Notes under the pieces: model-generated
Database searches by the model: none
What the model saw: the letters and a program-made list of their open reading frames with translations, nothing else
What the model was told of the DNA's origin: nothing
Shown here: positions 1 through 64,000 of the stretch, piece after piece
Position numbering within the stretch: the stretch's first letter is position 1
Layout: the number at the start of each line of letters is the position of its first letter
Position numbers and translations under genes: made by a program
Assembly (NCBI GenBank): GCA_030626405.1
Contig: DAOUPA010000001.1
Coordinates: forward strand, 1,437-65,436
Length of the DNA: 64,000 nt
From: Planctomicrobium sp.
Lineage (GTDB): Bacteria; Planctomycetota; Planctomycetia; Planctomycetales; Planctomycetaceae
Direction: 5' to 3'

Positions 1-11
1 ATAACAACCTG

Positions 12-998
12 TTGCCGGTCGTTGGGGATCAGCCTGAAATTTATGAAGACCCCCTTGATTTGATGGACGAGATTGATCGCCTCAAAGAGAAGAAAGATGC
101 AACAATCCTGGCTCACTACTATGTGGATGGTGAGATTCAGGATATTGCTGATTACTGTGGTGATTCTCTCCAACTCGCTCGTGATGCAGCAAACGTGACA
201 ACATCAACTATTGTCTTTGCTGGCGTCCATTTCATGGCCGAGACAGCGAAAATGCTGAATCCAGATAAAACAGTCTTACTGCCAGACTTGGAAGCAGGCT
301 GTTCGCTTTCCGACAGTTGCCCGGCAGACCGGTTGGCCGCGTTTCAAAAGGAATTACGCGAGAAAGGTCACGATTTCGTAACTGTCGCGTACATCAACAC
401 TTCCGCCGCGGTCAAAAGTCTGTGTGACTGGATCGTTACCAGCGGGAACGCTCGCGAAGTTGTCGAAGATCGAGTTCCAAAAGAAAAAGAAATTCTCTTC
501 GTTCCCGACCAGCATTTGGGGCGGTACCTCGTCGAAGTGACCGGTCGCGAGATGATCCTTTGGCCTGGCTCCTGTATGGTTCACGAGGTTTTCAGCTTGC
601 AGGAATTGCTCCGGGCAAAGCGAAATAATCCGGAATCAATTGTGATAGCACACCCAGAGTGCCCACATAATATTCTCGAAGTCTCCGACTATGTGGGGGG
701 GACAGAGAGCATGCGGAAGTATGCCGCCTCCATCTCCGAACCGAAAACGATTCTGGTCGCCACCGAAGCGAACATGATTCACCCTCTGGAGGAAGCGGCT
801 CCTCAGCACGAATTCATCCCGGTTCCTGGGATTATGACCGAGACTGGCGAGACCTGTGCTTGTAATCGCTGCCCCCACATGGCACGCAACACACTCCAAA
901 AAGTGCGTGATTGCCTGAAATATGGGCGTCCTGAGATAATATGGCAGCCCTATTTCGACAAAGCCAAAGAAGTCGTTGTACGCAGTTTGCTACAGTAG
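12..998 (+). CDS. nadA: Quinolinate synthase NadA
   Basis: The 328-aa ORF is collinear with NadA: (M)[19 protein letters not shown], [14 protein letters not shown], [17 protein letters not shown]. The start is uncertain. TTG at 12 is the first in-frame candidate and the frame is open to the window edge. ATG at 63 ([11 protein letters not shown]...) matches the usual NadA N-terminus. Confidence 0.9.
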
Positions 999-1165
999 CT
1001 GGCCTCGTTAGAATACAAGAATTGCTTGCATTGCTGTTACTTGCACAGGGATTGCTGTTGAAATCCTGATGATAAAAAAACGGCCGAGCTGGCTTGAGCA
1101 CGCCGTTAAGCCTGCAATGATACAGTTTTCCTGAAGAACATCTCCAAAGGTATTAAACGAAGAAC

Positions 1166-2449
1166 ATGCCCGAGACTCTGACTATTACCGACAATCGTAC
1201 AGGAAAAACTTACGAAATCCCCGTTGAACACGACACTGTTCGTGCTATCGATCTACGACAAATCAAGGTCCAGGACGATGACTTCGGGATGATGACCTAC
1301 GATCCGGGGTACACAAACACGGCATCGTGTAAGAGTGATGTCACCTACATTGATGGTGACAAAGGAATTCTAGAGTACCGTGGGTACCCCATTGAACAAC
1401 TCGCCGAAAGCAGTTCGTTCATGGAAGTCGCCTACCTTCTACTGAATGGTGAACTGCCAAACGCTCCTCAACTCGAAGGATGGCAGCAGTCGCTTAAAAA
1501 CCACACCGTCGCACATGAAAACATCAAGCGACAGATGGAGTCTTTCCGTTACGATGCTCACCCTATGGGAATGATGATCAGCACGGTCGCGGCACTTTCA
1601 ACGTTTTATCCAGATGCCAAAGCCGTTCACTGTGCGGAAAATCGCAAACTGCAAATTGAACGATTGATGGCAAAGGTTCCGACAATTGCCGCCTTCACAT
1701 TCCGGCATAGTCAGGGACACCCCTACGTCTATCCAAACAACAAACTCAGCTACACCGAAAACTTCTTGACCATGATGTTCCGTATGGTCGGAAACGAATA
1801 TGAGCCGCACCCAGCGATTGTGAAAGCACTGGACGTTCTGTTCATTTTACATGCGGACCACGAGCAGAATTGCTCGGCGTCCGTGATGCGTGCAATAGGT
1901 TCCTCCGAAGCTGATCCCTATTCAGCATGGGCTGGAGCCGCTGCTGCTCTGTATGGGCCTCTTCATGGCGGGGCGAATGAAGCAGTCCTAAAAATGCTCA
2001 ACGAAATTGGAGACGTCAGCAATGTTCCCGAATACATGAACAGGTGTAAAAACGGAGAGTTACGGCTCATGGGCTTCGGACACCGCGTCTACAAAAATTA
2101 CGACCCGCGGGCACGTATTATCAAAAAATGTGCGGACGAAGTCTTCGAAGTCACCGGAAAGAATCCTCTTCTCGATGTCGCTCTAGAACTCGAGAGAATC
2201 GCGTTGGATGATGAATACTTCGTCAAACGAAAACTCTACCCCAACGTCGACTTCTACTCCGGCTTGATCTATCAGGCGATTGGATTACCAGTCACGATGT
2301 TCCCGGTTCTGTTCGCGATTCCAAGAACAATCGGTTGGCTCGCTCAATGGGCGGAATCACTCGAAGACAAGGACCAACGCATCCAAAGACCTCGGCAAAT
2401 TTTCCTCGGCGAGAGAGAGAGAAATTACGTTCCGATGAGCGAACGCTAG
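1166..2449 (+). CDS. gltA: Citrate synthase (type II)
   Basis: The 427-aa ORF carries the citrate synthase signatures: ILHADHEQNCS, GPLHGGANE, GFGHRVYKNYDPRA and the catalytic-site context. Confidence 0.95.
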   Translation: MPETLTITDNRTGKTYEIPVEHDTVRAIDLRQIKVQDDDFGMMTYDPGYTNTASCKSDVTYIDGDKGILEYRGYPIEQLAESSSFMEVAYLLLNGELPNAPQLEGWQQSLKNHTVAHENIKRQMESFRYDAHPMGMMISTVAALSTFYPDAKAVHCAENRKLQIERLMAKVPTIAAFTFRHSQGHPYVYPNNKLSYTENFLTMMFRMVGNEYEPHPAIVKALDVLFILHADHEQNCSASVMRAIGSSEADPYSAWAGAAAALYGPLHGGANEAVLKMLNEIGDVSNVPEYMNRCKNGELRLMGFGHRVYKNYDPRARIIKKCADEVFEVTGKNPLLDVALELERIALDDEYFVKRKLYPNVDFYSGLIYQAIGLPVTMFPVLFAIPRTIGWLAQWAESLEDKDQRIQRPRQIFLGERERNYVPMSER

Positions 2450-2466
2450 AGAAGAATTTGCGTTTT

Positions 2467-2488
2467 CCGGACACTTCATGTGTGCGGC
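2467..2488 (+). repeat. REP-like palindromic element, degenerate copy (CCGGACAC-TTCAT-GTGTGCGG)
   Basis: Inverted repeat with one mismatch. It lies between the convergent stops of gltA (2449) and moaE (2495). It shares the core and the CAAAA flank with the other copies. Confidence 0.6.
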
Positions 2489-2494
2489 AAAACG

Positions 2495-2968
2495 TCACTC
2501 AGCTTCTGTTCGAGGATTTGTCGACGGTGCATCTGCACCGGGGTGAACCCATTCGGTTGTGCCGTCGGACCAGTTCTCTTTCTTCCAAATCGGCACACGA
2601 ATTTTCAGTTCATCGATGAGAAACCGTCCTGCATCAAAGACATCGCCTCGATGTGGGCAGCTGAGGGCGATAGCAACACTTGCCTCGGCAAGTTCTAGCT
2701 TTCCGGTCCGATGGACTATTGCAACTTTTTGAACCGGCCACTTTTCGGCAGTTTCGTCGACGAGTTCGTTCATCTTTTTGAGTGCCATTTCAGGGTAGGC
2801 ATCGTAGTCGAGCGAGATCGTTCGTTTTCCGTGAGTCAATTCACGAACGGTTCCCAGGAACAGAATCACGGCACCAGAGAGCGGAGTCGTCACGAACTGC
2901 GTGAGCCTGTCGGCATCGATCGGTTGGTCGGTCAATTCAACGAATCGGTCTTCTGGTGAAAGTGGCAT
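2495..2968 (-). CDS. moaE: Molybdopterin synthase catalytic subunit MoaE
   Basis: 157 aa. MoaE-like pattern: GAVxxFLGTVR, LxYxAYxxMA, ALSCPHR and IWKKE near the C-terminus. It sits next to moaD. Confidence 0.88.
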   Translation of the reverse strand: MPLSPEDRFVELTDQPIDADRLTQFVTTPLSGAVILFLGTVRELTHGKRTISLDYDAYPEMALKKMNELVDETAEKWPVQKVAIVHRTGKLELAEASVAIALSCPHRGDVFDAGRFLIDELKIRVPIWKKENWSDGTTEWVHPGADAPSTNPRTEAE

Positions 2969-3058
2969 GTCTTCTTGAAATGATCTGTCTTGAGAAAAAT
3001 AGAAATTGAATTTTCAAATATTGTTCGCCACGCATTTGAAATGAAACGCGAAACTCCT

Positions 3059-3304
3059 CTAGCCGCCGCTGACTGGCGGGAAACAGGCAATCTGAGCGAA
3101 CTCCGGGATGACCTGTTCGTCACTAGAGTATTCTGAATCAATTGCCACGAACAGGCTGCCAGCAATCGGTTTGAGTTCCGGATGCTGTGCTTCAAGAGCT
3201 TCTCGAAAATCAGCAACACTCGCTCCAGCGTCGACTTCGACATCGATTTCTGAAGCCCCAGTCAGTTGACTAGCACGGGCAAACAGTTTGACAGTGATCT
3301 TCAT
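3059..3304 (-). CDS. moaD: Molybdopterin synthase sulfur-carrier subunit MoaD (ThiS/MoaD family)
   Basis: 81 aa. It begins MKITVKLFA and ends with the diagnostic C-terminal Gly-Gly (PPVSGG). It lies immediately upstream of moaE. Confidence 0.85.
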   Translation of the reverse strand: MKITVKLFARASQLTGASEIDVEVDAGASVADFREALEAQHPELKPIAGSLFVAIDSEYSSDEQVIPEFAQIACFPPVSGG

Positions 3305-3444
3305 GCAATCAACTTTCGTGATGTTATCTCTGATACTTACCAGTCGAAGTTTTCGTTCCGTGTCTTAACCTTGCCCCTCAATCCCTAGCCCCTAGACCAA
3401 GCGGCCCAATTAATAGTTCTTCTTAAATTTCAGCATTCAGGCCG

Positions 3445-6384
3445 CTATGTGATCAATGTCCGCTCTCTTCGATCAGGCGTTATTTTACGCTGAATCGATG
3501 GCATAATGCCGTAAGACAATGCCAAAAGTTTGAGTGGGTGAAGTGTCGGCAACGACGATTTTTGCTTCATTTGAAACTTGCAGCTACTGCACTCGCTCGA
3601 TCCAAGATCAAAATCGGGTCGTTGCATTTCAGCGATGAGACCGGCGCCCATTTGCAGTGAATGCTCAAAGTTATTGGCACTCATGCCAAAGGCGCCTGCC
3701 ATCCCGGAGCAACCTTTGTCGATAAGTTGTACGTTCAACTCGGGAATCAGTTTGAGAATATCGAGCCAGGGAAGGGTTGGATTGAGAAACTTCTCATGGC
3801 AACCAGCATGGTAACCCAACGTCATTTTCAGTGGATTCAAATCTGTTTTTAGGTTCCCTTGGGCATGCAGAGATTGCAAGTATGTGCCAATGTCAACGGT
3901 CTGGTCGACCACAGCCTGAAGATCCGGATGGTCAATTAAACGCGGATACTCATCCTTGAGGCAAACGGCAGCGGTCGGTTCGGTGCAGACAATTTGCTTT
4001 CCTTCGCGCGCATACTCGCCGAGTATGCCGATATTGATTTCCGCGAGTTCTCTTGCGGCATCTAAATCCCCTGCACAGATCATTGCCATTCCAGAAGTGA
4101 CTTGAAGTCTTGGAATGACAACGGAAACCCCATGATGTTCGAGCACTCGCAAGAATGCGTCACCAAGTTCAGGGTCGTGGAAATTGACGTACTGGTCTAC
4201 GAAGTAGACGACGTCGAGAGCCTGTTCTTTCTTTTTGTCTTCACGGTAACGGCTCGCTTGCCATGTTTTTAAGAATTGGCGACGAGCGAATTTTGGAAGT
4301 CTTCGGGATTTTGAAATCCCGAAGAGCTTCTCTATCAACCAGCGGCTAGCTCCATTCGCCAAAGCCCAATTCGCGAATGGTGAAAATGCGACTCCCAACT
4401 TTCCAAATGAGTGTGCACGAGACAGGTACCAGTCTGCTGTCGGTAGTCCTGCCTCTCCCACACATTGTGCTTTCAGTTCGACTGCCAACGCCGGGATGTT
4501 GACGTTTGAAGGACACTCCAATTGGCACTGCTTGCAGTTGAAGCAGGAGTCCGCCAATTCACGTGCTTCATCAGTGGAGAATGCCTTAGCGTCAATGGAA
4601 TTTGTAATGAGCGCCCGGACGAGGTTGGCCTTTGCTCTTGGAGCATTCACCTCAGACTGTTCCGCATGAAAGAACGGACACATGCGGTATGAATCATCCT
4701 CCTGAACGCGGCAACTCCCACAACCATTGCACCGGAGAGTCTCTTCTTCGAGTTCTCCCTGGTTCCAAATGAGTTGCAACGGAATGAGTTCACTGCGTTC
4801 TTGCTGAGGGTCTGGGTTCGCTCGAAAATCGCGAATCGTTAAGTGTGGATCATCGCTGACAATCTTCCCAGGGTTGAGCAAGTTGTGAGGATCAAATAAT
4901 TCTTTGACTTGCTGAAAAACTTTATAGAGTGGTCCGTATTGACTGCGAATGAAGGCGGTTCGGACGAGTCCGTTACCGTGTTCACCGCTGACTGTTCCTC
5001 CAAATCGAAAAGCGACTTCGTAAAGTTCTCTGGAAAGCTCCTCAATCTTCGCGGAATTGTCGGCATTAGGAACCTCGAGGAACGGACGGAAATGAACCTG
5101 CCCCGATGCAGCGTGCGCGTAGAGTGAAGCGGTGACCCAGTGTTTCTGAAAGACCTTTTGAGCCTGAACAAGAAAGTCGTGCAGGGCATCAGGCGGAACA
5201 GCAATGTCTTCAACAAACGGCAACGGTCGAGTTTCACCGCGTAATTTGATGAGCAGTGGCACGACTCGATAAGGGAGCGACCACAAAAAGTCCATCTCTT
5301 CTGCGTCGTAAGTTTCCAACGCCACGACAACAGACGAATCCGCATTGCGGGCGACGTGAATGATATTCTGCAACCGATCTCGGACTTGTCGATCTGTATA
5401 CCCGGTCTGCTCAACGAGCACAGCCGCCTCAGCTTGTCCCGGAATCAATCGTTCAAAACGAACATCTGCCTCACGAGCCAAAGAAAGCAAGCGTCGATCC
5501 AACAGGTCGCAGGCGCTTGGCTGAAGCCCGGTCATGACTTGAATCGCTTTAATCGCTTTCTGCAGATCACCAAAAGCAAGCAACGCCACCCCGCGACGTG
5601 ATGGTCTCGGTGAGGTGTGCAGTGTTGCTTCCGTGAAGAGTCCCAGAGTTCCTTCGGATCCAACTAGCAACCGAGGAAGATTGAGAGAGGTTTCGTTGAG
5701 AATACCTCGTAAGTTGAAGCCGGAGCAGTTTCGGATCAACGCTGGTTGCCGCTCGCGAATGAGATCAGCATTCTCCTGAAGTAGCAGAGCGAGACGGTGG
5801 GTGAGATCGTTCTCTCGGCTCGGTTTCGGAATCGACAAGGCATCTGCAATACGCGATGCCTCAAACACAAAACCATCTGCGAGCACGGTTTCGATGCTCT
5901 TCACGTGATCTCGCATCGACCCGACACGAACCGCATGCGATCCGGCGGCATCGACCGCGAGCATGCCACCGACTGTCGTTAATGCTGTGTTCGAAGGGTC
6001 GGGAGCGAAGTACCGGTCAAATTGCCGCAAGTGCCGATTGAGTTGATCACGAACAACTCCCGGCTGCACGCGAATCGTTTTTTCATCGACATGCAAAATT
6101 TTGTTCATATGGCGAGAAAAATCAACAACGATCCCGCGTCCAAGGCATCCACCTGCAACTCCAGACCCGGCTCCACGAGCACTCAAAGGAATGTCGTTTT
6201 CATATGCATACTGAGCAAGTTTGGAAACATCTTCAGTATGACGCGGGCAAGCAACACCCAAAGGAAGAATTTGATAGAGACTGCCGTCGCACGAATAAAC
6301 TTCGCGCGTGACTGCATCAAAACGAAGCTCGCCTTCGAACTCGCCTTGCAGGTCTTCCAGAATTCTCAGTTGCTGTTCGTCCAA
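3445..6384 (-). CDS. FAD-linked oxidase fused to a 4Fe-4S / CCG-domain module (YdiJ-like; putative D-2-hydroxyacid dehydrogenase)
   Basis: 979 aa. The N-terminus has a GlcD-like FAD-binding domain (ARGAGSGVAGG, SGEHGNG). The centre has two Cys clusters (CNGCGSCR..., CFNCKQCQLECP). The C-terminus has GlcF/GlpC-like cysteine-rich repeats. Confidence 0.85.
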   Translation of the reverse strand: MDEQQLRILEDLQGEFEGELRFDAVTREVYSCDGSLYQILPLGVACPRHTEDVSKLAQYAYENDIPLSARGAGSGVAGGCLGRGIVVDFSRHMNKILHVDEKTIRVQPGVVRDQLNRHLRQFDRYFAPDPSNTALTTVGGMLAVDAAGSHAVRVGSMRDHVKSIETVLADGFVFEASRIADALSIPKPSRENDLTHRLALLLQENADLIRERQPALIRNCSGFNLRGILNETSLNLPRLLVGSEGTLGLFTEATLHTSPRPSRRGVALLAFGDLQKAIKAIQVMTGLQPSACDLLDRRLLSLAREADVRFERLIPGQAEAAVLVEQTGYTDRQVRDRLQNIIHVARNADSSVVVALETYDAEEMDFLWSLPYRVVPLLIKLRGETRPLPFVEDIAVPPDALHDFLVQAQKVFQKHWVTASLYAHAASGQVHFRPFLEVPNADNSAKIEELSRELYEVAFRFGGTVSGEHGNGLVRTAFIRSQYGPLYKVFQQVKELFDPHNLLNPGKIVSDDPHLTIRDFRANPDPQQERSELIPLQLIWNQGELEEETLRCNGCGSCRVQEDDSYRMCPFFHAEQSEVNAPRAKANLVRALITNSIDAKAFSTDEARELADSCFNCKQCQLECPSNVNIPALAVELKAQCVGEAGLPTADWYLSRAHSFGKLGVAFSPFANWALANGASRWLIEKLFGISKSRRLPKFARRQFLKTWQASRYREDKKKEQALDVVYFVDQYVNFHDPELGDAFLRVLEHHGVSVVIPRLQVTSGMAMICAGDLDAARELAEINIGILGEYAREGKQIVCTEPTAAVCLKDEYPRLIDHPDLQAVVDQTVDIGTYLQSLHAQGNLKTDLNPLKMTLGYHAGCHEKFLNPTLPWLDILKLIPELNVQLIDKGCSGMAGAFGMSANNFEHSLQMGAGLIAEMQRPDFDLGSSECSSCKFQMKQKSSLPTLHPLKLLALSYGIMPSIQRKITPDRRERTLIT

Positions 6385-6509
6385 AGTCAGTCCGTGTTAC
6401 TGAGGACTCGCTGCTGACGATGACATCGCTAACAGCATTGCTCGAATTGATATCGATGCTTGGGGAAATGTTGAACTGGTCGGCTTCAATTGCTCGACTT
6501 CCGTCGAAC

Positions 6510-6998
6510 TCAATCAGGAATTTTTTTCTCAGCTTCTGCTTCGGCTTCTTTTCGTCGAATTTCTTCTTGTCGATACTTCTCGCCGGTTTCGTGATCGAAG
6601 GCTTTGTATTGACTGACATCGACGTCGTGATGTTTTGTTCGGCAACGATAGCAAACCAGAACATCGGACATCACGATGTAGAGCACCATGTCGAGCAGTG
6701 CGAACGCCATCAGAATACTGAGCGCGAGAATCGGCCGATAATACATCCAGGCGATGCTACTCGATATTGCTCCCATTGCGACGAACAGAAGCCCGAGGCT
6801 CGTAGGGAAATTCTTTTGTCGCCACAGGTCCGGGTTGCCACAACGCAGACATTCGCTAGGAGTTTCGTTTGAACGCTCAACCCCTTCCGGAAAGGGACGC
6901 CCCCAACCGCAATGTTCGCAACTCAATTCAGTAAATTGGGCAACATCACTCGTCTGAGTGGTTCGATCACAATTCGGACAATGAAAAGTCAGGTACAT
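6510..6998 (-). CDS. Zinc-ribbon membrane protein, function unknown
   Basis: 162 aa. It has four CxxC pairs (CPNC, CEHC, CLRC, CYRC) arranged around two predicted TM helices, and a charged EAEAEAE tail. I did not recognise a family. Confidence 0.6.
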   Translation of the reverse strand: MYLTFHCPNCDRTTQTSDVAQFTELSCEHCGWGRPFPEGVERSNETPSECLRCGNPDLWRQKNFPTSLGLLFVAMGAISSSIAWMYYRPILALSILMAFALLDMVLYIVMSDVLVCYRCRTKHHDVDVSQYKAFDHETGEKYRQEEIRRKEAEAEAEKKIPD

Positions 6999-7197
6999 AG
7001 TGCCTTGCCAGGCCTTATAGTTGTGGTTGTGAATTAAAAAAACCGCTCTGTTACCGCTCCCGCCAGCTTCATTGCCCCCAAAGTTCAGATTGATTGATGC
7101 AATTGCTCAGTTATCGTATGTGCGTTGGAGCAGTAGGAAAAGTCGCGACGCCGAATTCATCAATCAGAAATTAGACAGACTCAGCATTTACGTCTCA

Positions 7198-7935
7198 CTA
7201 CTGGACCAAGCTGGCCGCCATTTCTCCCATGAAAACCAACGTTGTTGCAGCGTAAAGGACACCTGTTGCGGATTGTGTGTTGTGATACTTCAAAATTCGA
7301 ATTGTCAGAATCGCCATGGCAAATGGCCCGATCAAACCTGCCCAGCGTAATGTCAAAAGGCTCCAGGCAAGTTCCTGCCCTGCTTCAACGGGACGCGCCC
7401 CGAAGATCGTCACAGCTGCACGTAAGACAACGGTGACGGCAAAAACTTGACTCAGGCGAACCAGCGGAGCGAGAACCATCCCGGTCGCGGTGAGATACCA
7501 ATGCCCAAGCAACATTGCCGCAGTGACGGAACCAATGAGCCAGGCTGCCGTAAACTGGTCAGCGAGCGCGCGTGCTGGCGACTCATTCGCGCTCAGCGTA
7601 TTCATCGCAAGAAAACCCAAGACGCCCGCTGAAATGAATGCAACAAGATAAACGAACACGGTTCCCGATTTTCTTCGCTCAAGCGTCCAGAGAACTGACC
7701 CAAGGAAGGAGGTCAGAGCCAGGAAAATTCCACCAAACCAGATCCAGCTTTTAGCGATTGCTGCGTCCGTTCCAGCAATCTTGAGTTGGTCAAACGTCAG
7801 GATAAGCAGCACGCTCAACCCCAACGTCAGCAACATTTGAATTCGAAAAAAACCAGATGTAATTTGCGCACGCGGAGCCAGACACCAAATGATCGAGAGC
7901 CCACAAATGAGGCGTAGTGCGAATTCCGGAATCAT
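7198..7935 (-). CDS. Polytopic membrane protein (about 7-8 TM), function unknown
   Basis: The 245-aa ORF is hydrophobic throughout. Its start overlaps the folE stop by 4 nt, which implies translational coupling. Confidence 0.6.
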
Positions 7936-8699
7936 CGTTTGCTGTTGATTAGGGCCATTGCTTCTGCCCGGCTCGAATCATTCTTTCGGAACAATCCACG
8001 AACGGCGCTTGTGACAGTCAGAGACCCTGGCTTTTTAATACCACGAATCGACATGCAGGAATGCTCGGCTTCGAGAACAACGATCACACCTTTCGGGTTC
8101 AGTTCATCGTCAAGAAGATTTGCAATTGTTTCGGTCATTCGCTCCTGCACTTGTGGCTTGCTTGAGACTTCGTCAACGATTCGAGCCAGTTTGCTTAAGC
8201 CAACAACACTGCCGCGAGGAATGTAGCCGATGTGGGCGACTCCCAAAAACGGTAAAAGGTGGTGTTCACACATACTGTTGAAGCTAATGTCACGGACAAG
8301 TACCAACTCGTCGTAGGTCTCGTTGAAGACTTTTTTCAAGTGTCGTGCAGGGTCAAGGTGCAAACCGCTGAACAACTCTTCGTACATCCGCGCGACACGA
8401 GCAGGTGTTTCCAGAAGCCCTTCTCTGTCGGGGTCTTCACCCACGGCACTCAGGATTTCCCGAACGGCCTTCTCGATACGAGGCTTGTCGACAGGGTTTG
8501 TCTCGGTTTCGTCTGTCACAACTGGAATCTCTGTGTTGAAAATAATGAAGTTCGCTTCGGATCGAGTTGCGTCCCATTCTTTTACTCTGCAATTCAAGGC
8601 AATGATGTCGCAAACCACCGCGCAGCATTGTAGAGCGAGGCTCTGGAATTGCTTGCCTGAGAGACTGATTTTTACAGGAATTCCCGACTGTTGCTTCAA
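7932..8699 (-). CDS. folE: GTP cyclohydrolase I (FolE, type 1)
   Basis: Motifs: [50 protein letters not shown]. The ORF is 255 aa, but homology begins near residue 61. A GTG at 8519 would give a typical 195-aa protein. Confidence 0.9.
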
Positions 8700-8747
8700 T
8701 TCCCAATGCCATTGGGCTAGCTTCGGCTCAGCAAGATGGTTCTGACA

Positions 8748-9641
8748 CTACCCCAAGCCCGTCTTTTCAGGTTCGAGATAATGAATCGTCGATTCAATCG
8801 AAATCACAGCCCTGAGCCGCTGGTTAGAAACCTCTGCCACAACAGGAATAATAACTCGACCGTTATGCAGTGGAGCCTGCCAGTGAAACTGCCCAGTCTC
8901 AGCGTGAACGTCCACGGAATCGTCATCAACGCTCGCCTCTGCTCCAGGGAGCGTCTTTCCATTCAATGCAATGTCCCCTTCAATGTGCAATGACAGTTCT
9001 GTTGAATCAATTCGCTGAGAGCGCGACACCACCTCGTCTCCAGAAGTCCCAGGACCAGAAAACTGGTGCCTCATCCCCTGATCCGCTTCCAAGTCTGGCG
9101 AATGCAGAAGAGAAAAAAACTTCCCGCCTGGAACCAAGTAGCCTAGCTCCACTTTCCATCCGACCGAAGTTCCGTCAATCCGAAGAAACCAGTTCGTGGC
9201 CTCCTCTGGCAAGGTTTCGTCGCGGACGTGTTCACGGGCATGTGGGCCGGAATCATCCCAGTCAACCCGGTAAAGCCGAAGCACTTTTTCTGCCCTGTGC
9301 CAATCCTGCCCCAACGCTGCAGAAGCACGTTCAACCAACCTCGGAGTCACCTTCCATTCTAGTGAAAGCCAAAATGGACCAGCTTCCGAGACTTTTAAGC
9401 AGTCATCCTGCTCGAGATCAGAGGAAGATGCCACCTCAGACCCAGACTGCATAATCCTCTCTACGAGAGCATCTTTTCGCAGGCCGGAGACGCCCGCAAC
9501 GCCTGCATCGATCGCAAGCCTCTTCAGTCCCAGGACTGTCATTGCCTGAAGCTGAGTCTTTTGATTCGTCTTTGACCGCAAACGCTGTGAGTCCCTCACG
9601 CCCTTCTCCTTGTTTTGGTTTCCCACCAACAGGAATGCCAT
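8748..9641 (-). CDS. Rho_N-like / DUF4912-like protein
   Basis: 297 aa. It has an N-terminal helix-extended-helix motif (LKRLAIDAGVAGVSGLRKDALVERI) followed by a beta-rich region (WFLRIDGTSVGWKVELGY) typical of DUF4912-type proteins. An alternative start is ATG at 9542. Confidence 0.55.
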   Translation of the reverse strand: MAFLLVGNQNKEKGVRDSQRLRSKTNQKTQLQAMTVLGLKRLAIDAGVAGVSGLRKDALVERIMQSGSEVASSSDLEQDDCLKVSEAGPFWLSLEWKVTPRLVERASAALGQDWHRAEKVLRLYRVDWDDSGPHAREHVRDETLPEEATNWFLRIDGTSVGWKVELGYLVPGGKFFSLLHSPDLEADQGMRHQFSGPGTSGDEVVSRSQRIDSTELSLHIEGDIALNGKTLPGAEASVDDDSVDVHAETGQFHWQAPLHNGRVIIPVVAEVSNQRLRAVISIESTIHYLEPEKTGLG

Positions 9642-9864
9642 TTCCTTAAGAGTAGTGAACCGGCAATACTTCGGAAACTAATGGCAATCATTGGTCAGAA
9701 ACGCTAACAGAGATCAGAATTCTTCGGTGAGCTGCTCATGGTATCACCATTTTTGGGGATTCCGCCAGCGTCTCGCCACCGGGCTTTGACTTCACATAGG
9801 CCCAAAACTAGACTCCGCGCGTCCCATGGTGGCTTGGAGTCGGAAGTTGTGACGAAAGGGAGCC

Positions 9865-10110
9865 ATGAGAAAGTCGAAGTCGTTTGTTCCAGTGAAGGCT
9901 CTTTATTGGTCCTCTCAGATCTCAACAATGTCCATCGAAATGGGGTTGCTGATTGGGGTGGGCTACTGGGCTGATTCAAAATGGGGAACCTCACCATGGT
10001 TCCTGCTGCTTGGATGCGGTGCTGGACTTCTGGTCGCAAGCTGGCAACTTTTTCGGTTGGTTCAGTCGATGACCCGTTCGGATTCCAGTGAAAAACGTGA
10101 CTCTGGTTAA
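9865..10110 (+). CDS. atpZ: AtpZ/AtpI-family small membrane protein (ATP synthase operon leader gene)
   Basis: 81 aa with two TM helices (GLLIGVGYWADSKWGTSPWFLLLGCGAGLL). It is the first gene of the atp operon. Confidence 0.65.
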   Translation: MRKSKSFVPVKALYWSSQISTMSIEMGLLIGVGYWADSKWGTSPWFLLLGCGAGLLVASWQLFRLVQSMTRSDSSEKRDSG

Positions 10111-10489
10111 CCACAAACCTCAATTTGGAAAACTGGCCCTGGATGCCTTTTTTCTTCTTCTCGTGATGATCATCGTGGGTTTGGTTTGTGCAGGCGTCTG
10201 TTTTTTTGCAGGGAGTCGAGATGAAATGCAGGCAGCTTTCGCCGCGACTGCGGTTGCGTTGCCAGCAGGCGTTTTTGCTTTGGTGTACATGTTTCGCCAC
10301 GGAACTGGAGCCGGAGCGATGGTGGCGATCACAATTGTGAGGGTTGCCTTGACGATGGGGCTTGCGGGATTTATTGCCTGGAAGTTTTCAAGTTTGAGAA
10401 CTCTCAGCTTTTTTTTAACAGTAACGGTTGTTTATCTGGCTGGTCTCTTTGTAGAAACCCGGCTGGCTTTGAATAATCACTTTCGATAG
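10088..10489 (+). CDS. atpI: ATP synthase protein I-like membrane protein
   Basis: 133 aa with four hydrophobic helices. It sits between atpZ and atpB. The call rests on position and topology only. Confidence 0.55.
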   Translation: MKNVTLVNHKPQFGKLALDAFFLLLVMIIVGLVCAGVCFFAGSRDEMQAAFAATAVALPAGVFALVYMFRHGTGAGAMVAITIVRVALTMGLAGFIAWKFSSLRTLSFFLTVTVVYLAGLFVETRLALNNHFR

Positions 10490-10539
10490 CTCCGGCTGTC
10501 GTTATTGTGTCGAGCAGACACTCGAAATAAACAGTAGAT

Positions 10540-11442
10540 ATGCTAGCGAATTCCGAAGGCATCTTTAGTCACGTTTACGACTCGAATGGATTTCACCTTC
10601 CATTTGGGCTTCATATTGACTTGCCGAGTATTTTTGGATTCCAACTCACAAAGTACATGGTCTTGCAGCTTCTTGCTGCCGTGCTTGTTTACCTGATTTT
10701 CAAGGGTCTTGCTGCTCGTGCCCAGGGCGGCAACCCGGTAACGGGATATTTCTGGAACTTCTGGGAGATGCTGGTTCTGCGGATTCGTGACGAAGTTGTC
10801 CGCCCTGTGATTGGTGACCCGCATCATCACGACGAGCATTCACTCGCTCACGATGAAGTTGCGACCTACATCACTGATGCCTCTGGGGATCATGCTCACG
10901 ATGGTGAAGTCGGTCATCCAGCGGATAAATACCTTCCGTTTCTCCTCTCTGCCTTCTTCTACATCTTGTTTTGCAATTTGCTTGGTGCCTTTCCCTGGTT
11001 CGGGTCTGCGACTGCAAATATCAACGTGACAGGTGCTCTCGCCCTGACCGCATTTTGTGCAACCTACTTTTATGGGGCACAAATGCACGGTGCAGTCGGC
11101 TTCTGGACACACATGGTACCCGCCGTTGATGCACCGTCGTTTATCAAGATTCCACTTGTTCCGATGATCTTTGCGATTGAAGTCGGTGGCGTCTTCATTA
11201 AGCACGGTGTGTTAGCCGTTCGTTTGTTTGCCAACATTATGGGTGGTCACACAGTGGTTGCCGTGATTCTCGGATTTATTGCCCAGGCTGCCGTCAGTGG
11301 AGCGTGGATTGTCGTAATGCCTGGGAGTTTGATTGGGCAGGTTGGTATTGGTCTGCTGGAATTACTTGTCGCCTTCATTCAGGCGTACGTCTTCGTGTTT
11401 CTCTGTACAATTATGATTGCTATGTCGCTGCACGAGCATTAA
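10540..11442 (+). CDS. atpB: F0F1 ATP synthase subunit a
   Basis: 300 aa. The essential-Arg helix LAVRLFANIMGGH is present, together with the C-terminal LLELLVAFIQAYVF motif. Confidence 0.95.
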   Translation: MLANSEGIFSHVYDSNGFHLPFGLHIDLPSIFGFQLTKYMVLQLLAAVLVYLIFKGLAARAQGGNPVTGYFWNFWEMLVLRIRDEVVRPVIGDPHHHDEHSLAHDEVATYITDASGDHAHDGEVGHPADKYLPFLLSAFFYILFCNLLGAFPWFGSATANINVTGALALTAFCATYFYGAQMHGAVGFWTHMVPAVDAPSFIKIPLVPMIFAIEVGGVFIKHGVLAVRLFANIMGGHTVVAVILGFIAQAAVSGAWIVVMPGSLIGQVGIGLLELLVAFIQAYVFVFLCTIMIAMSLHEH

Positions 11443-11495
11443 ACGCTCGGTAGCTTTTTGAGTTTTGTTTTGATCAAACTGACTTTCGTGTTTGA

Positions 11496-11843
<348 letters not shown>

Positions 11844-11884
11844 GTCTTTCGGTGCAGAATTCCTCAGCAGGGACCGGTAGTGTG

Positions 11885-12493
11885 ATGTCTTCCTTTCGTT
11901 TTCGACAATCTGTTTTCCTTTCAACTGCGATGATGTTTGCAGTAGTAGGAACCGTTGCGAATGCCGCTGAGGATGGTGGTCGCGAAAAGTCGGCAGCCAC
12001 GGGAGAAGAGCAGAGTGGTCTTGAAAGCCTTCTGTTTCCGAATGAGCCAAACACCGACCATCCACCCGTTCAGCCCAACTTGAGCATGTTCTTGTGGACG
12101 TTGATCCTGTTTGGCGGTTTCATCTTTGTGATGAAGAAGTCAGCGTGGGTTCCGCTCATGGCTGGTTTGAATGCCCGTGAGGCAAGAGTCATCAACGCGG
12201 AACGAGATGCCAAGGCTGCCAGAGAGGAAGTCGAAACACTTCGACTGGAATCCGAAGCACGTCTGGCAGAAGTTCAGGAGCAGGTCAAAGCACTCATTGC
12301 TGTAGCCCGCTCCGAAGCAGAAGCTCAGAAGCGTGAGATTACATCCAAAGCTCAAGAAGAAGCCCTGAAGATCAAAGACGAAGCACTGCAAGAAATTGCA
12401 GAAGCTCACCGGGCTGCGATTGAGAATCTGGATCAAATGGTTGATGAACAGGTTGACTTGGCAACACAACAAGTTGTCGGTCGTCGCCTTTAA
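11885..12493 (+). CDS. atpF: F0F1 ATP synthase subunit b (first of two; b-prime-like)
   Basis: One TM helix (LWTLILFGGFIFVMKK) followed by a long charged helix (AREEVETLRLESEARLAEVQEQ...). A signal-like leader precedes the TM. The start could be ATG 11885 or GTG 11852. Confidence 0.8.
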   Translation: MSSFRFRQSVFLSTAMMFAVVGTVANAAEDGGREKSAATGEEQSGLESLLFPNEPNTDHPPVQPNLSMFLWTLILFGGFIFVMKKSAWVPLMAGLNAREARVINAERDAKAAREEVETLRLESEARLAEVQEQVKALIAVARSEAEAQKREITSKAQEEALKIKDEALQEIAEAHRAAIENLDQMVDEQVDLATQQVVGRRL

Positions 12494-12537
12494 GATATGT
12501 TTACAGTGTACTTTTTTCGCAGTTGTGAGGTCGTTCG

Positions 12538-13245
12538 TTGATTTCCCGTCCTAGTCGCAAGTTGTTCTCGCTGTCGATGCTCTTCGGACTCTTGTTCGCA
12601 GTGCCAGTGCTTCTTTGCGGAGCGGTACTTGCGGAAGAAGAAGGGCGTGACGCGGATGGTCACGAACATGCTGCTGGGGATGGCTCGCACGATGACCATG
12701 GCGAAGGCCACGACGATGAAGATCATCATGCAGAGAATGCTGATCATGATTCACATGGTGCTCCTCCACTTAAGGAAGACTCTGCCTTCTGGTCAATCCT
12801 GGCCTTTGCTGGTTTCTGTTTCGCTATCAACAAGCTTGGCATCTGGAATTGGCTGCATGTCAGCATGGCCGAGCGTGAGAAGAATGAAGGGGATGTGATT
12901 GCGACTGCTGAAAATCATTTAGCGGAAGCCCAGGCATCACTAGGTAAGCATCGCGGTCAGCTGGAAGCGATGGATGAAACTGTCGCTGAGACACTGAGAG
13001 AAGCAAAACGGGACGCGACCTACACCCAAGGTGAAATCGTGGAAGCTGCGAACCGTGAAGCAGAACTGATGGTTCAGCGAACGCAGCACGAAATCGAACG
13101 GTCTCGCGACCAGTCGCTCAACAGCTTGTTCGGACACCTCGCACAGCGCGTCACCGAAGCCGCCGAAGCGAAGGTGAAAGCGAACTTACAAGCAGACGAC
13201 CAGGACCGACTCATCGACGAGACACTAAGTCAATTGACAACCTAA
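12538..13245 (+). CDS. atpF: F0F1 ATP synthase subunit b (second copy) with His/Asp-rich N-terminal tract
   Basis: The TTG start lies 7 nt after GTGAGG. The order is signal-like leader, acidic/His-rich tract, TM helix (FWSILAFAGFCFAINKLGIW), then a long amphipathic helix. Confidence 0.8.
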   Translation: MISRPSRKLFSLSMLFGLLFAVPVLLCGAVLAEEEGRDADGHEHAAGDGSHDDHGEGHDDEDHHAENADHDSHGAPPLKEDSAFWSILAFAGFCFAINKLGIWNWLHVSMAEREKNEGDVIATAENHLAEAQASLGKHRGQLEAMDETVAETLREAKRDATYTQGEIVEAANREAELMVQRTQHEIERSRDQSLNSLFGHLAQRVTEAAEAKVKANLQADDQDRLIDETLSQLTT

Positions 13246-13279
13246 AGATTTATCGTTTTACGACAATATTGAACGAACC

Positions 13280-15410
<2,131 letters not shown>

Positions 15411-15426
15411 TTAGTTTTTTGCTTTG

Positions 15427-15449
15427 GCCGGACACTTTAAGTGTCCGGC
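15427..15449 (+). repeat. REP-like palindromic element, perfect copy (GCCGGACAC-TTTAA-GTGTCCGGC)
   Basis: Perfect 9-bp inverted repeat, 17 nt after the atpA stop. It is identical to the copies at 18076 and 20839. Confidence 0.85.
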
Positions 15450-15495
15450 AAAACAGACCCTTTCAAAATTTGCAAAACTCAAGTAATCGTTGACC

Positions 15496-16365
15496 ATGGG
15501 TAACGCACGAGCATTAGTGAAACGCCGTAAGGCGATTCGGAACATTCGCAAGATCACGAGGACGATGGAACTCATCGCCACCTCGCGATTCAAAAAAGCA
15601 ATGGACCGCGCCGCTGAAGCCGCTGCGTACACACGCAAAATCAACGAAATCGTCGCTGACCTGTCTCAGTCCGACTTAACGTTCAGCCATCCATTACTGG
15701 AACAACCGGCTGAAACGAAAAACGTCACTCTACTGATTCTCACTTCAAACCGTGGTTTGTGCGGGGGTTACAACGGTGGGGTTTTGAGAAAAGCGAATGC
15801 AGAACTGAAAAAGATGAAGTCCGAAGGACTCGACGTCACCGTCGATGCTTCCGGCAAGCGTGGGATTTCGTCATTGAAATTCGAGGGCACCTCGATTGAA
15901 ACGGAATTCACACAGTTCGAAGACAAGCCATCCTTTGAAGAAGTGAACGAAATCGCAGATCGATATCTGGCTGACTTCGTGGCAGGTCGGACCCATCGCT
16001 TGGTCGTTGCCTATCAAAGTTTTCAGTCAGCAGCTCGGCAGTCACCAGTCGTTGAAACGATCTTGCCGTTCGGTGATCTTGCCTCAAATGAAACATCAGC
16101 AAGCGGCGTCGATTACGAGTTCCTTCCCAGCTCGGAAGAAATCCTCGCAGAGATCGTCCCGGCAGCGTTCAAAGCCCGGTTTTTCAAATGTTTCCTCGAC
16201 GCCGGTGTCGGAGAACAAATCGCCCGGATGGTCGCCATGAAGTCTGCCACAGAAAACGCAGACGACATGATCAAAGACCTTTCCATGAAATACAACCGAG
16301 CCAGACAAACACAAATCACCAGCGAACTGTCGGAAATCATCGGCGGTGCAGCTGCGCTGGAATAA
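15496..16365 (+). CDS. atpG: F0F1 ATP synthase subunit gamma
   Basis: It starts MGNARALVKRRKAIRNIRKITRTMELIA. The C-terminus is RQTQITSELSEIIGGAAAL. The start is ATG 15496, with a TTG at 15490 two codons upstream. Confidence 0.95.
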   Translation: MGNARALVKRRKAIRNIRKITRTMELIATSRFKKAMDRAAEAAAYTRKINEIVADLSQSDLTFSHPLLEQPAETKNVTLLILTSNRGLCGGYNGGVLRKANAELKKMKSEGLDVTVDASGKRGISSLKFEGTSIETEFTQFEDKPSFEEVNEIADRYLADFVAGRTHRLVVAYQSFQSAARQSPVVETILPFGDLASNETSASGVDYEFLPSSEEILAEIVPAAFKARFFKCFLDAGVGEQIARMVAMKSATENADDMIKDLSMKYNRARQTQITSELSEIIGGAAALE

Positions 16366-16387
16366 GGTTTAGGACTTTAGTGTTTAG

Positions 16388-16408
16388 CCACACACTTCAA
16401 GTGTGTGG
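16388..16408 (+). repeat. REP-like palindromic element, variant (CCACACAC-TTCAA-GTGTGTGG)
   Basis: Perfect 8-bp inverted repeat preceded by GTTTAG, 23 nt after the atpG stop. Confidence 0.75.
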
Positions 16409-16558
16409 AGAATCACGCGAACTCGCCAAATAACTCGGATTTATCGATCAAGAAACAACTGTATCAATTCAAAAAACACTCGAGGAAATCGGGAGAATGT
16501 TATCTGGACTCAGGAATTCGCCGTCAAAAACTGCTAACTCCTAAATCCTATCTCCTAA

Positions 16559-18043
<1,485 letters not shown>

Positions 18044-18075
18044 TCCAGGAATTTGGAGTTGGGAAAACGATTTTA

Positions 18076-18098
18076 GCCGGACACTTTAAGTGTCCGGC
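18076..18098 (+). repeat. REP-like palindromic element, perfect copy
   Basis: GCCGGACACTTTAAGTGTCCGGC flanked by TTTTA and AAAAA, 33 nt after the atpD stop. Confidence 0.85.
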
Positions 18099-18115
18099 AA
18101 AAATTTCATTTCAAA

Positions 18116-18526
18116 GTGAATACGATGATTGCAGCAACCGAAATTCGACTGGTCCTCGTGACGCCGGAAACCACACTCCTTGATCAACCAGTCAAGGGAC
18201 TTCGCTTCCCGCTGTTTGATGGTCAGATTGGTGTGCTGCCTGGACGCGCTCCGTTGGTTGGACGACTCGGTTCCGGAGCACTCAAAATCGACACCGACTC
18301 CGGTAGCGAAACCTACTTCATCGATGGCGGTTTCGCACAAATCAAAGGGACCGTCGTCACCCTGCTCACCAATAAAGCCATCCTCGCCAGTGAAATCGAC
18401 GCCAGCGCTGCCGAGACCGATCTTCAAGCTGCCCTCGCATTGGTACCCACCGACGATGCCGGCTTCGCCGAAAAAGACCAGGCCCTCGCCCGCTCTCGTG
18501 CCATGAAGAATCTCGGCGGTCGGTAA
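18116..18526 (+). CDS. atpC: F0F1 ATP synthase subunit epsilon
   Basis: 136 aa. The N-terminal beta-sandwich pattern is present (LVLVTPE..., GQIGVLPGRAPL, DGGFAQI) and it is the last gene of the operon. The start could be GTG 18116 or ATG 18125. Confidence 0.9.
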   Translation: MNTMIAATEIRLVLVTPETTLLDQPVKGLRFPLFDGQIGVLPGRAPLVGRLGSGALKIDTDSGSETYFIDGGFAQIKGTVVTLLTNKAILASEIDASAAETDLQAALALVPTDDAGFAEKDQALARSRAMKNLGGR

Positions 18527-18547
18527 TTTCTGAAATGCACATCGCTC

Positions 18548-18570
18548 GCCGTACACTTGAAGTGTGTCGC
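18548..18570 (-). repeat. REP-like palindromic element, degenerate, inverted orientation
   Basis: GCCGTACAC-TTGAA-GTGTGTCGC lies between the convergent stops of atpC (18526) and the LarA-like gene. On the minus strand its GTTTAG prefix contains that gene's TAG stop codon (18570-18572). Confidence 0.6.
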
Positions 18571-19826
18571 TAAACGTTATTGATCATTTCGCTCTTGTTG
18601 AAGCTGATCTCGTACGGACCGTCTACGACTTCGAATGCTTGTTCCTGTTTGTCTCGCAAATAGACTTCGCTGATTTCCATTTCTGCGAGATGCAGCGTGT
18701 CTTTAATGTGAATGACTTTCGCGTCTTCAGGTTCGGTCATGCCGATGGTTTTTAAGGCATCGGTGATCGCGTCGCGGTCGTTTTGGTAGACACACGGAAT
18801 CATCGCCCCCATCGGGTGAGCACTGGTGATGCAGTTGATGCGCGTCGACTCGCTGTTGATCGCATCGACGCAGCTTTGCAATGTGAACTCGGCAATGCCG
18901 ATGCCGGTGGCGTTGCCATTTGTTGTCTTTGTTAGGCTACGGACAAAAATCCGTTTGCAGTTCGCGTTGTCGTTCTCCATCGCGACATGATCGTTATATT
19001 TGCGACCGACGATGTTTGTATCCATGCCGGTGCCGCTAATGTCTTTGCCGATCTGATCGACGATCAGTAAATCAACTTCCGGGTACGGCAACTTCGGCAT
19101 CCAGGCAATCGCTTGCTTAAGGAGTTCCTGTTCGCGCTCGTAGAACTGCTGCGGTGTGATCGCTTCGATGAGTGCGGTTTCGTCGTAGGCGTTCTCAACA
19201 ATCGCGACACCGGCGAGCACTTTGCATTTTTCCAGAACGACTTCAGCAACCGACTTAATGATTGTTCCGAAGCTGTAGTCCTTGATCGCTTTATGATAAG
19301 TCAGGGCGCCTGCCTCTTTGCCAAGACCAATGAGCATCATTTTGTGCAAGCCGGATTCGATCTCGCCGACGAACCCTGTGTGTGGCTTAATGCGTCCCAT
19401 CACAATCACATGGTCTGCAAGGTACGCATATTTGTCGAAATGAACCGGAATCCCTTGCGCCGTTTCTGCTACAATAACGGTCGCCATCGAAGAACGGATC
19501 TCGCAGCCGACGAATTCTTCGGTCACCCCGAAGCCTTCGATCAGTTTCATCTGACCTTCGGCGGTCGCTCCGCCGTGGCTCCCCATCGCAGGAACAATAA
19601 ACGGAATCCCGCCCAGCGATTTGACATGCTCAACGACCGCTTTCGTGATCTCGGCGATGTTCGAAATCCCTCGGCTGCCAACGGTAATCGCTACTGTTTC
19701 GTCTGGCTGAAGACGATCCGCAAGATTCAACGCAGTCAACTGATCGGTCGTCTCTGAGGCGACATCATCAACCTTGGTCCGCTCGAACGTTTGCCGGATA
19801 CGGAACATTTGTGGAAAAGAACTCAT
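18570..19826 (-). CDS. LarA-like (DUF2088, lactate-racemase family) protein, tentative
   Basis: 418 aa. Its layout resembles the LarA N-terminal domain (VAITVGSRGI..., VPAMGSHGG, GRIKPHTGF, ESGLHKMMLIGLGK), but the canonical motifs are not all conserved. Confidence 0.55.
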   Translation of the reverse strand: MSSFPQMFRIRQTFERTKVDDVASETTDQLTALNLADRLQPDETVAITVGSRGISNIAEITKAVVEHVKSLGGIPFIVPAMGSHGGATAEGQMKLIEGFGVTEEFVGCEIRSSMATVIVAETAQGIPVHFDKYAYLADHVIVMGRIKPHTGFVGEIESGLHKMMLIGLGKEAGALTYHKAIKDYSFGTIIKSVAEVVLEKCKVLAGVAIVENAYDETALIEAITPQQFYEREQELLKQAIAWMPKLPYPEVDLLIVDQIGKDISGTGMDTNIVGRKYNDHVAMENDNANCKRIFVRSLTKTTNGNATGIGIAEFTLQSCVDAINSESTRINCITSAHPMGAMIPCVYQNDRDAITDALKTIGMTEPEDAKVIHIKDTLHLAEMEISEVYLRDKQEQAFEVVDGPYEISFNKSEMINNV

Positions 19827-19952
19827 CTGGGCCTGCTGTCAACTAAATGTAAAACACGAATATCGCTAGGATACGTGCCGGAATATCGTCTGTCGATGAT
19901 GACGAGAGCACAGGCACACTGCATCAATACAAGATGTTGAGGAATACGACTT

Positions 19953-20825
19953 ATGAAATTGGCAATGCTAAATACGACTTCCGGTCGGCGAATCGTTGGC
20001 GTTGAGGTCACTGGTGGCGAATCGACGTACGTTTCACTTTCCCATTTTGACCCATCGATCCCAAATACAATCCGGGAGATGCTGCAGCATCCGCAGGGAC
20101 TGGAAAAGTGTGCGGCAGCTTACGAACGTGGCGTTCAGACCGACTTGCGAATTGAAGGAACACTGCTGGCTCCGATCATGAGTCCGCCGAAAGTGCTGTG
20201 TATTGGCTTGAATTATCGTGATCATGCCGCGGAATCTGGGATGGATGTGCCGGGCGAACCGATTTGTTTCGGAAAGTTCGGGAACACGATTATCGGTCCA
20301 GGCGAGCCAATTCGGCTGCCGAAAGTTTCGTCTCAAGTCGATTACGAAGCGGAACTTGTGATCGTGATTGGAAAGTCCGGCTACGAAATCCCACAGGAGA
20401 AGGCATTTGAGCACGTTGCCGGTTATTGTAACGGCCACGATGTTTCAGCCCGCGACTGGCAGATCGGTCGGCCCGGCAGCCAATGGTTACTAGGCAAAAC
20501 AGCAGATACTTTCGCTCCAATTGGCCCGTGGCTGGTGACATCTGACGAAGTGGGTGACCCGCATACTCTTGATGTGAAACTGCGACTCAATGGAGAAGAG
20601 ATGCAGCATGGCAATACAAAGGAATTCATTTTCGGTGTTGATGAAGTGATTGCTTTTGTCTCGCAGATTATGACGTTGGAACCGGGTGATGTGATCTTCA
20701 CCGGGACACCAGCTGGCGTCGGCATGGGACGCGACCCGCTTGTCTGGCTCAAAGATGGGGACTTGTGTGAAGTTGAAATCACCGGACTCGGTGTACTGAC
20801 AAATCCAGTCGTCGCCGCAAATTAA
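19953..20825 (+). CDS. Fumarylacetoacetate hydrolase (FAH) family protein
   Basis: 290 aa. FAH-fold motifs are present: KVLCIGLNYRDHA, VDYEAELVIVIGK, GDVIFTGTPAGVG. Confidence 0.9.
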   Translation: MKLAMLNTTSGRRIVGVEVTGGESTYVSLSHFDPSIPNTIREMLQHPQGLEKCAAAYERGVQTDLRIEGTLLAPIMSPPKVLCIGLNYRDHAAESGMDVPGEPICFGKFGNTIIGPGEPIRLPKVSSQVDYEAELVIVIGKSGYEIPQEKAFEHVAGYCNGHDVSARDWQIGRPGSQWLLGKTADTFAPIGPWLVTSDEVGDPHTLDVKLRLNGEEMQHGNTKEFIFGVDEVIAFVSQIMTLEPGDVIFTGTPAGVGMGRDPLVWLKDGDLCEVEITGLGVLTNPVVAAN

Positions 20826-20838
20826 ACTCAGCACTTTA

Positions 20839-20861
20839 GCCGGACACTTTAAGTGTCCGGC
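20839..20861 (+). repeat. REP-like palindromic element, perfect copy
   Basis: GCCGGACACTTTAAGTGTCCGGC, 14 nt after the FAH-family stop. Confidence 0.85.
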
Positions 20862-20916
20862 AAACGTTGTGTAATATCTTTGCTTGAAGCATTTGTTTTC
20901 GCTCGGAATTTTGAAC

Positions 20917-22878
20917 ATGACGACACTCCTTGTTGCACTCGGTTCGTTTTTTGGATTCATCGTTGCCTACCACACTTACGGTCGGTGGCTGTCGAAGAAG
21001 ATTTTCAATCTTGACCCAGAAGCAGACGTCCCGAGTAAGCAGTTGCGGGACGATATCGATTTTGTGCCGACGAAAAAGAGTGTCATCTTCGGTCATCACT
21101 TTACGAGCATCGCTGGAACTGGGCCAATTGTCGGACCGGCGATTGCCGTGTTTTGGGGTTGGTTACCTGCGCTGTTATGGGTGGTTCTGGGATCAATTTT
21201 CATCGGAGCAGTCCACGACTTCGGAGCACTAGTGATCTCGATGCGAAATCGCGGGCAGACGATTGGTGAAGTGGCTGGGCGTTTGATCAATCCGCGTGCT
21301 CGACTGCTGTTTCTTCTCGTCTTGTTTTTCGCTTTGACGATTGTTCTCGCGATCTTTGGGTTGGTCATTGCAATCATCTTCAAGCTTTACCCTGAGTCGG
21401 TTTTATCAGTCTGGGTCGCGATGCCGATTGCGATGGCGATTGGTTATTGGACTTTTAAGAAAGGCGGGAGCCTGCTCGGTCCTTCGATTGCGGCTTTGCT
21501 TCTGCTGTATGGTGCGATTTACATTGGTGTTGAATACTTACCAATCAGTTTCGTTCAAATGACCGAGACGGCGGTTGCGTTTCCGGTTGAAGATCAACCA
21601 GTTGCTGGTCCGCGTGAAATCCAGCAAGCAACAAACTGGGTTCAGTTTCAGGTCGGATCGACTCTCCTTCCGCTTCCACTGCCCATGATCAATCCCATTG
21701 TTGCATGGACGATTATCCTGATGACCTACTGCTTCATCGCATCGGTTCTTCCGGTCTGGTTGTTGCTTCAACCGCGAGATTACGTCAACAGCCACCAACT
21801 GTTCGTGGCTCTGGCTCTGTTGGTTGGAGGCCTGGGAATTGCTGGATGGATGGGAACGGCAGACCTGACTGGATCGACTCCAGCAATCGTTGCGAAGAGT
21901 GATCTCCCCGCTCATGCGCCGCCGATTTTCCCGTTTCTGTTCATCACGATTGCGTGTGGAGCCTGTAGCGGATTCCATTGCCTGGTGAGCAGCGGAACAA
22001 CGAGCAAGCAAGTTGAGAGTGAAGGTGATGCCCAATTTGTCGCCTACGGTTCGATGCTTTTGGAAGGGGCGCTGGCGGTGATTGTAATTCTGGCTTGCAC
22101 GGCAGGAATCGGGATGGGGCATTTCACAAAACAGGCCGATGGCGCCTTCGTACAAACAGTCGACGCAGCTGGCGACCCTGTCACTGGTCATGCTGCATGG
22201 GCGAAGAAGTACGACTCCAAAGGAGACTGGGGCAATTTCGGGTTGCCAAGCACTGTCGGTGCCTTCGTGGAAGGTGGTTCCAACTTTCTTTCGACACTTG
22301 GAATTCCGCTACGGTTTGGAATTGGGATCATCGCCACGCTGGTCGCCTGTTTCGCTGCGACGACTTTGGATTCCGCGACTCGATTGCAGAGATACGTCAT
22401 TCAGGAACTGGGCGGAACACTTCGCTCACCACCATTGCAAAACAAGTACGGAGCGACCGGGCTGGCAGTCACTTTCGGCTTGATTGTCGCCATGCTTCCA
22501 GGTCCAAAGGGAATTGGAACCGGTGGTCTGATCCTATGGCCGCTTTTCGGTGCAACGAATCAGTTACTTGCGGGACTCGCCTTTATGGTAACGGTCTTTT
22601 ACTTATGGCGACGAAGCAAGCCGATTCTATTTGCATTGTTGCCAATGATAATGATGCTCCTCATGCCAGCACTCGCCCTGACCTGGCAAATGAAAGGCTG
22701 GCTGGCGGACGGAAACTACTTGCTGCTCAGTTTTGGCGGACTCATTCTTTCACTGCAAGTCTGGATGGTCATCGAAGGGTTCCTGTTGTGGCCGAAAGTG
22801 AAAGGTGAACTGGAACAGCCGCTGCCGCCGCTAGCTCAAACACCTCCGGTGGGAACGACGAGTGCACCGAATTGTTAG
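20917..22878 (+). CDS. cstA: Carbon starvation protein A (CstA family peptide/pyruvate transporter)
   Basis: Motifs: FGHHFTSIAGTGPIVGPAIAV, CGACSGFH and about 16 TM helices. The start is ATG 20917; the ORF track starts at TTG 20884. Confidence 0.9.
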   Translation: MTTLLVALGSFFGFIVAYHTYGRWLSKKIFNLDPEADVPSKQLRDDIDFVPTKKSVIFGHHFTSIAGTGPIVGPAIAVFWGWLPALLWVVLGSIFIGAVHDFGALVISMRNRGQTIGEVAGRLINPRARLLFLLVLFFALTIVLAIFGLVIAIIFKLYPESVLSVWVAMPIAMAIGYWTFKKGGSLLGPSIAALLLLYGAIYIGVEYLPISFVQMTETAVAFPVEDQPVAGPREIQQATNWVQFQVGSTLLPLPLPMINPIVAWTIILMTYCFIASVLPVWLLLQPRDYVNSHQLFVALALLVGGLGIAGWMGTADLTGSTPAIVAKSDLPAHAPPIFPFLFITIACGACSGFHCLVSSGTTSKQVESEGDAQFVAYGSMLLEGALAVIVILACTAGIGMGHFTKQADGAFVQTVDAAGDPVTGHAAWAKKYDSKGDWGNFGLPSTVGAFVEGGSNFLSTLGIPLRFGIGIIATLVACFAATTLDSATRLQRYVIQELGGTLRSPPLQNKYGATGLAVTFGLIVAMLPGPKGIGTGGLILWPLFGATNQLLAGLAFMVTVFYLWRRSKPILFALLPMIMMLLMPALALTWQMKGWLADGNYLLLSFGGLILSLQVWMVIEGFLLWPKVKGELEQPLPPLAQTPPVGTTSAPNC

Positions 22879-22904
22879 GGATTGTTGGTACAAATTCGCA
22901 GCGG

Positions 22905-22928
22905 GCCTCACACGATGAAGTGTGAGGC
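22905..22928 (+). repeat. REP-like palindromic element, variant (GCCTCACAC-GATGAA-GTGTGAGGC)
   Basis: Perfect 9-bp inverted repeat followed by AAAA, 27 nt after the cstA stop. Confidence 0.75.
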
Positions 22929-22995
22929 AAAACGATGTTGTAAGACTTAGTTCAGAATCTTTTTCGAATCGAATTTCACCCAAGCTGATCTTTCA

Positions 22996-23844
22996 ATGTC
23001 ACCGGACCAACCGAATTCTGATGACTCATTCCGACCGAATTACTTTCGAGTCTGGGCGATGTTCTTTCGGAACTCGCTCATTCGGGAGATGACGTTTCGC
23101 GGGAATTTCTTGATCGAATTAGTCACGCGCGCGTTTTGGTTTACGGCTCAGTTGGTTCTCTTCGACATCATTTTCAGTCACGTGCCGACGATTCAGGACT
23201 GGAGCCGTGAGGAGTATTTTGGATTTATGGCGACAGGGATGCTCATCAACTCTTTTGTTGAAGCGTTCTTCATGCCGAATTGCGCGAACTTCAGCGAACT
23301 GATTCGAACCGGTGATCTCGACTTTGCTTTGCTCAAACCGATTGATACGCAGTTTTTGATTTCGTTTGAGAAGGTCAACTTCGCCATGGTCAATCAACTG
23401 CTATTGGCAGGCGGGTTGCTGTGGTACTCGCTTTCCCAAACCGGAGCGACAATCACATTCGGCAGAAGCATTACGTACGTGTTGTTGCTGGGAGTGGGTG
23501 TTGCGTTTTTCTACAGCTTGATGATTGCGCTGGCGAGTACATCGGTTTGGTTCGGCAGGAATCAGGGGCTGTACGACTTCTGGTTTTACATCACGATTTT
23601 CGCTCGGTATCCGCAAAACTTTTACAAACAGTCGTTCGGTGGCGAAGTGATCTGGTTCGGCTTTTCGTTCATTGTCCCGATTTTGCTCGTCGTGACTGTT
23701 CCGTCACGGCACATTCTGGGGAAGACGCTCGATCCAAACTGGACCGTGCTGCTGATTGCTCCAGCGACAACTTTGGTCATGGTGCTGATCTCACGAAAAA
23801 TTTTCACTTGGTCGCTCTCGAATTACAGAAGCGCAAGCTCTTGA
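22996..23844 (+). CDS. ABC-2 family transporter permease (DUF990-like)
   Basis: 282 aa with 6 TM helices. The conserved N-terminal pattern [15 protein letters not shown] and the motif [10 protein letters not shown] are present. No ATPase gene is adjacent. Confidence 0.7.
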
Positions 23845-23855
23845 TCAATTCTTTT

Positions 23856-23878
23856 GCCGTGCACTTCAAGTGCGCGGC
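23856..23878 (+). terminator. REP-like hairpin followed by a T-tract; candidate intrinsic terminator
   Basis: GCCGTGCAC-TTCAA-GTGCGCGGC (one G:U pair) is followed by TTTTCC, 12 nt after the stop at 23844. It is the only REP copy with a 3' T-run. Confidence 0.55.
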
Positions 23879-23909
23879 TTTTCCTTAACGATGCAACGAG
23901 CCGTTATCC

Positions 23910-25043
23910 ATGACCGCCGCTGAAATCGCATCGCAGATCAAAGAGGAAGCGAAGCAACTCGGCTTCTCTCTGGTCGGCATCGCGCCTGCGGGCCGTCCGG
24001 ATACGCTCGACTTTCTACATCAGTGGCTTTCTAAAGGTCACGCCGGCGAAATGGGCTACATGGAGCGACGGAAAGATGCTTACGAGCACCCAAGTGGTGT
24101 TCTCCCCGACGTACGCAGTCTGATTCTTGTTGGCCTGAATTACTTCCATCACGAAGCTCAAGCAACTGCTCCTGGAGTTGGACGGATTGCGAAGTACGCA
24201 GCCGGGTCCGCTGACTATCACGATTTGATTCGAAAAAAACTCAAGCAACTCTCTGCCGTGCTGCATGAATCGTCGCCGGAGTGCCGGAGTCGAGTAATCG
24301 TCGACACGGCCCCCTTGCTGGAGCGGGACTTCGCAAGAATCGCTGGCCTGGGTTGGTTCGGAAAGAACACGATGCTGATCAATAAATGGAAAGGAAGCTA
24401 TTTCTTCCTTGGAGGTATTCTCACAGATGTTGAGTTACCGCCCGATCAACCTCACCTGACCGACCACTGCGGAACGTGTACTCGATGTCTCGACGCTTGC
24501 CCGACGGACGCTTTCGAGGCTCCCTATGTACTGGATGCCCGAAAGTGTATCTCGTATCTGACAATCGAGTTACGGGGGCAGCCCATTCCTGAATCATTAC
24601 GCTCAGGCATGAAGGACTGGCTCTTTGGCTGTGACGTTTGCCAGGATGTTTGCCCGTGGAATCGAAAAGCAACAAACACCGAAGAGCCTGCACTTTTGCC
24701 AGATCTTTCCTCTGCTCGCGATGCTGCTTCGTTTTTGATAATCACCGAAGAAGAGTTCCGGGCGCGTTATAAACGGACCCCATTTTCTCGTCCTAATCGG
24801 GAAGGGTTGGCGAGAAATGCAGCCATCGTGCTGGGGAATTCGGGTGATGATCAGTGGGTCCCTGCCCTGAAGACGGGACTTGATGACAGTTCACCCTTAG
24901 TTCGTGGTGCATCGGCGTGGGCGTTGGGGGAAATTCTGAATGCCCAGACGAGAAAAATCCTTGAGAACAGACGCGCAGTTGAAACGGATGATACGGTTCT
25001 GTCGGAGATTGACCGTGTACTTCGCTCACAAGTGGAGCATTAG
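23910..25043 (+). CDS. queG: tRNA epoxyqueuosine(34) reductase QueG
   Basis: 377 aa. Motifs: GLGWFGKNTMLI, CGTCTRCLDACPTDAF, CISYLTIE, CDVCQDVCPWNR. The C-terminus has a HEAT-like repeat. Confidence 0.9.
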   Translation: MTAAEIASQIKEEAKQLGFSLVGIAPAGRPDTLDFLHQWLSKGHAGEMGYMERRKDAYEHPSGVLPDVRSLILVGLNYFHHEAQATAPGVGRIAKYAAGSADYHDLIRKKLKQLSAVLHESSPECRSRVIVDTAPLLERDFARIAGLGWFGKNTMLINKWKGSYFFLGGILTDVELPPDQPHLTDHCGTCTRCLDACPTDAFEAPYVLDARKCISYLTIELRGQPIPESLRSGMKDWLFGCDVCQDVCPWNRKATNTEEPALLPDLSSARDAASFLIITEEEFRARYKRTPFSRPNREGLARNAAIVLGNSGDDQWVPALKTGLDDSSPLVRGASAWALGEILNAQTRKILENRRAVETDDTVLSEIDRVLRSQVEH

Positions 25044-25054
25044 AGCGAATGTAA

Positions 25055-25074
25055 ACTTCCCAGCGCCGGGAAGT
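25055..25074 (+). terminator. Candidate intrinsic terminator after queG
   Basis: A 7-bp stem (ACTTCCC / GGGAAGT) with a 6-nt loop, followed by a T-rich stretch (CGAGTTTCGATTTGTTTCC). The stem is modest. Confidence 0.35.
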
Positions 25075-25240
25075 CGAGTTTCGATTTGTTTCCTTCTTCT
25101 GAGAATTCACTTGCAACCGAAGATGCAACGGTTGCTGGTCTTACATCGAGATGCCATGATTCTCGCCGCAGTGTCTCAAAGCACTGGTATTCATTGCACA
25201 TGTCATCATTCTGGTTCTTGAAACGTCACCAACGGTCGTT

Positions 25241-26347
25241 ATGGCGGATAATAAGAAACTTACAACTGCAGAAATTCTTGCCCTCGCCCGCCAGCAAAAC
25301 AGCGGTGGAGGTGCGGATGCCGATGACGCTTCGGAGAGCAGCACTGCTCCTGAAACTTCTCAGGCTCCTGTTCCGACTGAAGATAAAAAACCTGCGGCAG
25401 CCCCAAAGTCAACTGCTGACATTCTCGCTGCTGCTCGTACTCAGGGGGGTGAGGCCGAGAAGCCGAAACCTGCCACGGCGCCAGGGTCAACAGCAGATAT
25501 CCTGGCTGCTGCCCGTGCTCAGGGAGGCGGGGCCCAAGGCGGAGGAGCGCCAAAGCCAAAGCCTGCTGCCACTGCACCTAAGTCGACCGCTGATATCTTG
25601 GCGGCTGCTCGTGCTGGAGGCGGAAGTGCTGCGAAAGCGGCACCTGCTGCAAGTCAGCCGAAGGTGAAAAAAGCTGAAGCCGCACCTGTCGGTGATCGTC
25701 CTGCATTGAAGGATATGGTTGCCGCGGTCAAAGAGGCTCAGGCTTCAGGTGGTCCGGCAAAGCCGAAGCTTCCTGTTGGTAAGCCTGCACCTGCGAAACC
25801 AAAGTTTCCGAGCAAGAAAGAAAAGGTTGAGCGTCGAAAATTTGTTGCTACCTTGGCTGTCCTTCTGCTCACACCTTTTGTGGTGGCATGGTCTTCGATG
25901 AGTGCGATTGCGGCAATCTGGTCGCTCGGAATTGCTCGATTCATGATGCCGAACATGATGTTGGAGCTGCCATCCAAATTTAAGGTTGGCCCCCCTTCTG
26001 ATTTCCCACCAGGCAGTGTCTCTGCAAAGTTTAAGGCAAGCCGTGGGATTTGGATTATCAATACTGATGAGTATGAAGGTCAGGGCATTATTTACGCGTT
26101 GGCTTCCGTTTGTACTCACCTTGGGTGTACTCCTAACTGGCTCGAAGGGGAACAGAAATTCAAATGTCCCTGTCACGGGTCAGGTTTTTATATCACTGGA
26201 GTGAACTTCGAAGGCCCTGCACCTCGCCCCTTGGAGCGAGTTGGAATTAGCATTGCGGATGATGGAATGCTAGAAGTTGACAAAAGTGTGAAGTTTCAGG
26301 AAGAGCTGGGTCAGTGGTCTGACTCCAAATCTTACGAAGTGGCATAA
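25241..26347 (+). CDS. Rieske [2Fe-2S] subunit of a cytochrome b6f/bc-type complex, with a long repeat-containing N-terminal extension
   Basis: 368 aa. The Rieske boxes are CTHLGC and CPCHGS. A twin-arginine motif (ERRKFV) followed by a TM helix occurs only at about residue 198. It is preceded by an Ala/Pro/Lys-rich region with repeated STADILAAAR modules. Confidence 0.9.
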   Translation: MADNKKLTTAEILALARQQNSGGGADADDASESSTAPETSQAPVPTEDKKPAAAPKSTADILAAARTQGGEAEKPKPATAPGSTADILAAARAQGGGAQGGGAPKPKPAATAPKSTADILAAARAGGGSAAKAAPAASQPKVKKAEAAPVGDRPALKDMVAAVKEAQASGGPAKPKLPVGKPAPAKPKFPSKKEKVERRKFVATLAVLLLTPFVVAWSSMSAIAAIWSLGIARFMMPNMMLELPSKFKVGPPSDFPPGSVSAKFKASRGIWIINTDEYEGQGIIYALASVCTHLGCTPNWLEGEQKFKCPCHGSGFYITGVNFEGPAPRPLERVGISIADDGMLEVDKSVKFQEELGQWSDSKSYEVA

Positions 26348-26414
26348 GGCCTTGAGCGAAGCTCGATTCGTTTCCAGTGTTTTACTAACTCAATAGTGTC
26401 CGTCAGGTAACTGC

Positions 26415-27188
26415 ATGTCGGTAACTGAATATATCCGGAAGTCACAGATTTGGCGAAGTATTTTTCGTCATCCTGCCCCATATGATCGCCGCAACCGTGC
26501 GGTTGTCATTCTGACGAACTTCTTCCTCCACCTGCACCCGGTCTCTGCAAAGAAGGGCGGAATTGCCCTGTCGTACACGTGGTGCATGGGTGGAATTACT
26601 TTTTTCCTATTCCTTGTCGAAACGCTCACTGGCGTCCTGTTGATGTTCTACTATCGACCGACGCTGGAGTGGGCATTTACAGATATTCGTGCCCTGCGAG
26701 ACGTGAACACTCTGGGGATCATGCGTGAGATTCACCGCTGGGGGGCGCACGCGATGGTGATCACCGTGTGGCTCCATATGTACCGGGTGTTTCTGACGGG
26801 GAGTTACAAGCCTCCGAGGGAATTCAACTGGGTCATTGGTGTCTTGCTACTCGTGTTGACTCTACTATTATCGTTTACCGGTTACCTGCTTCCGTGGGAT
26901 CAGCTAGCCATCTGGGCGATTACGGTCGGTTCGAACATGGCTCGTGCGACACCTTTCCTTGGTCATGAAGGTCCGGGGTTCCAGCTACTTAATGTTGGTG
27001 GGTTTGATTTAATCACAAATGCAAGTGATGCGAGATTCCTGCTCCTCGGGGCACGTACAGTGGGTGAAGAAACCTTGAATAGGTTCTACATTCTGCACTG
27101 TGTTGCAATTCCGATTGTGGTTTCAGGGCTGATCGCCGTTCACTTTTGGCGCGTTCGTAAAGATGGTGGGATTAGTCAACCGCTATAG
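26415..27188 (+). CDS. Cytochrome b, b6-type (N-terminal four-helix half)
   Basis: 257 aa. Helix B has H-x13-H (EIHRWGAHAMVITVWLH). Helix D has H-x14-H (LHCVAIPIVVSGLIAVH). WCMGGIT aligns with the YCLGGIT of cytochrome b6. Confidence 0.9.
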   Translation: MSVTEYIRKSQIWRSIFRHPAPYDRRNRAVVILTNFFLHLHPVSAKKGGIALSYTWCMGGITFFLFLVETLTGVLLMFYYRPTLEWAFTDIRALRDVNTLGIMREIHRWGAHAMVITVWLHMYRVFLTGSYKPPREFNWVIGVLLLVLTLLLSFTGYLLPWDQLAIWAITVGSNMARATPFLGHEGPGFQLLNVGGFDLITNASDARFLLLGARTVGEETLNRFYILHCVAIPIVVSGLIAVHFWRVRKDGGISQPL

Positions 27189-27270
27189 GTTTTTGACTGG
27201 TTGTCAGCTTCACCACGAAGGTGGGGCCGTTTTAAGTTTGTACATTGGTAGAGTGCGGTATTAGGGAATT

Positions 27271-28635
27271 ATGAATCCTCATCCCGATTTAACGGTTGGC
27301 GTGATTCACGGCCTTGGCTGGCTGTACCTGCTGTTGTTCTTTTTGAACCTCGGCTGGACAGTCCGTAGCTATAAGGTTGATGGTCAATACGAAAGCCTGA
27401 TGGGCATCAAGCATGCCCCCAAGGCTTTGGTGTGGGCAGCTTACTCTGCGCTTTTACTGATCGTGACGCTGGTTCACTTTGCGGTTGAAAGCGACGCATC
27501 GAATTTCAAACTGAGACTCCCCGAATTCATTAAAAATCCGGCAGACGCCGTGATTGCGAATCCGATTAGTTTTTTCTGCCTGTCGATAGTCATTTACGCT
27601 GCCATCATCCTGCTTCGCAAATGGTGGGTCAAGCCGACAGTCTCTTGGGTTTTATTCAACCTGAGCGTGCTGTTCATTACTGTGAGTATGACAGACTACG
27701 ACTTCCGTAAAATTGTCGGCAAGCCCGATAACGTTCCTATTGTCGGGATGCTCTTCCTGGTCGGCTTCACGACATGGCTATACTTCTCAAAAGCCAATGA
27801 GAACGACCGGCGAATTGCCGAAGGACTTCCGGTTCGCGAGAAGGAACTCTCTGACCAGGTTCTTGTCTGGCCGGATCTGGTCTACACTGAAATGATCTGT
27901 ATGATCCTGATTACGGCACTTCTCATTGTCTGGGGTGTCGCACTTCAAGCTCCACTCGAAGAACCTGCCTCAGCAGTGAAGACCCCGAATCCTTCAAAAG
28001 CTCCGTGGTACTTCCTCGGACTGCAGGAAATGCTCGTCTACTTTGACCCCTGGATGGCTGGTGTTGTTCTGCCGAGTGTGATTCTCGTCGGACTGATGGC
28101 AATTCCATACATTGACTTCAACACCAAGGGCAACGGATATTACACATTCAATGAACGTAAGTTTGCAATTTCAACATTCCTATTTGGCTTTATGCCGCTG
28201 TGGACCGGAATGATCGTTCTCGGAACCTTCATTCGTGGACCGAACTGGAACATGTTTGGACTCTATGAATACTGGGATGCACACAAGCTTGAGGTGCTGA
28301 ACAATGTCAACCTGTCCGATTATTTCTGGCTGAGTTTCCTGGAACTTCCACTTCCGAAACCTGACCCGCAAGCGGGGTTTTTCTCGCAAGCTGGTTCAAT
28401 CCTTTTACGTGAGTGGACCGGAATCCTTGTGATTTTGTTTTACTTATTCGCGATTCCACCACTATTGGCAGTCACCATTTTCAAGAAGTTCTTCGTGAAA
28501 ATGGGATTTGTCCGGTTTATGGTGCTTGCGAACCTGTTTCTTTTTATGGCCTCACTACCATTGAAGATGGTGCTGCGGTGGGTCTTTAATCTGAAATACA
28601 TCGTTTCGATTCCCGAGTGGGTCTTTAACATCTAA
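27271..28635 (+). CDS. Subunit-IV-like (cytochrome b C-terminal half) membrane protein, enlarged
   Basis: 454 aa with about 10 TM helices. KAPWYFLGLQEML corresponds to the PEWYF motif of subunit IV and the cytochrome b C-terminal half. The first roughly 220 aa are extra TM helices. Confidence 0.75.
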   Translation: MNPHPDLTVGVIHGLGWLYLLLFFLNLGWTVRSYKVDGQYESLMGIKHAPKALVWAAYSALLLIVTLVHFAVESDASNFKLRLPEFIKNPADAVIANPISFFCLSIVIYAAIILLRKWWVKPTVSWVLFNLSVLFITVSMTDYDFRKIVGKPDNVPIVGMLFLVGFTTWLYFSKANENDRRIAEGLPVREKELSDQVLVWPDLVYTEMICMILITALLIVWGVALQAPLEEPASAVKTPNPSKAPWYFLGLQEMLVYFDPWMAGVVLPSVILVGLMAIPYIDFNTKGNGYYTFNERKFAISTFLFGFMPLWTGMIVLGTFIRGPNWNMFGLYEYWDAHKLEVLNNVNLSDYFWLSFLELPLPKPDPQAGFFSQAGSILLREWTGILVILFYLFAIPPLLAVTIFKKFFVKMGFVRFMVLANLFLFMASLPLKMVLRWVFNLKYIVSIPEWVFNI

Positions 28636-28708
28636 GTTAAGTTGATTTCTGTCGGCACATGTCAGTTGTGACAGGTTCGCAGGCAGAGCAGAGCAACGTT
28701 GAATATCA

Positions 28709-31700
28709 ATGCCAGCAAGTGAACAGTATTGGCGAAGTCTCCCGCAAATGCACAAAGTATTTGCGGCGAGTGCCGTGTTGCTACTCGGTACGACTTTGTT
28801 AATGATGTACAAAGACGAATCCCGTTCCTGGAAGCACTACCAGAAGCAGGCGGAGGCGTACCGCATACAGCGTATTGAACAGGAGCGCGAGCAATACAAC
28901 GATGCCGATTATCTCAAGAAAGTAAAAGAACTCGACGAGAGCGTGAAGCTCCTCCAAGCGGATTGGGACGCGAGATCCTCCGAAATTCGAGATCTTGAGT
29001 CGGGTCTCAAGGCATTAGAAGGTCAAGTTCAAATTCTCAAAGCAAGGTCGAAGACGAAAAACGCCGAGCGAGATAAAGCGAGAGCTGATTACGACATTAA
29101 GGTTCGAGATGAATCGAGCGAAAGTGAACTTGCTGAAGCTCTGGAAACCTTCGAACAGGCAAAGCTCATTGCAGATGAAACTGCACTTGAATCTGAGCAA
29201 GCGTTAGCAGAATTTGAAGCATCTAAGAGTGAACTCAACAAACAACGCAGCAAACTCGATGCTGCGAAAGACGCACTTGCTGAGACGACTGCGGCTGAGA
29301 AAGCCTTGGTGGAACAGAAGAATCTGCTTAAGCCAGATAATGGTTTTGTCGCTTTTAAACGCTGGGCGAAGGAACTCCCGATTCTGGAAGGGTTCAATCC
29401 TCATATCAAAATTCAATACGATTGGCCATCAGGCTTGGAACAGGAATTAGGCTCTGCCGTTGTTGATCGCGTTGACCGTTGCCGAACTTGTCACGTCTTT
29501 ATTGATGACTTCAGCGTCATTCGCGAAGGTGGTCAAGTTGTTGCAATGAAGCAGAGTTATCCGGACGGAGATTTTCCACAGCCGTTCGTATCCCATCCAA
29601 ATCCCGATCTCTTCCTCACGGCAGCTAGTCCTCACCCTGTCAATGACTTTGGGTGTACAATCTGCCACGCTGGCGATGGATCAGGCACAAGTTTTCAAAA
29701 CGCAGAGCACACGCCTGGGAATCCAGTCGTCGCTGCGAAATGGGAAAAAGAACATGATTGGCATTCCAATCACTTCTGGGAAGCACCACAACTTCCTGGG
29801 AGTTTCATCGAGTCGAGTTGCCTGCAATGTCACCACGACGTGGTTGAACTTGGTGTGAACCCCACATTTGGAGCGACTGCTCCGAAGCTCTTCAAAGGCT
29901 GGGAAACCATTCGGGATTATGGCTGCTTTGGTTGCCATGAAGTGAATGGCTTCGATGGAATCACACCGATTGGTCCCGACCTGCGGCTAGAACCAAACTC
30001 ACCGGAAGAGCTCGCCGTGATCGAGGCCGATCCGAATATGATCCCAGGAAAAATGCGAAAGGTCGGACCATCGCTTCGCCATATCGCCGATAAAACGACC
30101 CCGGAATTCATTGCGTACTGGACAGAAGAGCCAAGCCGGTTCCGACCGACAACGCGAATGCCGCAGTTCTTTGACCTGACCAATCAGCACGATGCCATGG
30201 CAGCACTGTTACAGCCAATGGAGCTTGCTGGCATTGCGAAGTACCTCGAAGCAAAATCTCAGAAGTTCGAGTACCTCTCACCAAGCAACGACTACAAACC
30301 TGATCCAAAACGTGGCGAAGAGCTCTTCTCCAAACGCGGGTGTCTGGCATGTCACAGCAAGCAAGGCGAAGCCTTTGACGGGATTGCTGCGAACTTCGGT
30401 CCAGACCTTTCCAGAATACACGAGAAAATCAAACCCGGTGAGGATGGCTTTAAGTGGATGTACACTTGGATCAAAGAGCCAAGTCGGTATCACACTCGTA
30501 CGCGAATGCCAGATCTTTATCTGAAGCCATACAACGAAGGTGACACTCACATCGACCCGGCAGCTGATATCGCGGCGTTTCTACTTCAAGGTGGAGCCAA
30601 AGAATTCCCTGCCTTGCCGACACCGAAACCGAATCTCGGATTGGTCGCAGCGCATGATTTCACCCTGAAAGACGCAAAAGAACTTGGCCTCAGTGATGAT
30701 CAATTCCGTGGCATTCTGGTTCAGGAAGTGATCCAGGGAAGTCCTGCTTCTCGTGCCGAAGTGAAAATTGGAGAGGACTGGGAAGAACGTCCTCTCTCTG
30801 TCGGCGATGTTGTCACCAGTTTCAACGGAACAGCAGTCAAGTCTCCGGAACACCTGAAAGAACTCGAAGCTGCTTCCAGTGTCAATGAAATCGTGACCTT
30901 AGATATCCTTCGAAACGGTCGCGAACTGACCGCTCGGTTAACTGTCACAACGCCACTGGATGATCTTGTCCGCTTGTTCTTGGGAAAAGCCCTTGATAGT
31001 GCAGGTTTGAAAAAGGCACTCGCAGAACGAAAGTACCCTGTCACCGCCGAAATGTTTGCTGACGGTGCATTGCTTCCAGACGTTGTTAAAGGTGATGAAG
31101 TCGAACTCGCACCTTTGAGTGCAGATGAGGAAGTGACGCCAGAGCAGTGGGAAGAACGAAAACTCGTCTATCTCGGTCGGCGAACAATTTCGCGATATGG
31201 CTGCTATGGTTGCCACGACATCCCAGGCTTTGAAACGGCACGTCCCATCGGAACTGCACTTCAAGATTGGGGACGAAAAGACACCTCGAAACTTGCTTAC
31301 GAGCACATTCACGAGTACCTGCATCATCACGGCGAACCAGTTGCCAAGTCAGAAGATGGCCATAATTCACACGCTCATGGTTCTCACAATGACGATGCAC
31401 ATGCGGCACTCGGAACAAGCACAGCTTCTCGGATGGAGAAAATTGTTGCGGACAAAGAAGCTGGTGGCGATGTCAGCGAACAAGATCTGACTGAAGCGAT
31501 GCTTTACAAAAGTGTCATTTCGCATGGTCGATCCGGATTCCTCTGGCAAAAACTTCGTCAGCCTAGAAGTTACGATTACAAGAAGACCGAAACAAAGGGT
31601 TGGGACGAACGGCTACGAATGCCGAAGTTCCCACTAGATACAGATCAGATCGAATCTGTCTCGACGTTTGTTCTGGGGTTGATCGCTCATCCTCCTTCGG

Positions 31701-32881
31701 AAGAATTCCAGTACCGACCAGATAAATCCAAAGAAGCAATCTTTGAAGGAGAACGCCTCCTCGCCAAATTCAATTGTACAGGCTGCCATGTTCTTGAAAT
31801 GGGTTCAGTCGAGTTTGAGTACGATCCAGCAGTCCTGGCGATCAAAGGTCAGGAAGTTGCAGACGCAGATCGTGCAGCCTTTGATTTACTCTCGCACATC
31901 AAGCCAATCGGGCGAGGTGGACAAGGTGCAACTGGTGAAACGACAGAGGATGGTTCTCTGGTTTACCGAGCCAACGGATTCATTCAGGGGATCCCTGATC
32001 CAGATGAAGAAGACCCTGAGTTCCGCTTCTTCTCATACCGTTTCTGGGATGGTTTCCAACTCGCTGATGGAAAGTACATCATGCCGAGTGAAGGAGTTCA
32101 AATCGCCGAAGGCCAGCTTCGCAAGTTTATCGATGGTCGGGGTGGAAAGTTTGCCGAGTGGCTCGCTGGCAAGCTCGCTCCAGAACTGAGCAAAACGCCT
32201 GGCGGTACCGACTACAACGCAGCCTGGCAGGCATCAGTTCCTCCGTTAACTGCCGAAGGTTTCAAAGTGCAGACTCCGTGGCTGTATCAGTTCCTCAAAA
32301 ACCCTGAGCAATTGCGACGGACAACGGTTCTTCGAATGCCTCGATTTAACATGAGCGATGAAGAAGCTCAGACGTTGGCAAACTACTTCGCCGCAAAGGA
32401 TGGGGTTCCGTTCCCATATCAATCAATTCCACCAAAAGAATTGGGATATCAGGTAGAGCAGGCTGCGACGTACAACGCGAAATATCCGGGTGCCGAATAC
32501 GATTACCTCACAGCTTCCTGGAATGTTTTGAACGGTCCATTGTGTCGGAAGTGTCACAATGTCGGTGGAAACGTCGTCAATGACCCGAAGCAGGTTAAAG
32601 GTCCGAATCTTCAACGCACCGAAAGAAGATTACGACCGGAATGGACTCAGCTGTGGGTCTACAAACCAATGTGGGTTTACCCCTACACATCCATGCCAGA
32701 GAACTTCCCAGCCGGAAAACCTGCCGACATGAAGAAGCTTTTTGGTGGTGAGAACCCTCGCCAGGCTCAGTCGATCATTGACGCACTCTTTAACTACACA
32801 CAGCTGATCGAAATCCATGGTCCGACAACTTACAATCCAGAGTCAGCCGCCCCTCCAACGAAAGCAGGTGGCGCAGAATGA
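28709..32881 (+). CDS. Membrane-anchored octaheme cytochrome c with coiled-coil, PDZ and His-rich segments
   Basis: 1390 aa. It has an N-terminal TM helix and about 180 aa of heptad-like charged sequence. There are eight CxxCH motifs (CRTCH, CTICH, CLQCH, CFGCH, CLACH, CYGCH, CTGCH, CRKCH). A PDZ-like segment (GILVQEVIQGSPASRAEV...GDVVTSFNG...LDILRNGRE) is also present. Confidence 0.85.
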   Translation: MPASEQYWRSLPQMHKVFAASAVLLLGTTLLMMYKDESRSWKHYQKQAEAYRIQRIEQEREQYNDADYLKKVKELDESVKLLQADWDARSSEIRDLESGLKALEGQVQILKARSKTKNAERDKARADYDIKVRDESSESELAEALETFEQAKLIADETALESEQALAEFEASKSELNKQRSKLDAAKDALAETTAAEKALVEQKNLLKPDNGFVAFKRWAKELPILEGFNPHIKIQYDWPSGLEQELGSAVVDRVDRCRTCHVFIDDFSVIREGGQVVAMKQSYPDGDFPQPFVSHPNPDLFLTAASPHPVNDFGCTICHAGDGSGTSFQNAEHTPGNPVVAAKWEKEHDWHSNHFWEAPQLPGSFIESSCLQCHHDVVELGVNPTFGATAPKLFKGWETIRDYGCFGCHEVNGFDGITPIGPDLRLEPNSPEELAVIEADPNMIPGKMRKVGPSLRHIADKTTPEFIAYWTEEPSRFRPTTRMPQFFDLTNQHDAMAALLQPMELAGIAKYLEAKSQKFEYLSPSNDYKPDPKRGEELFSKRGCLACHSKQGEAFDGIAANFGPDLSRIHEKIKPGEDGFKWMYTWIKEPSRYHTRTRMPDLYLKPYNEGDTHIDPAADIAAFLLQGGAKEFPALPTPKPNLGLVAAHDFTLKDAKELGLSDDQFRGILVQEVIQGSPASRAEVKIGEDWEERPLSVGDVVTSFNGTAVKSPEHLKELEAASSVNEIVTLDILRNGRELTARLTVTTPLDDLVRLFLGKALDSAGLKKALAERKYPVTAEMFADGALLPDVVKGDEVELAPLSADEEVTPEQWEERKLVYLGRRTISRYGCYGCHDIPGFETARPIGTALQDWGRKDTSKLAYEHIHEYLHHHGEPVAKSEDGHNSHAHGSHNDDAHAALGTSTASRMEKIVADKEAGGDVSEQDLTEAMLYKSVISHGRSGFLWQKLRQPRSYDYKKTETKGWDERLRMPKFPLDTDQIESVSTFVLGLIAHPPSEEFQYRPDKSKEAIFEGERLLAKFNCTGCHVLEMGSVEFEYDPAVLAIKGQEVADADRAAFDLLSHIKPIGRGGQGATGETTEDGSLVYRANGFIQGIPDPDEEDPEFRFFSYRFWDGFQLADGKYIMPSEGVQIAEGQLRKFIDGRGGKFAEWLAGKLAPELSKTPGGTDYNAAWQASVPPLTAEGFKVQTPWLYQFLKNPEQLRRTTVLRMPRFNMSDEEAQTLANYFAAKDGVPFPYQSIPPKELGYQVEQAATYNAKYPGAEYDYLTASWNVLNGPLCRKCHNVGGNVVNDPKQVKGPNLQRTERRLRPEWTQLWVYKPMWVYPYTSMPENFPAGKPADMKKLFGGENPRQAQSIIDALFNYTQLIEIHGPTTYNPESAAPPTKAGGAE

Positions 32882-33744
32882 TGATTCGCATGCAAACTAA
32901 ACAGATAGTATTTTCCGGACTTTTGTTGTCGACTCTCTTCGTCGCTGGATGTGGTTCATCCGTACGAAAAGAAGCCCTCGGCGGTGGAGCCTTAACGCCT
33001 GTGACTATCACACTTTTGCGTGAAGGTGGATCAGGTGATTCAGAGGCGGAATCCGCAGAATCGGCTGGCCCGAAAATCACAGAATTCGGAATGGTTCGCG
33101 GAAAAATTTCCGTCGATGGAAGCTTGCCACAACTTGCTGATGTGAGTGCGAAAGGTCAGGCGAAAGATGCCATCTGCGGAGAGAAGGGAATTAAGAATGA
33201 ATCCGTTACAGGAGAAAATGGTGGCTTGGGGAATGTCTTCATCTACCTGAAAAAGGTTCCAAACGTTGATGTTCCACCTCCATCAACAGATCAGATCGTC
33301 ATGGACCAGCAAGGATGCATGTTCGTTCCGCACGCACAGGTTGTTCAGGTTGGTCAACCAGTCCTGCTTAAAAATTCTGATCCAATTGCCCACAATGTGA
33401 AACTACAAGGTGGTTCGAATTCTCTTGCAGAAACGATTTCGCCAAACAATGCCGCCAACGTCGAATACAAATTTCAGTTCAGTGATCGAAAGCCAACCGG
33501 CGTTGTCTGTGACTTTCATACATTCATGTCTGCTTACGTCATGCCTGTCGACCATCCATGGGCTGCGGTGACAAATCCTGACGGGACGTTTGAAATACCA
33601 AATGTTCCTGCTGGAAAGGTAGAGTTCGTCATCTGGCACGAGAAGCTCGATTATATCGAACGCTCATATTCGGTTGATGTTCCAGCAAACGGTGATGCAG
33701 CGCCTATCGAGATCACAGTTAATGCGTCGAAGTTGTCCAGTTAA
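32878..33744 (+). CDS. Cupredoxin-like (type-1 copper) lipoprotein, paralog 1
   Basis: 288 aa. The lipobox is FVAGC. The cupredoxin pattern is FVPHAQVVQVGQPVLLKNSDPIAHNV ... CDFHTFM (C-x2-H-x2-M). A C-terminal beta-sandwich follows (NPDGTFEIPNVPAGKVEF). Its ATG overlaps the upstream stop (ATGA). Confidence 0.7.
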   Translation: MMIRMQTKQIVFSGLLLSTLFVAGCGSSVRKEALGGGALTPVTITLLREGGSGDSEAESAESAGPKITEFGMVRGKISVDGSLPQLADVSAKGQAKDAICGEKGIKNESVTGENGGLGNVFIYLKKVPNVDVPPPSTDQIVMDQQGCMFVPHAQVVQVGQPVLLKNSDPIAHNVKLQGGSNSLAETISPNNAANVEYKFQFSDRKPTGVVCDFHTFMSAYVMPVDHPWAAVTNPDGTFEIPNVPAGKVEFVIWHEKLDYIERSYSVDVPANGDAAPIEITVNASKLSS

Positions 33745-33775
33745 ACCATTATCGAAAAGAGACACGGAAACAGTA

Positions 33776-34747
33776 ATGTTTGCTCGGTTTCAATTACAAT
33801 TTGTTCTTCTACTTACGGTTGCGATCTTTTCAGGTTGTACGCCGCAGTTTCGTCGTGAAAAGACGGAAGTGAAGTCGGCATCGGATGTCGTGATTCATTT
33901 CGATGATCTTTCCTCTTCAAACAATTCCGAAGAGACTCCCGATGAAGCCGCCACACCTGCAACAACTCCGACAGCAGGTAATGAGTCAACTACAGCGACG
34001 ACTCCTAAAAAAGAGATGGTCGCAGCGACCACGACCTCAAAGCCTGACGTTGCAAAACAAGCCCCGACCACTACGGGCTACACTGGACCAGCGAAGTTCG
34101 TTGGTCGAGTCGTAGTGAAAGGGGATGTTCCTCTGTTTTCAGCACTTCTCGCTAAAGGTGCGGCGACAAAAGATATGTTTTGCTCAGAAATGGCTGTCCC
34201 TAACGAGACGGTCATCTCCAAGGATGGCGGGTTAGGGAACGTTTTCGTCTACATGAAAAAAGCTCCAAGAAAAGGTGTTCCTGAATACTCTGGCGAGCCG
34301 TTTGTCGTCAATCAAAAAGGGTGCATCTTCATTCCTCACGCACAAATTGTCAGAGTTGGGCAGCCTTTCATTTTGAAGAACTCAGACCCCGTTGCACACA
34401 ATGTCAGGTACAACGGATTCGCATCACAATTTAACGACACCGTCGTCTCTGGTTCGACAGATGGTTTGACAAAGGTCATTGAGTTCCCTGAGCGACTCCC
34501 AGCCGGGATGGTGTGCGATTTTCACAATTGGATGTCAGCCTATGTTTTGCCTGTTGATCATCCGTGGGCTGCTGTGACCGATGCCGATGGGAATTTCGAA
34601 ATCACAAATCTTCCAGAAGGGAAGTGGGATTTCGTCATTTGGCATGAGAAGGCGTTGTATATCGAACGATCATTCAAGGTCACCGCCGCACCTAACACCC
34701 TTATTGAAAAAGTTTTTGAAGTCAATGCGTCAAAACTGTCGCAGTAA
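33776..34747 (+). CDS. Cupredoxin-like (type-1 copper) lipoprotein, paralog 2
   Basis: 323 aa from ATG 33776. The lipobox is FSGC, followed by a Thr/Pro-rich linker. It has the same motifs as paralog 1: FIPHAQIVRVGQPFILKNSDPVAHNV ... CDFHNWM. Confidence 0.7.
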   Translation: MFARFQLQFVLLLTVAIFSGCTPQFRREKTEVKSASDVVIHFDDLSSSNNSEETPDEAATPATTPTAGNESTTATTPKKEMVAATTTSKPDVAKQAPTTTGYTGPAKFVGRVVVKGDVPLFSALLAKGAATKDMFCSEMAVPNETVISKDGGLGNVFVYMKKAPRKGVPEYSGEPFVVNQKGCIFIPHAQIVRVGQPFILKNSDPVAHNVRYNGFASQFNDTVVSGSTDGLTKVIEFPERLPAGMVCDFHNWMSAYVLPVDHPWAAVTDADGNFEITNLPEGKWDFVIWHEKALYIERSFKVTAAPNTLIEKVFEVNASKLSQ

Positions 34748-34769
34748 CCACAAGTATCGAGTTTTTCCT

Positions 34770-36215
34770 GTGAGAACTTTTTTCACACTATCGATGATCT
34801 GCCTGATCTCCGGTTGCGGAGGACAGCCTGAATTTTCGCACAGCGAGAAGTTTCAGACGCTGAAGCCGTACGCACAAATTTACGTGGATCAGGTTCTCGA
34901 CAACTACTTCGGATCACCATCTGACATGGTTGCCTGGGACAAACTGCCACTGGAACTTCACTACGGTCAAGGGACTGTTGTTGAAGCGAGTGGGCGAATG
35001 TTGACGGTCGAACTTCAAGCCCCACATGCCGAAATCACTGCTGGCACAGAAGTTCTTTGGGACAGTGGCATTCTCAATGACAAAGACAGCGCCTGGATTC
35101 TTGAATGGGACGAAGCAAAGCACCAAGCAAAATTGGAATCACCACTGGCAACCAATCCTGAAGTTGGTGATGCGGTCATTCTCGGACCTGGACAAATTCT
35201 GGCAACTGGGCGAATGCTCTATGCAGAACATTGTCAGCATTGTCACGGCGTTGCTGGCGACGGGAATGGACCGACAGCTCCTTATTTGAATCCACGACCT
35301 CGCGATTACCGCAAAGGGATTTTTAAATTCACAACGACACAAAGTTCCAAACGAGCCAGTCGTGAAGATTTGTCGCGTATCGTGGAAGACGGAATTCCTG
35401 GAACGTATATGCCTTCATTCAAATTATTGACTGAAGACGAGATGACCTCCATCATCGAGTACGTCATGTGGCTCTCGATGCGGGGTGAACTTGAAAACCA
35501 ACTCATCGGACTTCTGGCAGACAGCTATTCCGTTGAAGCGGTAGAAGATCGGATCGCTGGTGGGGATGAGACTTCTGATACAATTCATCAAGAATTCATT
35601 GATGCAGTCAACGATCCCGATTCATTTCCGTTTGAAGTCGACACAATCGTTTCTCGATTTACATCGGAATGGGTCTCGTCTCAGGAACCTGATGCAGAAG
35701 TTCAGCCTTTGACTCCGCGCACCCCTTCCTCTGATGAGTCGATCGCGAAAGGCCGCGAATTGTATTTGAAACCAAGCCTCAAGTGTGCTCAATGCCACGG
35801 CGAAGCTGGTCTCGGTGACGGATCACAAACTTTTGCTGTCTCCAAAGATGCGGCAGGACAGGATAATCTGACGCCTGGTCTCTACGACACTTGGGGAAAC
35901 CTGGTGAAACCCCGAAATCTTCACTCTGGAATATATCGTGGTGGTCGTCGACCGATCGATCTTTACTCTCGTATTTATGCAGGAATCAAAGGCACACCGA
36001 TGCCTGCGTTCTCTTCAACATTGCTCCGTAAATCTAATCCAGAAGATTCCGGATCGGAAATGACGGATGAAGATATCTGGCATCTCGTCAACTACATCTA
36101 CAGCATTCCATTCGAAGATGTCAAAGCGGGGCAGGGTGGATCGTCTATTGCAAATCCAGTGAAAGACGCCAATACCGCCAGTGAAGAAGATAGCGAAGAA
36201 GTTGCAGTAAATTAG
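34770..36215 (+). CDS. Diheme cytochrome c lipoprotein
   Basis: 481 aa from GTG 34770. The leader is (M)RTFFTLSMICLISGC. It has two CxxCH motifs (CQHCHGVAGDGNG; CAQCHGEAGLGDG) and GIPGTYMP / GIKGTPMP Met-ligand contexts. The longer ORF from 34581 overlaps the upstream gene. Confidence 0.8.
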   Translation: MRTFFTLSMICLISGCGGQPEFSHSEKFQTLKPYAQIYVDQVLDNYFGSPSDMVAWDKLPLELHYGQGTVVEASGRMLTVELQAPHAEITAGTEVLWDSGILNDKDSAWILEWDEAKHQAKLESPLATNPEVGDAVILGPGQILATGRMLYAEHCQHCHGVAGDGNGPTAPYLNPRPRDYRKGIFKFTTTQSSKRASREDLSRIVEDGIPGTYMPSFKLLTEDEMTSIIEYVMWLSMRGELENQLIGLLADSYSVEAVEDRIAGGDETSDTIHQEFIDAVNDPDSFPFEVDTIVSRFTSEWVSSQEPDAEVQPLTPRTPSSDESIAKGRELYLKPSLKCAQCHGEAGLGDGSQTFAVSKDAAGQDNLTPGLYDTWGNLVKPRNLHSGIYRGGRRPIDLYSRIYAGIKGTPMPAFSSTLLRKSNPEDSGSEMTDEDIWHLVNYIYSIPFEDVKAGQGGSSIANPVKDANTASEEDSEEVAVN

Positions 36216-36346
36216 TTTTTTGTTTTGAGTTGTATAGTGCCCGCGAATAAAGTTGTCGCATTCCTCGCAGTATTGTCCCGCGAGGTAGAATTTGGCAATG
36301 TTGTCCATGAGTGGTATAAACCTTGTGACCTGATGGGGTTATTCAA

Positions 36347-37228
36347 GTGAAGTGGTTTTGGTGTCTATTTTTTGCATTTTGGCCAATTGTCGCAATTGTC
36401 GTCTGCTTGTTGGCGCCAGGTAACAACTGGTGGTTTCCAGGTGAGGCTGCGTCTCCGCTTGGTCGGCGTATTGATGACTTGTTCTACATGATCTTGTGGA
36501 TCACTTCGATCACATTCGTGGGAACCCAACTCGTTCTGGCGTACGTGTTGTTCAAAGGTGCGAGTGATACCGAACCAGGTACAGCGAATGAGAAAGCTTG
36601 GTTCTCTCATGGAAGCCATAAACTGGAAGTTATCTGGTCGAGCGTTCCAGCAGTGATCCTGCTGTTCATTGCGTTCTATCAACTTGATGTCTGGGCTGAA
36701 TACCGTGTCAAAGATGCGTTTCCACGCAAACGTATGGAAGCTGTCTTTGAACGAATTCATCAGGACCGTCAAAAGAACGACAGTCTCGCATTGGCAGAAG
36801 TCACAGCACGACAATTCGAATGGCGAATTCGCTATCCCGGCTTCAACGCAGATGGCACGCTCAAGGCACTCATGCCAGACCCACAACCAACCGATTTGTA
36901 CGCAGTCAACGATCTTCACTTACCTGCCAGTGCACCAGTGATGATCAACCTGAGAACTCAGGATGTCCAACACTCATTCTTCTTACCAGAACTACGTATC
37001 AAACAAGATGCAGTGCCTGGATTAGTCATTCCAATTTGGTTTGAAGCGGACCAACAACGTTCCTATCAACTGCTCTGTGCTGAACTTTGCGGTTGGGGAC
37101 ATTACAAAATGAATGCCCGGTTCGTCGCAGAATCGGACGAACAGTTTATCGAATACCTCCGTCAACTCGAACGCGAACAAAACGAAGATCGAGTCGACGA
37201 CGCACCAGACACGGATGAAGAAGAGTAA
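36347..37228 (+). CDS. ctaC: Cytochrome c oxidase subunit II (CuA; no fused cytochrome c domain)
   Basis: 293 aa with two N-terminal TM helices. The CuA site is HSFF ... CAELCGWGHYKM. Confidence 0.92.
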   Translation: MKWFWCLFFAFWPIVAIVVCLLAPGNNWWFPGEAASPLGRRIDDLFYMILWITSITFVGTQLVLAYVLFKGASDTEPGTANEKAWFSHGSHKLEVIWSSVPAVILLFIAFYQLDVWAEYRVKDAFPRKRMEAVFERIHQDRQKNDSLALAEVTARQFEWRIRYPGFNADGTLKALMPDPQPTDLYAVNDLHLPASAPVMINLRTQDVQHSFFLPELRIKQDAVPGLVIPIWFEADQQRSYQLLCAELCGWGHYKMNARFVAESDEQFIEYLRQLEREQNEDRVDDAPDTDEEE

Positions 37229-37289
37229 TACTGAAAGAGCAATCTTTCGAGTCTTCTTTTTCGTTAGTCAATACATTTGGAGTGAGGCG

Positions 37290-39074
37290 GTGAGTTCAGT
37301 CGCAGCCACAACAGAAACTGCAGAACACGGTCATCATGCACACAATGATGATCTACTTGCGCTCTTAAAAGCAGCACCATTCTGGTCAACCGATCATAAA
37401 GTGATCGGTATCCAGTTTATGATGACGACACTTCTCATGTTGATGGTCGGTGGTGCGCTCGCGCTGGGGGTTCGCTGGCAGTTGGCATTTCCCTGGGAGA
37501 ACATGCCGTTTTTCGGAGCATTGGTTCCGGCGACAGCAGGCGGACAAATACCGCCTGAGTTCTACACAATGCTCTTTACGATGCATGCAACGGTGATGAT
37601 CTTCCTTGTGATCATTCCAATTCTTGCAGGAGCATTCGGAAACTTCCTGATTCCGCTGATGATCGGTGCGGACGACATGGCGTTCCCGATGTTGAACGCC
37701 TTGAGCTACTGGTTCATGTGGCCTGCAATCGCCTGTTTTGGATGTAGCTTTTTCTTCGGAGGTGGTCCAGCTGCAGGGTGGACATCATACCCAGCTCTTT
37801 CTGCCCTTTCTCAAGCTGCTCCAGGCTCTGGACACGCACAAACATTCTGGTTGTTGGGAGTTACATTTGTCGGGTTCTCGTCGATGATGGGTTCGATCAA
37901 CTACATGACGACGATCATCAATATGCGGGCACCTGGCCTGACGCTCTTCCGGATGCCACTGACAATTTGGTCAATGTTCATCACAGCAATTTTACAGGCG
38001 TTCGCGTTGCCGGTCCTCACCGCCGCAGGCTTCATGCTTGTCACCGACCGGATCTTGGGCACTTGCTTCTTCGTTCCGGCTGGACTGATCGTTAATAACG
38101 CCGATCCAACAGTCGGCGGCGGACAAACGCTGCTTTGGCAGCACTTGTTCTGGTTCTATTCTCACCCTGCGGTGTACATCATGTTGCTGCCTGCAATGGG
38201 TATGGTTTCGGACATGCTTGCCTGCATGTGTCGTAAGCCAATCTTCGGATACAAGCCAATGGTTTATTCCATGTCTGCGATTGCTGGCCTAGGGTTTATC
38301 GTGTGGGGGCACCACATGTTTACCTCTGGAATGAATCCCGCGCTCGGGATGACATTCATGATTTCGACAGTCATGATCGCGTTGCCATCAGCGGTGAAGG
38401 TGTTCAACTGGATCGGTACGATCTGGGGCGGGAAACCGGAATTCAACGTTGTCTTCCTGAATTGTATTGCATTCGTTTCGATGTTCATCGTCGGTGGACT
38501 TTCCGGAATTTTCATGGCTGCCGTGCCTGTCGACATTTATATTCACGACACATACTTCATCGTTGCTCACTTCCATTACGTGCTGTTCGGGGCAACGTTG
38601 TTTGGAGTCTTTGGAGCCATCCACTTCTGGTATCCGAAAATGTTCGGTCGCTACATGAGTGAAGGCTGGGGCAAGCTGCACTTCTTCTTGACCTTTGTCG
38701 GCTTCAATGGAACATTCTTCCCCATGCACCTGCTTGGTGTTGCTGGGATGCCTCGTCGATATGCCGATCCTTACCTATACCCTTATCTGGAACATTTTCT
38801 CCCGATGAATCAATTCATGACGATTTGTGCTGCCCTCATGGGATTCGCACAATTCATCTTGATCGGGAATTTCGTTTTGAGTTGGTTCTTCGGTAAAAAG
38901 GCCGGGCGGAACCCTTGGAATGCAAATGGTCTCGAATGGGCAACTCCATCGCCTCCTGGTCATGGAAACTTCGACATTCCACCGGTTGTTTACCGTGGAC
39001 CGTACGAATACGCAAATCCAGATACCGAAGCTGACTTCTGGCCACAAACGCAGCCGCCGAATCCAGCGACTTAA
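37290..39074 (+). CDS. ctaD: Cytochrome c oxidase subunit I (A-type heme-copper oxidase)
   Basis: Motifs: WFYSHPAVYIMLLP, GHHMF, HFHYV and 12 or more TM helices. The GTG start at 37290 follows a GGAG/GAGG motif. The ORF from 37113 overlaps ctaC. Confidence 0.95.
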   Translation: MSSVAATTETAEHGHHAHNDDLLALLKAAPFWSTDHKVIGIQFMMTTLLMLMVGGALALGVRWQLAFPWENMPFFGALVPATAGGQIPPEFYTMLFTMHATVMIFLVIIPILAGAFGNFLIPLMIGADDMAFPMLNALSYWFMWPAIACFGCSFFFGGGPAAGWTSYPALSALSQAAPGSGHAQTFWLLGVTFVGFSSMMGSINYMTTIINMRAPGLTLFRMPLTIWSMFITAILQAFALPVLTAAGFMLVTDRILGTCFFVPAGLIVNNADPTVGGGQTLLWQHLFWFYSHPAVYIMLLPAMGMVSDMLACMCRKPIFGYKPMVYSMSAIAGLGFIVWGHHMFTSGMNPALGMTFMISTVMIALPSAVKVFNWIGTIWGGKPEFNVVFLNCIAFVSMFIVGGLSGIFMAAVPVDIYIHDTYFIVAHFHYVLFGATLFGVFGAIHFWYPKMFGRYMSEGWGKLHFFLTFVGFNGTFFPMHLLGVAGMPRRYADPYLYPYLEHFLPMNQFMTICAALMGFAQFILIGNFVLSWFFGKKAGRNPWNANGLEWATPSPPGHGNFDIPPVVYRGPYEYANPDTEADFWPQTQPPNPAT

Positions 39075-39162
39075 TACTGCCGTACTGAAGTTCTTCTAAT
39101 TCTGATACCCATTTTCCGCAGTTCGCTGCAAAGTTGTATTTCCAGAGACTTGTCAATTTCTA

Positions 39163-40137
39163 ATGTCCCCACAAAGTTCAACAAACTGGTTTCGCCGACT
39201 GGCCGTTTCGACGGTTTGCCTGACGATGGTGACGTTGATCTTTGGAGCATTGACGACATCCAAGAACGCTGGAATGGCTTTTCGTGACTGGCCGACATCC
39301 GATGGTTACTTAATGGTGACTTATCCCTGGTTCGGTGACTTCGCGAAAAATTGGGATAAGTTTCTGGAGCATGGGCACCGACTGGCAGGAATGTTGATCG
39401 GCATCTGGTCAATTGCCCTTGTCGCGTGTGCCTTCAAAACCCAGCAAAGACAAACAGTCAAAACCCTTTCAATTCTGGTGTTATTGGGTGTAATTTGTCA
39501 GGGACTACTCGGAGGATTTCGCGTTCAACTTGATGAACGTGGACTGGCAATGCTCCACGGAGCATTCGCAGCAATCGTCTTCGCCCTGATGGGTGCCGTC
39601 ATCCTCCTTTCAGGAAAGAAGTGGGCCGCACCAGAACCCGAATCAGAACGTAACACGCTGCGAACGATGAAGGTTCTTTCCGTATTGGTCGTTGCTATTC
39701 TCACTGCTCAGTTCATCTTCGGTGGACTGATCCGACATCGAGGGACCGGTTTACATGAACATCTGGTACTGGGTGTCGCATCGCTCGGTCTCATTTTTGT
39801 GAACTTCACATTCTGCGGATTTTCGGAATCTGGCTGGTTGAGAAAGTCGGGAATTATTCTGCTGCTCATTGCCTTGGGACAAGTCGGCTTGGGAGCCGGT
39901 GCCTGGGTTTTGAAATTCGGATTTGCCACAACAGGTTACGTAGCGATTAGTGATTCGATTCAGCAGGTGACTCTGCGCACGGCCCACACTGTTTGGGGCA
40001 TCGTCACATTTCAAGCTGCCGTTGTTCATCTCTTAAAAGTTTTCCGAGTGAGTTCTGTTTCTCATATTGCAAGTTCAGAACCGCTGGCGATCCGCCGATC
40101 CGGGAACACGCTCGCGATTGGAGGGAGACAGGAATGA
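39163..40137 (+). CDS. ctaA: Heme A synthase (COX15/CtaA family)
   Basis: 324 aa with 8 TM helices and conserved His contexts (EHGHRLAG, ...LHEHL). It lies between ctaD and ctaB. Confidence 0.85.
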   Translation: MSPQSSTNWFRRLAVSTVCLTMVTLIFGALTTSKNAGMAFRDWPTSDGYLMVTYPWFGDFAKNWDKFLEHGHRLAGMLIGIWSIALVACAFKTQQRQTVKTLSILVLLGVICQGLLGGFRVQLDERGLAMLHGAFAAIVFALMGAVILLSGKKWAAPEPESERNTLRTMKVLSVLVVAILTAQFIFGGLIRHRGTGLHEHLVLGVASLGLIFVNFTFCGFSESGWLRKSGIILLLIALGQVGLGAGAWVLKFGFATTGYVAISDSIQQVTLRTAHTVWGIVTFQAAVVHLLKVFRVSSVSHIASSEPLAIRRSGNTLAIGGRQE

Positions 40138-41105
40138 GTACATCTGTTGCCACTCCCGTTCGAAGCAAGACTGCTTCACCAACGAATCAAATCAGCGCTG
40201 GTTATGTCGATGATCGATATCCGATGTCGGCTCGGATTGCCAGCTATTCTGAACTCGCCAAGCCGCGCATTGCACTGATGGTGTTACTGTCAATGGGGGT
40301 CGGCTACCTACTGGGTTCACAAGGATCCTGGAAACTGCTTCCGTTGATCAACGCCGGGATTGGCGTGGTACTTGCTGTTGTTTCAGCGAGTGCACTGAAT
40401 CAAGTCATCGAGCGTAAGACTGACGCACTGATGCCACGGACAGAAAGTCGACCATTGCCGACTGGAAAACTGACAACAACCGAAGTCCTCATCTTCGCTT
40501 TGCTGTGTTCGGTCGTCTCCTTCGTCTATCTCCTACTGACCGTTAATACATTAACCGCCGTCCTGACTGCAGCAACGACGGTTCTTTATGCTGGAATTTA
40601 CACACCGCTGAAAAGGTATACGTCGTTTTGCACAGCGGTTGGTGCGATACCCGGGGCCGCTCCGCCGGTCCTCGGTTGGGTCGCCGCTGGTGGAAACCTG
40701 GACATTGTTGCCTTCTCGTTGTTTGCAATCATTTTCGTCTGGCAGTTTCCACATTTCCTTGCCATCGCGTGGATGTACAAAGACGAATACTCCGGTGCCG
40801 GATTGAAAATGGTCCCTGGGAATGGTCGACTAAAAATTGTTGGAGCCATCTCGCTGGGGTACGCCCTGGTGTTAATTCCAGTCAGTTTATTGCCTACCCA
40901 TTTTGGGTTGGCTGGCGACTTTTACGGAGTCGTTGCCATCGTCCTTGGAATGATTTACATCGCTGCGGCGATCGGTTTTTATCGAGAAGAATCTCGGCAG
41001 AACGCACGTCGATTACTGTTTGTCTCACTCGTTTACCTTCCGGGCGTTTTGCTCGCATTAACGTTTGATCATTTACGATTATTAAACAATTCCACCTTCG
41101 GGTAA
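40134..41105 (+). CDS. ctaB: Protoheme IX farnesyltransferase (heme O synthase)
   Basis: 323 aa from ATG 40134, which forms an ATGA overlap with the ctaA stop. UbiA-family motifs are present (NQVIERKTDALMPRT, YTPLKR, WQFPHFLAIAWMY). Confidence 0.92.
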   Translation: MSTSVATPVRSKTASPTNQISAGYVDDRYPMSARIASYSELAKPRIALMVLLSMGVGYLLGSQGSWKLLPLINAGIGVVLAVVSASALNQVIERKTDALMPRTESRPLPTGKLTTTEVLIFALLCSVVSFVYLLLTVNTLTAVLTAATTVLYAGIYTPLKRYTSFCTAVGAIPGAAPPVLGWVAAGGNLDIVAFSLFAIIFVWQFPHFLAIAWMYKDEYSGAGLKMVPGNGRLKIVGAISLGYALVLIPVSLLPTHFGLAGDFYGVVAIVLGMIYIAAAIGFYREESRQNARRLLFVSLVYLPGVLLALTFDHLRLLNNSTFG

Positions 41106-41119
41106 CATTGTCGCATTTT

Positions 41120-41145
41120 GCCTCACGGGCATCATACTGTGAGGC
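41120..41145 (+). repeat. Hairpin related to the GCCTCAC variant of the REP-like element
   Basis: GCCTCAC ... 12-nt loop ... GTGAGGC, 15 nt after the ctaB stop. It shares the stem sequence with the copy at 22905 but lacks the CACTTNAAGTG core. Confidence 0.35.
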
Positions 41146-41224
41146 ATGTGACACCTGAGTCGTGGGCACAAAATTCCTTTAATAGATTCGCGGGTTATTG
41201 ACTCGCACTTGAGGTTGCTGTTTC

Positions 41225-42238
41225 ATGTCTGACTCACATCATGCTCCTGCCATGCACATGGGTTTGCCGATTTCCAGAGCCAAACTGGGCATGTGGTTGT
41301 TTCTCGGTACGGAGATCATGTTTTTCACGGCGTTCATCGGAACGTATATCGTGCTGTACTTCGGCTCCGTCGACGCCACCGGCAAATCCGCCTGGCCGAC
41401 CGATACACATGTCACTCACCTCAACATCGCCGCAGGTGGGATCAACACATTTGTCCTGCTTGCTTCAAGTTACTTTGTCGTCGTCGCTCACGAATCGATG
41501 TCAAAGCGGGATTTCGCGAAAGCTCGAAAGTTTCTGATTTTCACATTTATTCTCGCATGTGTGTTCCTGGGAATTAAGTCCTTTGAATACTACGGAAAGT
41601 TCACTCACGACATTCTTCCCGGACACATTCCAGAGACAGACACGCAAGCGATCGGGAAAATGGAAAGACAAGTGGAGTCCCGATTCCACAAGCGGCTAGA
41701 TTCCGTCGTTCCTGATATCGCCATTACAGATGTTGACGGAGACAACAAACCAGACCGCGCGATGCCCACCGACCAGAGTATGATCTATTACCAAAAGGCG
41801 GCAGCACTTCCTCAACTCATTGAGAGTGCAGAAGGTTCTCGAAAGGCAGACTATGAAGCATTACTCGCACTCAATGGTCAAGTCGGCGTTCTCCGCGAAC
41901 AAATTTCAGGAAACAAATTGACCTTCGTGGAAGCTGAAGAGTCGCTGCACGAGATGGTCGAAGATGAGCATTATGGCAGCATCCTTAGCGGTCTGCATAT
42001 GTCGACTCCGATCTTGTATGGGAATTTGTTTGCCTCAGTCTACTTCCTGATGACTGGCTTTCACGCAATCCACGTGATTGTCGGAATGATTCTATTTGGA
42101 ACGGTTCTGGCCCAAGGTGACAAACTGAGTGAGCGTTGGTCAAACTGGGTTGAAAACAGCGGACTCTATTGGCACTTTGTCGACCTGGTCTGGATCTTCC
42201 TGTTTCCGTTGCTGTACATCATTCCTGGAAACATTTAA
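41225..42238 (+). CDS. ctaE: Cytochrome c oxidase subunit III, with a large internal insertion
   Basis: 337 aa. Motifs: [37 protein letters not shown]. About 130 hydrophilic residues are inserted after the FEYY helix. Confidence 0.88.
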
Positions 42239-42316
42239 GTTCGAATTAAAACGTAATCTTGTTTGTGCAACCGATAATGTTGCGAAGAAGTTTAAGCTGA
42301 CGATGAAGGCCATCTC

Positions 42317-42724
42317 ATGGACCACGCACACGACGAATCACATCCGCATGTGAATTATTTTTTCATCTTTCTGTTATTATGCGGTTGCACAGCACTGTCC
42401 GTTATTTTTGATGTCGTAAAAATCACACCGGCGCTCGTTGTTTTTGCAGTTCTGGCAGTTGCTGTTGCCAAAGCATCTCTGGTGATGACTTTCTTCATGC
42501 ACTTAAAGTATGAAGGTCGGTGGAAATATGTCATTTTGCTGCCGACCGCGATTCTTGGAGTCGGGCTGATGGTTGCACTCTCCCCTGACATGGCAATGCA
42601 CTACTACGAATACGATGTGATGCAGTCCAGAATTGTCGCCCCTCGCAGTGAACACGGTGCCGGTCATGATGCCGAAGAGAGCGCGGAACACGATGGGGAA
42701 GCGAAAGACGCGAAGCATCATTGA
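42317..42724 (+). CDS. ctaF: Cytochrome c oxidase subunit IV (prokaryotic COX4 family)
   Basis: 135 aa with three TM helices. The family motif KASLVMTFFMHLKYE is present, followed by an acidic/His-rich tail. Confidence 0.8.
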   Translation: MDHAHDESHPHVNYFFIFLLLCGCTALSVIFDVVKITPALVVFAVLAVAVAKASLVMTFFMHLKYEGRWKYVILLPTAILGVGLMVALSPDMAMHYYEYDVMQSRIVAPRSEHGAGHDAEESAEHDGEAKDAKHH

Positions 42725-42752
42725 TTGCTGAAATCTCAAGAGTGCGCGTTTA

Positions 42753-42775
42753 GCCTTACACTTAAAGTGTACGAC
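42753..42775 (+). repeat. REP-like palindromic element, degenerate copy
   Basis: GCCTTACAC-TTAAA-GTGTACGAC with the GTTTA prefix and AAATA suffix, 29 nt after the ctaF stop. Confidence 0.55.
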
Positions 42776-42923
42776 AAATAGTTTCGATCCAAGATGCTGC
42801 CCGTTACAAATGCGGCGTCCCACCATCATTCAAGGATTGACGAAACTGACGTGAGCGACAACGGAGCGGTTTTTCAGATTCACAACTCCAATTTCAAGGC
42901 CTGACAAGGCACTGGAAAGATCA

Positions 42924-43853
42924 ATGTCGTCAGTCGAAGTTGAACAACTTGAATTTCGCTACGGCGAACGAATTGCGCTTCGCGATGTGAACTTCACCGC
43001 TTCGGCAGGTGAAGTCTTTGGATTGCTCGGCCCCAACGGTGGTGGCAAATCGACTTTGTTTCGAATTCTTTCAACGTTGCTTCCAATCCAGAAAGGCCGC
43101 GCGGCAATCGCTGGACATGATGTTGCCAGCGAACCAGATGCCGTGCGACGATCCATCGGTGTGACGTTTCAGTCTCCCAGCTTGGATGGCAAATTGACTG
43201 TCCTCGAAAATCTTCGCCATCAAGGACATCTTTATGGTCTGTCTGGCGAGAATCTCAAGCTTCGCTGCTCGGAAGTGATGGATCAACTTGGCGTTGCTGA
43301 TCGAGCGAAAGACTATACGGAAAAACTCTCCGGAGGCCTCAAACGCCGAGTGGAAATCGCCAAGTGCCTGCTGCACGCTCCGAAAGTTCTGTTACTCGAT
43401 GAACCAAGTTCTGGTCTCGACCCCGGTGCCCGTCACGGTCTCTGGGAGATACTGCTTGGGCTACGCGAGAAATCAAACGTTACGATTCTGGTCACGACAC
43501 ATTTAATGGAAGAAGCGGACCGCTGTGATCGTCTGGGTGTGTTGGACAATGGGGAATTGATTGCATCCGGAACTCCAGACGAGTTGCGCTGCATGGTTGG
43601 CGGCGACAGTTTGACGATCCAAACAGAGAACCCTGAAGCACTCAAAACGAAACTACAAGAACGTTTTCAAGCTGAAGTCATTCAGCTTGGCGACTCCTTA
43701 CGTATTGAACGTGAAAACGGTCACGAACTGCTCGCTCAGATTGCGACCCAGTGCGAAGGGGAATTTCGAAGTTTAACCCTGGGGAAACCGACTCTGGAAG
43801 ATGTCTTCATCAAATTGACCGGACGGAACTTGTCCGCAGGAGAAGACGAATGA
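42924..43853 (+). CDS. ABC transporter ATP-binding protein (ABC-2 / DrrA-NosF-like)
   Basis: 309 aa. Walker A is GPNGGGKST, the signature is LSGGLKRR and Walker B is LLLDEPSSGLD. Confidence 0.9.
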   Translation: MSSVEVEQLEFRYGERIALRDVNFTASAGEVFGLLGPNGGGKSTLFRILSTLLPIQKGRAAIAGHDVASEPDAVRRSIGVTFQSPSLDGKLTVLENLRHQGHLYGLSGENLKLRCSEVMDQLGVADRAKDYTEKLSGGLKRRVEIAKCLLHAPKVLLLDEPSSGLDPGARHGLWEILLGLREKSNVTILVTTHLMEEADRCDRLGVLDNGELIASGTPDELRCMVGGDSLTIQTENPEALKTKLQERFQAEVIQLGDSLRIERENGHELLAQIATQCEGEFRSLTLGKPTLEDVFIKLTGRNLSAGEDE

Positions 43854-44707
43854 CGGCATCAAATCCAACAACCGGGCAAACGGCTTCAACCTCGCCTTTG
43901 TGGCTGGCAACCTGGACGCTTGCAGTGCGAGAAGTCGTTCGCTTTCTGCGTCAGCGATCACGACTCATTGGCGCCATTGGGCAACCGGTCGTCTTTTGGA
44001 TTTTGTTCGGTGCTGGTCTACAAGGCTCGTTTGCAATGCCAGGTAGCGAAGGCACCGATGCGCTCTCGTTTCAAGAATACTTTCTGCCTGGTGTCGCGGT
44101 TTTAATTGTGTTGTTCACATCGATCTTTTCTTCGATTTCGATCATTCAGGACCGGAACGAAGGATTCATGCAAGGAGTTCTTGTTGCGCCTGTTCCGCGA
44201 ACGTCAATCGTTCTCGGGAAGGTTCTAGGCGGAACGGCTCTGGCTTTATTTCAAGCGTTTTTGTTCCTCGCTGTCGCGCCACTTTTGCATTTCATCAATT
44301 TAGCTCCGGAAATGAGTTTGAATCTTTCCGCTGGCAGCATTGTTGCAGCAGCGATGTTTCTGTTCTGGATTTCACTGGGGCTCACCGCCTTGGGGTATCT
44401 GTTTGCCTGGAAGATCGACTCTGTGCAAGGGTACCACGGTGTGATGAGTGTCGTTCTGTTGCCGATGTGGTTGCTTTCGGGAGCATTTTTCCCCGGATCT
44501 GAAAGTCGCTGGATGTCACTGCTGATGAGTTTGAACCCGCTCACCTATGGTGTTGCTGGCTTGAGGCGAACGTTAGTTGTCGACCAACAACTTCTCGCTG
44601 ACTACCCTTCAATGATGGTGTGTGTTCTCGTGACGGTCGGCTTTGCGGTCGCGTGCCTGAGCATCGACATCTGGATCACAAGACGAGACCCGGCGGTGGC
44701 GTCATGA
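43850..44707 (+). CDS. ABC-2 type transporter permease
   Basis: 285 aa from ATG 43850, which forms an ATGA overlap with the ATPase stop. It has 6 TM helices and the ABC-2 pattern (REVVRFLRQRSRLIGAIGQP...). Confidence 0.8.
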   Translation: MTASNPTTGQTASTSPLWLATWTLAVREVVRFLRQRSRLIGAIGQPVVFWILFGAGLQGSFAMPGSEGTDALSFQEYFLPGVAVLIVLFTSIFSSISIIQDRNEGFMQGVLVAPVPRTSIVLGKVLGGTALALFQAFLFLAVAPLLHFINLAPEMSLNLSAGSIVAAAMFLFWISLGLTALGYLFAWKIDSVQGYHGVMSVVLLPMWLLSGAFFPGSESRWMSLLMSLNPLTYGVAGLRRTLVVDQQLLADYPSMMVCVLVTVGFAVACLSIDIWITRRDPAVAS

Positions 44708-45900
44708 AAAAACAATTAACTGTCATTCAATTGATTCTTCTTGCACTCGTGTTGTTGGTGAATTCGCCAGTAACGTTTGCTCAGGATGATGTCACCATCA
44801 GGCCCGGAGAAGAACTTCCTCCAACCTACCGACTGAATACGTTTGATGAACCTCGGCTCTGGAACCCCGACGAAGTTGATGATTTCACCCTTCTCGATCA
44901 AACCGGGAAGCCTTTTACGAAACAGGATTTACTCGGCAAGCCATGGATCGTGAATTTCATTTTTGCCCGCTGTCCACACCAGTGCCCGATGACTTCTCGA
45001 ATGATGATGGAGTTCGACAAGACCGTTTCCAACGTCGATATGCGGATGGTCACAATCACTGTCGATCCGGAACACGATGACGTTGATGTGATGCAAAGAT
45101 ACGCCGAAATCTGGGGTGCCGAACCACCGAGATGGCTGTTCGGAACCGGAGAACCAGAGGAAGTCTGGAAACTCATCCGCGAAGGTTTTAAGGTTTCAAC
45201 CTGGAAAAACGTCGGCACTGCAAGTAGCCCAGGAATGGAGTTCGCCCACGACAACAATATCATTCATATTGGAGCCACCGGAAAAATTCTCGGTCGGTAC
45301 GATTCCACTGACCCAAAGGAAATGTCAACACTCCGCAGAGTCCTCAAAGGCCAGATCGAAACACCTGAGAAATTTCAACCAGCGGTCATCGAAGCGAGAG
45401 AAGCTCAAGAGAAGACTGTCCTTGAGTATGTCAAAAGCGTCAAAGTTGATCCGTTTGAGAAACTCCCACGGTGGGCCAAAAAATTGCCAGCGACAAACGC
45501 CATGCTGAACGCTCTGGCAACGTTGCTGCTTCTTATCGGCTTCTCCGCGATCAAAGCCAAGCAGGTCAGTCTACACAAGAAAATGATGCTGTACGCCTTT
45601 GGAATATCGTGCGTATTTCTGATTTCATACCTGACGTATCACTATGCTCTGCACCACTATACTGGTCTACGGGGGAAGCCTTTTGAGCAAACGGGTACGA
45701 TAAAAACCGTTTATTACTCAATTCTCATCAGCCATGTCATTCTGGCCGCATTGGTCCCTATTCTGGCATTGGTGACAATCGTCAAAGGTTTGAGGCAGAA
45801 CTGGGATTCTCATCGCCGGTGGGCAAAAGTGACTTTCCCGATATGGCTGTACGTTTCCGTGACAGGCGTTATCATTTACTGGATGTTGTACAAGCTCTGA
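44704..45900 (+). CDS. SCO1/SenC copper chaperone fused to a DUF420 (CtaM-like) membrane domain
   Basis: 398 aa from ATG 44704, which forms an ATGA overlap with the upstream stop. The order is signal peptide, thioredoxin-fold SCO motif (FIFARCPHQCP with a downstream His), then four C-terminal TM helices of DUF420 type. Confidence 0.8.
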   Translation: MKKQLTVIQLILLALVLLVNSPVTFAQDDVTIRPGEELPPTYRLNTFDEPRLWNPDEVDDFTLLDQTGKPFTKQDLLGKPWIVNFIFARCPHQCPMTSRMMMEFDKTVSNVDMRMVTITVDPEHDDVDVMQRYAEIWGAEPPRWLFGTGEPEEVWKLIREGFKVSTWKNVGTASSPGMEFAHDNNIIHIGATGKILGRYDSTDPKEMSTLRRVLKGQIETPEKFQPAVIEAREAQEKTVLEYVKSVKVDPFEKLPRWAKKLPATNAMLNALATLLLLIGFSAIKAKQVSLHKKMMLYAFGISCVFLISYLTYHYALHHYTGLRGKPFEQTGTIKTVYYSILISHVILAALVPILALVTIVKGLRQNWDSHRRWAKVTFPIWLYVSVTGVIIYWMLYKL

Positions 45901-45932
45901 ACTAATTTTCTTCAGAGCAAACAGGTGATTTT

Positions 45933-46214
45933 ATGAAGAAGCAAATTCGAATTCTGCTCGTCGCGCTCGTACTATCGAGCGGTTTCGTTGCAGCGTCTCC
46001 TGCGGATGCCTGCCCTATGTGCCAGGTCGCTAATGAAGACGACACAAATGCCGCCGCGATGGCGCGACCTCGCGCGTACATGTACAGCATTCTCTTCATG
46101 CTGGCGATGCCTGCGTCGCTGTTCACTGTATTTGGAATTTCGTTTTATCGATTGTCTCAAAAGCGAACAGCAATGAACGAAGAACTTTTGGCGGCCACTC
46201 ACTCAGAACAGTAG
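45933..46214 (+). CDS. Small secreted/membrane-anchored CPMC-motif protein
   Basis: 93 aa with a signal peptide, ACPMCQ, a C-terminal TM helix and a short cytoplasmic tail. It lies 33 nt downstream of the SCO1 fusion. I did not recognise a family. Confidence 0.5.
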   Translation: MKKQIRILLVALVLSSGFVAASPADACPMCQVANEDDTNAAAMARPRAYMYSILFMLAMPASLFTVFGISFYRLSQKRTAMNEELLAATHSEQ

Positions 46215-46620
46215 TCTTTTGCCAAATTTCCATTCAAGAAAATTGGCTTTGGCGGAGTTTCTTTGAGCAATGCCTCGGTCATCAGACTCTCAGCGGGCGG
46301 ACTTCATCAGCAGATAGCCGAAGACGAGCACACCCACGAGTATCATTCCATATCGCGCCGGGGTGAGGTTATCCCAGAAGTCGTAGGCGTATCTCTGGTA
46401 CGTTCGCATGTATTGCGTGAATGACAATGCCAGAATTGGGAACATCGAAGGTGCCTTGGTTGGACCACGGGTGAGGGGGAATCTCTCATTCAAAACCTAC
46501 GTCACCGTTGAGGTCAGGCAACATCTTTCCTCCCAATCTTCGTTCGCTTTTCATGAACAATCCGCTCAAACGTTACGACCCTTTCTCAACACTGCCGCTG
46601 GACCATAATAGCTGGAGTTT

Positions 46621-47967
<1,347 letters not shown>

Positions 47968-48158
47968 GGTGCGGCTATTGTAGACCGGTGAGATTCACAG
48001 GAACACTCGAAAACGATCTCTCCGGAAACTCTGAGTTTGAAATCGCTTCGCCAAAATTCCTCTTCTCACGAACGGGTCTGTTAGCGATACTTCAAAATCT
48101 CACGCAAAAAAACAAATCGAGCAATAATTGCGATTCACTTTTTAGTCAAGGAAGAAAA

Positions 48159-48602
48159 ATGTCCATCAAGACTCCACAGTTTGTGATCATTATGATCCTG
48201 AGTGTTGTGTGCGTATTACTAGGGAACGGCATGCTTGCCGATGAAAAGTCGAAAGTGAAACCGATTCCGACAGAGTCGAAGAACGAAAAGATTCGGCGGG
48301 CCATGTCGAAAAAAATGACCCATACGCAGAACGTTTTCAAGGGCTTGGTGATGAACGATATGGAGATGGTTTCTCGGGCTGCGTCGTCACTGAAGAAGAT
48401 TTCAATTGAGGCTCCGGAAGACCTTGAAGGAAACGACATCGACAATCAACTCTACGACCACTTCAATCTGGAGTTCATTCGGCTCACAACTCAACTCGAA
48501 GAAATGGCAATCAAAAAAAATCCTGAGGGGGTTGCATTCGTCTATCAGAACTTGACAGCCAACTGCATGGCATGCCACAGATATCTTTCCGATCTTGAGT
48601 AA
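48159..48602 (+). CDS. Class II cytochrome c (cytochrome c-prime / c556-like four-helix bundle)
   Basis: 147 aa from ATG 48159, preceded by AAGGAAG. It has a signal peptide and a single CxxCH (CMACH) about 10 residues from the C-terminus, as in class II cytochromes. Confidence 0.65.
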   Translation: MSIKTPQFVIIMILSVVCVLLGNGMLADEKSKVKPIPTESKNEKIRRAMSKKMTHTQNVFKGLVMNDMEMVSRAASSLKKISIEAPEDLEGNDIDNQLYDHFNLEFIRLTTQLEEMAIKKNPEGVAFVYQNLTANCMACHRYLSDLE

Positions 48603-48621
48603 AGTCGTTCACACGACGATT

Positions 48622-49806
48622 TCAATGAGTGATAGATGCGGTCGCCGTTTTGCTCTTTTTCCAGTCTGCAATTTTGTTTTGAGCGGCCTTGTAGGAGTCA
48701 AGTGTTTCGCTATCCACAACGCAGCGAAATCCATTGTGGAAACTGCTGGACATCACTTCGCCTGCCATGCGTGCTCCCGACCGGTAGCCGGTGCAACTGT
48801 TCGTGTTGCACATGAACGAGCCTCCACGTTGAACACGTTTGATCAAACCAGGTTCGCGGGCATCAAAACTTTCGAGCGGTCCTTTGGGATTGCGTTTTGG
48901 AGAAACCTGGTAATAGGTGGAGTGGAAGTAATCTGCGCACCACTCCCAGACATTACCTGCCATGTCGTAGAGACCTAATTCATTCGGCGGGTAGGCCTTC
49001 ACTGGCGAACTCGTTTGAAACCCATCTTTAACAAGCCGGTCCATCGGGAACTCTCCCTGCCAGTAATTGGCGAGGTACTTCCCATCTGGGTTGAGTTCAT
49101 TTCCCCAGAAGTACTTCACAGGCTTTCCACCACTTCTGGCGGCATATTCAAATTCTGCTTCGGTGGGAAGACGCTTTCCTGCCCACTTGCAATAGGCGAC
49201 AGCATCGTCCCAAGTCACATGAACCACAGGGTGCTCCAATCGATCATCGATATTTGAATCTGGTCCATCAGGGTGTCGCCAATTCGCTCCGTCGACAACT
49301 GCCCAGACTTGATACTCCCAACCGGTGACGCCGGTAACGAGATTCTTCCTGTCAAATTCACAGTTAAAAACAATCGATCCCGGCTTCAATGCCTCGTCTG
49401 GGATGAGTGTCGGATCGATTCCTCCTTTGGCGAAATCGTCACGAGTCGGCGTGCTTTCGGCGAAAGTGACATAACCTGTCATCTCTGTGAATTCCAGGTA
49501 TTCTCGATTCGTGACGGGGGTTTCGTCCATCCAGAATCCATCCAGTTCCACAGTATGAGCCGGGTATTCATCCGGCTTGATGCGATCTGGATTCGGGTCA
49601 TTGGGAGTTGGGAAGTAATCTGTTCCCATTATGAAACTACCTTCCGGTACCCAGACCATCTCTTCGAGAGAAATCGACTCGGGGGCTTCTGAGCCAAAGC
49701 CAGTTGTTGCAACTGATGGATCTAAGCTGGTGGAAAGAAGAACCGCCGCAATAAGAAGTGCTGCCAGAACGCAACTTCCAACAACAAGAAGGTAAATTTT
49801 CTTCAT
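48622..49806 (-). CDS. Formylglycine-generating enzyme (FGE/SUMF1) family protein
   Basis: 394 aa with an N-terminal TM/signal. Motifs: PVTNREY, HPVVHVTWDDA, GNVWEWCADY, RVQRGGSF. Confidence 0.9.
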   Translation of the reverse strand: MKKIYLLVVGSCVLAALLIAAVLLSTSLDPSVATTGFGSEAPESISLEEMVWVPEGSFIMGTDYFPTPNDPNPDRIKPDEYPAHTVELDGFWMDETPVTNREYLEFTEMTGYVTFAESTPTRDDFAKGGIDPTLIPDEALKPGSIVFNCEFDRKNLVTGVTGWEYQVWAVVDGANWRHPDGPDSNIDDRLEHPVVHVTWDDAVAYCKWAGKRLPTEAEFEYAARSGGKPVKYFWGNELNPDGKYLANYWQGEFPMDRLVKDGFQTSSPVKAYPPNELGLYDMAGNVWEWCADYFHSTYYQVSPKRNPKGPLESFDAREPGLIKRVQRGGSFMCNTNSCTGYRSGARMAGEVMSSSFHNGFRCVVDSETLDSYKAAQNKIADWKKSKTATASITH

Positions 49807-50036
49807 CGAGATTCACTGAATTCGAGTAAATAAAAATCGTGAGTCGAACACTTTGTACAGTGCCGCTAAATTCTCGGAACACCATCCGTGTCCCTTCCCA
49901 TGATACGCGCTGGAAACGCAAATGTCGCCTGCATTCGTGTATTCCCAGGGTTGGAGGGCATTTCTGAATTCTGGGAGAATCGATTAGGATAGCTACCGTA
50001 AGTTTCCCTACTACCAAATTTTCAGGAGCGTACCAG

Positions 50037-50729
50037 GTGAACGACGATCCCAAGTACCAATCTGGTGAACCTCCAGGGCCACCTGACAGCAACGATGCCG
50101 ACATCATCATTAGTTCAGATACTTGTCGTGAGAATCGAATTCCACCTGGACAATCACGAACTCGAAAGTGGCCGGTTCTGCATTACGGGACCGTTCCGAA
50201 AATCGATACTGGGAAATGGAAGCTCAAAATCACAGGACTTGTCGAGACCCCACTGGAGTTTTCACTCGAAGAATTTCGTTCGCTGCCGCGTGTTCAGGTT
50301 TTCTCCGATTTCCACTGCGTGACGCAATGGTCTCGGTTGGGAAATCTCTGGGAGGGCGTTTCAGTACGGGAGATCATGCGTCTTGCAGGTGTCAGTACCG
50401 AGGCAAAGTTCGTTGTGGCAGAAGGGTGCGATTCCGGTTGGACGACGAACTTACCAATCGAAGACTTCGACGTGGAAGATGCCCTCTTTGTAGATCGACA
50501 CGATGGCGAAGAGATTGATGCCGATCATGGTGGACCTGTGCGATTGGTTGTTCCACGATTGTACGCTTGGAAAAGTGCGAAATGGGTTCGCAAAATCACC
50601 TTCGTCACTGACGATGCTCCCGGCTACTGGGAGCAAGTTGGCTACCACTTACATGGTGATCCATGGGTCGTGAATGAGAAGAACCCGGATGGCGAACGCT
50701 TTCGTGATGACCCAGGCTGGAATGGGTAA
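50037..50729 (+). CDS. Small molybdopterin-dependent oxidoreductase (sulfite-oxidase fold, YuiH-like)
   Basis: 230 aa. Motifs: DFHCVTQWS, GGPVRLVVPRLYAWKSAKWV. No signal peptide is evident. The start is GTG. Confidence 0.8.
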   Translation: MNDDPKYQSGEPPGPPDSNDADIIISSDTCRENRIPPGQSRTRKWPVLHYGTVPKIDTGKWKLKITGLVETPLEFSLEEFRSLPRVQVFSDFHCVTQWSRLGNLWEGVSVREIMRLAGVSTEAKFVVAEGCDSGWTTNLPIEDFDVEDALFVDRHDGEEIDADHGGPVRLVVPRLYAWKSAKWVRKITFVTDDAPGYWEQVGYHLHGDPWVVNEKNPDGERFRDDPGWNG

Positions 50730-51043
50730 CACAGGAGTTCATCAACCTCAATCAACGGGAAGTTTTGATTATACCGGTCGTTCCGCATCTCCCGATGGTG
50801 CCTCGGTTATGACATCAACAAGGTGAATTCGCTTCTGCAAATTCGGAAAAACAGGAAGTCGAATCATAGGTTTGCGATCAAACCGTGAAAGTGAAACTGT
50901 TCGCTCATCACTCTGGTGCGATATCATCGAAAATTAATCTGGAGAGTTCTCTCGAACATCCAGTTTGACCTCCACTGATTTAGTATGGATAATCGAACTT
51001 ACGTCTCTCCTTATCTTGCATTCCGATTGAGAATGGCTGCCGA

Positions 51044-51814
51044 ATGAAACTTTCAACTCAATTTCTTGTGATCACTGTCTCACTGCTGGTCATTTCTCTC
51101 GAATCTCAAGCACAAGTGACGCGGGGATTTGATCGACAAATTCCGGCGACGGCACTGAATGCTGAAGTCGTTCGACAACCTTCATTGCAAGTGATGCAGG
51201 TGGAAATCAAACCTGTGCGAATTGCCTGGACCGAAGTTGCTGATCCGGTTTCTGGTGAAATGAAGAGGAGCCAAGTTTGGTATTTGGTCTGGAGAGCGAT
51301 CAACCGACCAGTTCGAAAACGACCAGCCAACGACATTCTGGCAGTCAATAAGCTCGATCCATTGCCGGGTCCATTGCAGTTCATGCCAGAATTTACATTG
51401 ATCACTTACGACAATCCTGAAACCGAGATTCCGAACCAGATTCTCCCGGACCGAATTATTCCTGAAGCAATGAAAGAGATCGAAAGAATTGAGCGAGTGC
51501 GACTCAACAATACGGTTTCTGCCATTCAAGACTTCCCTCAAATCGTCGATCCCGAAGCTGAGAAGCAACCCTGGATTTACGGAGTTGCGACTTGGTCGAA
51601 TGTTGATCCGAAAACAGATTTTTTCAAAGTGATCATGCACGGATTTTCGAATGGATATGAGAATCGAGGAACGGTTGAGCAACCGGAACTGTGGCGAAAA
51701 GTTGTCATCCAAAGATTCTTTCGCCCTGGCGATGAATTCGACCCGAACCAGAAAGAGTTCCAGTTTAAAGACGCGCCGGAATGGACCTACCAACCGGACC
51801 GATCAAAGAAATAG
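51044..51814 (+). CDS. Secreted protein of unknown function
   Basis: 256 aa with a clear signal peptide (LLVISLESQAQ). I saw no recognisable motifs. A strong terminator follows. Confidence 0.55.
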   Translation: MKLSTQFLVITVSLLVISLESQAQVTRGFDRQIPATALNAEVVRQPSLQVMQVEIKPVRIAWTEVADPVSGEMKRSQVWYLVWRAINRPVRKRPANDILAVNKLDPLPGPLQFMPEFTLITYDNPETEIPNQILPDRIIPEAMKEIERIERVRLNNTVSAIQDFPQIVDPEAEKQPWIYGVATWSNVDPKTDFFKVIMHGFSNGYENRGTVEQPELWRKVVIQRFFRPGDEFDPNQKEFQFKDAPEWTYQPDRSKK

Positions 51815-51844
51815 AAAGTTGCTCGATGAGTAACAACATGAAAA

Positions 51845-51883
51845 GCCTGGCATTATCAAAATGCTGGGCTTTTTTCTTTTTTG
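51845..51883 (+). terminator. Rho-independent terminator
   Basis: A 9-bp stem (GCCTGGCAT / ATGCTGGGC, with two G:U pairs) and a 7-nt loop, followed by TTTTTTCTTTTTTG. It is preceded by AAAA, so it could act on both strands. Confidence 0.7.
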
Positions 51884-51958
51884 TTGCAGAGTCCTCCCTG
51901 GCATTAAATAGCCTGGAAGACATCTTGGAGAGCGACCTACCTGCTCAAACATCTCACT

Positions 51959-53260
51959 CTACTTCTTCAGATGAGGAGTGTGTTGCTCTTTATCGAGTTC
52001 TTCAACTTCGACCTGAATTGATCCTCTTGGGCCACCTCCCTGAACAACTCGGAATCGATATTTTTCCCAAATCGACTCATCTCCGATTTCAGGAAACCTC
52101 TCCAAATCCTCGTGCATGAGCCCAACAATCGTTGAAAGCCCGTCCTCTCCCGGTTCGTAATCGACATCAAACCATTGAGACAGATACCGAAGAGTCGTCA
52201 CTCCTTCGGCAATGATTTTTCCATTCGGAAGCTGATGAATCGGCTCTCGATCAAGGAGCCGCCGGGCACGGCTCGACTGAGGGTCGAGCAACGTATCTAA
52301 GATATCGTCCTCTGTAATGACTCCAATTGACTCTCCGTACTCGTTCACGACGACTGCAACGCTGACAAGATTCCCTCTCAACCGAGAAAGCGTTTCTGCC
52401 ACTGTTGTGCACCAGGGAACGTAAGTCACAACTTCTGCAATCGACTCAAAATTCTCAACTGGAAGAGAACTAATTTCGGCCAGAGAAATTGCATTGGTCA
52501 CAGTATCGCGGTCTTCCTGACCCAGGAATAAATATGCACTGCTCTCACACTGTGAGAGTAACTGCTGCTTTGACAGAGGTGGAAGGAAAACATCATAGGA
52601 GCCACGTGGTCGCATCAGTTCTTCGGCGGTCATTTCAGAGAGATGAAGAATCCGACCTAGAATTTTCTGTTCAAGTTGAACAAGGTCATTCTCGAGTTCG
52701 GATGTTTCAATGGCTTTCTCTATGTCGTCCACTTCCAGATACGGTTCCGGCTTCAAATGAGGCCAGATGGCTCTCCGCAATCCGCGCGTTGTTGCTCCGA
52801 GAATTGGAAGAATCGGGTCGAGAATTCGCGAAGCCACAGCCAAAGGCCAACTTGCCCAGACGGCGATCGTCCGTCTGAGAATCACGGCGATACTCTTCGG
52901 TGCAACTTCTCCCAGCAGAATCATCACGAGGAGAGCCCCAACACTAAGAACCCCCGCAGCGGTATTCGCGTTGGCGTCGACCAAGCCCTTGGCGGTAATA
53001 ATACTGACGGAGAAGTACGTCAGGTTGATGACAAGATTCCAGAATAAAACAACCGTCAGTAGTCGATCAGGGTTTCGCATTAATTGCGCGGCCAGTCGCG
53101 CACTCGATCCTCCGAATTGGAGCCGTCTTAATTCTTCTCGTGAAAGGTAGAACAGAGTGGTTTCGGATCCTGAAAAGAAACCTGACGCCATGATCAAAAT
53201 GCTCATGACGATCACACCTGGAAGCCAGAGATCCACCGTGGCAGCGAGTTCGTTCATCAC
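51959..53260 (-). CDS. HlyC/CorC (CNNM) family transporter: DUF21 + CBS pair + CorC_HlyC
   Basis: 433 aa. It has an N-terminal 4-TM DUF21 domain (GFFSGSETTLF), a CBS region and a C-terminal transporter-associated domain. Confidence 0.88.
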   Translation of the reverse strand: MMNELAATVDLWLPGVIVMSILIMASGFFSGSETTLFYLSREELRRLQFGGSSARLAAQLMRNPDRLLTVVLFWNLVINLTYFSVSIITAKGLVDANANTAAGVLSVGALLVMILLGEVAPKSIAVILRRTIAVWASWPLAVASRILDPILPILGATTRGLRRAIWPHLKPEPYLEVDDIEKAIETSELENDLVQLEQKILGRILHLSEMTAEELMRPRGSYDVFLPPLSKQQLLSQCESSAYLFLGQEDRDTVTNAISLAEISSLPVENFESIAEVVTYVPWCTTVAETLSRLRGNLVSVAVVVNEYGESIGVITEDDILDTLLDPQSSRARRLLDREPIHQLPNGKIIAEGVTTLRYLSQWFDVDYEPGEDGLSTIVGLMHEDLERFPEIGDESIWEKYRFRVVQGGGPRGSIQVEVEELDKEQHTPHLKK

Positions 53261-55098
53261 CGATCAACAGTCGTTCGCCCCAGAGCAACATCAAATGCAC
53301 TGATCGCAGGGACGAGAATCGCAGTAATAGTAAAACCAAACGGAAAGAGCACGGCCATGAACACGGCAGCTGTATTTCCGAGAAGGAAACTCACGATTGC
53401 ATAAAAAGTCAGGAAAGGAAGAATCCAGGCGCTGAGGAACAATGCTCTGGATGGATTTTTATGCGTCAGAGATTGCCACAAGCCAAGGCTTCCACCACCG
53501 ATGAATGCGATGAACGGGAAAAACTGCATCGTAAACGAACTGCGAGCCTCAACGATCAGCATCATACAAACAAAAATCCCGACAAAAAGAAAGAAGATCG
53601 TTCCCAGACTGTTAAAGATCGCTGAGCGCGAATTCTCAAAGGACAGACCGGAATGCAATCCGAGTGCTGCTGCAAACAGGACCAAAGTCAGATAGCCAAG
53701 GCTAATGAAGACGAGCGACTCGAATTCAAATTCGCCTCGAATCCAGGCCATCACCGCAAACAGCAACGGTACAAAAATCAACTCCTTCATGTTGAAGAGA
53801 ACTCCTCCCAACTTTCCGAAGATGAACTCTTTGGCAGTCACTTCAGTCACGAGCAGAAGTTCCAGCGTCTGACCATCTCGCTCAGAAGTGAGTGAAGTCA
53901 CAGATTGAGCGTTAATCAGGATGAGCGAGAGAAGTGACAGCATTACAAACGCAAATCCAGATGCGGAAATGACTCCCAACATCAATGGAGCGTCGCTTGA
54001 GGCACCTCGTAACCAAAAAACACAGGCAATAACAAAAATGAAGTACGCCCCTTTGATCAACCCCACTTTTTTCCCGTACGCCTGAGTACAGATTTCACGC
54101 CAAATAATTGGAATGTCCCAGATTGGACGCGCCGATCTCGTAGAACTGGGTTCCGCCGTTGGCGTTTCTTCTCTTTTACCAACAGCAGATTGAGTTTCGC
54201 CTGTGATCTTCTCTTCAGTAGTGAGAAAAACGCTTCGCGTTGGATTCCAAAGCCTCACTCGAAAACAGGTGTAAGCGGAAAGCAAGACCGACAGCACCAG
54301 CAAACTGATTGTCGAGAACCACGCATTAACAACAGGTATTGCCACTGTTGGTTGACTCGTAAGCGGATTAAGCAGACCACTTAGAGATCGAAAAGGGTTG
54401 AGGGGACCAACCGCCATCCCGAGTGCGGAACCGTCTCCACTGATCGTCACGATGGCTTCAACAGAACCAATGAACAGACCAGCCCCCAGCAACGTGATCG
54501 CAATTGTCTGGAAAGTTTTATCACGCCAGTAAGCCACCAAAATCCCCCAGCTTGCAGCGGCCAGTGCTGAGACGAGACAAAGAATTTCAAACCAGATGAC
54601 CTGGCGAAATGTAATCCCGCCGAGAAGAGTCAGTGCTGTAAAGACTGGAACGGAAACTGCGATCATCACGAGTACTGGCAGTAAGCTGGCAATCGCTTTG
54701 CCGACTACGAGTTCCGTTGCCCGCAAATCGGTCATGAGCAGCAAAATAAGAGTTCGTTTGTCCTTCTCCTGGGCAACACTCCCTGCTGCAAACAGCAACG
54801 AAATCCCAATCACAACGGCAAGTTGTACTGAGGCCAAAAGGTTGAAGACAAACACACCAAACCGGGAGATATCGCCTAATCCTCGAGGCGGTGCGAGAGC
54901 AAACGTCGCCTGTGCCGCTGTGTACATGAGAACAGTGAGAATGGCGACGTAGCCCGCGCGCATTCCAAAATGCTTAAACTTTCGGGGATCTGTAGTCAAT
55001 TCGCGAGCGACAAGAGGACCTGCGAACAACGTTTTCTCCTGAAAAATCTTCGAAATGACGAGCCGAACTGAGGGCCGAGTATAAGGGATAACGACCAA
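53257..55098 (-). CDS. Large polytopic ABC-2-like permease (COG1277-like), duplicated six-TM module
   Basis: 613 aa with about 12 TM helices. The N-terminal pattern LVARELTTDPRKFKHF resembles ABC-2 permease N-termini. Its stop overlaps the start of the CorC gene by 4 nt. The start is TTG. Confidence 0.65.
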   Translation of the reverse strand: MVVIPYTRPSVRLVISKIFQEKTLFAGPLVARELTTDPRKFKHFGMRAGYVAILTVLMYTAAQATFALAPPRGLGDISRFGVFVFNLLASVQLAVVIGISLLFAAGSVAQEKDKRTLILLLMTDLRATELVVGKAIASLLPVLVMIAVSVPVFTALTLLGGITFRQVIWFEILCLVSALAAASWGILVAYWRDKTFQTIAITLLGAGLFIGSVEAIVTISGDGSALGMAVGPLNPFRSLSGLLNPLTSQPTVAIPVVNAWFSTISLLVLSVLLSAYTCFRVRLWNPTRSVFLTTEEKITGETQSAVGKREETPTAEPSSTRSARPIWDIPIIWREICTQAYGKKVGLIKGAYFIFVIACVFWLRGASSDAPLMLGVISASGFAFVMLSLLSLILINAQSVTSLTSERDGQTLELLLVTEVTAKEFIFGKLGGVLFNMKELIFVPLLFAVMAWIRGEFEFESLVFISLGYLTLVLFAAALGLHSGLSFENSRSAIFNSLGTIFFLFVGIFVCMMLIVEARSSFTMQFFPFIAFIGGGSLGLWQSLTHKNPSRALFLSAWILPFLTFYAIVSFLLGNTAAVFMAVLFPFGFTITAILVPAISAFDVALGRTTVDR

Positions 55099-55329
55099 AG
55101 TGGCTATGACGGCGGAAACGAAATTTACGTGAACCTGTTGATGTTACCGCCCCAAATTCGTTGAAAGTCATAGGCACGATTCATACAGTGTATGGGTACT
55201 ATTCTTATCGCATATTCATTTTTCCTGGTAAGAGAGCACCCTCCCCTGTGGGCAGGCGTTGCATTTATTGATTTTATTTCATTTTTCCCGGAGCACTTGC
55301 TTCAACCGTAAACATCATTAGGGGACCCG

Positions 55330-56232
55330 ATGTCAGAATCCGTTATTGAAATTCGCAACCTCTCGAAAGTCTATCGAGACTTCTGGGGGCGGCCAAAAGT
55401 GAAAGCGTTGAATTCTCTGAGTCTGGACGTCAAGCGTGGTGAAATTTTCGGACTCCTCGGCCCGAATGGCTCAGGAAAAACGACGACTCTGAAACTCCTC
55501 CTCGGACTTCTGTTTCCAACGGAAGGTCAAGTTCGGATCCTCGGTCAGCCAGCCCACAATGTGGAGAAAAACGAACGCATTGGTTACTTGCCAGAAGAAT
55601 CTTACCTCTATCGATTCCTGAACGCCGACGAAACACTGGACTTCTACGGTCGGCTCTTCAAGATGACGAGCAAGGAACGTCGCGAACGACGAGACGAATT
55701 GATTGAGCGAGTTGGTCTTCAGCACGCTCGAAAGCGTCAGTTGAAAGAATATTCGAAAGGGATGACTCGCAGAATCGGTCTGGCTCAAGCACTGATCAAC
55801 AATCCAGAGTTAGTTCTTCTTGATGAACCGACGAGTGGACTCGATCCCCTCGGAACGCGAGACATGAAGGACATGATTCTGAAACTGCGTGACGAAGGAA
55901 AAACCGTCGTCATGTGTAGCCACCTTCTGGCAGATGTCCAGGACGTTTGCGACCGTATTGCCATTCTGTTCCGAGGCGAACTGAAGGTGATCGGCAACGT
56001 TCAGGAACTCTTGACATCAAAAGATGAAACAGAATTACTGTCGACTTCTCTCAATGACGAAGCAATAAAAGAAGTCGAACAGGTTCTGGAAAAACATGGA
56101 GCAAAATTGAAAAAGGTCGCTCACCCGACCTCCACACTGGAAGACCTCTTCCTGCGAACTGTTGCTGAGAGTGAGGCTCGTCCTGGTCGCCGATTTGAAC
56201 CTGGCGAGCGTCCGACGAGCGAAAGTGCCTGA
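55330..56232 (+). CDS. ABC transporter ATP-binding protein
   Basis: 300 aa. Walker A is GPNGSGKTT, the signature is YSKGMTRR and Walker B is [11 protein letters not shown]. Confidence 0.92.
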
Positions 56233-56289
56233 AAAAGGTGCTTTTGACCACTTCACAACTTTCGCATCCATTATAGGACTGAGGCAAAG

Positions 56290-57933
56290 ATGTCTATTGA
56301 ACCATCAACCTTTAACTTGAGTGCCGCGTTTCAGCATTGGTTGATTGCTGTACTCGCTTGCAGTGCCCTTGCGCTCGCTTTTGGTTTCGTCATTTCGCTC
56401 CTCACTAGAGGATTTTCGGGACCACGAATCTTCTGGAAGTCGATCCGAGGAGGTTTGGGCGATTTAACGCAAATCTCCCTCCAGCGGGTCGGCGCTCTGG
56501 CCTCGCTCACCATGAAAGAAGCCATCAGCCGTAAGGCACTCATGATCGGTGGGCTTTTCGTCCTGCTGTTCATGTTCGGTGGCTGGTTTCTCGGCAGTAG
56601 TGACCTTGAAAAACCAGCACTGCCATACATCACTTTCGTGATGTCAGCGATGTACTTTCTTTTGTGCCTGATGGCGCTGCTGATTTCGTGCTGGGGACTG
56701 CCTGCGGACATCAAGGCGAAATCGATGCATACGGTGGTCACCAAACCTGTCCGCCGAAGTGAAATCGTGATCGGTCGAATAGCGGGCTATTCGGCCATCG
56801 TGTTATCGATTCTCGTCGTGACAGCAATCTTCGGGTACGTTTGGATTCTGCGTCAAGTTCCCGCTCAATCAGAAGATCAAATGGTGGCGCGTGTTCCTGC
56901 CTACGGAGATTTAATTTACCTGGACCGTAGCGGAGAGATCTCTGAAACTGGAACAAACGTCGGATATGTCTGGGATTACCGAGGCTACATTGAAGGGCTG
57001 ACCAAAGCTCGTGCGATCTGGACATTCGATAATCTCGACATTGCCGAACTGACGGCAAGTGGAGAAATCCGCTTTGAGCAGTCGTTTGAAGCGTTTCGGA
57101 CACACAAAGGTGATATCGAAGAACAAATTCGATATCAGATCACGCTCATCAATCCAGAGACGGACCTTCGTATCACATTGCCGGACACTTACCCCGTGAA
57201 TGAGCACAGTGACGACCCGAAACTTTCCGTCGTCATTATCCCAGACAAGCTGGAATACATTGATAGCTATGAGCGAGACGCAAAGCCCAAAACGGCAAGC
57301 TTGTTCAATGATGTTGTCGATGGCAATTCATTGACAGTCGAAATTGCCTGCGTCGACGACCAGCAATATCTCGGTTGTGCGGCAGGCGATCTTTTCATCC
57401 GCATGAAGGACCGTCCATTCCTCACATCGTATGTCAAAGCGAATATCGGCTTAGCGCTGATGCTCGTTCTCGTGGTCGCTTTTGGGACAACCTCAAGCTG
57501 CTTCCTGAAAGGCCCGGTTTCAACATTCCTGACAGGAACAGTCATTATCCTGGGGAATTGGATCTACACTTTCATCAGCGAAACGGAAAAGCATCGCGAG
57601 GAAGATGGAGGCATTCTGGGTGGAGGAATCCTGGAGTCACTGTATCGCCTTGTCACCAAAATGAATCAAACAACTGAACTCCCAGACAACCTGGGTGTTG
57701 GAAAAGACGTTATCGAATTTCTCGATGAGAACGTCTTCAACATTCTGTTTTTCGTGAGGTCGGTCATCCCAAATTTTTCTTACTTCAACACGAGTAAATA
57801 CGCAGCAAACGGTTTCGACGTTCCCTGGGCAGGCGCACTGCTGCCAAGCATTCTCACAACCATCGGATTTATTATTCCTTTAATTATACTTGGTTATTTC
57901 AGTCTTCAATTCCGGGAGCTTGAACACAAATGA
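56290..57933 (+). CDS. ABC-2-like permease with a large extracytoplasmic insertion
   Basis: 547 aa. The N-terminal TM helices and the motif TVVTKPVRRSEIVIGR are followed by a soluble insertion of about 200 aa and then C-terminal TM helices. Confidence 0.65.
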   Translation: MSIEPSTFNLSAAFQHWLIAVLACSALALAFGFVISLLTRGFSGPRIFWKSIRGGLGDLTQISLQRVGALASLTMKEAISRKALMIGGLFVLLFMFGGWFLGSSDLEKPALPYITFVMSAMYFLLCLMALLISCWGLPADIKAKSMHTVVTKPVRRSEIVIGRIAGYSAIVLSILVVTAIFGYVWILRQVPAQSEDQMVARVPAYGDLIYLDRSGEISETGTNVGYVWDYRGYIEGLTKARAIWTFDNLDIAELTASGEIRFEQSFEAFRTHKGDIEEQIRYQITLINPETDLRITLPDTYPVNEHSDDPKLSVVIIPDKLEYIDSYERDAKPKTASLFNDVVDGNSLTVEIACVDDQQYLGCAAGDLFIRMKDRPFLTSYVKANIGLALMLVLVVAFGTTSSCFLKGPVSTFLTGTVIILGNWIYTFISETEKHREEDGGILGGGILESLYRLVTKMNQTTELPDNLGVGKDVIEFLDENVFNILFFVRSVIPNFSYFNTSKYAANGFDVPWAGALLPSILTTIGFIIPLIILGYFSLQFRELEHK

Positions 57934-59375
57934 ACAATCTCACAGTCAAACAGCGGAAGATGCTCTATGCTGCAGTCGCAGTTCTGGCATTTCTTCCCGT
58001 CATCATCTTTGGAGCACCTGGCACTAGCAAGGGGGCAGGTGGATATCTTGCTCAAAAGCGAACGACTTATGAATTGGGGGAGTCGAGCCTGGGAAATGTT
58101 GACCCCACAAGCGCGGCAATGAATCTCGCATTGCTGGGGATGCGCGGAGTCGTGGCAAGCTGGCTTTGGAGTCAGGCAATCCACGATAAAGAAACCAAAC
58201 AGTTCAACCAACTCAATGAGCGAGTTGAATCAATCATCCTGTTGCAACCACACTTCAAAGGTGTTTGGGAATTTCAGGCATGGAACCTGGCGTACAATGT
58301 TTCCGCCGAATGCGATGATGTCAAAGATCGATTCCACTGGGTGAAGCGCGGGGCAAAGTTCCTGATTCGTGGAACCGAACGAAACAAAAAAGTCCCTGAG
58401 CTTCAGTTTGGAGCGGGCCAGTTCTTCGGAACGAAAATTGGCGTTGCGGACGAAAAAGAAGTTTACAGAGCTTTCTTTAAAAGCGATCCAAACGTAAAGG
58501 TCTGGAAAGGCGGACCTGATGAAACGATCAACCCCGAAGGGAAGGACCATTACCTTGTTGCTCGCGATTGGTACTTGCTCGCCAATGAAACACTTCGGCA
58601 ACCGAACGTCGAACAGCACCGCATGGACGAGGCACTCTTTGTTGCTTATCCGTATCGCTGCTTAATCGACTACGCCACTGGATTCCAGAAAGATGGCGTG
58701 AAAGACGAGCTCAATTTAATTGATGAACTTCAAATCAGCCCGGAAGCCATGCAAGCTCGCCGAGATGGAGTCTACCGTCAGTGGGCAAGTCAAAGCCAGG
58801 AGAATTGGGCGAATGCCTACACCGATTGGACCGAAGTTTACGGCCGTATGCGGATCGATTCGAGTGGCGGTGGAACAATTATCCTTGAACACGACGATAA
58901 CGTTCTTGAACAACTTGCCGAAGAAGACAACATGACACTGGCAGACAAGAAGCAGTGGCAGGCACGCTATATCAAGAACACCGTTTACGATTACTGGAAG
59001 CGTCACTGTGAAATCGAACGCCGAGAAGAAATGACTCGCGCACGATACCACTTGATCGAAGGTCGAAGACTTTACAGAAACGTTTCAGACTTCGAGGGTG
59101 CCCGAAAATCTCTTGAAGAAGGGATGGCATTGCTCGCTTCTGTTATTGAGCAGTACGAGGCTGAAGATGGCACGAACATCATGCTTGTCGATGAAAGCGA
59201 CACCATCGAGGAAGGCATCAAAGCGATGCTGATTTGGCGTTCCGTCATGGAAATTCTGGGACAACCCATTCCGGATGAATACCCTTTGAAATCGATTTGG
59301 GACAATCCAGATCCGCAAATCATACAAATGAAAGACCTTCAAACAGAACGATTCCTGCTGTGGCAAGGAGGTTAA
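57930..59375 (+). CDS. Membrane-anchored protein of unknown function, translationally coupled to the ABC permease
   Basis: 481 aa. Its ATG overlaps the upstream stop (ATGA). It has one N-terminal TM helix and the rest looks helical. I did not recognise a family. Confidence 0.6.
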   Translation: MNNLTVKQRKMLYAAVAVLAFLPVIIFGAPGTSKGAGGYLAQKRTTYELGESSLGNVDPTSAAMNLALLGMRGVVASWLWSQAIHDKETKQFNQLNERVESIILLQPHFKGVWEFQAWNLAYNVSAECDDVKDRFHWVKRGAKFLIRGTERNKKVPELQFGAGQFFGTKIGVADEKEVYRAFFKSDPNVKVWKGGPDETINPEGKDHYLVARDWYLLANETLRQPNVEQHRMDEALFVAYPYRCLIDYATGFQKDGVKDELNLIDELQISPEAMQARRDGVYRQWASQSQENWANAYTDWTEVYGRMRIDSSGGGTIILEHDDNVLEQLAEEDNMTLADKKQWQARYIKNTVYDYWKRHCEIERREEMTRARYHLIEGRRLYRNVSDFEGARKSLEEGMALLASVIEQYEAEDGTNIMLVDESDTIEEGIKAMLIWRSVMEILGQPIPDEYPLKSIWDNPDPQIIQMKDLQTERFLLWQGG

Positions 59376-59420
59376 TCTTCCGCTTGCAGGTGCAAATCTG
59401 CGTCTTTTGAAATTGCAACA

Positions 59421-59452
59421 AGAGCAACTCCGAGGATTCTCGGGGTTGCTCT
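59421..59452 (+). terminator. Candidate terminator hairpin
   Basis: AGAGCAACTCCGAG-GATT-CTCGGGGTTGCTCT forms a stem of about 14 bp, 46 nt after the stop at 59375. The T-tract that follows is short (TTTG). Confidence 0.5.
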
Positions 59453-59709
59453 TTGACATTCACGCCAAATAAAAACGAGACGTATCCCATACCAAATCCA
59501 TCGGTCAGAGATCGAATCCAATCTGGGTCAAGTAAAAAACATGGTCTCTGTTTGAGTCTTCTCATCTTCAACGATACACTCTCCTATCAGGATTGGGCAT
59601 TGTTGAGACCGGATTGATGATGAACTGCGAATGGTCAGTTGTCACCATTTATGAATCTCAATAGGCGTTTGCCCATCATCATTCACGGCACTATTTTGCG
59701 AGATCATTT

Positions 59710-59883
59710 ATGTTCGGCGGACTTGGTACTCCGGAGCTTCTCATCCTGGCGTTTATTATTCTCCTGCTTTTCGGCAGCCGGCTTCCATCAGCAATGAAAA
59801 GTCTTGGCATGTCTGTGAATTCCTTCAAAAAAGGTATGCAGGAAGAAGAGAAGGAAGATGCGGACCGCATCGATTCAGAATGA
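59710..59883 (+). CDS. tatA: Twin-arginine translocase subunit TatA/E
   Basis: This 57-aa ORF is absent from the ORF track because it is under 60 aa. The sequence is MFGGLGTPELLILAFIILLLFGSRLPSAMKSLGMSVNSFKKGMQEEEKEDADRIDSE. It has the canonical TatA layout: TM helix, FG hinge, amphipathic helix and acidic tail. Confidence 0.85.
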   Translation: MFGGLGTPELLILAFIILLLFGSRLPSAMKSLGMSVNSFKKGMQEEEKEDADRIDSE

Positions 59884-60165
59884 CAAGGCATCTTCTAGTA
59901 CCCGCGACAAAGTATTGACACATGGTGCACAGCGTTATCCCGCGAGGCAGGTCGTGTCATTCCTCTCTACGGACTCATGATCTTCCCATTCTACATCTCG
60001 TTCTCTTGCATCTCCCACCTTTGAACTGCAAGACTCCTCGATGAATCCTTCCCGCGTCGATGGGGCACACTGGCTTGTTCCCGCGTCGCTCAACAAACTG
60101 TCTGAGCCGATTCGAATCTCCTAAGTGATCCTTCGAATTTGACTCGCCAGACCGCAGGAACGACC

Positions 60166-62103
60166 ATGCTTTTAGCTGCTGAAATTGCCGAGTCCTCTGA
60201 TCTTCTGGGGCTGCATTGGCTGGACTGGGTTGTCTTGTTTGCGTACCTGATCGGCATTACTGCGATGGGAATTTGGTCGTTCACCAAAGTCCACGATGCA
60301 GACGATTTCTTTATGGGTGGCCGCCGGTTCGGCAAGGTCTTCATGATGTTCTTCGCCTTCGGAGCAGGGACAAGTAGCGAGCATGCCATTAGCGTTGCCG
60401 CTGGTTCTTTCCGCAACGGCCTGGCCGGAATCTGGTATCAATTCCTTTGGTTATGGGCGACTCCATTCTATTGGATTATTGCTCCTGTCATGCGTCGTAT
60501 GCGTGCATTAACGACCAGTGACTTCTTTGAAGCTCGCTACGACATATCCACCTCGCTGCTCTACTCGATCCTCGGCATCTGCATGTCGATCACATTTATC
60601 TCTGCCTCGCTTTTCTTTGGTGCGAAGATGGTGACAGGACTCACCGGCGGGCAGTTTCCTGTCGTCTACGCGGTCGGTGCTATGACCGTCATGTTTGTCA
60701 TGTATGGTTTAGCTGGTGGTCTCGGAGCCGCTGTCGTGACAGACTTCGTGCAGGGAATTTTAACGATCATCTTCTCATTCCTGTTGCTGCCATTTGCGTT
60801 GTATTACGCCGCACAAGTCACCGGCGCACCTAGCGGCTTTGCTGCTCTGCATGAAGGAGTTCCAGGATTCAGCGGCAGCGACATGCTCAGCATGACGCTC
60901 ACCAATGACCTTGCCGCGAAACTTGGAAAAGAACCGATCACGATTTTCTACATCGTGATGATGTCCATTAACGCTTTGATCGGAATCGTTGTCCAGCCAC
61001 ACATTATGGGAGTTTGCGGTGCTGGCAAAACAGAATACGAAGGTCGCTTCGGCTTCACCGTCGGCAACTTCATGAAGCGTCTATGCACAATCGCCTGGAC
61101 ATTCACCGGGCTGGCCTGCGTCGTCATTTACTTGACCCCAGACAACGGATTCATTTCTGCCGAGAGGCTCGCAGAATTGAACAGCAACCCGACTGAAATG
61201 AAAAACTTTGCCGATAGCGTCTTTGGTTATGCGGCACATGACATTCTTCCTAAGATCAGCCCAGGACTCGTCGGATTGCTGTTTGCATCGCTTTTGGCAG
61301 CGATCATGAGTTCCTGCGATGCACACATGGTCATGGGGTCTGGACTCTTCGCCGAAAACATCTACAAGAAATTCCTGAATCCGAAAGCGTCCAAAATATC
61401 ACTCGTTTGGGTAGGGCGTATCTCTGGGATTGTGATTGTCGCCTTAGCACTCGTGATGATGACGCAGTTCGAAGATGCAATTCAAGTTCTCACGCGTTAC
61501 GTGAATGCGATTCCGGCCTTTATTGGCTTGGCGTTCTGGTTTGGAATTATCTGGAGAGGCTACACCCCGGCTGCGGTGTGGACTTCGACTCTCACCGCCG
61601 CTGGATTGTGGTATCTGACAACGGTTCATAATCCATCAGTGTGGATTGCAGCGCAAGGGAACTCGGCCTTCCTGCAACAAAACATCGACTACCTTCCAAA
61701 CTTGTTCCGAGGATGGCTCTGGGAAACGTTCCCCGTCACAAAATTTGAAATCATTGGGCAATCGAAAATCACGACAAGCATTCCATGGCAGTACGTGATC
61801 TATCTTGGTGGAGGAGCAGCCGCTGGCCTAGTGACAAGTTTTATTTCCAGACGCCCTGAAGAAAGCAAACTTGATCACTTCTTCACACTGTTGCGAACGC
61901 CAGTCCGACCAGGTGAAAAAGTTAATCAACCTTGTACGCTTCCTGAAAACCCGCTGCCTCCGGAAACCGGCAAGCTCCTCCCAATTAAAGATATCGAACT
62001 TCCTACGCCGACATTCGTCGGCATGGCCGGCTTCATCATTTCCTGGATCGTCGTCGGGGCGTTAGTCGCCCTCACCTGGTGGCTCGCACAATTGGGTGGT
62101 TAA
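60166..62103 (+). CDS. Sodium:solute symporter (SSS) family transporter
   Basis: 645 aa from ATG 60166, with AGGA 5 nt upstream. It has about 14 TM helices and the SSS N-terminal pattern (DFFMGGRRFG, GAGTSSEH). Confidence 0.88.
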   Translation: MLLAAEIAESSDLLGLHWLDWVVLFAYLIGITAMGIWSFTKVHDADDFFMGGRRFGKVFMMFFAFGAGTSSEHAISVAAGSFRNGLAGIWYQFLWLWATPFYWIIAPVMRRMRALTTSDFFEARYDISTSLLYSILGICMSITFISASLFFGAKMVTGLTGGQFPVVYAVGAMTVMFVMYGLAGGLGAAVVTDFVQGILTIIFSFLLLPFALYYAAQVTGAPSGFAALHEGVPGFSGSDMLSMTLTNDLAAKLGKEPITIFYIVMMSINALIGIVVQPHIMGVCGAGKTEYEGRFGFTVGNFMKRLCTIAWTFTGLACVVIYLTPDNGFISAERLAELNSNPTEMKNFADSVFGYAAHDILPKISPGLVGLLFASLLAAIMSSCDAHMVMGSGLFAENIYKKFLNPKASKISLVWVGRISGIVIVALALVMMTQFEDAIQVLTRYVNAIPAFIGLAFWFGIIWRGYTPAAVWTSTLTAAGLWYLTTVHNPSVWIAAQGNSAFLQQNIDYLPNLFRGWLWETFPVTKFEIIGQSKITTSIPWQYVIYLGGGAAAGLVTSFISRRPEESKLDHFFTLLRTPVRPGEKVNQPCTLPENPLPPETGKLLPIKDIELPTPTFVGMAGFIISWIVVGALVALTWWLAQLGG

Positions 62104-62130
62104 GATCGGCTCATTGATCGTTCGTCTTTT

Positions 62131-64000
62131 TTAGGTGTTTCCAGATTGGTCGTTGCTGCGTCTATACAATGGTGACGCTGCAACGAGGAGTACGATCAAG
62201 ATTCCCAGAATCGAAACTCCCGCGCCCACGCGGACCGTCCAGGGATTGTATGTCCACTTGACGATCATTGGGCCTCCTGATTGATTGAGAGTGACTTGCT
62301 GTCGACGGAAGAGCGAATCTTTGCTCGCGTCTTCGGAAGTCTTCGTCCAGCCAGGGTAGTCGAGGTCCGTCAGGACAAGCTCGACAGCGCCGATTTCTTT
62401 GGCCTCTCTTAATATCACTTCAACTTCATGAGGTGACGAAGTCACCGTGACAGAAACTTCTGAATGGTCTTTAACGTAGGCTCGACCGAGGGCGTTGTTC
62501 ACCGCATAAAAATAGAACGGTTCCCGACGCGCAAGCGCTCGATTCATCAGAGCGTCGTATATCTCGCCAATTAAAGTCACGTCCCAAGTCGCTTCGTTCA
62601 CGGGCGACTCCAGCAATAAATGCGTCACACCAAACTGCCGCAGCCGTGACATATTTTCACGAGCAACATCGGGATCGTGCGATTCAAAGTCAACACGCAT
62701 TTGATCCGACTCGTAGATTTCAGGCCCAATTCCAAGATAGACCGGCAATGATGAAACACCAAGAAGAGTCGGGACGTTTTGACCTGGAGCATAAAGCCGG
62801 ACGTTGTTTCCCTGGTCAGCGAAATACTTTTTGATTTCGCTCTCTTGGCGGTGATTGATCGGAGGGTCGTCGACCATGACTGCATAAAACACTTGCCTGC
62901 CCCAGAAAGGTGCCTCGCCAAAGTTGTATTGCCGACTCACCGCCCAGAGATCAATCACGAGCGCAGAAAGCAGAACGACATAGATGACACGAGTTGTTCC
63001 GACTCGAAGCTTGTATCGCTTGAACAAGGCATCTAAAACTCCACCTGCCATCACTGCGAAAGCCAAAGCGGTGACCATCGAGTACCTTCCTGGTCCACGG
63101 AAAAATCCAAATCCCGGAACATCGGTGAGATAATAAGTCGGCCAGCCAGTTGCAAAGAAGAGTCCCGTTAGCGCGACGAAAAACCAACGCCAGTACCCGG
63201 TCAGAGAGAGCTTGCGCCGTATTTCAGACGACAGACAGCCGAGCGCGACAACCAGGATCGTTAAGAACCCGCAGTAGAGGAACGCTTCCACCTGATTCGT
63301 TGAATTCGGAACCTTGAGCAAAGTTGTCTGTTCAAGGTGGCGATCCATCGGCACTTCACCGCCATGCCAGGACCAGGGTTGCCACAATTGCGAAACCGCT
63401 GACGGTGGCATGTGTCCGTAAGTTGGCGTGAATTTTTCATTTACTTCCTGACGTTGCGACAGCGACTTTAGCTCCACCGTGGGCAGCAGTTGCACAGCCG
63501 CAATCATAAAACCGACACTGACCATCAGCAGTAACGGAATCAACGAACGAGCAACTTTCAATTTCGTTTCGACTGAAATCGTCGAACGAATTAGAAACGG
63601 CAAACACACCAGTAAGAGCAAAGTAATGAAGGCGAGATTGTAATGTCCGGCGAGTAAGTCCATTCCGAGAAAAAAACCGACTGCCGCGAGCGCCCACGGT
63701 TTTCGATCTTGTAGAAAAACGGTCGCTGCCCAGAGGATTGCAGCAAACCACGCACCGCCGATAATTGCCCATTCCAGGCATATTCGTGCTGGGAACCAAC
63801 CGTAGACAAACGCCGTTGCAGTGTACGTCGCCGCAGCGGGACTTAGCTTAACGCGTCGAGCAAATGACCAGGTTGCAACAAACGCCAACACATAGTGCAG
63901 CAGTTGCGAGAGGTTGTACGCCGTGTTGACATCAAACTGCGAATAGAGCAGCAGGTTGGGTGGATACAACGCAGCAGTTTGACTTTCGCCAAGTGTTGGA
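62131..64000 (-). CDS. Large polytopic membrane protein (YfhO / GT-C-like, tentative), 5' end beyond the window
   Basis: The ORF is more than 620 aa and is open to the right window edge; the first candidate start, at 63969, is only TTG. It has many TM helices followed by a C-terminal soluble domain and a final TM helix. Confidence 0.6.
   Translation of the reverse strand, partial: PTLGESQTAALYPPNLLLYSQFDVNTAYNLSQLLHYVLAFVATWSFARRVKLSPAAATYTATAFVYGWFPARICLEWAIIGGAWFAAILWAATVFLQDRKPWALAAVGFFLGMDLLAGHYNLAFITLLLLVCLPFLIRSTISVETKLKVARSLIPLLLMVSVGFMIAAVQLLPTVELKSLSQRQEVNEKFTPTYGHMPPSAVSQLWQPWSWHGGEVPMDRHLEQTTLLKVPNSTNQVEAFLYCGFLTILVVALGCLSSEIRRKLSLTGYWRWFFVALTGLFFATGWPTYYLTDVPGFGFFRGPGRYSMVTALAFAVMAGGVLDALFKRYKLRVGTTRVIYVVLLSALVIDLWAVSRQYNFGEAPFWGRQVFYAVMVDDPPINHRQESEIKKYFADQGNNVRLYAPGQNVPTLLGVSSLPVYLGIGPEIYESDQMRVDFESHDPDVARENMSRLRQFGVTHLLLESPVNEATWDVTLIGEIYDALMNRALARREPFYFYAVNNALGRAYVKDHSEVSVTVTSSPHEVEVILREAKEIGAVELVLTDLDYPGWTKTSEDASKDSLFRRQQVTLNQSGGPMIVKWTYNPWTVRVGAGVSILGILIVLLVAASPLYRRSNDQSGNT

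Follow-up and report, generated by a model that had tools for sequence, protein, structure and literature searches.

The window analysed here, a stretch of 64,000 nucleotides from Planctomicrobium sp., carries at 25241-46214 (~21 kb) a run of 17 consecutive plus-strand genes, as judged from open reading frames and Pfam matches, that encodes a whole quinol-to-oxygen respiratory branch (Table 1). Every gene named in an earlier note on this DNA was found in this way at the coordinates of Table 1 on the plus strand, and the gene content agrees with its description of a complete quinol-to-O2 chain accompanied by genes for heme A and copper biogenesis. The count of 18 genes given there comes down to 17 on recounting, and a search of the larger gaps in the cluster for further open reading frames yielded no plausible one. 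The intergenic spacing across the 17 genes ranges from −14 to 199 bp, with 4-nt ATGA overlaps at the octaheme/cup1, ctaA/ctaB (placing the ctaB start at ATG 40134), ATPase/permease (abcA/abcP) and permease/SCO1 (abcP/sco) junctions, and the genes are presumably co-transcribed; promoter and terminator scans of the cluster gave signals no better than those of shuffled sequences. The plus-strand run itself starts further upstream, at ~19953, before the respiratory genes, and an FAA-hydrolase gene, cstA, a gene for an ABC-2 membrane protein and queG, none of them respiratory, lie upstream of the Rieske gene.

Table 1. Genes of the respiratory cluster, with positions in the window and the basis of each assignment
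Product	Coordinates	Strand	Basis
Rieske [2Fe-2S] subunit, 368 aa	25241..26347	+	Pfam PF00355, E = 3e-9
b6-type cytochrome b (short, 4-TM), 257 aa	26415..27188	+	Pfam Cytochrome_B, 144 bits
Enlarged subunit IV, 454 aa, about 10 TM helices	27271..28635	+	Pfam Cytochrom_B_C / PetD, 22.8 bits; hydropathy
Membrane-anchored octaheme cytochrome c, 1390 aa	28709..32881	+	CxxCH motif count, Pfam domains
Cupredoxin lipoprotein 1 (cup1), 288 aa	32878..33744	+	Profile, ligand conservation, fold match
Cupredoxin lipoprotein 2 (cup2), 323 aa	33776..34747	+	Alignment to cup1 family, all four Cu ligands
Diheme cytochrome c lipoprotein, 481 aa from GTG	34770..36215	+	Two Pfam Cytochrom_C domains
CtaC, oxidase subunit II	36347..37228	+	Pfam COX2 and COX2_TM
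CtaD, oxidase subunit I, A2 type	37215..39074	+	Pfam COX1, 485 bits
CtaA, heme A synthase	39163..40137	+	Pfam COX15-CtaA
CtaB, heme O synthase (protoheme IX farnesyltransferase)	40134..41105	+	Pfam UbiA, 177 bits
CtaE, oxidase subunit III	41225..42238	+	Pfam COX3, two stretches
CtaF, oxidase subunit IV (prokaryotic)	42317..42724	+	Pfam COX4_pro
ABC transporter ATPase (DrrA-like)	42924..43853	+	Pfam ABC_tran and DrrA1-3_C
ABC-2 permease (DrrB-like)	43850..44707	+	Pfam ABC2_membrane; NCBIfam drrB
SCO1/SenC (CPHQC) fused to DUF420 (CtaM family)	44704..45900	+	Pfam PF02630 and PF04238
Small CPMC membrane protein, 93 aa	45933..46214	+	Conservation

The first three genes encode a quinol-oxidising core that we assign to the b6 type because cytochrome b is split, contains the CxGG motif and the H-x14-H spacing, and is followed by a PetD-like core with APWY at the PEWY position. 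The translated cytochrome b shows the heme ci cysteine motif as CMGG, together with H-x13-H in helix B and H-x14-H in helix D; its best NCBIfam match is ExtP (256 bits, under the cutoff of 290), and the cytochrome b6 model scores 186 bits. Within subunit IV, the length of which is steady among relatives (451-455 aa), residues 199-314 form the b6f subunit IV core. The best PDB sequence matches of this protein are b6f subunit IV chains (E = 2.6e-5), in the alignment with which the Qo motif APWY takes the place of PEWY, and its best NCBIfam match is ExtQ (50, under the cutoff of 150). The Rieske protein, for which the top NCBIfam match is PetC-like and under cutoff, combines a cytoplasmic N-terminal extension of ~195 aa, with four (S/T)T(A/S)(D/E)ILAxAR repeats, with a Tat motif (ERRKFVA, residue ~198), a TM anchor and the cluster boxes CTHLGC and CPCHGS that can be read in the sequence.

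At every inspected locus that has it, the octaheme cytochrome gene lies directly 3' of the gene for subunit IV. The protein contains exactly eight CxxCH motifs and no additional cysteines, and all eight motifs are invariant among 23 homologues. The N-terminal TM helix (16-34) is highly conserved in the same set, which argues for a packed complex subunit rather than a loose anchor. It is followed by a long, charged segment (about 40-210) that is probably helical, by four closely spaced, c7/c3-like CxxCH motifs in residues 258-410, by a class-I cytochrome c domain with CxxCH at 545, by an inserted PDZ domain (664-746) and by the remaining three motifs at 832, 1023 and 1279. Only the PDZ domain has a match among solved structures, and some homologues lack it according to the Pfam listing.

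The two cupredoxins are paralogues with 43% identity, and both went unrecognised in a Pfam search. The type-1 copper identity that had been proposed for them is nevertheless confirmed by several lines of evidence: the ligands His172, Cys211, His214 and Met217 are invariant among 30 homologues; the family profile matches amicyanin (E = 6e-6) with the ligands aligned; and a Foldseek search with the AlphaFold model (pLDDT 85) retrieves amicyanin, plastocyanin and pseudoazurin, while AcoP ranks lower among the matches to the cup1 fold. In cup1, a lipobox (VAGC) and a short linker precede the amicyanin-like type-1 Cu domain, and a CarboxypepD_reg-like beta-sandwich forms the C-terminus; in cup2, the lipobox is FSGC and the linker, some 100 aa long, has a high content of Thr, Pro, Ala and Glu. 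An additional invariant Cys147 and a near-invariant His152 sit outside the type-1 site. Judged by spacing, 16 of 45 relatives have a second cupredoxin copy, and a distant homologue is encoded directly 5' of ctaA-ctaB-DUF420 in another organism.

The diheme cytochrome (heme motifs CQHCH and CAQCH) most likely starts at GTG 34770 because this start yields a proper lipoprotein signal peptide, with the lipobox ISGC; a public gene call places the ambiguous start at ATG 34794. Its best PDB match is 6h5l_B (E = 4e-27), and it scores 27.7 bits against the NCBIfam QcrC model, for which the cutoff is 200. At all loci compared, the diheme gene adjoins ctaC on the upstream side. CtaC contains the CuA site CAELCGWGHYKM and no fused cytochrome c domain, and its NCBIfam CoxB score (125.6 bits) is below the cutoff of 147.7. 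CtaD, the start of which is ambiguous between ATG 37215 and a later ATG, aligns with the Paracoccus subunit 1ar1_A (E = 2e-123); its signature WFYSHPAVY replaces WFFGHPEVY, with YS/A where Paracoccus has FG/E. The best solved relatives of CtaD are cytochrome c oxidases, with 6adq and 7rh5 among the matches, and on these sequence features the oxidase is classified as an A2-type aa3 enzyme. Hydropathy places a hydrophilic insertion of ~140 aa between TM3 and TM4 of CtaE, a protein that varies from 296 to 395 aa across relatives.

Among the accessory genes, the SCO1-DUF420 fusion is also found in relatives, and 37 of 43 loci contain the gene for the ABC ATPase within the flank limit. The exporter has only generic matches of the DrrAB-like kind in NCBIfam, that of the ATPase to the drrA subfamily scoring 273 bits, under cutoff. 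The CPMC protein, which had no match in Pfam or NCBIfam, combines an invariant ACPMC-x-x-ANE motif with a signal peptide and a single TM helix, and its gene is kept 3' of sco-DUF420 in 11 loci. A helper role in biogenesis is probable for this protein and for the ABC-2 exporter on grounds of guilt by association.

The cluster is real and strongly conserved in Planctomycetaceae, the family of its host, which stands close to Thalassoglobus. Synteny in relatives, on which the earlier note had staked its proposal, is clearly borne out: gene order is retained in 45 of the 48 informative species-level genomes, that is, those with at least 9 kb upstream of the locus, and 43 of 43 loci continue into ctaCDABEF. 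Because the same order recurs in so many independent genomes, the arrangement is more than chance. The order persists at 30% identity of cup1, at 38-40% identity of the octaheme cytochrome and among unrelated flanking genes. The carriers evolve fast, with 30-57% identity among relatives as against 84-93% for cytochrome b6. The b6/octaheme module is missing upstream of the oxidase module at three of the 48 loci (L008, L011 and L062) and at the shorter L009 and L010. Loci L008-L011, which retain cupredoxin, diheme and cta genes, belong to Planctomicrobium SH527, a P. piriforme MAG and two further MAGs (L009 and L011). In Planctomicrobium SH668, queG is followed directly by the diheme gene; the b6 module and the cupredoxin are absent, and the oxidase cluster is intact. 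The two modules can thus be genomically uncoupled, and the link between them is not obligatory.

We consider it likely that the cluster constitutes one complete aerobic respiratory branch, composed of two modules plus biogenesis genes, and that it most likely functions as a menaquinol-to-O2 chain running forward through carriers tethered to the membrane. Under this model, the b6-type Rieske/cytochrome b complex would oxidise membrane quinol, presumably menaquinol given what is generally known of the phylum, at an APWY-type Qo site. The octaheme cytochrome, the presumed stand-in for cytochrome f/c1, would accept electrons from the Rieske cluster and conduct them along its heme chain through the periplasm, and one or two type-1 copper proteins with lipid anchors would shuttle them to the diheme cytochrome, a carrier order suggested by the gene order. 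The diheme lipoprotein, the gene of which always lies beside ctaC, is the likely direct donor to CuA; CtaC lacks a fused cytochrome c. The A2-type aa3 oxidase would then reduce oxygen, with CtaA and CtaB making heme A and SCO1-DUF420 expected to load copper and mature the oxidase. Every carrier has a membrane anchor, a TM helix in the octaheme cytochrome and lipoboxes in cup1, cup2 and the diheme cytochrome.

This anchoring, along with the conservation of gene adjacency across deep divergence and the lack of a soluble cytochrome c gene in the cluster, could also indicate an obligate physical supercomplex of the bcc-aa3 kind, in which electrons stay within a fixed assembly of the b6-type complex, octaheme cytochrome, tethered carriers and aa3 oxidase. 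The octaheme PDZ domain, a protein-protein interaction module, and the enlarged subunits IV and III, which could supply interfaces, point the same way. Nevertheless, such an assembly appears possible rather than likely, given that the modules are separable in SH527, SH668 and the three MAGs, that the PDZ domain is missing from some homologues, and that the long flexible linker of cup2, the variation in cupredoxin copy number (1 or 2) and the divergence of the carriers relative to cytochrome b6 all fit mobile tethered shuttles better than a fixed interface.

The Qo motif counts against the forward chain: Kao and Hunte (PMC4122944) state that no complex of the APWY clade had been characterised, and they link the motif to reverse operation. 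Rather than mainly feeding the oxidase, the b6/octaheme module might act as a quinone:periplasm oxidoreductase that is multipurpose or runs in reverse and exchanges electrons, through its octaheme, with further partners in the periplasm or outside the cell, its adjacency to cta reflecting co-regulation or history. The best family models of cytochrome b6 and subunit IV come from the Geobacter selenite/tellurite reduction operon, and the separation of the modules in a few genomes also fits; moreover, the octaheme cytochrome far exceeds the heme number and size required for a simple relay, which, together with the PDZ domain, hints at further partners. However, the ExtP and ExtQ scores fall under their cutoffs, oxidase donors and oxidase lie immediately 3' of the complex in 45 of 48 genomes, and neither the cluster nor the related loci inspected contain another reductase or oxidase gene, so that we regard this reading as improbable. 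A slightly less probable one still is that the cupredoxins, instead of carrying electrons, are accessory proteins that deliver copper to the oxidase or protect its CuA, as was once proposed, with respect to copper delivery, for Cup (ORF1), the cupredoxin-like protein of the rus operon later named AcoP (PMC2754497). The cupredoxin genes adjoin the oxidase genes, a distant homologue precedes ctaA, and Cys147 and His152 lie beyond the type-1 site. Yet the invariant His-Cys-His-Met set with the amicyanin-like C-x2-H-x2-M spacing is typical of electron-transfer cupredoxins, the cluster already encodes a dedicated SCO1 copper chaperone, and the loss of the cupredoxin (with the b6 module) from SH668, where the oxidase cluster is intact, argues that it is unneeded for oxidase assembly.

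The cluster assembles known parts in a combination that is lineage-specific and biochemically unstudied. The novelty claimed in the earlier note holds insofar as no description or characterisation of this composite was found in the literature searched; it is qualified by precedents for every part, in the multihemes of anammox b6f-like complexes (PMC12954380), the Acidithiobacillus rus operon (PMC2754497) and the actinobacterial bcc-aa3 supercomplex. Multiheme cytochromes c stand in for cytochrome f in the anammox complexes (PMC12954380). Those of Kuenenia (Kustd1480-1485 and Kuste4569-4574), from the same phylum as the host of the cluster, share with it a b6-type cytochrome b of four helices, a subunit IV of enlarged size and, in place of cytochrome f, a cytochrome c with six or eight hemes, and Kustd1485 resembles the octaheme cytochrome by description, being large with long alpha-helices near the membrane anchor (PMC12954380). 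However, their subunit IV has 5 TM helices compared to about 10 here, and they contain an NAD(P) oxidoreductase subunit, joined in one of them by an HAO-like octaheme, and have no linkage to an oxidase, whereas the present cluster lacks such a subunit and continues into cupredoxins, diheme cytochrome c and aa3.

The actinobacterial bcc-aa3 system (QcrCAB + CtaCDEF) is likewise a menaquinol-to-O2 branch without soluble cytochrome c, with a diheme cytochrome c bridging to CuA and neighbouring bc and oxidase genes. There, the diheme QcrC is the integral c subunit and the unsplit cytochrome b has PDWY as its motif; the present cluster has a split, b6-type cytochrome b and an octaheme c subunit, its diheme protein is a separate lipoprotein, cupredoxins are interposed and the oxidase is A2-type. 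The rus operon of Acidithiobacillus ferrooxidans (cyc2-cyc1-cup/acoP-coxBACD-rus, then cta biogenesis genes), one co-transcribed unit, similarly joins a membrane-bound diheme cytochrome c4, cupredoxins and aa3 with adjacent heme A genes (PMC2754497). Its electrons come from Fe(II) by way of an outer-membrane cytochrome and not from a Rieske/b complex that oxidises quinol; the bc1 complex of that system has an operon of its own and works uphill, and the cupredoxins, rusticyanin and AcoP, are of other subfamilies than the amicyanin-like proteins with a C-terminal beta-sandwich encoded here.

The split b6 and subunit IV, the heme ci cysteine and a type-1 copper carrier are common to the cluster and to the cyanobacterial/chloroplast b6f-plastocyanin system, and plastocyanin in cyanobacteria also feeds an aa3 oxidase. 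Compared to b6f, the cluster lacks cytochrome f, none of the small Pet subunits was identified in it, and APWY stands in place of PEWY; compared to plastocyanin, its cupredoxins are lipid-anchored three-domain proteins with genes clustered with those of the oxidase. The APWY clade of cytochrome b, which includes Planctomycetes (PMC4122944), also comprises Geobacter ExtOPQ, which has the same Qo motif and provides the best family-model match. Nevertheless, the scores remain under the ExtP/ExtQ cutoffs, and the partners of ExtOPQ are multiheme metal or metalloid reduction genes, whereas the partner here is an oxygen reductase.

Seventeen consecutive genes on the plus strand make up the respiratory cluster, as established by ORF listing, translation, and Pfam and NCBIfam scans, with intergenic gaps ranging from −14 to 199 bp and four ATGA overlaps. 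The earlier note had counted 18 genes; an additional gene was sought in the larger gaps of the cluster, no credible ORF was found there, and the count has to be corrected. Downstream of the cluster lies a uvrC-like gene on the opposite strand, and upstream the co-directional run extends through queG, a gene for an ABC-2 membrane protein, cstA and an FAA-hydrolase gene, all of them non-respiratory. Promoter and terminator scans of the cluster and its 3' end yielded counts indistinguishable from those in shuffled sequences and are thus uninformative on operon structure; scanning the whole window for Rfam families and tRNAs returned no matches. The window also carries an F-type ATP synthase operon (subunits a, b, b', delta, alpha, gamma and beta), about 7 kb upstream of the cluster, and a citrate synthase gene.

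Genes of the respiratory cluster and other features, with positions in the window
Feature	Position	Strand	Length	Remark
Respiratory cluster	25241-46214	+		17 genes
Gene 1, Rieske protein		+		
Rieske N-terminal extension	25241-25830	+	~195 aa	
Rieske decapeptide copies (starts)	25271, 25418, 25496, 25592	+		
Gene 2, b6-type cytochrome b		+	257 aa	short; Pfam Cytochrome_B
Gene 3, subunit IV		+	454 aa	Pfam Cytochrom_B_C
Gene 4, octaheme cytochrome c		+	1390 aa	
Gene 5, lipoprotein cup1	32878-33744	+	~300 aa	paralogue of cup2
Gene 6, lipoprotein cup2	33776-34747	+	~300 aa	paralogue of cup1
Gene 7, diheme cytochrome c lipoprotein	34770-36215	+		
Gene 8, ctaC		+		
Gene 9, ctaD		+		
Gene 10, ctaA		+		
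Gene 11, ctaB		+		
Gene 12, ctaE	41225-42238	+		
Gene 13, ctaF		+		
Gene 14, ABC ATPase		+		
Gene 15, ABC-2 permease		+		
Gene 16, SCO1-DUF420 fusion		+		
Gene 17, CPMC-motif protein	45933-46214	+	93 aa	
F-type ATP synthase operon	10540-18100	+		
Citrate synthase gene	1166-2449			

According to the Pfam matches and the alignment with PetD, cytochrome b is split between a b6 protein with four TM helices and a separately encoded subunit IV, as expected of a b6-type ('green clade') Rieske/cytochrome b complex. The translation of the b6 gene contains the cysteine motif CxGG for covalent heme ci/cn, in the form WCMGG (significance of the motif according to PMC5600118 and PMC3509893), and the helix D histidines with the spacing H-x14-H, LHCVAIPIVVSGLIAVH; both the motif and the 14-residue spacing are hallmarks of b6-type cytochromes. 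Subunit IV, for which about 10 TM helices are predicted, aligns with the b6f PetD over residues 199-314 and, at the position of the PEWY motif of PetD, has the Qo motif APWY, that is, neither PEWY nor PDWY, which assigns the complex to the APWY clade. No gene resembling cytochrome f or c1 follows subunit IV: the next gene encodes the octaheme cytochrome, which lacks sequence similarity to either. In NCBIfam, the best family matches of b6 and subunit IV are ExtP and ExtQ of Geobacter; membership in ExtOPQ (selenite/tellurite reduction) was rejected because the scores fall below the equivalog cutoffs (256.3 against 290 for ExtP and 50.1 against 150 for ExtQ). Genes for an NAD(P)/FeS oxidoreductase subunit are absent from the cluster and from the related loci inspected.

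The Rieske protein has a cytoplasmic extension ahead of its Tat motif, in which the decapeptide (S/T)T(A/S)(D/E)ILA(A/L)AR occurs in four copies spaced by Pro/Ala/Gly/Lys-rich linkers. Within the window, this motif is confined to the Rieske protein, and among 47 related loci roughly half encode a Rieske orthologue with one to four copies. It resembles a conserved short linear motif serving a putative cytoplasmic partner.

The octaheme cytochrome proposed in the earlier note contains exactly eight CxxCH motifs and no other cysteines, and 23 homologues, the most distant about 40% identical, retain all eight motifs without exception, which bears out the proposal. A conserved N-terminal TM helix and about 170 charged residues, probably helical, precede four closely spaced hemes with c7/c3-like signatures and a class-I cytochrome c domain; an HtrA-like PDZ domain and three further heme sites come next. 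Comparison with the PDB by sequence produced a marginal match to the DegQ PDZ domain alone. An AlphaFold model of residues 230-1390 reached a pLDDT of 64 and a pTM of 0.42, and its Foldseek matches were exclusively HtrA-type PDZ domains, so that it is too poor a guide to the arrangement of the heme domains. The protein is 73% identical to its counterpart in Thalassoglobus polymorphus, and the named matches come from Planctomycetaceae genera.

The identification of the two paralogous lipoproteins as cupredoxins, also made in the earlier note, is confirmed by several lines of evidence. Pfam produced weak CarboxypepD_reg-like matches at the C-terminus and no cupredoxin match. In an alignment of 30 homologues, His172, Cys211, His214 and Met217 are invariant; the family profile matches amicyanin (E = 6e-6), with these four residues aligned onto the amicyanin ligands. 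An AF2 model of the cupredoxin (pLDDT 85) retrieved amicyanin, plastocyanin and pseudoazurin in Foldseek, with target TM-scores of 0.6-0.77. The modelled cupredoxin beta-sandwich fold and the His-Cys-His-Met set are those of a type-1 (blue) copper protein, so that the lipoproteins have putative roles in copper binding and electron transfer. Both contain lipoboxes, and in cup2, the second copy, roughly 100 aa form a low-complexity linker. Existing records partly label these proteins 'hypothetical' or 'carboxypeptidase regulatory-like domain', and the assignment accordingly improves their annotation. Apart from the copper ligands, the family has further conserved residues (numbering of cup1, the first copy): Cys147 is invariant within D-Q-x-G-C-x-F-x-P-H, His152 is near-invariant, and a cysteine near residue 100 is mostly conserved; a disulfide bond or an additional metal site may be involved. 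A distant homologue (38% identity) is encoded directly upstream of ctaA-ctaB-DUF420 on an unrelated metagenomic contig (L086, 236-3464), an arrangement indicating that the tie of the family to genes for heme A and oxidase biogenesis reaches beyond the composite cluster.

CtaD aligns with the Paracoccus enzyme at E = 2e-123 and has WFYSHPAVY where the latter has WFFGHPEVY, so that the helix VI glutamate is lost and YS is present. In the Pereira classification, the YS motif replacing this glutamate defines the A2 subtype, and from its sequence the oxidase is classified as an A-type heme-copper oxidase of subtype A2. The CuA site of CtaC is complete (CAELCGWGHYKM and the upstream His), and the best NCBIfam match is CoxB. 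Because subunit II bears CuA, the enzyme is assigned as a cytochrome c oxidase, and identity as a quinol oxidase was rejected. The caa3 fusion, with a cytochrome c domain on subunit II, is common among A2 enzymes; CtaC contains no CxxCH motif, and COX2 domains are its only Pfam matches. CtaE contains a hydrophilic insertion of about 140 aa between TM3 and TM4 (residues ~125-265), and its orthologues range from 296 to 395 aa. Heme A synthesis and SCO1-DUF420 represent standard functions in oxidase biogenesis, and the ABC-2 exporter has generic, DrrAB-like NCBIfam matches. The small CPMC protein belongs to no Pfam or NCBIfam family. Besides a signal peptide, it has the motif ACPMC-x-x-ANE, which is invariant, and a TM helix that is highly conserved (RPxAYMYSILFML-MPAT), and it is kept downstream of SCO1-DUF420 in 11 loci; we consider it a candidate for a new oxidase or copper biogenesis factor.

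A scan at one genome per species detected a relative of the diheme cytochrome in 289 genomes; the 80 best loci were fetched with 10-kb flanks and searched with all window proteins by tblastn. Within this set of 80, Rieske, b6, subunit IV and octaheme genes directly precede the cupredoxin and diheme c genes in 45 of the 48 loci whose upstream sequence spans 9 kb or more, and the order ctaC-D-A-B-E-F is found in all 43 loci with sufficient downstream sequence. The ABC genes, SCO1-DUF420 and the small protein come next wherever the flank is long enough. The same order holds in metagenomic contigs with unrelated flanks and identities of 38-40% for the octaheme protein and 30% for the cupredoxin; hence the gene order on which the earlier note built its argument is indeed shared among relatives. 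The spacing between the octaheme and diheme genes is bimodal: a shorter class of about 1-1.4 kb (29 loci) corresponds to one cupredoxin and a longer class of about 1.9-2.3 kb (16 loci) to two. Evolutionary rates within a single cluster are sharply unequal: in comparisons of four loci (L082-L084, L087) with the window, cytochrome b6 is 84-93% identical and always 257 aa long, compared with 68-81% for CtaD and 30-57% for the octaheme, cupredoxin and diheme c proteins.

This order has exceptions. Four loci (L008-L011: Planctomicrobium SH527, a P. piriforme MAG and two other MAGs) contain the cupredoxin-diheme-cta genes with unrelated genes upstream in place of the b6/octaheme genes, and in Planctomicrobium sp. 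SH668 (L062/L085, CP195793.1) queG is directly followed by the diheme gene, the genes from Rieske through cupredoxin being missing at this site. These cases indicate that the cluster consists of two separable modules, with the junction around the cupredoxin gene(s). Four loci titled 'Candidatus Kuenenia stuttgartiensis' or 'Chitinophaga' (L054, L074, L061, L067) contain a Planctomycetaceae-type cluster with an aa3 oxidase and a diheme c that is 41-43% identical; mislabelling or mis-binning of MAG contigs is the probable explanation.

Under the scheme we propose, the b6-type complex would oxidise quinol at its Qo site, and the high-potential electron would pass through the Rieske cluster to the octaheme cytochrome. 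We take the latter to be an integral c-type subunit of the complex because its gene directly follows that of subunit IV in every case and because few parts of the protein are as well conserved as its TM helix. A precedent exists in the same phylum: in the b6f-like complexes of Kuenenia, cytochrome f is replaced by a hexa- or octaheme cytochrome c (PMC12954380). The lipid-anchored cupredoxins, in one or two copies, would then be the likely shuttles from the octaheme to the diheme c lipoprotein. The latter is the likely donor to CuA of the A2-type oxidase because its gene invariably adjoins ctaC and the oxidase itself is devoid of a fused cytochrome c. This order of carriers, likely on the basis of gene order and co-travelling genes only, agrees with that in the earlier note.

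On the basis of gene adjacency, it is possible that the b6-type complex and the oxidase form an obligate supercomplex of the III-IV, bcc-aa3 type, and the anchoring of every carrier, the PDZ domain and the enlarged subunits would fit such an assembly. However, the separable modules, flexible linkers and fast-evolving carriers suit tethered diffusion at least equally well. We regard as doubtful the most far-reaching form of this interpretation, namely, that the Planctomycetaceae possess a menaquinol oxidase supercomplex of a new kind, dedicated and physically integrated, built from an APWY b6 complex, a PDZ-bearing 1390-aa octaheme protein in place of cytochrome f, lipid-tethered blue-copper proteins, a diheme c and an A2-type aa3 oxidase. 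If true, it would provide the first functional assignment, forward and O2-linked, for the APWY clade.

A different or reverse role of the b6/octaheme complex is suggested by the best family match, which is to ExtP/ExtQ, and by the APWY motif itself: complexes of this clade, reported to lack characterisation both in vitro and in vivo, have been speculated to operate in reverse (PMC4122944). Nevertheless, the Ext scores lie under the family cutoffs, and the linkage with an oxygen reductase is near-universal, which favours the forward path from quinol to oxygen. The cupredoxins are unlikely to act as copper chaperones: such a function was once proposed for Cup, the cupredoxin-like protein of the rus operon (PMC2754497), but here the type-1 site is intact and SCO1 is already dedicated to copper.

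The tight, family-wide linkage with an oxygen reductase provides a concrete and testable physiological context for the APWY clade, for which cultured Thalassoglobus, Planctomicrobium and Fuerstiella are available. The cluster can be viewed as a natural experiment on how carriers are designed, with a heme wire, copper proteins on tethers and a diheme c that would replace the steps of cytochrome c1/f and soluble cytochrome c. Such a replacement is relevant to how III-IV coupling evolved and to why certain lineages tether or fuse their carriers. The cluster offers a handle on alternative III-IV coupling, and nothing here contradicts the current understanding.

Each element of the cluster has a counterpart in known systems. 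Multiheme c subunits are attached to b6-type complexes in anammox bacteria as well, although the b6f-like complexes of the latter include an NAD(P) oxidoreductase subunit for which the cluster has no gene. The rus operon of Acidithiobacillus ferrooxidans likewise brings together a cupredoxin, a diheme c4 and an aa3 oxidase. In Actinobacteria, bc and oxidase genes are also linked, with a diheme bridge; in the actinobacterial bcc-aa3, however, the diheme QcrC is integral to the bc complex, whereas the diheme c described here is a lipoprotein encoded next to ctaC, outside the Rieske/b genes, and scores 27.7 bits against the NCBIfam QcrC family (cutoff 200). Blue copper carriers that follow b6f in cyanobacteria are comparable to the cupredoxins. 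In the searchable literature, which did not extend to one key review, we found no prior description of the composite. Every single element is already known, and the novelty lies in their combination: an APWY b6 complex, a PDZ-bearing octaheme cytochrome, three-domain cupredoxin lipoproteins, a separate diheme c lipoprotein and an A2-type aa3 oxidase are encoded in one cluster that is conserved across a bacterial family.

What the first reader, a model, noticed from the sequence alone, without database searches (positions are those of the whole stretch)
25262..25753. Rieske protein has a roughly 195-aa extension upstream of its twin-arginine motif containing 4-5 conserved STADILAAAR-GG modules
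The RR motif (ERRKFV, 25832-25837) and TM anchor begin only at residue 198. The preceding Ala/Pro/Lys-rich region contains TAEILALARQQNSGGG, followed by three near-identical K/GSTADILAAAR(T/A)(Q)GGG modules. A degenerate fifth module is PALKDMVAAVKEAQASGG.

The three central modules encode the same peptide but differ at synonymous positions: ACT/ACA/ACC, GAC/GAT, ATT/ATC and CTC/CTG/TTG. The peptide is therefore under purifying selection and is not simply a recent DNA slippage product.

A long structured segment N-terminal to a Tat signal is atypical for Rieske proteins. It would have to stay cytoplasmic, implying a docking or regulatory role.
Basis: seen in the sequence. Interest (0 to 1): 0.65.

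Follow-up and report, generated by a model that had tools for sequence, protein, structure and literature searches.

The report
Docking-motif tail on planctomycete Rieske protein
The iron-sulfur subunit of this planctomycete's respiratory bc-type complex carries a real, translated 197-residue floppy tail on the cytoplasmic side. The tail is studded with four or five tiny helices that are as strongly conserved as the catalytic domain. The same helices recur on a few other proteins linked to the respiratory chain, so they look like a previously undescribed docking code whose binding partner is still unknown.

Summary
The ORF 25241-26347 encodes a b6f-type Rieske protein. Residues 1-197 precede an invariant RR motif and a transmembrane anchor, and they hold one TAEILALAR module, three TADILAAAR modules and one diverged module.

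- **Conservation:** almost all of the 120 best orthologues carry 2-5 modules. In the one pair where dS is not saturated, dN/dS is 0.024 in the modules, the same as in the catalytic part, against 0.24 in the linkers.
- **Structure:** AlphaFold2 predicts isolated short helices in disordered linkers.
- **Distribution:** the module is almost confined to the class, presumably Planctomycetia (71 of 151 genomes, against 1 weak hit in about 237 other genomes of the phylum). It is portable. It also forms the tail of an uncharacterised SH3-fold protein, which this genome encodes too.
- **Other carriers:** it occurs in cNMP-binding/4Fe-4S proteins. It also occurs in stand-alone, membrane-tethered arrays encoded as the first gene of cytochrome c oxidase operons (5 of 5 contexts read).
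- **Literature and databases:** no Pfam or NCBIfam model covers it, and I found no paper that describes it.

Best reading: a multivalent array of short linear motifs at the cytoplasmic face of the respiratory chain. The partner is not identified, so the mechanism is inferred.

The parts
25241..26347 (+). Rieske iron-sulfur subunit gene (368 aa) of a b6f-like Rieske/cytochrome b complex. It is the first gene of a cluster that continues into a cytochrome c oxidase operon.
   Evidence: ORF. Pfam PF00355 at residues 247-332. NCBIfam PetC/QcrA partial matches. Downstream cytochrome b6, subunit IV, and cyt c-COX2-COX1-CtaA-CtaB-COX3.
25241..25831 (+). N-terminal cytoplasmic extension, residues 1-197. 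Composition is 26% Ala, 12% Lys, 12% Pro and 10% Gly, with net charge +9. It is predicted to be disordered apart from short helices.
   Evidence: Composition. AF2 helices at 9-20, 58-66, 116-124 and 156-168, with linkers at pLDDT below 50. No Pfam or NCBIfam hit.
25253..25312 (+). Module 1, KKLTTAEILALARQQNSGGG (residues 5-24). It is nearly identical to the C-terminal module of the SH3-fold companion family.
25403..25450 (+). Module 2, PKSTADILAAARTQGG (residues 55-70).
   Evidence: 28.5 bits.
25481..25531 (+). Module 3, PGSTADILAAARAQGGG (residues 81-97).
   Evidence: 30.4 bits.
25577..25624 (+). Module 4, PKSTADILAAARAGGG (residues 113-128).
   Evidence: 29.1 bits.
25691..25753 (+). Diverged module next to the membrane, GDRPALKDMVAAVKEAQASGG (residues 151-171). 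M159 is invariant in the 19-sequence alignment and at least 90% conserved in 119 orthologues.
   Evidence: (helix 156-168).
25832..25843 (+). Twin-arginine motif RRKF (R198 and R199 invariant in 119 orthologues).
   Evidence: TatC gene in the genome.
25841..25948 (+). Uncleaved signal-anchor and transmembrane helix (residues 201-236).
   Evidence: Hydropathy maximum at residues 201-208. AF2 helices 198-209 and 212-235.
25979..26236 (+). Rieske [2Fe-2S] domain with cluster boxes CTHLGC (26111-26128) and CPCHG (26165-26179).

Best explanation
The 197 residues ahead of the Tat signal-anchor are translated and stay in the cytoplasm. They form a flexible Ala/Pro/Lys-rich tether that displays four or five short helices with an N-terminal cap. 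The consensus is [ST]-x-x-[DE]-[IM]-L-A-x-A-R-x-Q-G-G, which combines a capping box with a Gly stop.

These helices are short linear motifs recognised stereospecifically by a partner. The array gives multivalent, long-reach ('fly-casting') docking at the n-side of the Rieske/cytochrome b complex, which as a dimer would display 8-10 motifs.

The motif is a portable element, essentially restricted to one class, that is attached to several kinds of protein:
- complex III, by fusion to the Rieske subunit;
- membrane-tethered stand-alone proteins encoded at the head of cytochrome c oxidase operons;
- soluble proteins: an SH3-fold protein, cNMP-binding/4Fe-4S proteins and a nitrite/sulfite-reductase-like fusion enzyme.

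The array therefore most likely gathers these proteins, or one common hub that binds the motif, at the cytoplasmic face of the respiratory membrane.

**Shown:** translation, selection, predicted topology, predicted disorder with helices, portability, and linkage to respiratory genes.

**Inferred:** that the helices bind a protein. The partner is unidentified.
For: **Translation and constraint**
- The start codon and the RR pair are conserved in 119 orthologues.
- For G053 vs G081, dN/dS is 0.024 in modules, 0.024 in the TM+Rieske part and 0.24 in linkers. In pairs with saturated dS, pN is about 0.10 in modules, 0.10-0.15 in the Rieske part and 0.26-0.43 in linkers.
- Polar residues are conserved by identity as strongly as apolar ones. 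Counts out of 403 modules: T 397, D/E 395, I 401, L 394, R 400.

**Array properties**
- Copy number is 2-5, the median spacing is 31 aa, and linkers vary in length and charge.
- AF2 predicts isolated helices in linkers of low pLDDT.

**Portability**
- In 151 genomes of the class, all module loci listed coincide with the Rieske gene or an SH3-fold protein, by coordinates or by reading about 30 of them. There are three exceptions.
- A whole-library profile search finds only 272 proteins. They include cNMP/4Fe-4S proteins and stand-alone arrays.
- Five of five stand-alone arrays lie directly upstream of cyt c-COX2-COX1-CtaA-CtaB-COX3.
- In the window, the same oxidase operon follows the Rieske/b genes.

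**Co-variation**
- Among 49 genomes with both the Rieske and the SH3 gene, 36 have modules on both and 10 on neither. One to three are discordant, two of these being contig-end artefacts.
- Within family f1 the counts are: Rieske+ SH3+ 21, Rieske- SH3- 13, Rieske- SH3+ 2, Rieske+ SH3- 0.
Against: - No binding partner has been identified.
- The SH3-fold domain cannot be the universal receptor. Family f4 has module-bearing Rieske proteins (21 genomes) but no SH3 gene, and 10 genomes have the SH3+module protein without this Rieske.
- The co-variation across lineages may reflect only a few evolutionary events.
- The gene neighbourhood of the SH3 gene is uninformative.
- Helices of about 10-12 residues rich in Ala could act in other ways, such as self-association or surface binding.
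Confidence: 0.55

Rival explanations
1. Homotypic association. The Ala-rich helices carry a small-xxx-small pattern (A-A-A-R-A) and pack against each other. All module-bearing proteins would then cross-link directly and form a clustered or condensate-like layer that organises respiratory complexes. No separate hub protein would be needed.
For: - The same motif sits on membrane-anchored proteins (Rieske; arrays in cox operons) and on soluble proteins (SH3, cNMP/Fe-S).
- No receptor domain is universally present.
- The arrays are multivalent with variable copy number.
Against: - Isolated 10-12-residue helices usually self-associate weakly.
- The near-invariant polar T, D/E, R and Q look more like a heterotypic interface.
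- AF2 does not pack the four helices together in the monomer.
Confidence: 0.15
2. Membrane-surface binding. The helices lie on the cytoplasmic leaflet as weak amphipathic anchors and shape or sense the membrane around the complex.
For: - The tail is net positive and K-rich next to the membrane.
- The stand-alone arrays end in a clearly amphipathic W/F/R helix, so this system does use membrane association.
Against: - The hydrophobic moment of the modules is low (0.16-0.25), and they have no aromatic or bulky face. The crude measure did not separate a MinD control, so this test is inconclusive.
- The polar residues are conserved by identity.
- Some lineages have acidic linkers.
- The Rieske protein is already membrane-anchored.
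- The stand-alone arrays carry a separate, dedicated anchor.
Confidence: 0.1
3. Biogenesis role. The modules bind a cytoplasmic chaperone (Tat proofreading, Fe-S delivery or DnaK-like) that holds the Rieske domain until the cluster is inserted and export can proceed.
For: - The tail lies directly ahead of an invariant Tat motif.
- Rieske proteins must acquire their cluster before Tat export (PMC13673990).
Against: The same modules occur on soluble proteins that have no Tat signal and, in the SH3 family, no cofactor motif. They also occur on arrays in cox operons. Rieske proteins of sister lineages and of other phyla do without them.
Confidence: 0.08
4. The tail is mainly an entropic spacer or 'bristle'. 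The helices only tune its stiffness and bind nothing.
For: - Linker sequence and length evolve freely.
- Ala/Pro-rich linkers are known as spacers in other proteins (general knowledge).
Against: - dN/dS in the modules equals that of the catalytic domain.
- Nine or more positions are near-invariant by identity.
- The modules are re-used in unrelated architectures.
Confidence: 0.05
5. The upstream region is not translated, and the real start is downstream (M159 or later).
For: M159 is highly conserved. No RNA or proteomic data exist for this cold-seep genome.
Against: - The frame is open, the start codon is conserved, and all indels are in frame in every orthologue.
- Synonymous sites are saturated while the peptide is preserved.
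Confidence: 0.01

Closest known systems
Actinobacterial QcrA Rieske proteins (class IV Tat substrates, e.g. Streptomyces Sco2149)
   Same: This is also a Rieske subunit of a bc-type complex whose Tat signal is internal and uncleaved, preceded by extra N-terminal sequence (PMC13673990; PDB hits 7q21, 6hwh and 6adq match only the Rieske domain).
   Different: In QcrA the extra part consists of two Sec-inserted transmembrane helices. Here it is a soluble, disordered, repeat-bearing cytoplasmic tail, and there is no sequence similarity outside the Rieske domain.
FecR-type class V Tat substrates
   Same: The topology is the same: an N-terminal part stays on the cis (cytoplasmic) side, followed by an internal uncleaved RR signal-anchor and a C-terminal domain exported in the folded state (PMC13673990).
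   Different: FecR has a folded globular cis-domain with a known partner (the sigma factor FecI). Here AF2 predicts no globular fold, and the protein is a respiratory subunit.
Multivalent helical-motif scaffolds in disordered proteins (CsoS2 and EPYC1, which bind Rubisco) - from general knowledge
   Same: Both have short helices repeated in flexible linkers, variable copy number, motifs that evolve far more slowly than the linkers, and avidity as the presumed working principle.
   Different: The sequences are unrelated and the partner here is unknown. The array is anchored to a membrane respiratory complex, and no link to carbon fixation is seen.
SH3-fold accessory subunits on the cytoplasmic face of bioenergetic complexes (NdhS, PsaE; PetP from general knowledge)
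   Same: The companion protein's N-domain is a confident small beta-barrel (pLDDT above 90). Weak Foldseek matches include NdhS (2jz2, 3c4s, 6a7k) and PsaE.
   Different: The E-values are only 0.005-0.05, and KOW domains score equally well. A profile search of PDB sequences finds nothing. None of these subunits carries a motif-array tail.

Membership tests
Rieske iron-sulfur subunit of bc/b6f-type complexes | The two cluster-binding boxes, C-x-H-x-G-C and C-x-x-H. | tested here: met
   CTHLGC at 291-296 and CPCHG at 309-313, invariant in 119 orthologues. Pfam PF00355, 37 bits against a cut-off of 20.3.
Rieske iron-sulfur subunit of bc/b6f-type complexes | Encoded together with cytochrome b (here the split form, b6 plus subunit IV). 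| tested here: met
   PF00033 in 26415-27188 and PF00032 in 27271-28635.
Tat substrate with uncleaved signal-anchor | A twin-arginine motif directly followed by a hydrophobic helix, with Tat machinery present. | tested here: met
   ERRKFV followed by the hydrophobic stretch 201-236. RR invariant. TatC at 208 bits in the genome. Actual export cannot be tested here.
Class V Tat substrate (FecR-like) | [quoted passage not shown] | tested here: not met
   AF2 predicts only isolated helices, and the linkers have pLDDT below 50.
Recent DNA tandem repeat (slippage product) | Head-to-tail DNA copies of high identity. | tested here: not met
   TRF finds no array. The copies are 62-77% identical, with differences at synonymous sites.
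Known helical DNA- or protein-binding mini-domains (SAP/HeH, Rho_N) or any curated family | A match to a Pfam or NCBIfam model. | tested here: not met
   Residues 1-197 have no Pfam hit at E up to 1 and no NCBIfam hit.
Amphipathic membrane-targeting helix | A high hydrophobic moment, with a bulky apolar face flanked by basic residues. | tested here: inconclusive
   muH is 0.16-0.25 with no aromatic residues. The simple measure also gave only 0.27 for the MinD control.
Short linear docking motif (SLiM) array | A short conserved motif in a disordered context, re-used in unrelated proteins, with a defined binding partner. | tested here: inconclusive
   The disordered context, the conservation and the re-use are met. 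A partner was not identified and cannot be tested with these tools.

The most novel reading that the evidence does not exclude
Planctomycetia possess a lineage-specific 'respiratory-chain docking code'. Arrays of one short capped helix are anchored on complex III (the Rieske tail) and beside complex IV (arrays in cox operons). Through one common interaction they recruit soluble carriers of the same helix: an SH3-fold protein of the kind that docks ferredoxin on NDH-1 and PSI, cNMP-sensing 4Fe-4S proteins, and reductase fusion enzymes. This would form a multivalent, possibly condensate-like layer on the cytoplasmic side that organises or regulates electron flow, for example by feeding the n-side of a b6f-like complex that contains heme ci.
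Probability: 0.25. Interest if true: 0.85.

Novelty: new variant of a known kind. Interest (0 to 1): 0.66.

Why it matters
Rieske/cytochrome b complexes are among the best-studied enzymes in bioenergetics. Their Rieske subunits are thought to have only a short cytoplasmic stub.

Here a large bacterial class has added a long tail to that subunit. The tail carries motifs as constrained as the iron-sulfur site. The same motif is used on proteins encoded with the terminal oxidase and on soluble redox or sensor proteins.

That points to an unrecognised layer of organisation or regulation of a respiratory chain from the cytoplasmic side. It is directly testable with peptides, pull-downs and complex prediction. 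It also gives a first functional handle on a widespread uncharacterised SH3-fold protein family (more than 1,300 database members).

Tried and rejected
- **Curated families:** Pfam and NCBIfam scans of the tail and of the companion protein gave nothing.
- **Solved structures:** a PDB sequence search matched only the Rieske domain. A profile of the SH3-like domain gave no meaningful PDB hit.
- **Literature:** full-text searches for eight motif strings gave 0 papers, and general searches found no description of the tail.
- **SH3 domain as the universal receptor:** rejected on phyletic grounds.
- **AF2 confidence as a sign of docking:** the pLDDT of the terminal helices (83-87) was considered. 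It is not interpretable, because the Rieske model shows the same value without any domain to dock on.
- **Gene neighbourhood of the SH3 gene:** no conserved functional partner.
- **Hydrophobic moment:** it did not discriminate from a control.
- **RNA evidence:** none exists, only DNA runs from a cold-seep metagenome.
- **Other contexts:** those of P0278, P0383 and P0267 were uninformative or too short.
- **Resemblances recalled from memory:** FliM 'EIDAL', UIM, MIM, AKAP helices, BMC encapsulation peptides and FHA pTxxI sites were all considered. None matches the invariant positions well enough to claim.

Full report
**1. The observation**

The ORF 25241..26347 (+) encodes 368 residues. Pfam places a Rieske [2Fe-2S] domain at residues 247-332. 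The next two genes are cytochrome b6 (26415-27188) and a long subunit-IV-like protein (27271-28635).

The sequence read directly and indexed shows these elements:
- KKLTTAEILALARQQNSGGG at residues 5-24;
- three [KG]STADILAAAR...GG modules at 55-70, 81-97 and 113-128;
- GDRPALKDMVAAVKEAQASGG at 151-171;
- RRKF at 198-201 (RR = nt 25832-25837);
- a hydrophobic anchor at 201-236.

The three central copies are only 62-77% identical at DNA level, and Tandem Repeats Finder sees no array. This is therefore not a fresh slippage product.

A profile of the module, run against all six frames of the 7.1-Mb assembly, hits only this ORF. It scores 96 bits with four significant domains, and the next hit has E = 1.4. 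A strict regular expression gives the same answer.

**2. The tail is translated and constrained**

The 120 best database homologues are planctomycete Rieske proteins, and almost all carry the modules. Counts are: 2 modules in 8 proteins, 3 in 56, 4 in 53 and 5 in 1. The median spacing is 31 residues.

In an alignment of 119 orthologues, R198 and R199 are invariant. M1, K6, L7, T9, I12, L13, A14, R17, the module cores and M159 are at least 90% conserved.

I compared congeneric genomes codon by codon. Synonymous sites are mostly saturated. Non-synonymous divergence in the modules (pN about 0.10) equals that of the TM+Rieske part (0.10-0.15) and is 3-4 times lower than in the linkers (0.26-0.43). 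In the one pair with usable dS (G053 vs G081), dN/dS is 0.024 in modules, 0.024 in TM+Rieske and 0.24 in linkers.

Neither is met.

**3. Anatomy of a module**

Over 403 module instances the consensus is A-[KA]-P-K-S-T-A-D-I-L-A-A-A-R-A-Q-[GK]-[AG]-G-G. Counts are T 397, D/E 395, I 401, L 394, A 397 and R 400.

Across lineages the common features are:
- an N-cap S/T (or D) with an acidic or Ser residue three positions later, which is a capping box;
- Pro often at N1 in the short variant;
- a core h-L-A-x-A-R;
- a Gly-rich stop.

Lineage variants include MSVAEMLAAAR and RDTASILAAAR..KPGPMSKAEA (Pirellulales-labelled contigs), GRPLTLKEKLAAARAGG (a second group), and the shorter KKLSPLELARQQGA.

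AlphaFold2 with a 119-sequence alignment predicts helices at 9-20, 58-66, 116-124 and 156-168. Linkers have pLDDT below 50, and the TM helix and Rieske fold are confident.

The tail is 26% Ala, 12% Lys, 12% Pro and 10% Gly, with net charge +9. The positive charge is concentrated next to the membrane. This fits an N-in topology. The genome has a TatC gene.

**4. Distribution**

Among named genome contigs, the extension with modules occurs in Planctomycetaceae, Pirellulales and related MAGs. Gemmataceae-labelled contigs and homologues outside the phylum have short N-termini.

In 151 genomes sampled across the class, 71 have long-type modules. Among about 237 genomes from the rest of the phylum there is a single weak hit.

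A profile search of 1.84 billion representative proteins finds only 272 proteins at E up to 1e-3. The motif is therefore clade-specific and rare.

**5. The module is portable**

Many genomes showed a second module locus. It encodes an uncharacterised protein of about 200-350 aa with three parts:
- a highly conserved 70-residue N-domain;
- a disordered tail with 2-9 modules;
- a C-terminal variant, either STAEILALARQQGAFKG or TADKIAYCRRVDAKG.

The family has 1,371 database members. All are annotated 'hypothetical', and none matches Pfam or NCBIfam.

This genome has one at G000:C532 (L101:1492-2232, 246 aa). It carries four EKKLSPLEMARQQGAAG modules and a C-terminal SSTEGIIALARKQGAFQG.

The short and long variants are interchangeable. 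One Rieske protein (L015) carries the short variant, and one companion protein (L081) carries both.

AF2 models the N-domain confidently (pLDDT above 90) as a helix plus a five-stranded SH3/KOW-like barrel. Foldseek gives only weak matches (E 0.005-0.05) to KOW domains, NdhS and PsaE. A sequence profile finds nothing in the PDB.

Further architectures:
- proteins of 960-1045 aa with cNMP-binding domains, 3-5 modules and a 4Fe-4S dicluster domain (L098, P0250, P0340);
- a WD40 protein with one C-terminal module, and a 968-aa fusion of nitrite/sulfite-reductase-like, Rieske-like and FNR-like parts with NSTADILAAARAG in a linker;
- a single-TM protein next to a Ser/Thr kinase (L100);
- Rieske-like paralogues whose cluster-binding boxes lack the usual His ligands but that keep the modules (P0284, P0313).

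**6. Link to the terminal oxidase**

A further group consists of module arrays that end in an amphipathic W/F/R-rich helix (...GGWFARLFETRV...GWRALLRRWLG).

In all five genomic contexts I could read, this gene lies immediately upstream of a lipoprotein cytochrome c, followed by COX2, COX1, CtaA, CtaB and COX3 (L139-L142 and L146). The genome holding L139 has no orthologue of the b6f-type Rieske protein.

In the window, the same oxidase operon (34581-42238) follows the Rieske, b6, subunit IV, octaheme cytochrome and cupredoxin genes. The array is therefore either fused to complex III or encoded at the head of the complex IV operon. This gene fusion/fission pattern ties it to the aerobic respiratory chain.

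**7. Phyletic pattern**

I combined three searches over the same 151 genomes. Among the 49 genomes with both the Rieske and the SH3 gene:

| Pattern | Genomes |
|---|---|
| Long Rieske and tailed SH3 protein | 36 |
| Short Rieske and tail-less SH3 domain | 10 |
| Discordant (two are contig-end artefacts) | 1-3 |

Within the window's own family the counts are Rieske+ SH3+ 21, Rieske- SH3- 13, Rieske- SH3+ 2 and Rieske+ SH3- 0.

Two patterns cut against mutual dependence. In 21 genomes of family f4 the Rieske protein has modules but there is no SH3 gene. Ten genomes have the tailed SH3 protein without this Rieske. The two carriers are therefore not mutually dependent, and the SH3 domain cannot be the universal receptor. 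These correlations involve related genomes and probably few independent events.

**8. Interpretation**

The following points are what one expects of a multivalent short-linear-motif array that docks a protein partner:
- the helices are pre-formed and capped;
- polar and apolar positions are both conserved by identity;
- linkers evolve freely and copy number varies;
- the module is re-used on unrelated proteins, attached through flexible segments.

Its placement puts that docking at the cytoplasmic face of the respiratory membrane. It sits on the n-side of complex III, on membrane-tethered proteins of oxidase operons, and on soluble redox or sensor proteins.

I cannot tell whether the carriers bind a common hub or bind each other. 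That is the main uncertainty, and no tool here could test binding.

The other readings fare as follows:
- **Biogenesis only:** disfavoured, because soluble proteins that are not Tat substrates carry the motif.
- **Membrane binding:** disfavoured, though not excluded.
- **Pure spacer:** contradicted by the selection data.

**9. Comparison with known systems**

The protein meets the defining features of a b6f-type Rieske subunit and of a Tat signal-anchored protein.

Its topology resembles class IV Tat substrates (actinobacterial QcrA) and class V substrates (FecR) as described in PMC13673990. It differs from both, because the cis-side part is neither transmembrane helices nor a folded domain.

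In working principle the closest analogues are the repeated helical motifs of CsoS2 and EPYC1. This comparison rests on general knowledge and on no sequence relation.

I found no paper or curated model that describes the tail, the module or the companion family. An earlier first-stage note on another genome had spotted the short-variant tail protein. It agrees with my reading but is not independent evidence.

**10. Verdict**

The finding extends to a class-wide, portable motif linked to respiratory complexes III and IV. Function is inferred, and the partner is unknown.

Noticed in passing
G000:C532:9726-10469 (L101:1492-2232), outside the window: This genome encodes a 246-aa uncharacterised protein. 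It has a confident SH3/KOW-like N-domain followed by four EKKLSPLEMARQQGAAG modules and a C-terminal SSTEGIIALARKQGAFQG. The family has 1,371 database members and no Pfam or NCBIfam model.
   Followed up: yes
L139:119-952, L140:7001-7630, L141:7001-7657, L142:1190-2320, L146:600-1595: Stand-alone module-array proteins that end in an amphipathic W/F/R helix are the first gene upstream of cyt c-COX2-COX1-CtaA-CtaB-COX3 operons in 5 of 5 contexts read. The taxonomy of these contigs was not established here.
   Followed up: partly
P0250, P0340; L098 (G057:C30): Large proteins (960-1045 aa) carry 3-5 modules in a central disordered stretch, alongside two or three cyclic-nucleotide-binding domains and a 4Fe-4S dicluster domain.
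   Followed up: partly
L159 (G010:C1:2738500-2743500): A congeneric genome encodes a 968-aa fusion of nitrite/sulfite-reductase-like, rubredoxin-like, Rieske-like and FNR-like parts. A single NSTADILAAARAG module sits in an interdomain linker. The window's genome has no close orthologue.
   Followed up: partly
P0284, P0313; G044:C56, G072:C33, G080:C67: Rieske-like paralogues whose cluster-binding boxes lack the usual His ligands (e.g. CPVRGC ... CPCDES) still keep N-terminal module arrays.
   Followed up: no
window 25241-42238: The Rieske/b6/subunit IV genes, an octaheme cytochrome, two cupredoxins and a complete cyt c-COX2-COX1-CtaA-CtaB-COX3 set form one co-directional cluster of about 17 kb. 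In the called ORF, COX1 (37113-39074) has about 97 residues ahead of the Pfam COX1 domain.
   Followed up: partly
L064 and L018 (contigs labelled Candidatus Kuenenia): Two MAG contigs labelled Kuenenia carry Rieske proteins with module types seen in non-anammox Planctomycetia. L064 is nearly identical in its tail to L060 and L112. This may be mis-binning.
   Followed up: no
L100:3984-4733 (G148:C28): A 249-aa protein has three modules, one transmembrane helix and a short C-terminal part. It is encoded next to a Ser/Thr protein kinase gene.
   Followed up: no
P0310: Two modules are fused to a SPOR (peptidoglycan-binding) domain with no evident signal peptide or TM helix. This could be a chimeric assembly.
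   Followed up: no

Follow-up and report, generated by a model that had tools for sequence, protein, structure and literature searches.

A Planctomycetota-specific octahaem cytochrome c, probably the subunit through which electrons leave a b6-type Rieske/cytochrome b complex

In the Rieske/cytochrome b complexes of anammox planctomycetes, hexa- or octahaem cytochromes replace cytochrome f and the subunits are reported to co-migrate; Kustd1485 is described as a large cytochrome of this kind, with long alpha-helices wrapping round the complex (PMC12954380). The Kuste4573 and Kustd1485 complexes of Kuenenia resemble the locus described here in belonging to Planctomycetota, in their split b6-type cytochrome b and enlarged subunit IV, and in having a membrane-anchored multihaem cytochrome c (hexa- or octahaem) in the place of cytochrome f. 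Unlike our locus, however, the anammox clusters carry NAD(P) oxidoreductase subunits (one cluster also an HAO-like enzyme) and show no linkage to an aa3 oxidase; neither a PDZ domain nor a series of class-I cytochrome c domains has been reported for their subunits, and Kustd1485 can be likened to the octahaem family by description only. Cytochromes c1 and f and the dihaem subunit QcrC share with the octahaem protein their gene position, their presumed role as periplasmic acceptor of Rieske electrons and a single-helix anchor. QcrC, moreover, is likewise made of class-I domains in tandem and donates electrons straight to an aa3 oxidase. These proteins carry one or two haems in 25–30 kDa, whereas the octahaem protein has eight predicted haems in about 156 kDa, is anchored at its N-terminus (c1 and f at the C-terminus) and has an additional helical hairpin and PDZ domain. 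In Alternative Complex III, the pentahaem ActA and monohaem ActE link a membrane module that oxidises quinol with an aa3 oxidase whose genes are close by, passing electrons to the latter. As is proposed for the octahaem protein, they form a periplasmic multihaem wire with an N-terminal helix anchor in published structures, but the core of that complex is built of molybdopterin-family subunits instead of Rieske/b, the haem domain types differ, and neither Foldseek nor PDB profiles detected a sequence or fold match between ActA or ActE and the octahaem protein.

The window is a stretch of 64,000 nucleotides from Planctomicrobium sp., in which all genes discussed here lie on the forward (+) strand. 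A Rieske iron-sulfur protein (25241–26347, 368 aa; PF00355; motifs CTHLGC, CPCHGS and RRKF), bearing an N-terminal extension of roughly 195 aa ahead of its twin-arginine motif, is followed by a cytochrome b6-type subunit (26415–27188, 257 aa; PF00033, E 5e-42), whose CMGG motif at 26583–26594 is a candidate site for haem ci/cn according to the reading of CxGG motifs in PMC5600118. Then comes a subunit-IV-like protein (27271–28635, 454 aa; PF00032) with about 10 hydrophobic segments and the Qo motif APWY at 28000–28011, which characterizes a described clade of cytochrome b complexes (PMC4122944). The octahaem gene itself (28709–32881) encodes 1390 aa from ATG to stop, an apoprotein of 155.7 kDa, and its stop codon overlaps by 4 nt the start codon of a cupredoxin-like lipoprotein, A (32878–33744), with a lipobox and an HNV...CDFHTFM motif, for which a weak match to amicyanin was the sole PDB or NCBIfam match. 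A paralogue with the same motifs, lipoprotein B, was found by tblastn at 33776–34747. Downstream lie a dihaem class-I cytochrome c lipoprotein (34725–36215; PF00034, PF13442; two CxxCH motifs, lipobox LISGC), whose start is uncertain, the reading frame opening at 34581, and the genes of an aa3-type (A-family) oxidase (36347–42238), identified by Pfam as COX2 with its CuA motif, COX1, CtaA, CtaB and COX3.

The octahaem protein contains eight CxxCH motifs (at aa 258, 316, 371, 406, 545, 832, 1023 and 1279), which account for all 16 of its Cys residues, while the number expected by chance from its composition is 0.005 and 20,000 shuffles gave at most one. These motifs, already noted in the preliminary description, are real and fall in the same columns of an alignment of 357 sequences comprising the window protein and 356 family members with eight CxxCH and at least 950 aa. 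That the reading frame is a single gene and not a mis-assembly was likewise verified, as complete genomes (those of Thalassoglobus polymorphus, Planctomicrobium sp. SH661 and SH664, and Lignipirellula cremea among them) contain full-length collinear orthologues. Conservation extends to the 13 residues ahead of the start codon annotated in databases (MPAxDQYWRxLxxMHK), which favours the start that yields 1390 aa. The family was found in Planctomycetota only (about 890 clusters, 484 species genomes), and no solved structure or curated family matching it was found in Pfam, NCBIfam, PDB profiles or Foldseek. Pfam gave no match to cytochrome c1 or cytochrome f and the score with the QcrC model NF050122 was 18 bits, where 200 would be needed to pass its cut-off, bearing out the initial view that the protein is unlike c1, f and QcrC-type dihaem subunits. 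Its supposed novelty as a c-type subunit holds for the protein, which has no curated match, but not for the concept, since multihaem c subunits already stand in place of cytochrome f in anammox planctomycetes (PMC12954380).

In the haem body, a three-haem module is followed by five class-I cytochrome c domains homologous to one another (D4–D8), with an HtrA-type PDZ domain among them. AlphaFold2 modelled aa 220–1390 confidently, with a pLDDT of 82 and a pTM of 0.83. The three-haem module (29426–29860, aa 240–384; CxxCH starting at nt 29480, 29654 and 29819) gave weak matches to Cytochrome_C7, Paired_CXXCH and c3, and the spacing of its haems 2 and 3 (55 residues) and that of haems 3 and 4 (35 residues) are nearly constant. 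In short-form members of the family this module comes directly after the membrane anchor. The class-I domains D4 (29861–30268, aa 385–520; CxxCH at aa 406; weak PF00034; hhalign probability 96–98% against D5–D8) and D5 (30269–30628, aa 521–640; CxxCH at aa 545; PF00034, 46 bits, cut-off 21.3) are followed by class-I-like domains D6 (31106–31708, aa 800–1000; CxxCH at aa 832; 97.9% against D4 in the haem-binding part), D7 (31709–32413, aa 1001–1235; CxxCH at aa 1023; 96.5% against D4) and D8 (32426–32833, aa 1240–1375; CxxCH at aa 1279; 97.5% against D4 and D5), and most pairs among the five reach 93–98%. Like c4, CcoP/FixP, CcoO and NorC, these domains have a helix at either end, with CxxCH and then a distal Met in an MP motif in between, and weak PDB profile matches were obtained to NorC for D5 and to CcoO for D8; they differ from such tandem class-I cytochromes in that five domains with large inserts occur in one chain, fused to the three-haem module, PDZ domain, hairpin and anchor. 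Among the inserts, AlphaFold2 predicted strands in a beta-rich segment of D7 (aa 1028–1141), and a His-rich loop of D6 (aa 872–900) is clade-specific and not conserved in the 357-sequence alignment. The PDZ domain (30641–30958, aa 645–750), located between D5 and D6, was assigned to the HtrA/DegP type by Pfam (PF13180, 41.2 bits, cut-off 27), PDB profiles (DegP, E 2e-11) and Foldseek (HtrA PDZ domains, TM-score 0.78–0.83 on the target). It is present in 150 of 233 sampled family members, and is an accessory insertion, a structural module rather than a redox part. The body had been called sparsely haem-loaded, which is simply accounted for by its make-up of five ordinary monohaem domains with inserts, a compact three-haem module and the PDZ domain.

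Outside the CxxCH motifs, the only invariant or nearly invariant His and Met residues in the alignment are three His and five Met (His296, His309 and His334 of the three-haem module, Met484 of D4, Met971 of D6 and Met1210 of D7 in 357/357 sequences each; Met600 of D5 in 356/357; Met1329 of D8 in 355/357). This pattern matches a putative coordination of three bis-His and five His/Met haems with no open site, and the presence of a single candidate sixth ligand for each haem speaks for a role in electron transfer and not in catalysis. It bears on the idea that the protein might catalyse a reaction at one of its haems, as a nitrite, hydroxylamine or peroxide oxidoreductase of the multihaem cytochrome c family, for which one could cite the haem number, eight as in HAO-/ONR-type enzymes, and the HAO-like octahaem protein among the anammox Rieske/b clusters (PMC12954380). 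We regard this as very improbable: besides the single invariant candidate distal ligand of each haem, the 1390-aa protein has no CxxCK or other variant haem motif, no similarity to HAO, NrfA or peroxidases was detected by Pfam, NCBIfam, PDB or Foldseek searches, and five of the haems have a class-I domain each instead of sharing a packed catalytic core.

Ahead of the haem body, hydropathy analysis found a single hydrophobic segment (aa 14–35), which AlphaFold2 extended to a helix of aa 11–37 (28739–28819), and this signal-anchor transmembrane helix, already recognized in the preliminary description, is conserved in sequence in both long and short family members. The following charged, heptad-like region (aa 36–215: 40% charged residues, one Pro and three Gly), correctly read at first as a long coiled coil, was predicted as an antiparallel hairpin (28826–29329) consisting of helices aa 40–133 and 138–207 joined by a turn at aa 134–137, with pLDDT 94–98. 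The alignment-averaged hydrophobicity of helix 138–207 had a period of exactly 3.5 residues, reached by none of 3000 shuffles. In helix 40–133 heptads were confined to local runs interrupted by phase breaks, and Fourier analysis of a single sequence detected no significant periodicity across the helical region as a whole. The top Foldseek matches of the N-terminal model were coiled-coil hairpins (Smc arm, EnvC, EmrA and p85 iSH2, E 0.006–0.1). EnvC, EmrA and other membrane-fusion adaptors, and Smc arms, resemble the octahaem N-terminus in their long intramolecular antiparallel two-helix coiled coil after a membrane anchor, but these weak matches reflect geometry only, with no sign of homology or of a common partner. 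Just 5' of the turn, the motif NAERDxARAxYDIxVRD (29060–29110, aa 118–134) is invariant or nearly so among hairpin-bearing members and gapped in the short forms, a subfamily from which roughly aa 57–230 are cleanly absent. The hairpin is thus an accessory insertion and, like the PDZ domain, structural. The suggestion that it forms a stalk needs correcting: since the predicted hairpin folds back to its starting point and is a clean insertion missing from a whole subfamily, it is unlikely to hold the haem body away from the membrane.

Regarding gene order, Rieske, cytochrome b6, subunit-IV-like and octahaem genes followed one another in all 74 Planctomycetaceae loci whose contig reached upstream and in 6 of 7 more distant loci (Lignipirellula and 5 of 6 others), and the octahaem gene lay directly 3' of the subunit-IV-like gene in 80 of the 81 loci extending far enough, so that the position and linkage first noticed in the window extend to the family. 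A cupredoxin-like gene and then the dihaem c gene followed in every locus reaching them, and the tightest genetic linkage of the octahaem gene is to these two. In one locus (L086) the three occur with no Rieske/b genes upstream; they are thus able to form a gene group independent of the Rieske/b core, which speaks against the octahaem protein being the output subunit of the complex. It could alternatively be a free-standing membrane-tethered electron hub and no stable bc subunit, forming with the cupredoxin-like protein and the dihaem cytochrome a periplasmic module that collects electrons or shares them out among the bc complex, the oxidase and perhaps further redox enzymes of the periplasm, with the dihaem cytochrome as the true equivalent of c1. 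Other bc complexes that use menaquinol have a dihaem c subunit as the acceptor for Rieske electrons, and the dihaem cytochrome of this cluster could instead be the direct acceptor, as in Actinobacteria and Epsilonproteobacteria. Also in line with a hub, NF050122 weakly matches both the octahaem and the dihaem proteins, and oxidase genes are adjacent in none of four short-form loci. We nevertheless consider a free-standing hub unlikely in view of the position after subunit IV, the retention of the N-terminal anchor even in short forms, the dihaem gene adjoining COX2 in long-form clusters and the reported co-migration of the anammox analogues with their complexes (PMC12954380).

The APWY motif leads to a different possibility, because it was tied to reverse operation by Kao and Hunte and reverse running has been proposed for complexes of this clade in some organisms (PMC4122944), an argument against an output role, and electron bifurcation with NAD(P)+ as a target has been put forward for the anammox relatives (PMC12954380). 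The octahaem protein would then be an input module of a reverse or bifurcating complex, passing electrons from a periplasmic donor through the Rieske/b core to menaquinone or a low-potential acceptor. However, the cluster encodes no NAD(P) oxidoreductase or donor-oxidising enzyme detectable by Pfam, and the aa3 oxidase operon with its assembly genes is joined to it, COX2 being less than 8 kb away, in all 45 long-form loci reaching 8 kb downstream. In addition, the ATP synthase operon lies about 7 kb from the cluster and the octahaem-bearing planctomycetes are aerobic heterotrophs, all of which makes input through this protein a poor prospect.

We therefore favor, with reasonable though not full confidence, the octahaem protein as the periplasmic, membrane-anchored electron-output subunit of a Planctomycetota-specific b6-type Rieske/cytochrome b complex. 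By its predicted features, this complex combines a cytochrome b6 of the split kind and an elongated subunit IV with the Qo motif APWY and a candidate site for haem ci. From the gene order we infer that the protein belongs to this complex, and we also infer which residues act as haem ligands, which proteins accept the electrons, and in what sequence and direction the electrons move. Menaquinol would be oxidised at the Qo site and the Rieske cluster would hand one electron on to whichever c haem lies closest, probably a haem of the three-haem bis-His module. The electron could then move on through the five His/Met class-I domains and be passed to membrane-tethered acceptors whose genes come next in the cluster, namely the dihaem cytochrome c lipoprotein together with one or two lipoproteins of the cupredoxin-like type, and from these to CuA of the aa3 oxidase. 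Being encoded directly after the Rieske/cytochrome b genes, the octahaem protein is thus most likely a wire that carries electrons towards the oxygen-reducing oxidase.

The ORF at 28709–32881 on the forward strand was found to be real and encodes 1390 aa, in which eight CxxCH motifs were located at aa 258, 316, 371, 406, 545, 832, 1023 and 1279, and these motifs contain all 16 cysteines of the protein (0.005 motifs expected from composition, at most one per shuffle in 20,000 shuffles). Its single hydrophobic segment, aa 14–35, lies near the N-terminus, in agreement with the membrane-anchored octahaem cytochrome c of the preliminary description. Since c-type haem is attached on the outer side of the membrane, the N-terminus should lie inside and the remainder of the chain in the periplasm. 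The database copy begins 13 residues downstream; as those 13 residues are kept in homologues, the start giving 1390 aa was preferred. The possibility that the ORF is a mis-assembly or a fusion of several genes, which the preliminary description had named as its own refutation, was ruled out by collinear orthologues found in complete genomes.

Approximately 890 representative clusters (50% identity) matched the octahaem protein at E ≤ 1e-30, and 484 species-level genomes encode a relative. The number of haem motifs was nearly constant, with exactly eight in 230 of 235 long members of a first sample and in all 118 members of a second sample centred on a divergent member. All named relatives belong to Planctomycetota (Thalassoglobus, Planctomicrobium, Maioricimonas, Fuerstiella, Lignipirellula, Rhodopirellula, Thermoguttaceae and Pirellulales); two matches, labelled Chitinophaga (locus L065) and Nealsonbacteria (P0299), probably come from mis-binned contigs and do not show the family to occur outside this phylum. 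NCBIfam holds no model for the family, every match being far below its cut-off, and the protein has no curated family, name or solved structure. No description of this subunit from non-anammox planctomycetes was found in the open literature searched, and evolutionary surveys of Rieske/b complexes may hold an earlier mention.

The AlphaFold2 model of aa 220–1390 showed a confident single body (pLDDT 82, pTM 0.83), in which five segments, D4 (aa 385–520), D5 (aa 521–640), D6 (aa 800–1000), D7 (aa 1001–1235, with a beta-rich insert at 1028–1141) and D8 (aa 1240–1375), were mutually homologous class-I cytochrome c domains (profile–profile probability 93–98% for most pairs). Their class-I nature was evident from PF00034 Cytochrom_C, which scored 46.1 bits at aa 534–627 against the Pfam gathering cut-off of 21.3. 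Separate from these, the first three haem motifs fall in a compact module at aa 240–384, which gave weak c7, c3 and paired-CxxCH signals when compared with the c7/c3-type profiles PF14522, PF09699 and PF14537; PF14522 reached 32.9 bits on the whole protein (cut-off 24.8) but only 18.6 on the isolated module. Between D5 and D6, an HtrA-type PDZ domain was found at aa 645–750 (PF13180, 41.2 bits, cut-off 27), matching HtrA PDZ domains in Foldseek (TM-score 0.78–0.83) and DegP in a PDB profile search (E 2e-11). This domain is the only part of the protein with clear PDB relatives and was present in 150 of 233 sampled members, and in some lineages PDZ-like sequence occurs elsewhere in the chain. 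Searches for a global structural analogue, by Foldseek with the whole model and by PDB sequence and profile comparison, returned only the PDZ domain and weak matches to CcoO and NorC. The sparse haem loading first remarked upon is explained by a succession of ordinary monohaem domains with inserts.

Across 357 aligned sequences, every one of the 24 residues in the motifs was invariant, and the only His or Met residues conserved at ≥95% outside the motifs were His296, His309, His334, Met484, Met600, Met971, Met1210 and Met1329. The three His residues, all in the three-haem module, were invariant, and the five Met residues, candidate distal ligands of D4–D8, were kept in 355–357 of the 357 sequences, so that each haem has exactly one candidate for its sixth ligand. 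Read most simply, this describes a chain in which three bis-His haems precede five of His/Met type, each six-coordinate, which points to an electron-transfer protein and not an enzyme. A catalytic multihaem enzyme was rejected on the strength of this one conserved distal ligand per haem and is highly improbable: five of the haems are placed in separate class-I domains instead of a packed core, and Pfam, NCBIfam profile and fold searches gave no match to HAO/ONR octahaem enzymes. D6 also carries a His-rich loop, HHHGEPVAKSEDGHNSHAHGSHNDDAHAALG (aa 872–900, window 31322–31408), of low model confidence and specific to a Thalassoglobus-like clade, which could bind metal; neither the loop nor the HHH motif was conserved among the 357 sequences.

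The region between the anchor and the haem body had been described as a long coiled-coil stalk. An AlphaFold2 model of aa 1–420, built from 79 aligned sequences, placed a membrane helix at aa 11–37, a nearly continuous outgoing helix at aa 40–133, a four-residue turn at aa 134–137 and a return helix at aa 138–207 (pLDDT 94–98 for both long helices), a predicted arrangement of two long antiparallel helices that corresponds to an antiparallel coiled-coil hairpin. A Fourier test of the single sequence over the whole of aa 36–215 did not detect significant heptads (P ~0.19), and alignment-averaged hydrophobicity was used in its place for each helix. By this measure the return helix had a period of exactly 3.5 residues, reached by none of 3000 shuffles, and the heptads of the outgoing helix were local only, with phase breaks. 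The closest Foldseek matches to the hairpin model were the arms of Smc and Smc5/6, EnvC, HP0958, EmrA and p85 iSH2, all intramolecular antiparallel coiled coils and all weak (E 0.006–0.1); we take such matches to the predicted hairpin to reflect geometry only. Its only strongly conserved part is NAERDxARAxYDIxVRD, aa 118–134, just before the turn.

Across the family, the position of the first CxxCH was bimodal, at 70–150 or 250–466. In the short forms, members without the hairpin, the anchor is kept and the sequence resumes directly at ~aa 230 of the window protein, indicating that the hairpin of the long forms is a cleanly inserted module. Such an insertion independently supports a fold in which both ends come together and disfavours an extended stalk. 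The idea of a stalk raising the haem body off the membrane was therefore rejected; what stood of the original claim is the coiled coil, which AlphaFold2 predicts and the 3.5-residue period of the return helix supports. Judging from its 70–94 helical residues, the modelled hairpin may project ~100–140 Å, or it may wrap round the complex by analogy with the long helices of Kustd1485, which were described as wrapping around their complex in AlphaFold3 models (PMC12954380).

In the window, the octahaem gene is the fourth member of a cluster arranged on one strand with short gaps. It is preceded by the genes for a Rieske protein (25241–26347, 368 aa), cytochrome b6 (257 aa) and a subunit-IV-like protein (27271–28635, 454 aa), and followed by those for two paralogous cupredoxin-like lipoproteins (32878–33744 and 33776–34747), a dihaem class-I cytochrome c lipoprotein (34581–36215), COX2 with a CuA motif, COX1, CtaA, CtaB and COX3, an ABC transporter pair (42924–44707) and an SCO1/SenC-DUF420 fusion protein (44620–45900). 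SCO1/SenC is a copper chaperone for CuA, and the transporter pair and the fusion protein probably serve in oxidase assembly. This order was kept in all of the best 80 loci of the genome collection as far as the contigs extended, and also in Lignipirellula cremea (Pirellulales, complete genome) and two distant MAGs. The subunit-IV-like gene adjoined in all 74 loci in which the contig does not break off inside the octahaem gene, and 80 of the 81 loci reaching upstream had the octahaem gene beside the Rieske, cytochrome b and subunit-IV-like genes, which bears out the position originally assigned to it. The one exception, L086 (GCA_020846145.1, JADLEL010000121.1, 10001–15472), has the octahaem, cupredoxin-like and dihaem c genes preceded by glycine-cleavage genes. 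A complete operon for the F1Fo ATP synthase (a, b, delta, alpha, gamma, beta; 10540–18043) was also observed on the same strand ~7 kb upstream of the Rieske gene, placing ATP synthase, bc module and aa3 oxidase within ~32 kb, with CstA, ABC-2 permease and QueG genes lying between them.

Several features of the neighbouring proteins were also observed. The Rieske protein carries an N-terminal extension of ~195 aa (25241–25843), rich in Ala, Pro, Gly and Lys, ahead of a twin-arginine motif, RRKF (25832–25843); it includes four (S/T)TA(D/E)ILAxAR repeats, starting at 25262, 25409, 25487 and 25583, and should be cytoplasmic. The subunit-IV-like protein has about ten hydrophobic segments, compared with the three helices of canonical subunit IV and the five reported for the anammox complexes. 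At Qo it carries the motif APWY (28000–28011), which is devoid of the usual acidic residue, and the CxGG motif of cytochrome b6 is kept (CMGG, 26583–26594). CxGG has been associated with haem ci/cn (PMC5600118). The cupredoxin-like paralogues have lipoboxes AGC and SGC, and in each an amicyanin-like ligand pattern (HNV ... C-D-F-H-x-x-M) precedes a carboxypeptidase-regulatory-like domain; amicyanin was their sole PDB and NCBIfam match, a weak one (E 0.48 and 0.0024). The C-x2-H-x2-M motif was present in 46 of 83 related loci, and in the homologue at the short-form locus L084, which bears a Tat signal, two of the ligand positions are occupied by Gln and Glu, so that copper may not be bound by all members. 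The dihaem cytochrome c ORF as listed overlaps the end of the preceding gene, and its lipobox, LISGC (34809–34820), is located well inside the longest ORF, which places the start probably at 34725 or 34794 and makes the protein probably a lipoprotein.

From the conserved haem sites, candidate ligands, domain make-up and gene linkage, we infer that the octahaem protein is most likely the electron-output subunit of a b6-type menaquinol-oxidising complex. The Rieske cluster would reduce the nearest c haem, probably in the three-haem module, as it comes straight after the anchor in short forms and after the hairpin's return in long forms. The electron would then pass through the five His/Met domains and be handed to the tethered proteins, cupredoxin-like and dihaem c, which would pass it on to CuA of the aa3 oxidase. 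An unlikely alternative is that the octahaem protein stands free as a tethered hub and that the dihaem cytochrome is the true Rieske acceptor. The tightest unit among the loci is the trio of octahaem, cupredoxin-like and dihaem c genes, and this trio is nearly always attached to the Rieske/b core, and additionally to the oxidase operon in hairpin-bearing lineages. All carriers encoded in the cluster bear either a membrane anchor or a lipobox, and tethering of this kind would be suited to cells whose periplasm is large and irregular.

Long- and short-form loci differed in more than the hairpin. The median Rieske ORF was 374 aa in the long form (n = 60) compared with 155–198 aa in the short form (n = 3), COX2 was encoded within 8 kb downstream in 45 of 45 long-form but in none of four short-form loci, and Rieske, b and subunit-IV-like genes stood directly upstream in all long-form loci reaching that far and in three of four short-form loci (L086 being the other). 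Hairpin, long Rieske and fusion of the bc and aa3 clusters thus occurred together in 45/45 long-form versus 0/4 short-form loci, a correlation that is a lead and not a result because the short-form sample is small and may represent a single clade. The octahaem stop overlaps the start codon of the next gene by 4 nt, which suggests translational coupling. The co-occurrence, the tethering of all carriers and this overlap support a tentative reading, to which we give rather less than even chances, that in hairpin-bearing Planctomycetia the bc module and aa3 form an obligate supercomplex without a diffusible carrier, where the octahaem protein would act as wire and organiser and the hairpin with its conserved tip motif, the PDZ domain and the Rieske extension as glue.

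Neither cytochrome c1 nor cytochrome f appeared in the Pfam scan at E ≤ 0.01 or among PDB sequence and fold matches, and NF050122 (actinobacterial dihaem QcrC) gave 18.2 bits against a cut-off of 200, so that the protein is not a member of that family; its early characterisation as unlike c1, f or the di- and tetrahaem subunits of other bc-type complexes was borne out for c1, f and the dihaem QcrC. Pfam and NCBIfam likewise gave no match to NapC/NirT/NrfH quinol dehydrogenases. In function it would be comparable with QcrC and, in Alternative Complex III, with the ActA/ActE wire. Nearest in kind, going by their description, are the anammox hexa- and octahaem subunits that stand in place of cytochrome f (PMC12954380), and the resemblance to Kustd1485 is likewise drawn from that description. 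By its cytochrome b part the complex falls in the APWY clade defined by Kao and Hunte, who list Planctomycetes there and state that none of its members had been characterised (PMC4122944). That the present complex runs in reverse or bifurcates electrons, as has been proposed for those of the APWY clade and of anammox bacteria, is very unlikely.

Rieske/b complexes with multihaem c subunits were known before; the novelty here lies in the architecture, in the very broad distribution within a single phylum and in the hard-wired connection with an aa3 oxidase. To our knowledge, the c-type subunit is the sole part of the Rieske/cytochrome b machinery to have been repeatedly replaced in evolution. 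The octahaem family, encoded in at least 484 species genomes, is the apparent standard c-type solution of a whole bacterial class, and it sits in a clade lacking characterised members according to the 2014 survey (PMC4122944). It offers a testable picture, consisting of a putative chain of three bis-His and five His/Met haems, tethered carriers, and optional hairpin and PDZ modules whose presence would go with fusion to the aa3 operon. This picture bears on how bacteria with enlarged, invaginated periplasms respire, and on the purpose of the multihaem subunits of anammox complexes.

Follow-up and report, generated by a model that had tools for sequence, protein, structure and literature searches.

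An HtrA-type PDZ domain inserted between two heme domains of the octaheme cytochrome c in a Planctomycetaceae Rieske/cytochrome b operon

Introduction

PDZ domains have C-termini as their ligands, and the locus described here raises the question of what such a domain might do inside a multiheme cytochrome c. The locus lies in a stretch of 64,000 nucleotides from a Planctomicrobium species (hereafter, the window). A first-pass annotation of this DNA had recognised a PDZ domain of the HtrA/Tsp type among the heme-binding motifs of the cytochrome, and had proposed that it could tether a redox partner such as a neighbouring cupredoxin or diheme lipoprotein. We examined the identity and extent of this domain, its distribution among homologs, and the C-termini encoded in the same operon as possible ligands. 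If the domain docks a partner, bacteria would have a new way of organizing electron transfer from complex III to complex IV, in which a generic peptide-binding module inside a cytochrome takes the place of diffusing carriers or fixed subunit interfaces; if it is only structural, the locus would represent a routine case of domain insertion.

Results

The octaheme cytochrome and its operon

The cytochrome of 1390 aa contains eight CxxCH motifs, as found by motif scan. Five of them (C258, C316, C371, C406 and C545) lie 5' of the PDZ domain and three (C832, C1023 and C1279) lie 3' of it, so that the domain is indeed flanked by heme sites on both sides, as had been claimed. The four motifs from C258 to C406 stand close together, and C545, C832, C1023 and C1279 are spaced more widely. 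Pfam matches were obtained for Cytochrom_C, Cytochrome_CBB3 and Cytochrome_C7; there was also a weak match to the QcrC model. A hydrophobic, apparently transmembrane helix can be read from the sequence near the N-terminus (about aa 18-35), and is followed by a coiled coil that spans roughly aa 40-215 (about 180 aa), with an SMC-like coiled-coil match at aa 45-251. The heme spacing is conserved in 1712 homologs. Because the first 13 residues of the longer ORF are also conserved among homologs (consensus MPAxDQYWRxLxxMHKVF), the 1390-aa numbering is correct.

The heme scaffold has no solved relative by sequence (E below 0.1), and none by a Foldseek search with a 1166-aa model, the top matches of which were all PDZ domains. 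A structure of the octaheme scaffold would therefore be informative whatever the PDZ domain does.

The operon order, namely Rieske, split cytochrome b, octaheme cytochrome c, cupredoxin-like lipoprotein(s), diheme cytochrome c, CoxII and CoxI (Table 1), is conserved across Planctomycetaceae. The C-terminal subunit of cytochrome b has an APWY Qo motif and ten predicted transmembrane helices. The first cupredoxin-like lipoprotein gave a weak amicyanin match (E 0.0024) and no Pfam match, and the real start of the second is probably an internal MFARFQ... Since the octaheme gene lies 3' of the Rieske and split cytochrome b genes on the same strand, we infer that its product is the cytochrome c subunit of the Planctomycetaceae Rieske/cytochrome b complex. 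The protein has the features of a bc cytochrome c, that is, an operon shared with Rieske and cytochrome b, CxxCH motifs and a membrane anchor, and gene order suggests that it associates physically with the complex.

Table 1. Features of the octaheme cytochrome locus (window coordinates)
Feature	Position	Strand	Details
Rieske iron-sulfur subunit, first operon gene	25241..26347	+	Pfam Rieske; NCBIfam b6f and bc1 Rieske models; conserved synteny
Cytochrome b N-terminal part, b6-like	26415..27188	+	Pfam Cytochrome_B 144 bits
Cytochrome b C-terminal / subunit IV-like	27271..28635	+	Pfam Cytochrom_B_C
Octaheme c-type cytochrome gene	28709..32881	+	ORF, product 1390 aa
Class I cytochrome c domain, heme 5	30308..30589	+	aa 534-627, CLACH at C545; Pfam PF00034 46 bits
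Complete HtrA-type PDZ1 domain	30629..30955	+	aa 641-749; Pfam, family HMM, AF2, Foldseek
Carboxylate-binding loop N642-L643-G644-L645	30632..30643	+	X-hydrophobic-G-hydrophobic motif
Pfam-visible PDZ core (segment quoted in the first-pass annotation)	30704..30946	+	aa 666-746, FRGILVQEV...ELTARLTV
Family-specific 11-residue loop IGEDWEERPLS	30767..30799	+	aa 687-697; gap in DegQ and DegP alignments
Helix PLDDLVRLFLG directly 3' of PDZ	30953..30985	+	aa 749-759; helix H117-126 in AF2 model
Heme-6 motif CYGCH (C832)	31202..31216	+	first CxxCH 3' of PDZ
Cupredoxin-like lipoprotein 1	32878..33744	+	HNV...CDFHTFM copper-ligand pattern; ends VNASKLSS
Cupredoxin-like lipoprotein 2, paralog	33674..34747	+	ends VNASKLSQ
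Diheme class I cytochrome c lipoprotein	34581..36215	+	Pfam Cytochrom_C, two stretches
Cytochrome c oxidase subunit II, CuA motif	36347-37228	+	Pfam COX2, COX2_TM
Cytochrome c oxidase subunit I	37113-39074	+	Pfam COX1

A complete HtrA-type PDZ domain

Residues 641-749 form a complete PDZ1 domain of HtrA (Do-family) type, which bears out the type proposed by the first-pass annotation. On the whole protein, Pfam PDZ_2 (PF13180) matched aa 664-746 with an E value of 2.1e-10 and 41.2 bits, over its cut-off of 27 bits; PDZ_6 (24.3 bits) and PDZ (17.5 bits) each remained under cut-off. When the 81-aa segment was scanned in isolation, all three models exceeded their cut-offs (47.0, 34.4 and 25.6 bits for PDZ_2, PDZ_6 and PDZ, respectively). 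The segment had been placed correctly at nucleotides 30700-30950, but its residue numbers (667-747) were off by one, the real ones being aa 666-746, and it covers only part of the domain: the family HMM places the PDZ at aa 642-750. The domain begins, as in HtrA PDZ1, with the strand that bears the N-L-G-L carboxylate-binding loop, followed by the short helix FTLKDAKELGL. The loop aligns with the LGV/LGI loop of DegP-like and DegQ PDZ1. Its glycine, G644, is invariant both in an alignment of 45 diverse sequences and in all 124 sequences of the full set that carry a PDZ after heme 5, and G668 and R682 show no or almost no variation.

Neither of the two refuting conditions named beforehand applied: the PDZ HMM match is significant, and the predicted fold is PDZ-like. 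The AF2 model of the domain alone (pLDDT 82.4, pTM 0.71) found its best Foldseek matches in the PDZ1 domains of DegQ, DegP, MucD and HtrA (E about 1e-6, TMq 0.67-0.75, 24-29% identity); for the structures DegQ 3stj, MucD 8k2y, DegP 3cs0 and HtrA 7l71, TMt reached up to 0.83 with a probability of 1.00. In a search of the PDB with the family profile, DegP-like PDZ1 (E 6e-24) and DegQ PDZ1 (1e-19) were matched from the LGV loop through the last strand. The family-specific loop at aa 687-697 is predicted to be a beta-hairpin (strands E52-55 and E58-61 of the AF2 model), and its length differs between clades. In the 1166-aa model (pTM 0.70), the pLDDT of the PDZ rises to 89-95, higher than for the domain alone.

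We considered whether the protein could be a protease of the HtrA/Do family. No trypsin or peptidase family is among the Pfam matches of the 1390-aa protein, and with no trypsin-like protease domain the octaheme cytochrome is therefore not an HtrA protease. The NCBIfam degP_htrA_DO model matched aa 646-748 through its positions 240-329 of 434 only, scoring 36.7 bits where the cut-off is 416. No second PDZ or HtrA gene was detected in the window by the family HMM. The domain is periplasmic, because it is flanked by covalent heme sites.

Distribution and evolution of the insertion

The PDZ is a clean insertion of about 113 aa, present as one unit in the short linker between the heme-5 and heme-6 domains. 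In the alignment, the C-terminal helix of the heme-5 domain (...DPAADIAAFLLQGG) runs into the PDZ, and in homologs lacking the domain ...EFPxxxx is joined directly to xLDELVxLYL. The insertion is not an assembly artefact: independently assembled genomes, some of them complete (Thalassoglobus and Planctomicrobium), encode the same PDZ at this site in more than 100 homologs. Some homologs are already named 'PDZ domain-containing protein' by NCBI, and the architecture is common in Planctomycetaceae and visible in databases. Other lineages have a PDZ at a second site, the loop beyond the conserved EHIxEYLHHHGEP motif of heme 6. Among 161 non-redundant homologs, only the heme-5 site holds a PDZ in 106, only the heme-6 site in 8 and both in 1, and 46 have no PDZ. 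The heme-6 PDZ domains fall into two or more sequence types. One has the long loop of the heme-5 type, to which it is 30-37% identical, and the other is a canonical SPAARAGLKPGD type. The tree (neighbour-joining on numpy distances, midpoint-rooted) is approximate, and for this reason the independent gains and losses can be stated only as a minimum of two sites and two sequence types.

Lineage-specific linker inserts also occur elsewhere in the scaffold. Those between hemes 4 and 5 and between hemes 7 and 8 are Ala/Glu/Leu-rich and look helical by eye, and a search with the family PDZ HMM gave no match in them; others lie between hemes 5 and 6 and between hemes 6 and 7. Pfam detected no PDZ in the heme 5-6 inserts of loci L029 and L052, nor in the heme 6-7 insert of L055. 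The heme 6-7 insert of L059 is near-identical to that of L055, which was the one scanned with Pfam.

The PDZ is under purifying selection: a comparison with the closest relative gave it a dN/dS of 0.14, and the heme domains one of 0.04; its rate of evolution is about three times theirs. The only residues outside the domain that co-vary with its presence are P749, D752 and R755, all in the adjoining 3' helix. No remote cytochrome residue that might form a docking surface was found to co-vary, in a comparison of limited power since the PDZ-bearing sequences belong mostly to one clade. In the 77 related loci, the operon order is identical with or without the PDZ wherever the loci extend far enough, and the presence of the domain showed no link to having one or two cupredoxin paralogs or extra genes. 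A cupredoxin-like gene, in one or two copies, occurs in nearly all loci that reach beyond the cytochrome gene; none was detected in L075.

Candidate ligands among the operon C-termini

DegP PDZ1 prefers hydrophobic C-termini, and the titles of the DegS PDB entries 3gdv, 3gdu and 6ew9 name peptides ending in YQF/YRF. At the 77 related loci, none of the C-termini of Rieske, the two cytochrome b parts, the octaheme cytochrome, the cupredoxin-like proteins, the diheme cytochrome c and CoxII was associated with the presence of the PDZ. The tails of cytochrome b, Rieske and the cupredoxins are the same in lineages without the domain, and a K-versus-A difference in the Rieske tail follows phylogeny, not the PDZ. 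The tails of the diheme cytochrome c and CoxII are acidic and variable.

Among the operon's periplasmic C-termini, the tail of the cytochrome b C-terminal subunit (...PEWVFNI) is the candidate with the best apparent fit to an HtrA-type ligand. This tail, ...YIVSIPEWVFNI, is near-invariant (IPE[WFY][VF][FL]N[IV] at loci where a complete ORF end was read). Hydropathy places four helices beyond PWY245, and by a topology count from the Qo PWY loop the tail (...IPEW(V/F)FNI) would face the periplasm.

The cupredoxin tails appear to be the worst fit. Both do end in ...NASKLS(S/Q), as had been noted, yet the proposal that these tails tether the cupredoxins to the PDZ was not supported: the last residue is non-hydrophobic and variable, the ending recurs without the domain, and no co-variation was seen. 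In PDZ-bearing operons the terminal residue can be S, Q, G, K, P, N, D or others (KLAG, KLAK, LAAP, LTGS, KLVP, LAGK and KLEKK are among the tails), and A(S/A)KLxx endings are also found in the PDZ-free lineages L053, L054, L056 and L044 (e.g., FEVDAAKLAE in the first three). This ending would seem to be the end of the domain's last beta-strand, not a free tail.

Discussion

Possible roles of the PDZ domain

As a tentative candidate role, which we favour with rather less than even confidence, the PDZ may be an accessory docking clamp in the periplasm. A partner polypeptide would be bound through a hydrophobic C-terminus or an exposed beta-strand, and this partner, or the membrane core of the complex, would thereby be held beside hemes 5 and 6. 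The domain would not be essential for the electron path, because roughly one in four of the sampled homologs has the same operon order without it, and its absence from 46 of the 161 suggests that it may be dispensable. Exact geometry would not be required either, since other lineages have the PDZ one linker further on. Docking is favoured by the retention of the X-hydrophobic-Gly-hydrophobic loop with its invariant G644, and is disfavoured by the finding that no operon C-terminus co-varies with the PDZ and by the faster evolution of the domain relative to the heme domains. Folding alone can explain the conservation of the loop glycine.

A structural or oligomerisation module with no C-terminal peptide ligand is somewhat unlikely, and is the alternative that survives best. 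The PDZ would then serve as a rigid spacer on the neighbouring helix and heme domains, or would pair with another PDZ in a dimeric bc complex in the manner of MamP, the dimer of which is held mainly by PDZ-PDZ contacts (PMC3971196). The higher pLDDT in the 1166-aa model could mean that the PDZ is held in place by packing, as a structural element, instead of acting as a free clamp, and the co-variation of the 3' helix residues, together with the lack of a co-varying candidate ligand, points the same way. However, the loop glycine is invariant across very divergent sequences, remote residues show no co-variation, and the MamP PDZ is absent among the closest solved relatives; that the domain is found at two different linkers makes a role needing precise packing less likely.

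A more far-reaching form of the docking reading, which we consider improbable, is that HtrA-type PDZ domains were repeatedly captured into linkers of the bc octaheme cytochromes of Planctomycetaceae, where each clamps a partner C-terminus (the cytochrome b tail, a lipoprotein carrier or an oxidase subunit) and so hard-wires the bc complex to the aa3 oxidase. If true, this would be the first bacterial respiratory chain with PDZ-scaffolded assembly, a parallel to the PDZ scaffolds at eukaryotic membranes.

It is quite unlikely that the PDZ binds the tails of the two cupredoxin-like proteins, or that of the diheme cytochrome, and thus tethers these carriers to the octaheme protein. The carrier genes lie directly 3' of the octaheme gene in a conserved operon, the two paralogs in the window share an end motif, and binding of C-termini is a known property of PDZ domains. 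Against this, the last residues vary freely among PDZ-bearing orthologs and are polar or charged, whereas characterised HtrA PDZ ligands have hydrophobic termini; the same ending occurs in lineages with no PDZ; and the diheme cytochrome c and CoxII tails are acidic and variable.

A neutral passenger, that is, an HtrA PDZ-coding fragment persisting with no function in a linker that tolerates many lineage-specific insertions, is very improbable: although the domain is missing in many homologs and evolves faster than the core, 106 non-redundant sequences retain it intact, with domain identity falling to about 35%; its motif residues are invariant, its dN/dS of 0.14 indicates purifying selection, and a PDZ was gained at a second site on at least one further occasion.

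The docking clamp, like the other roles, is open to direct experiment, because variants of the same operon make up a natural experiment, with the PDZ behind heme 5, behind heme 6, at both sites or missing, and the main states have cultured representatives: Thalassoglobus and Planctomicrobium carry the PDZ, and Maioricimonas and Fuerstiella lack it.

Comparison with known systems

The PDZ1 domains of HtrA/Do proteins (DegP, DegQ, MucD, AlgW and DegS) are of the same fold and sequence family as the octaheme PDZ, with 24-29% identity, and are likewise periplasmic. The carboxylate loop, the short helix (fT..A..LGL), the GSPA..A helix and the (L/V)xRxG strand are shared over the full length. In contrast to HtrA, the octaheme PDZ is accompanied by no trypsin-like protease domain, lies inside a multiheme cytochrome and has the extra 11-residue hairpin loop.

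MamP and MamE of magnetotactic bacteria likewise combine a PDZ with CxxCH c-type heme domains in one polypeptide on the periplasmic side. Both are characterised, contrary to the earlier view that no cytochrome c with a PDZ had been: the crystal structure of MamP shows a PDZ and two magnetochrome c-heme domains, in which the PDZ builds the dimer and an iron-binding crucible (PMC3971196). Their heme domains are minimal magnetochrome units of about 20 residues, whereas those of the octaheme protein belong to the class I and c7-like types. The octaheme protein has its PDZ internally, between heme domains; MamP has it at the N-terminus and MamE at the C-terminus, after the protease, and the genes lie in a Rieske/cytochrome b and aa3 oxidase operon in the one case and in the magnetosome island in the other. 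A magnetochrome-PDZ protein of the MamP/MamE type was rejected as an identity for the octaheme protein, the heme domains of which match Cytochrom_C, Cytochrome_CBB3 and Cytochrome_C7 and the neighbours of which are Rieske, cytochrome b and Cox genes. When the PDZ profile was run against the PDB, its 60 best solved relatives did not include MamP. Proteins with a PDZ and c-type hemes are thus already known. A search of the accessible literature returned no PDZ in planctomycete or bc-complex cytochromes, and none within the multiheme cytochrome of a Rieske/cytochrome b complex.

The multiheme or diheme cytochromes c of non-canonical Rieske/cytochrome b complexes, such as the actinobacterial QcrC of bcc-aa3 supercomplexes, differ from the octaheme protein, in which the hemes number eight, a stalk of about 180 aa forms a coiled coil and a PDZ is inserted, and whose place in the complex is suggested by gene order. 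They are likewise membrane-anchored and encoded next to Rieske and cytochrome b, with the oxidase genes adjacent, and this adjacency of the cytochrome c gene to the Rieske, cytochrome b and oxidase genes suggests that the path from the bc complex to the oxidase is hard-wired.

Identity of the PDZ domain

The octaheme, a membrane-anchored c-type cytochrome of 1390 aa, carries eight CxxCH motifs, at C258, C316, C371, C406, C545, C832, C1023 and C1279. The peptide that the first-pass annotation had taken for a PDZ domain inside this multiheme cytochrome was located in the translated ORF, and that proposal was borne out: Pfam analysis of the whole protein gave a PDZ_2 (PF13180) match at aa 664-746 with 41.2 bits (E 2.1e-10), against a curated cut-off of 27 bits. 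The isolated segment scored 47.0 bits for PDZ_2, 34.4 for PDZ_6 and 25.6 for PDZ, all above the respective cut-offs. These scores show that the observation is real and far beyond chance, and the identity of the segment as a PDZ domain is thus confirmed. Alignment with homologs placed its start at about aa 641, N-terminal to the boundary originally proposed. This initial part comprises a strand whose N-L-G-L forms the carboxylate-binding loop (X-hydrophobic-Gly-hydrophobic), together with a short helix, FTLKDAKELGL.

The predicted fold was likewise PDZ-like, as had been anticipated. An AlphaFold2 model of aa 633-759, which used a 45-sequence alignment, had a pLDDT of 82.4 and a pTM of 0.71, and its top Foldseek matches in the PDB were exclusively HtrA-family PDZ1 domains (DegQ 3stj; MucD 8k2y; DegP 3cs0 and 3otp; streptococcal HtrA PDZ 7l71 and 9pno; E about 1e-6, TMq 0.67-0.75, TMt up to 0.83, identity 24-29%). 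A family PDZ profile matched a DegP-like chain (E 6e-24) and a DegQ chain (E 1e-19) in the PDB, with alignments that begin at the LGV loop and reach the final strand. Eleven residues, aa 687-697, are without an equivalent in the proteases and are predicted by modeling to form a beta-hairpin. The match of NCBIfam degP_htrA_DO was confined to the PDZ1 part of that model, and Pfam detected no protease domain in the whole protein. The octaheme PDZ is a complete domain of the HtrA PDZ1 type.

Features of the window
Feature	Position (nt)	Strand	Remark
QueG (epoxyqueuosine reductase)	23910-25043	+	C-terminal HEAT repeats
Nine-gene operon	25241-39074	+	
Rieske protein	25241-26347	+	upstream of octaheme
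Cytochrome b N-part	26415-27188	+	upstream of octaheme
Cytochrome b C-part (subunit IV-like)	27271-28635	+	upstream of octaheme
Octaheme cytochrome c	28709-32881	+	ORF, 1390 aa
Heptad-like region	28826-29353		aa ~40-215
Originally quoted PDZ peptide	30704-30946	+	aa 666-746
EHIxEYLHHHGEP region	31300-31420		aa ~865-905
Cupredoxin-like lipoproteins (paralogs)	32878-33744; 33674-34747	+	type-1 copper ligand pattern
CoxII/CoxI shared stretch	37113-37228		116 nt

Insertion site and overall structure

In aligned homologs without a PDZ, the heme-5 class I domain ends in ...DPAADIAAFLLQGGxxEFPxxxx and runs straight into the helix xLDELVxLYL; in the octaheme of the window and in its relatives, these two elements are separated by about 113 residues. 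As judged from the alignment, the PDZ is a clean domain insertion. Outside it, co-variation with its presence was seen only at P749, D752 and R755, all in the helix that directly follows. When aa 225-1390 were modeled together (pLDDT 74, pTM 0.70), the PDZ reached a pLDDT of 89-95, higher than in the isolated domain and consistent with its packing against neighboring parts. Foldseek with this model matched PDZ domains alone and none for the heme scaffold, and a PDB sequence search returned zero matches for it, so that the scaffold is without a solved relative.

About 180 charged, heptad-like residues connect the membrane anchor to the first heme, with a weak SMC match at aa 45-251. This region could be a coiled-coil stalk that keeps the heme domains well away from the membrane or mediates dimerization. 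After heme 6, the nearly invariant motif EHIxEYLHHHGEP, whose triple His could bind metal or heme, precedes, in the window protein, a low-confidence loop rich in His (DGHNSHAHGSHNDDAH). Other lineages have their PDZ inserted at this point, which is hence an insertion hot spot.

Distribution and selection

A protein search returned 1712 octaheme homologs, the named ones all Planctomycetaceae (Thalassoglobus, 73% identity; Planctomicrobium, 57%; also Maioricimonas and Fuerstiella), and when species-representative genomes were scanned, at least 537 candidate stretches contained relatives; 77 loci were fetched for comparison. Heme spacing is highly conserved, with a heme 5-heme 6 gap of about 170 residues in basal forms and about 287 in PDZ-bearing ones. 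Among 161 non-redundant full-length sequences, the PDZ followed heme 5 in 106, heme 6 in 8 and both in 1; 46 had none. The heme-6 PDZs are supported by Pfam (34.7 bits in homolog P0102, 33.4 in P0108) and fall into two sequence types. The first shares 30-37% identity and a long loop with the heme-5 PDZ, which suggests intragenic relocation or duplication; the second has a canonical sequence (...SPAARAGLKPGD...), which suggests a separate capture. In an approximate neighbor-joining tree, heme-5 PDZs formed one large clade and smaller groups, with heme-6 PDZs elsewhere.

The scaffold also bears several other lineage-specific linker insertions of 100-230 residues, in which no PDZ was found: in the heme 6-7 linker of L055 and L059, in the heme 5-6 linker of L029, L042 and L070, and in the heme 7-8 linker of P0037, P0048, P0062 and P0101 (Ala/Glu/Leu-rich, helical-looking). 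The L055 insert, of which L059 carries a near-identical version, gave a weak, sub-threshold Pfam match to a PPIase (Rotamase_2, E 0.0012).

In the pairwise comparison with L001, the closest relative (88% identical overall), the PDZ had a dN/dS of 0.14 and the heme domains one of 0.04; the PDZ is thus under purifying selection, yet its rate of evolution is about three times that of the core. Two of its residues, G668 and G644 of the carboxylate loop, are invariant and R682 is nearly so; R735 is kept in the majority of sequences, with 86% in the main clade.

The respiratory operon

The operon encodes Rieske and split cytochrome b proteins, the octaheme and then, in order, two cupredoxin-like lipoproteins, a diheme cytochrome c lipoprotein, and subunits II and I of an aa3-type oxidase (CoxII, CoxI). 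QueG lies directly upstream on the same strand. Gene order was conserved in the 77 Planctomycetaceae loci wherever flanking DNA extends, with one or two cupredoxin-like genes per locus, which suggests a hard-wired bc-to-oxidase chain. From gene order, we infer that the octaheme serves the Rieske/cytochrome b complex as its cytochrome c subunit, encoded in a combined bc-aa3 operon, and that it would be physically associated with this complex.

In the cytochrome b C-part, 10 transmembrane helices are predicted, the three subunit IV-like ones being preceded by five and followed by two. This protein also has an APWY-type Qo motif, and its C-terminal tail, ...IPEW(V/F)FNI, is almost invariant across all loci. 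Both cupredoxin-like paralogs show an H...C-x2-H-x2-M pattern (HNV...CDFHTFM and HNV...CDFHNWM); they had no Pfam match and a weak amicyanin match (E 0.0024), and probably represent an undescribed family of blue-copper electron carriers tethered to the membrane. The CoxII and CoxI ORFs overlap as listed, and the initial ~90 residues of CoxI are of low complexity, so that its true start is probably further downstream.

Candidate ligands and possible role

The ten C-terminal residues of each protein of the operon were compared between PDZ-bearing and PDZ-less loci, and none of these C-termini co-varied with PDZ presence. The earlier suggestion that the PDZ tethers the neighboring cupredoxins by their C-termini was not supported: the terminal positions of these tails vary among PDZ-bearing species, the A(S/A)KLxx ending also occurs in PDZ-less species, and the terminal residue is polar. 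Characterized HtrA PDZ domains bind hydrophobic termini, as is the case for DegP PDZ1 and for DegS, whose ligands are YQF/YRF-ending peptides according to the PDB titles of the structural matches. The best-fitting periplasmic C-terminus in the operon was the invariant tail of the cytochrome b C-part, predicted to be periplasmic from the count of four helices that follow the Qo PWY loop. It is equally invariant in loci without the PDZ, and is therefore a candidate ligand only.

We tentatively consider the most likely role of the PDZ to be that of an accessory, ligand-competent docking module, which would be carried by the bc complex's periplasmic cytochrome. The main rival, that the domain is purely structural or dimerizing, is only somewhat less likely. 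The system is experimentally tractable, because PDZ position and presence vary naturally and cultured representatives exist.

Comparison with known PDZ-containing cytochromes

The PDZ of octaheme homologs is already visible in public annotation, and our literature search turned up no publication that describes a PDZ in a cytochrome of planctomycetes or of bc complexes. Proteins combining PDZ and c-type heme are already characterized: MamP has the architecture PDZ-MCR-MCR, with PDZ domains that form a dimer and an iron crucible, and MamE is protease-MCR-MCR-PDZ (PMC3971196). Unlike both, the octaheme has another type of heme domain, carries its PDZ internally and is encoded in a respiratory operon, and this PDZ is closest to HtrA PDZ1 rather than to that of MamP.
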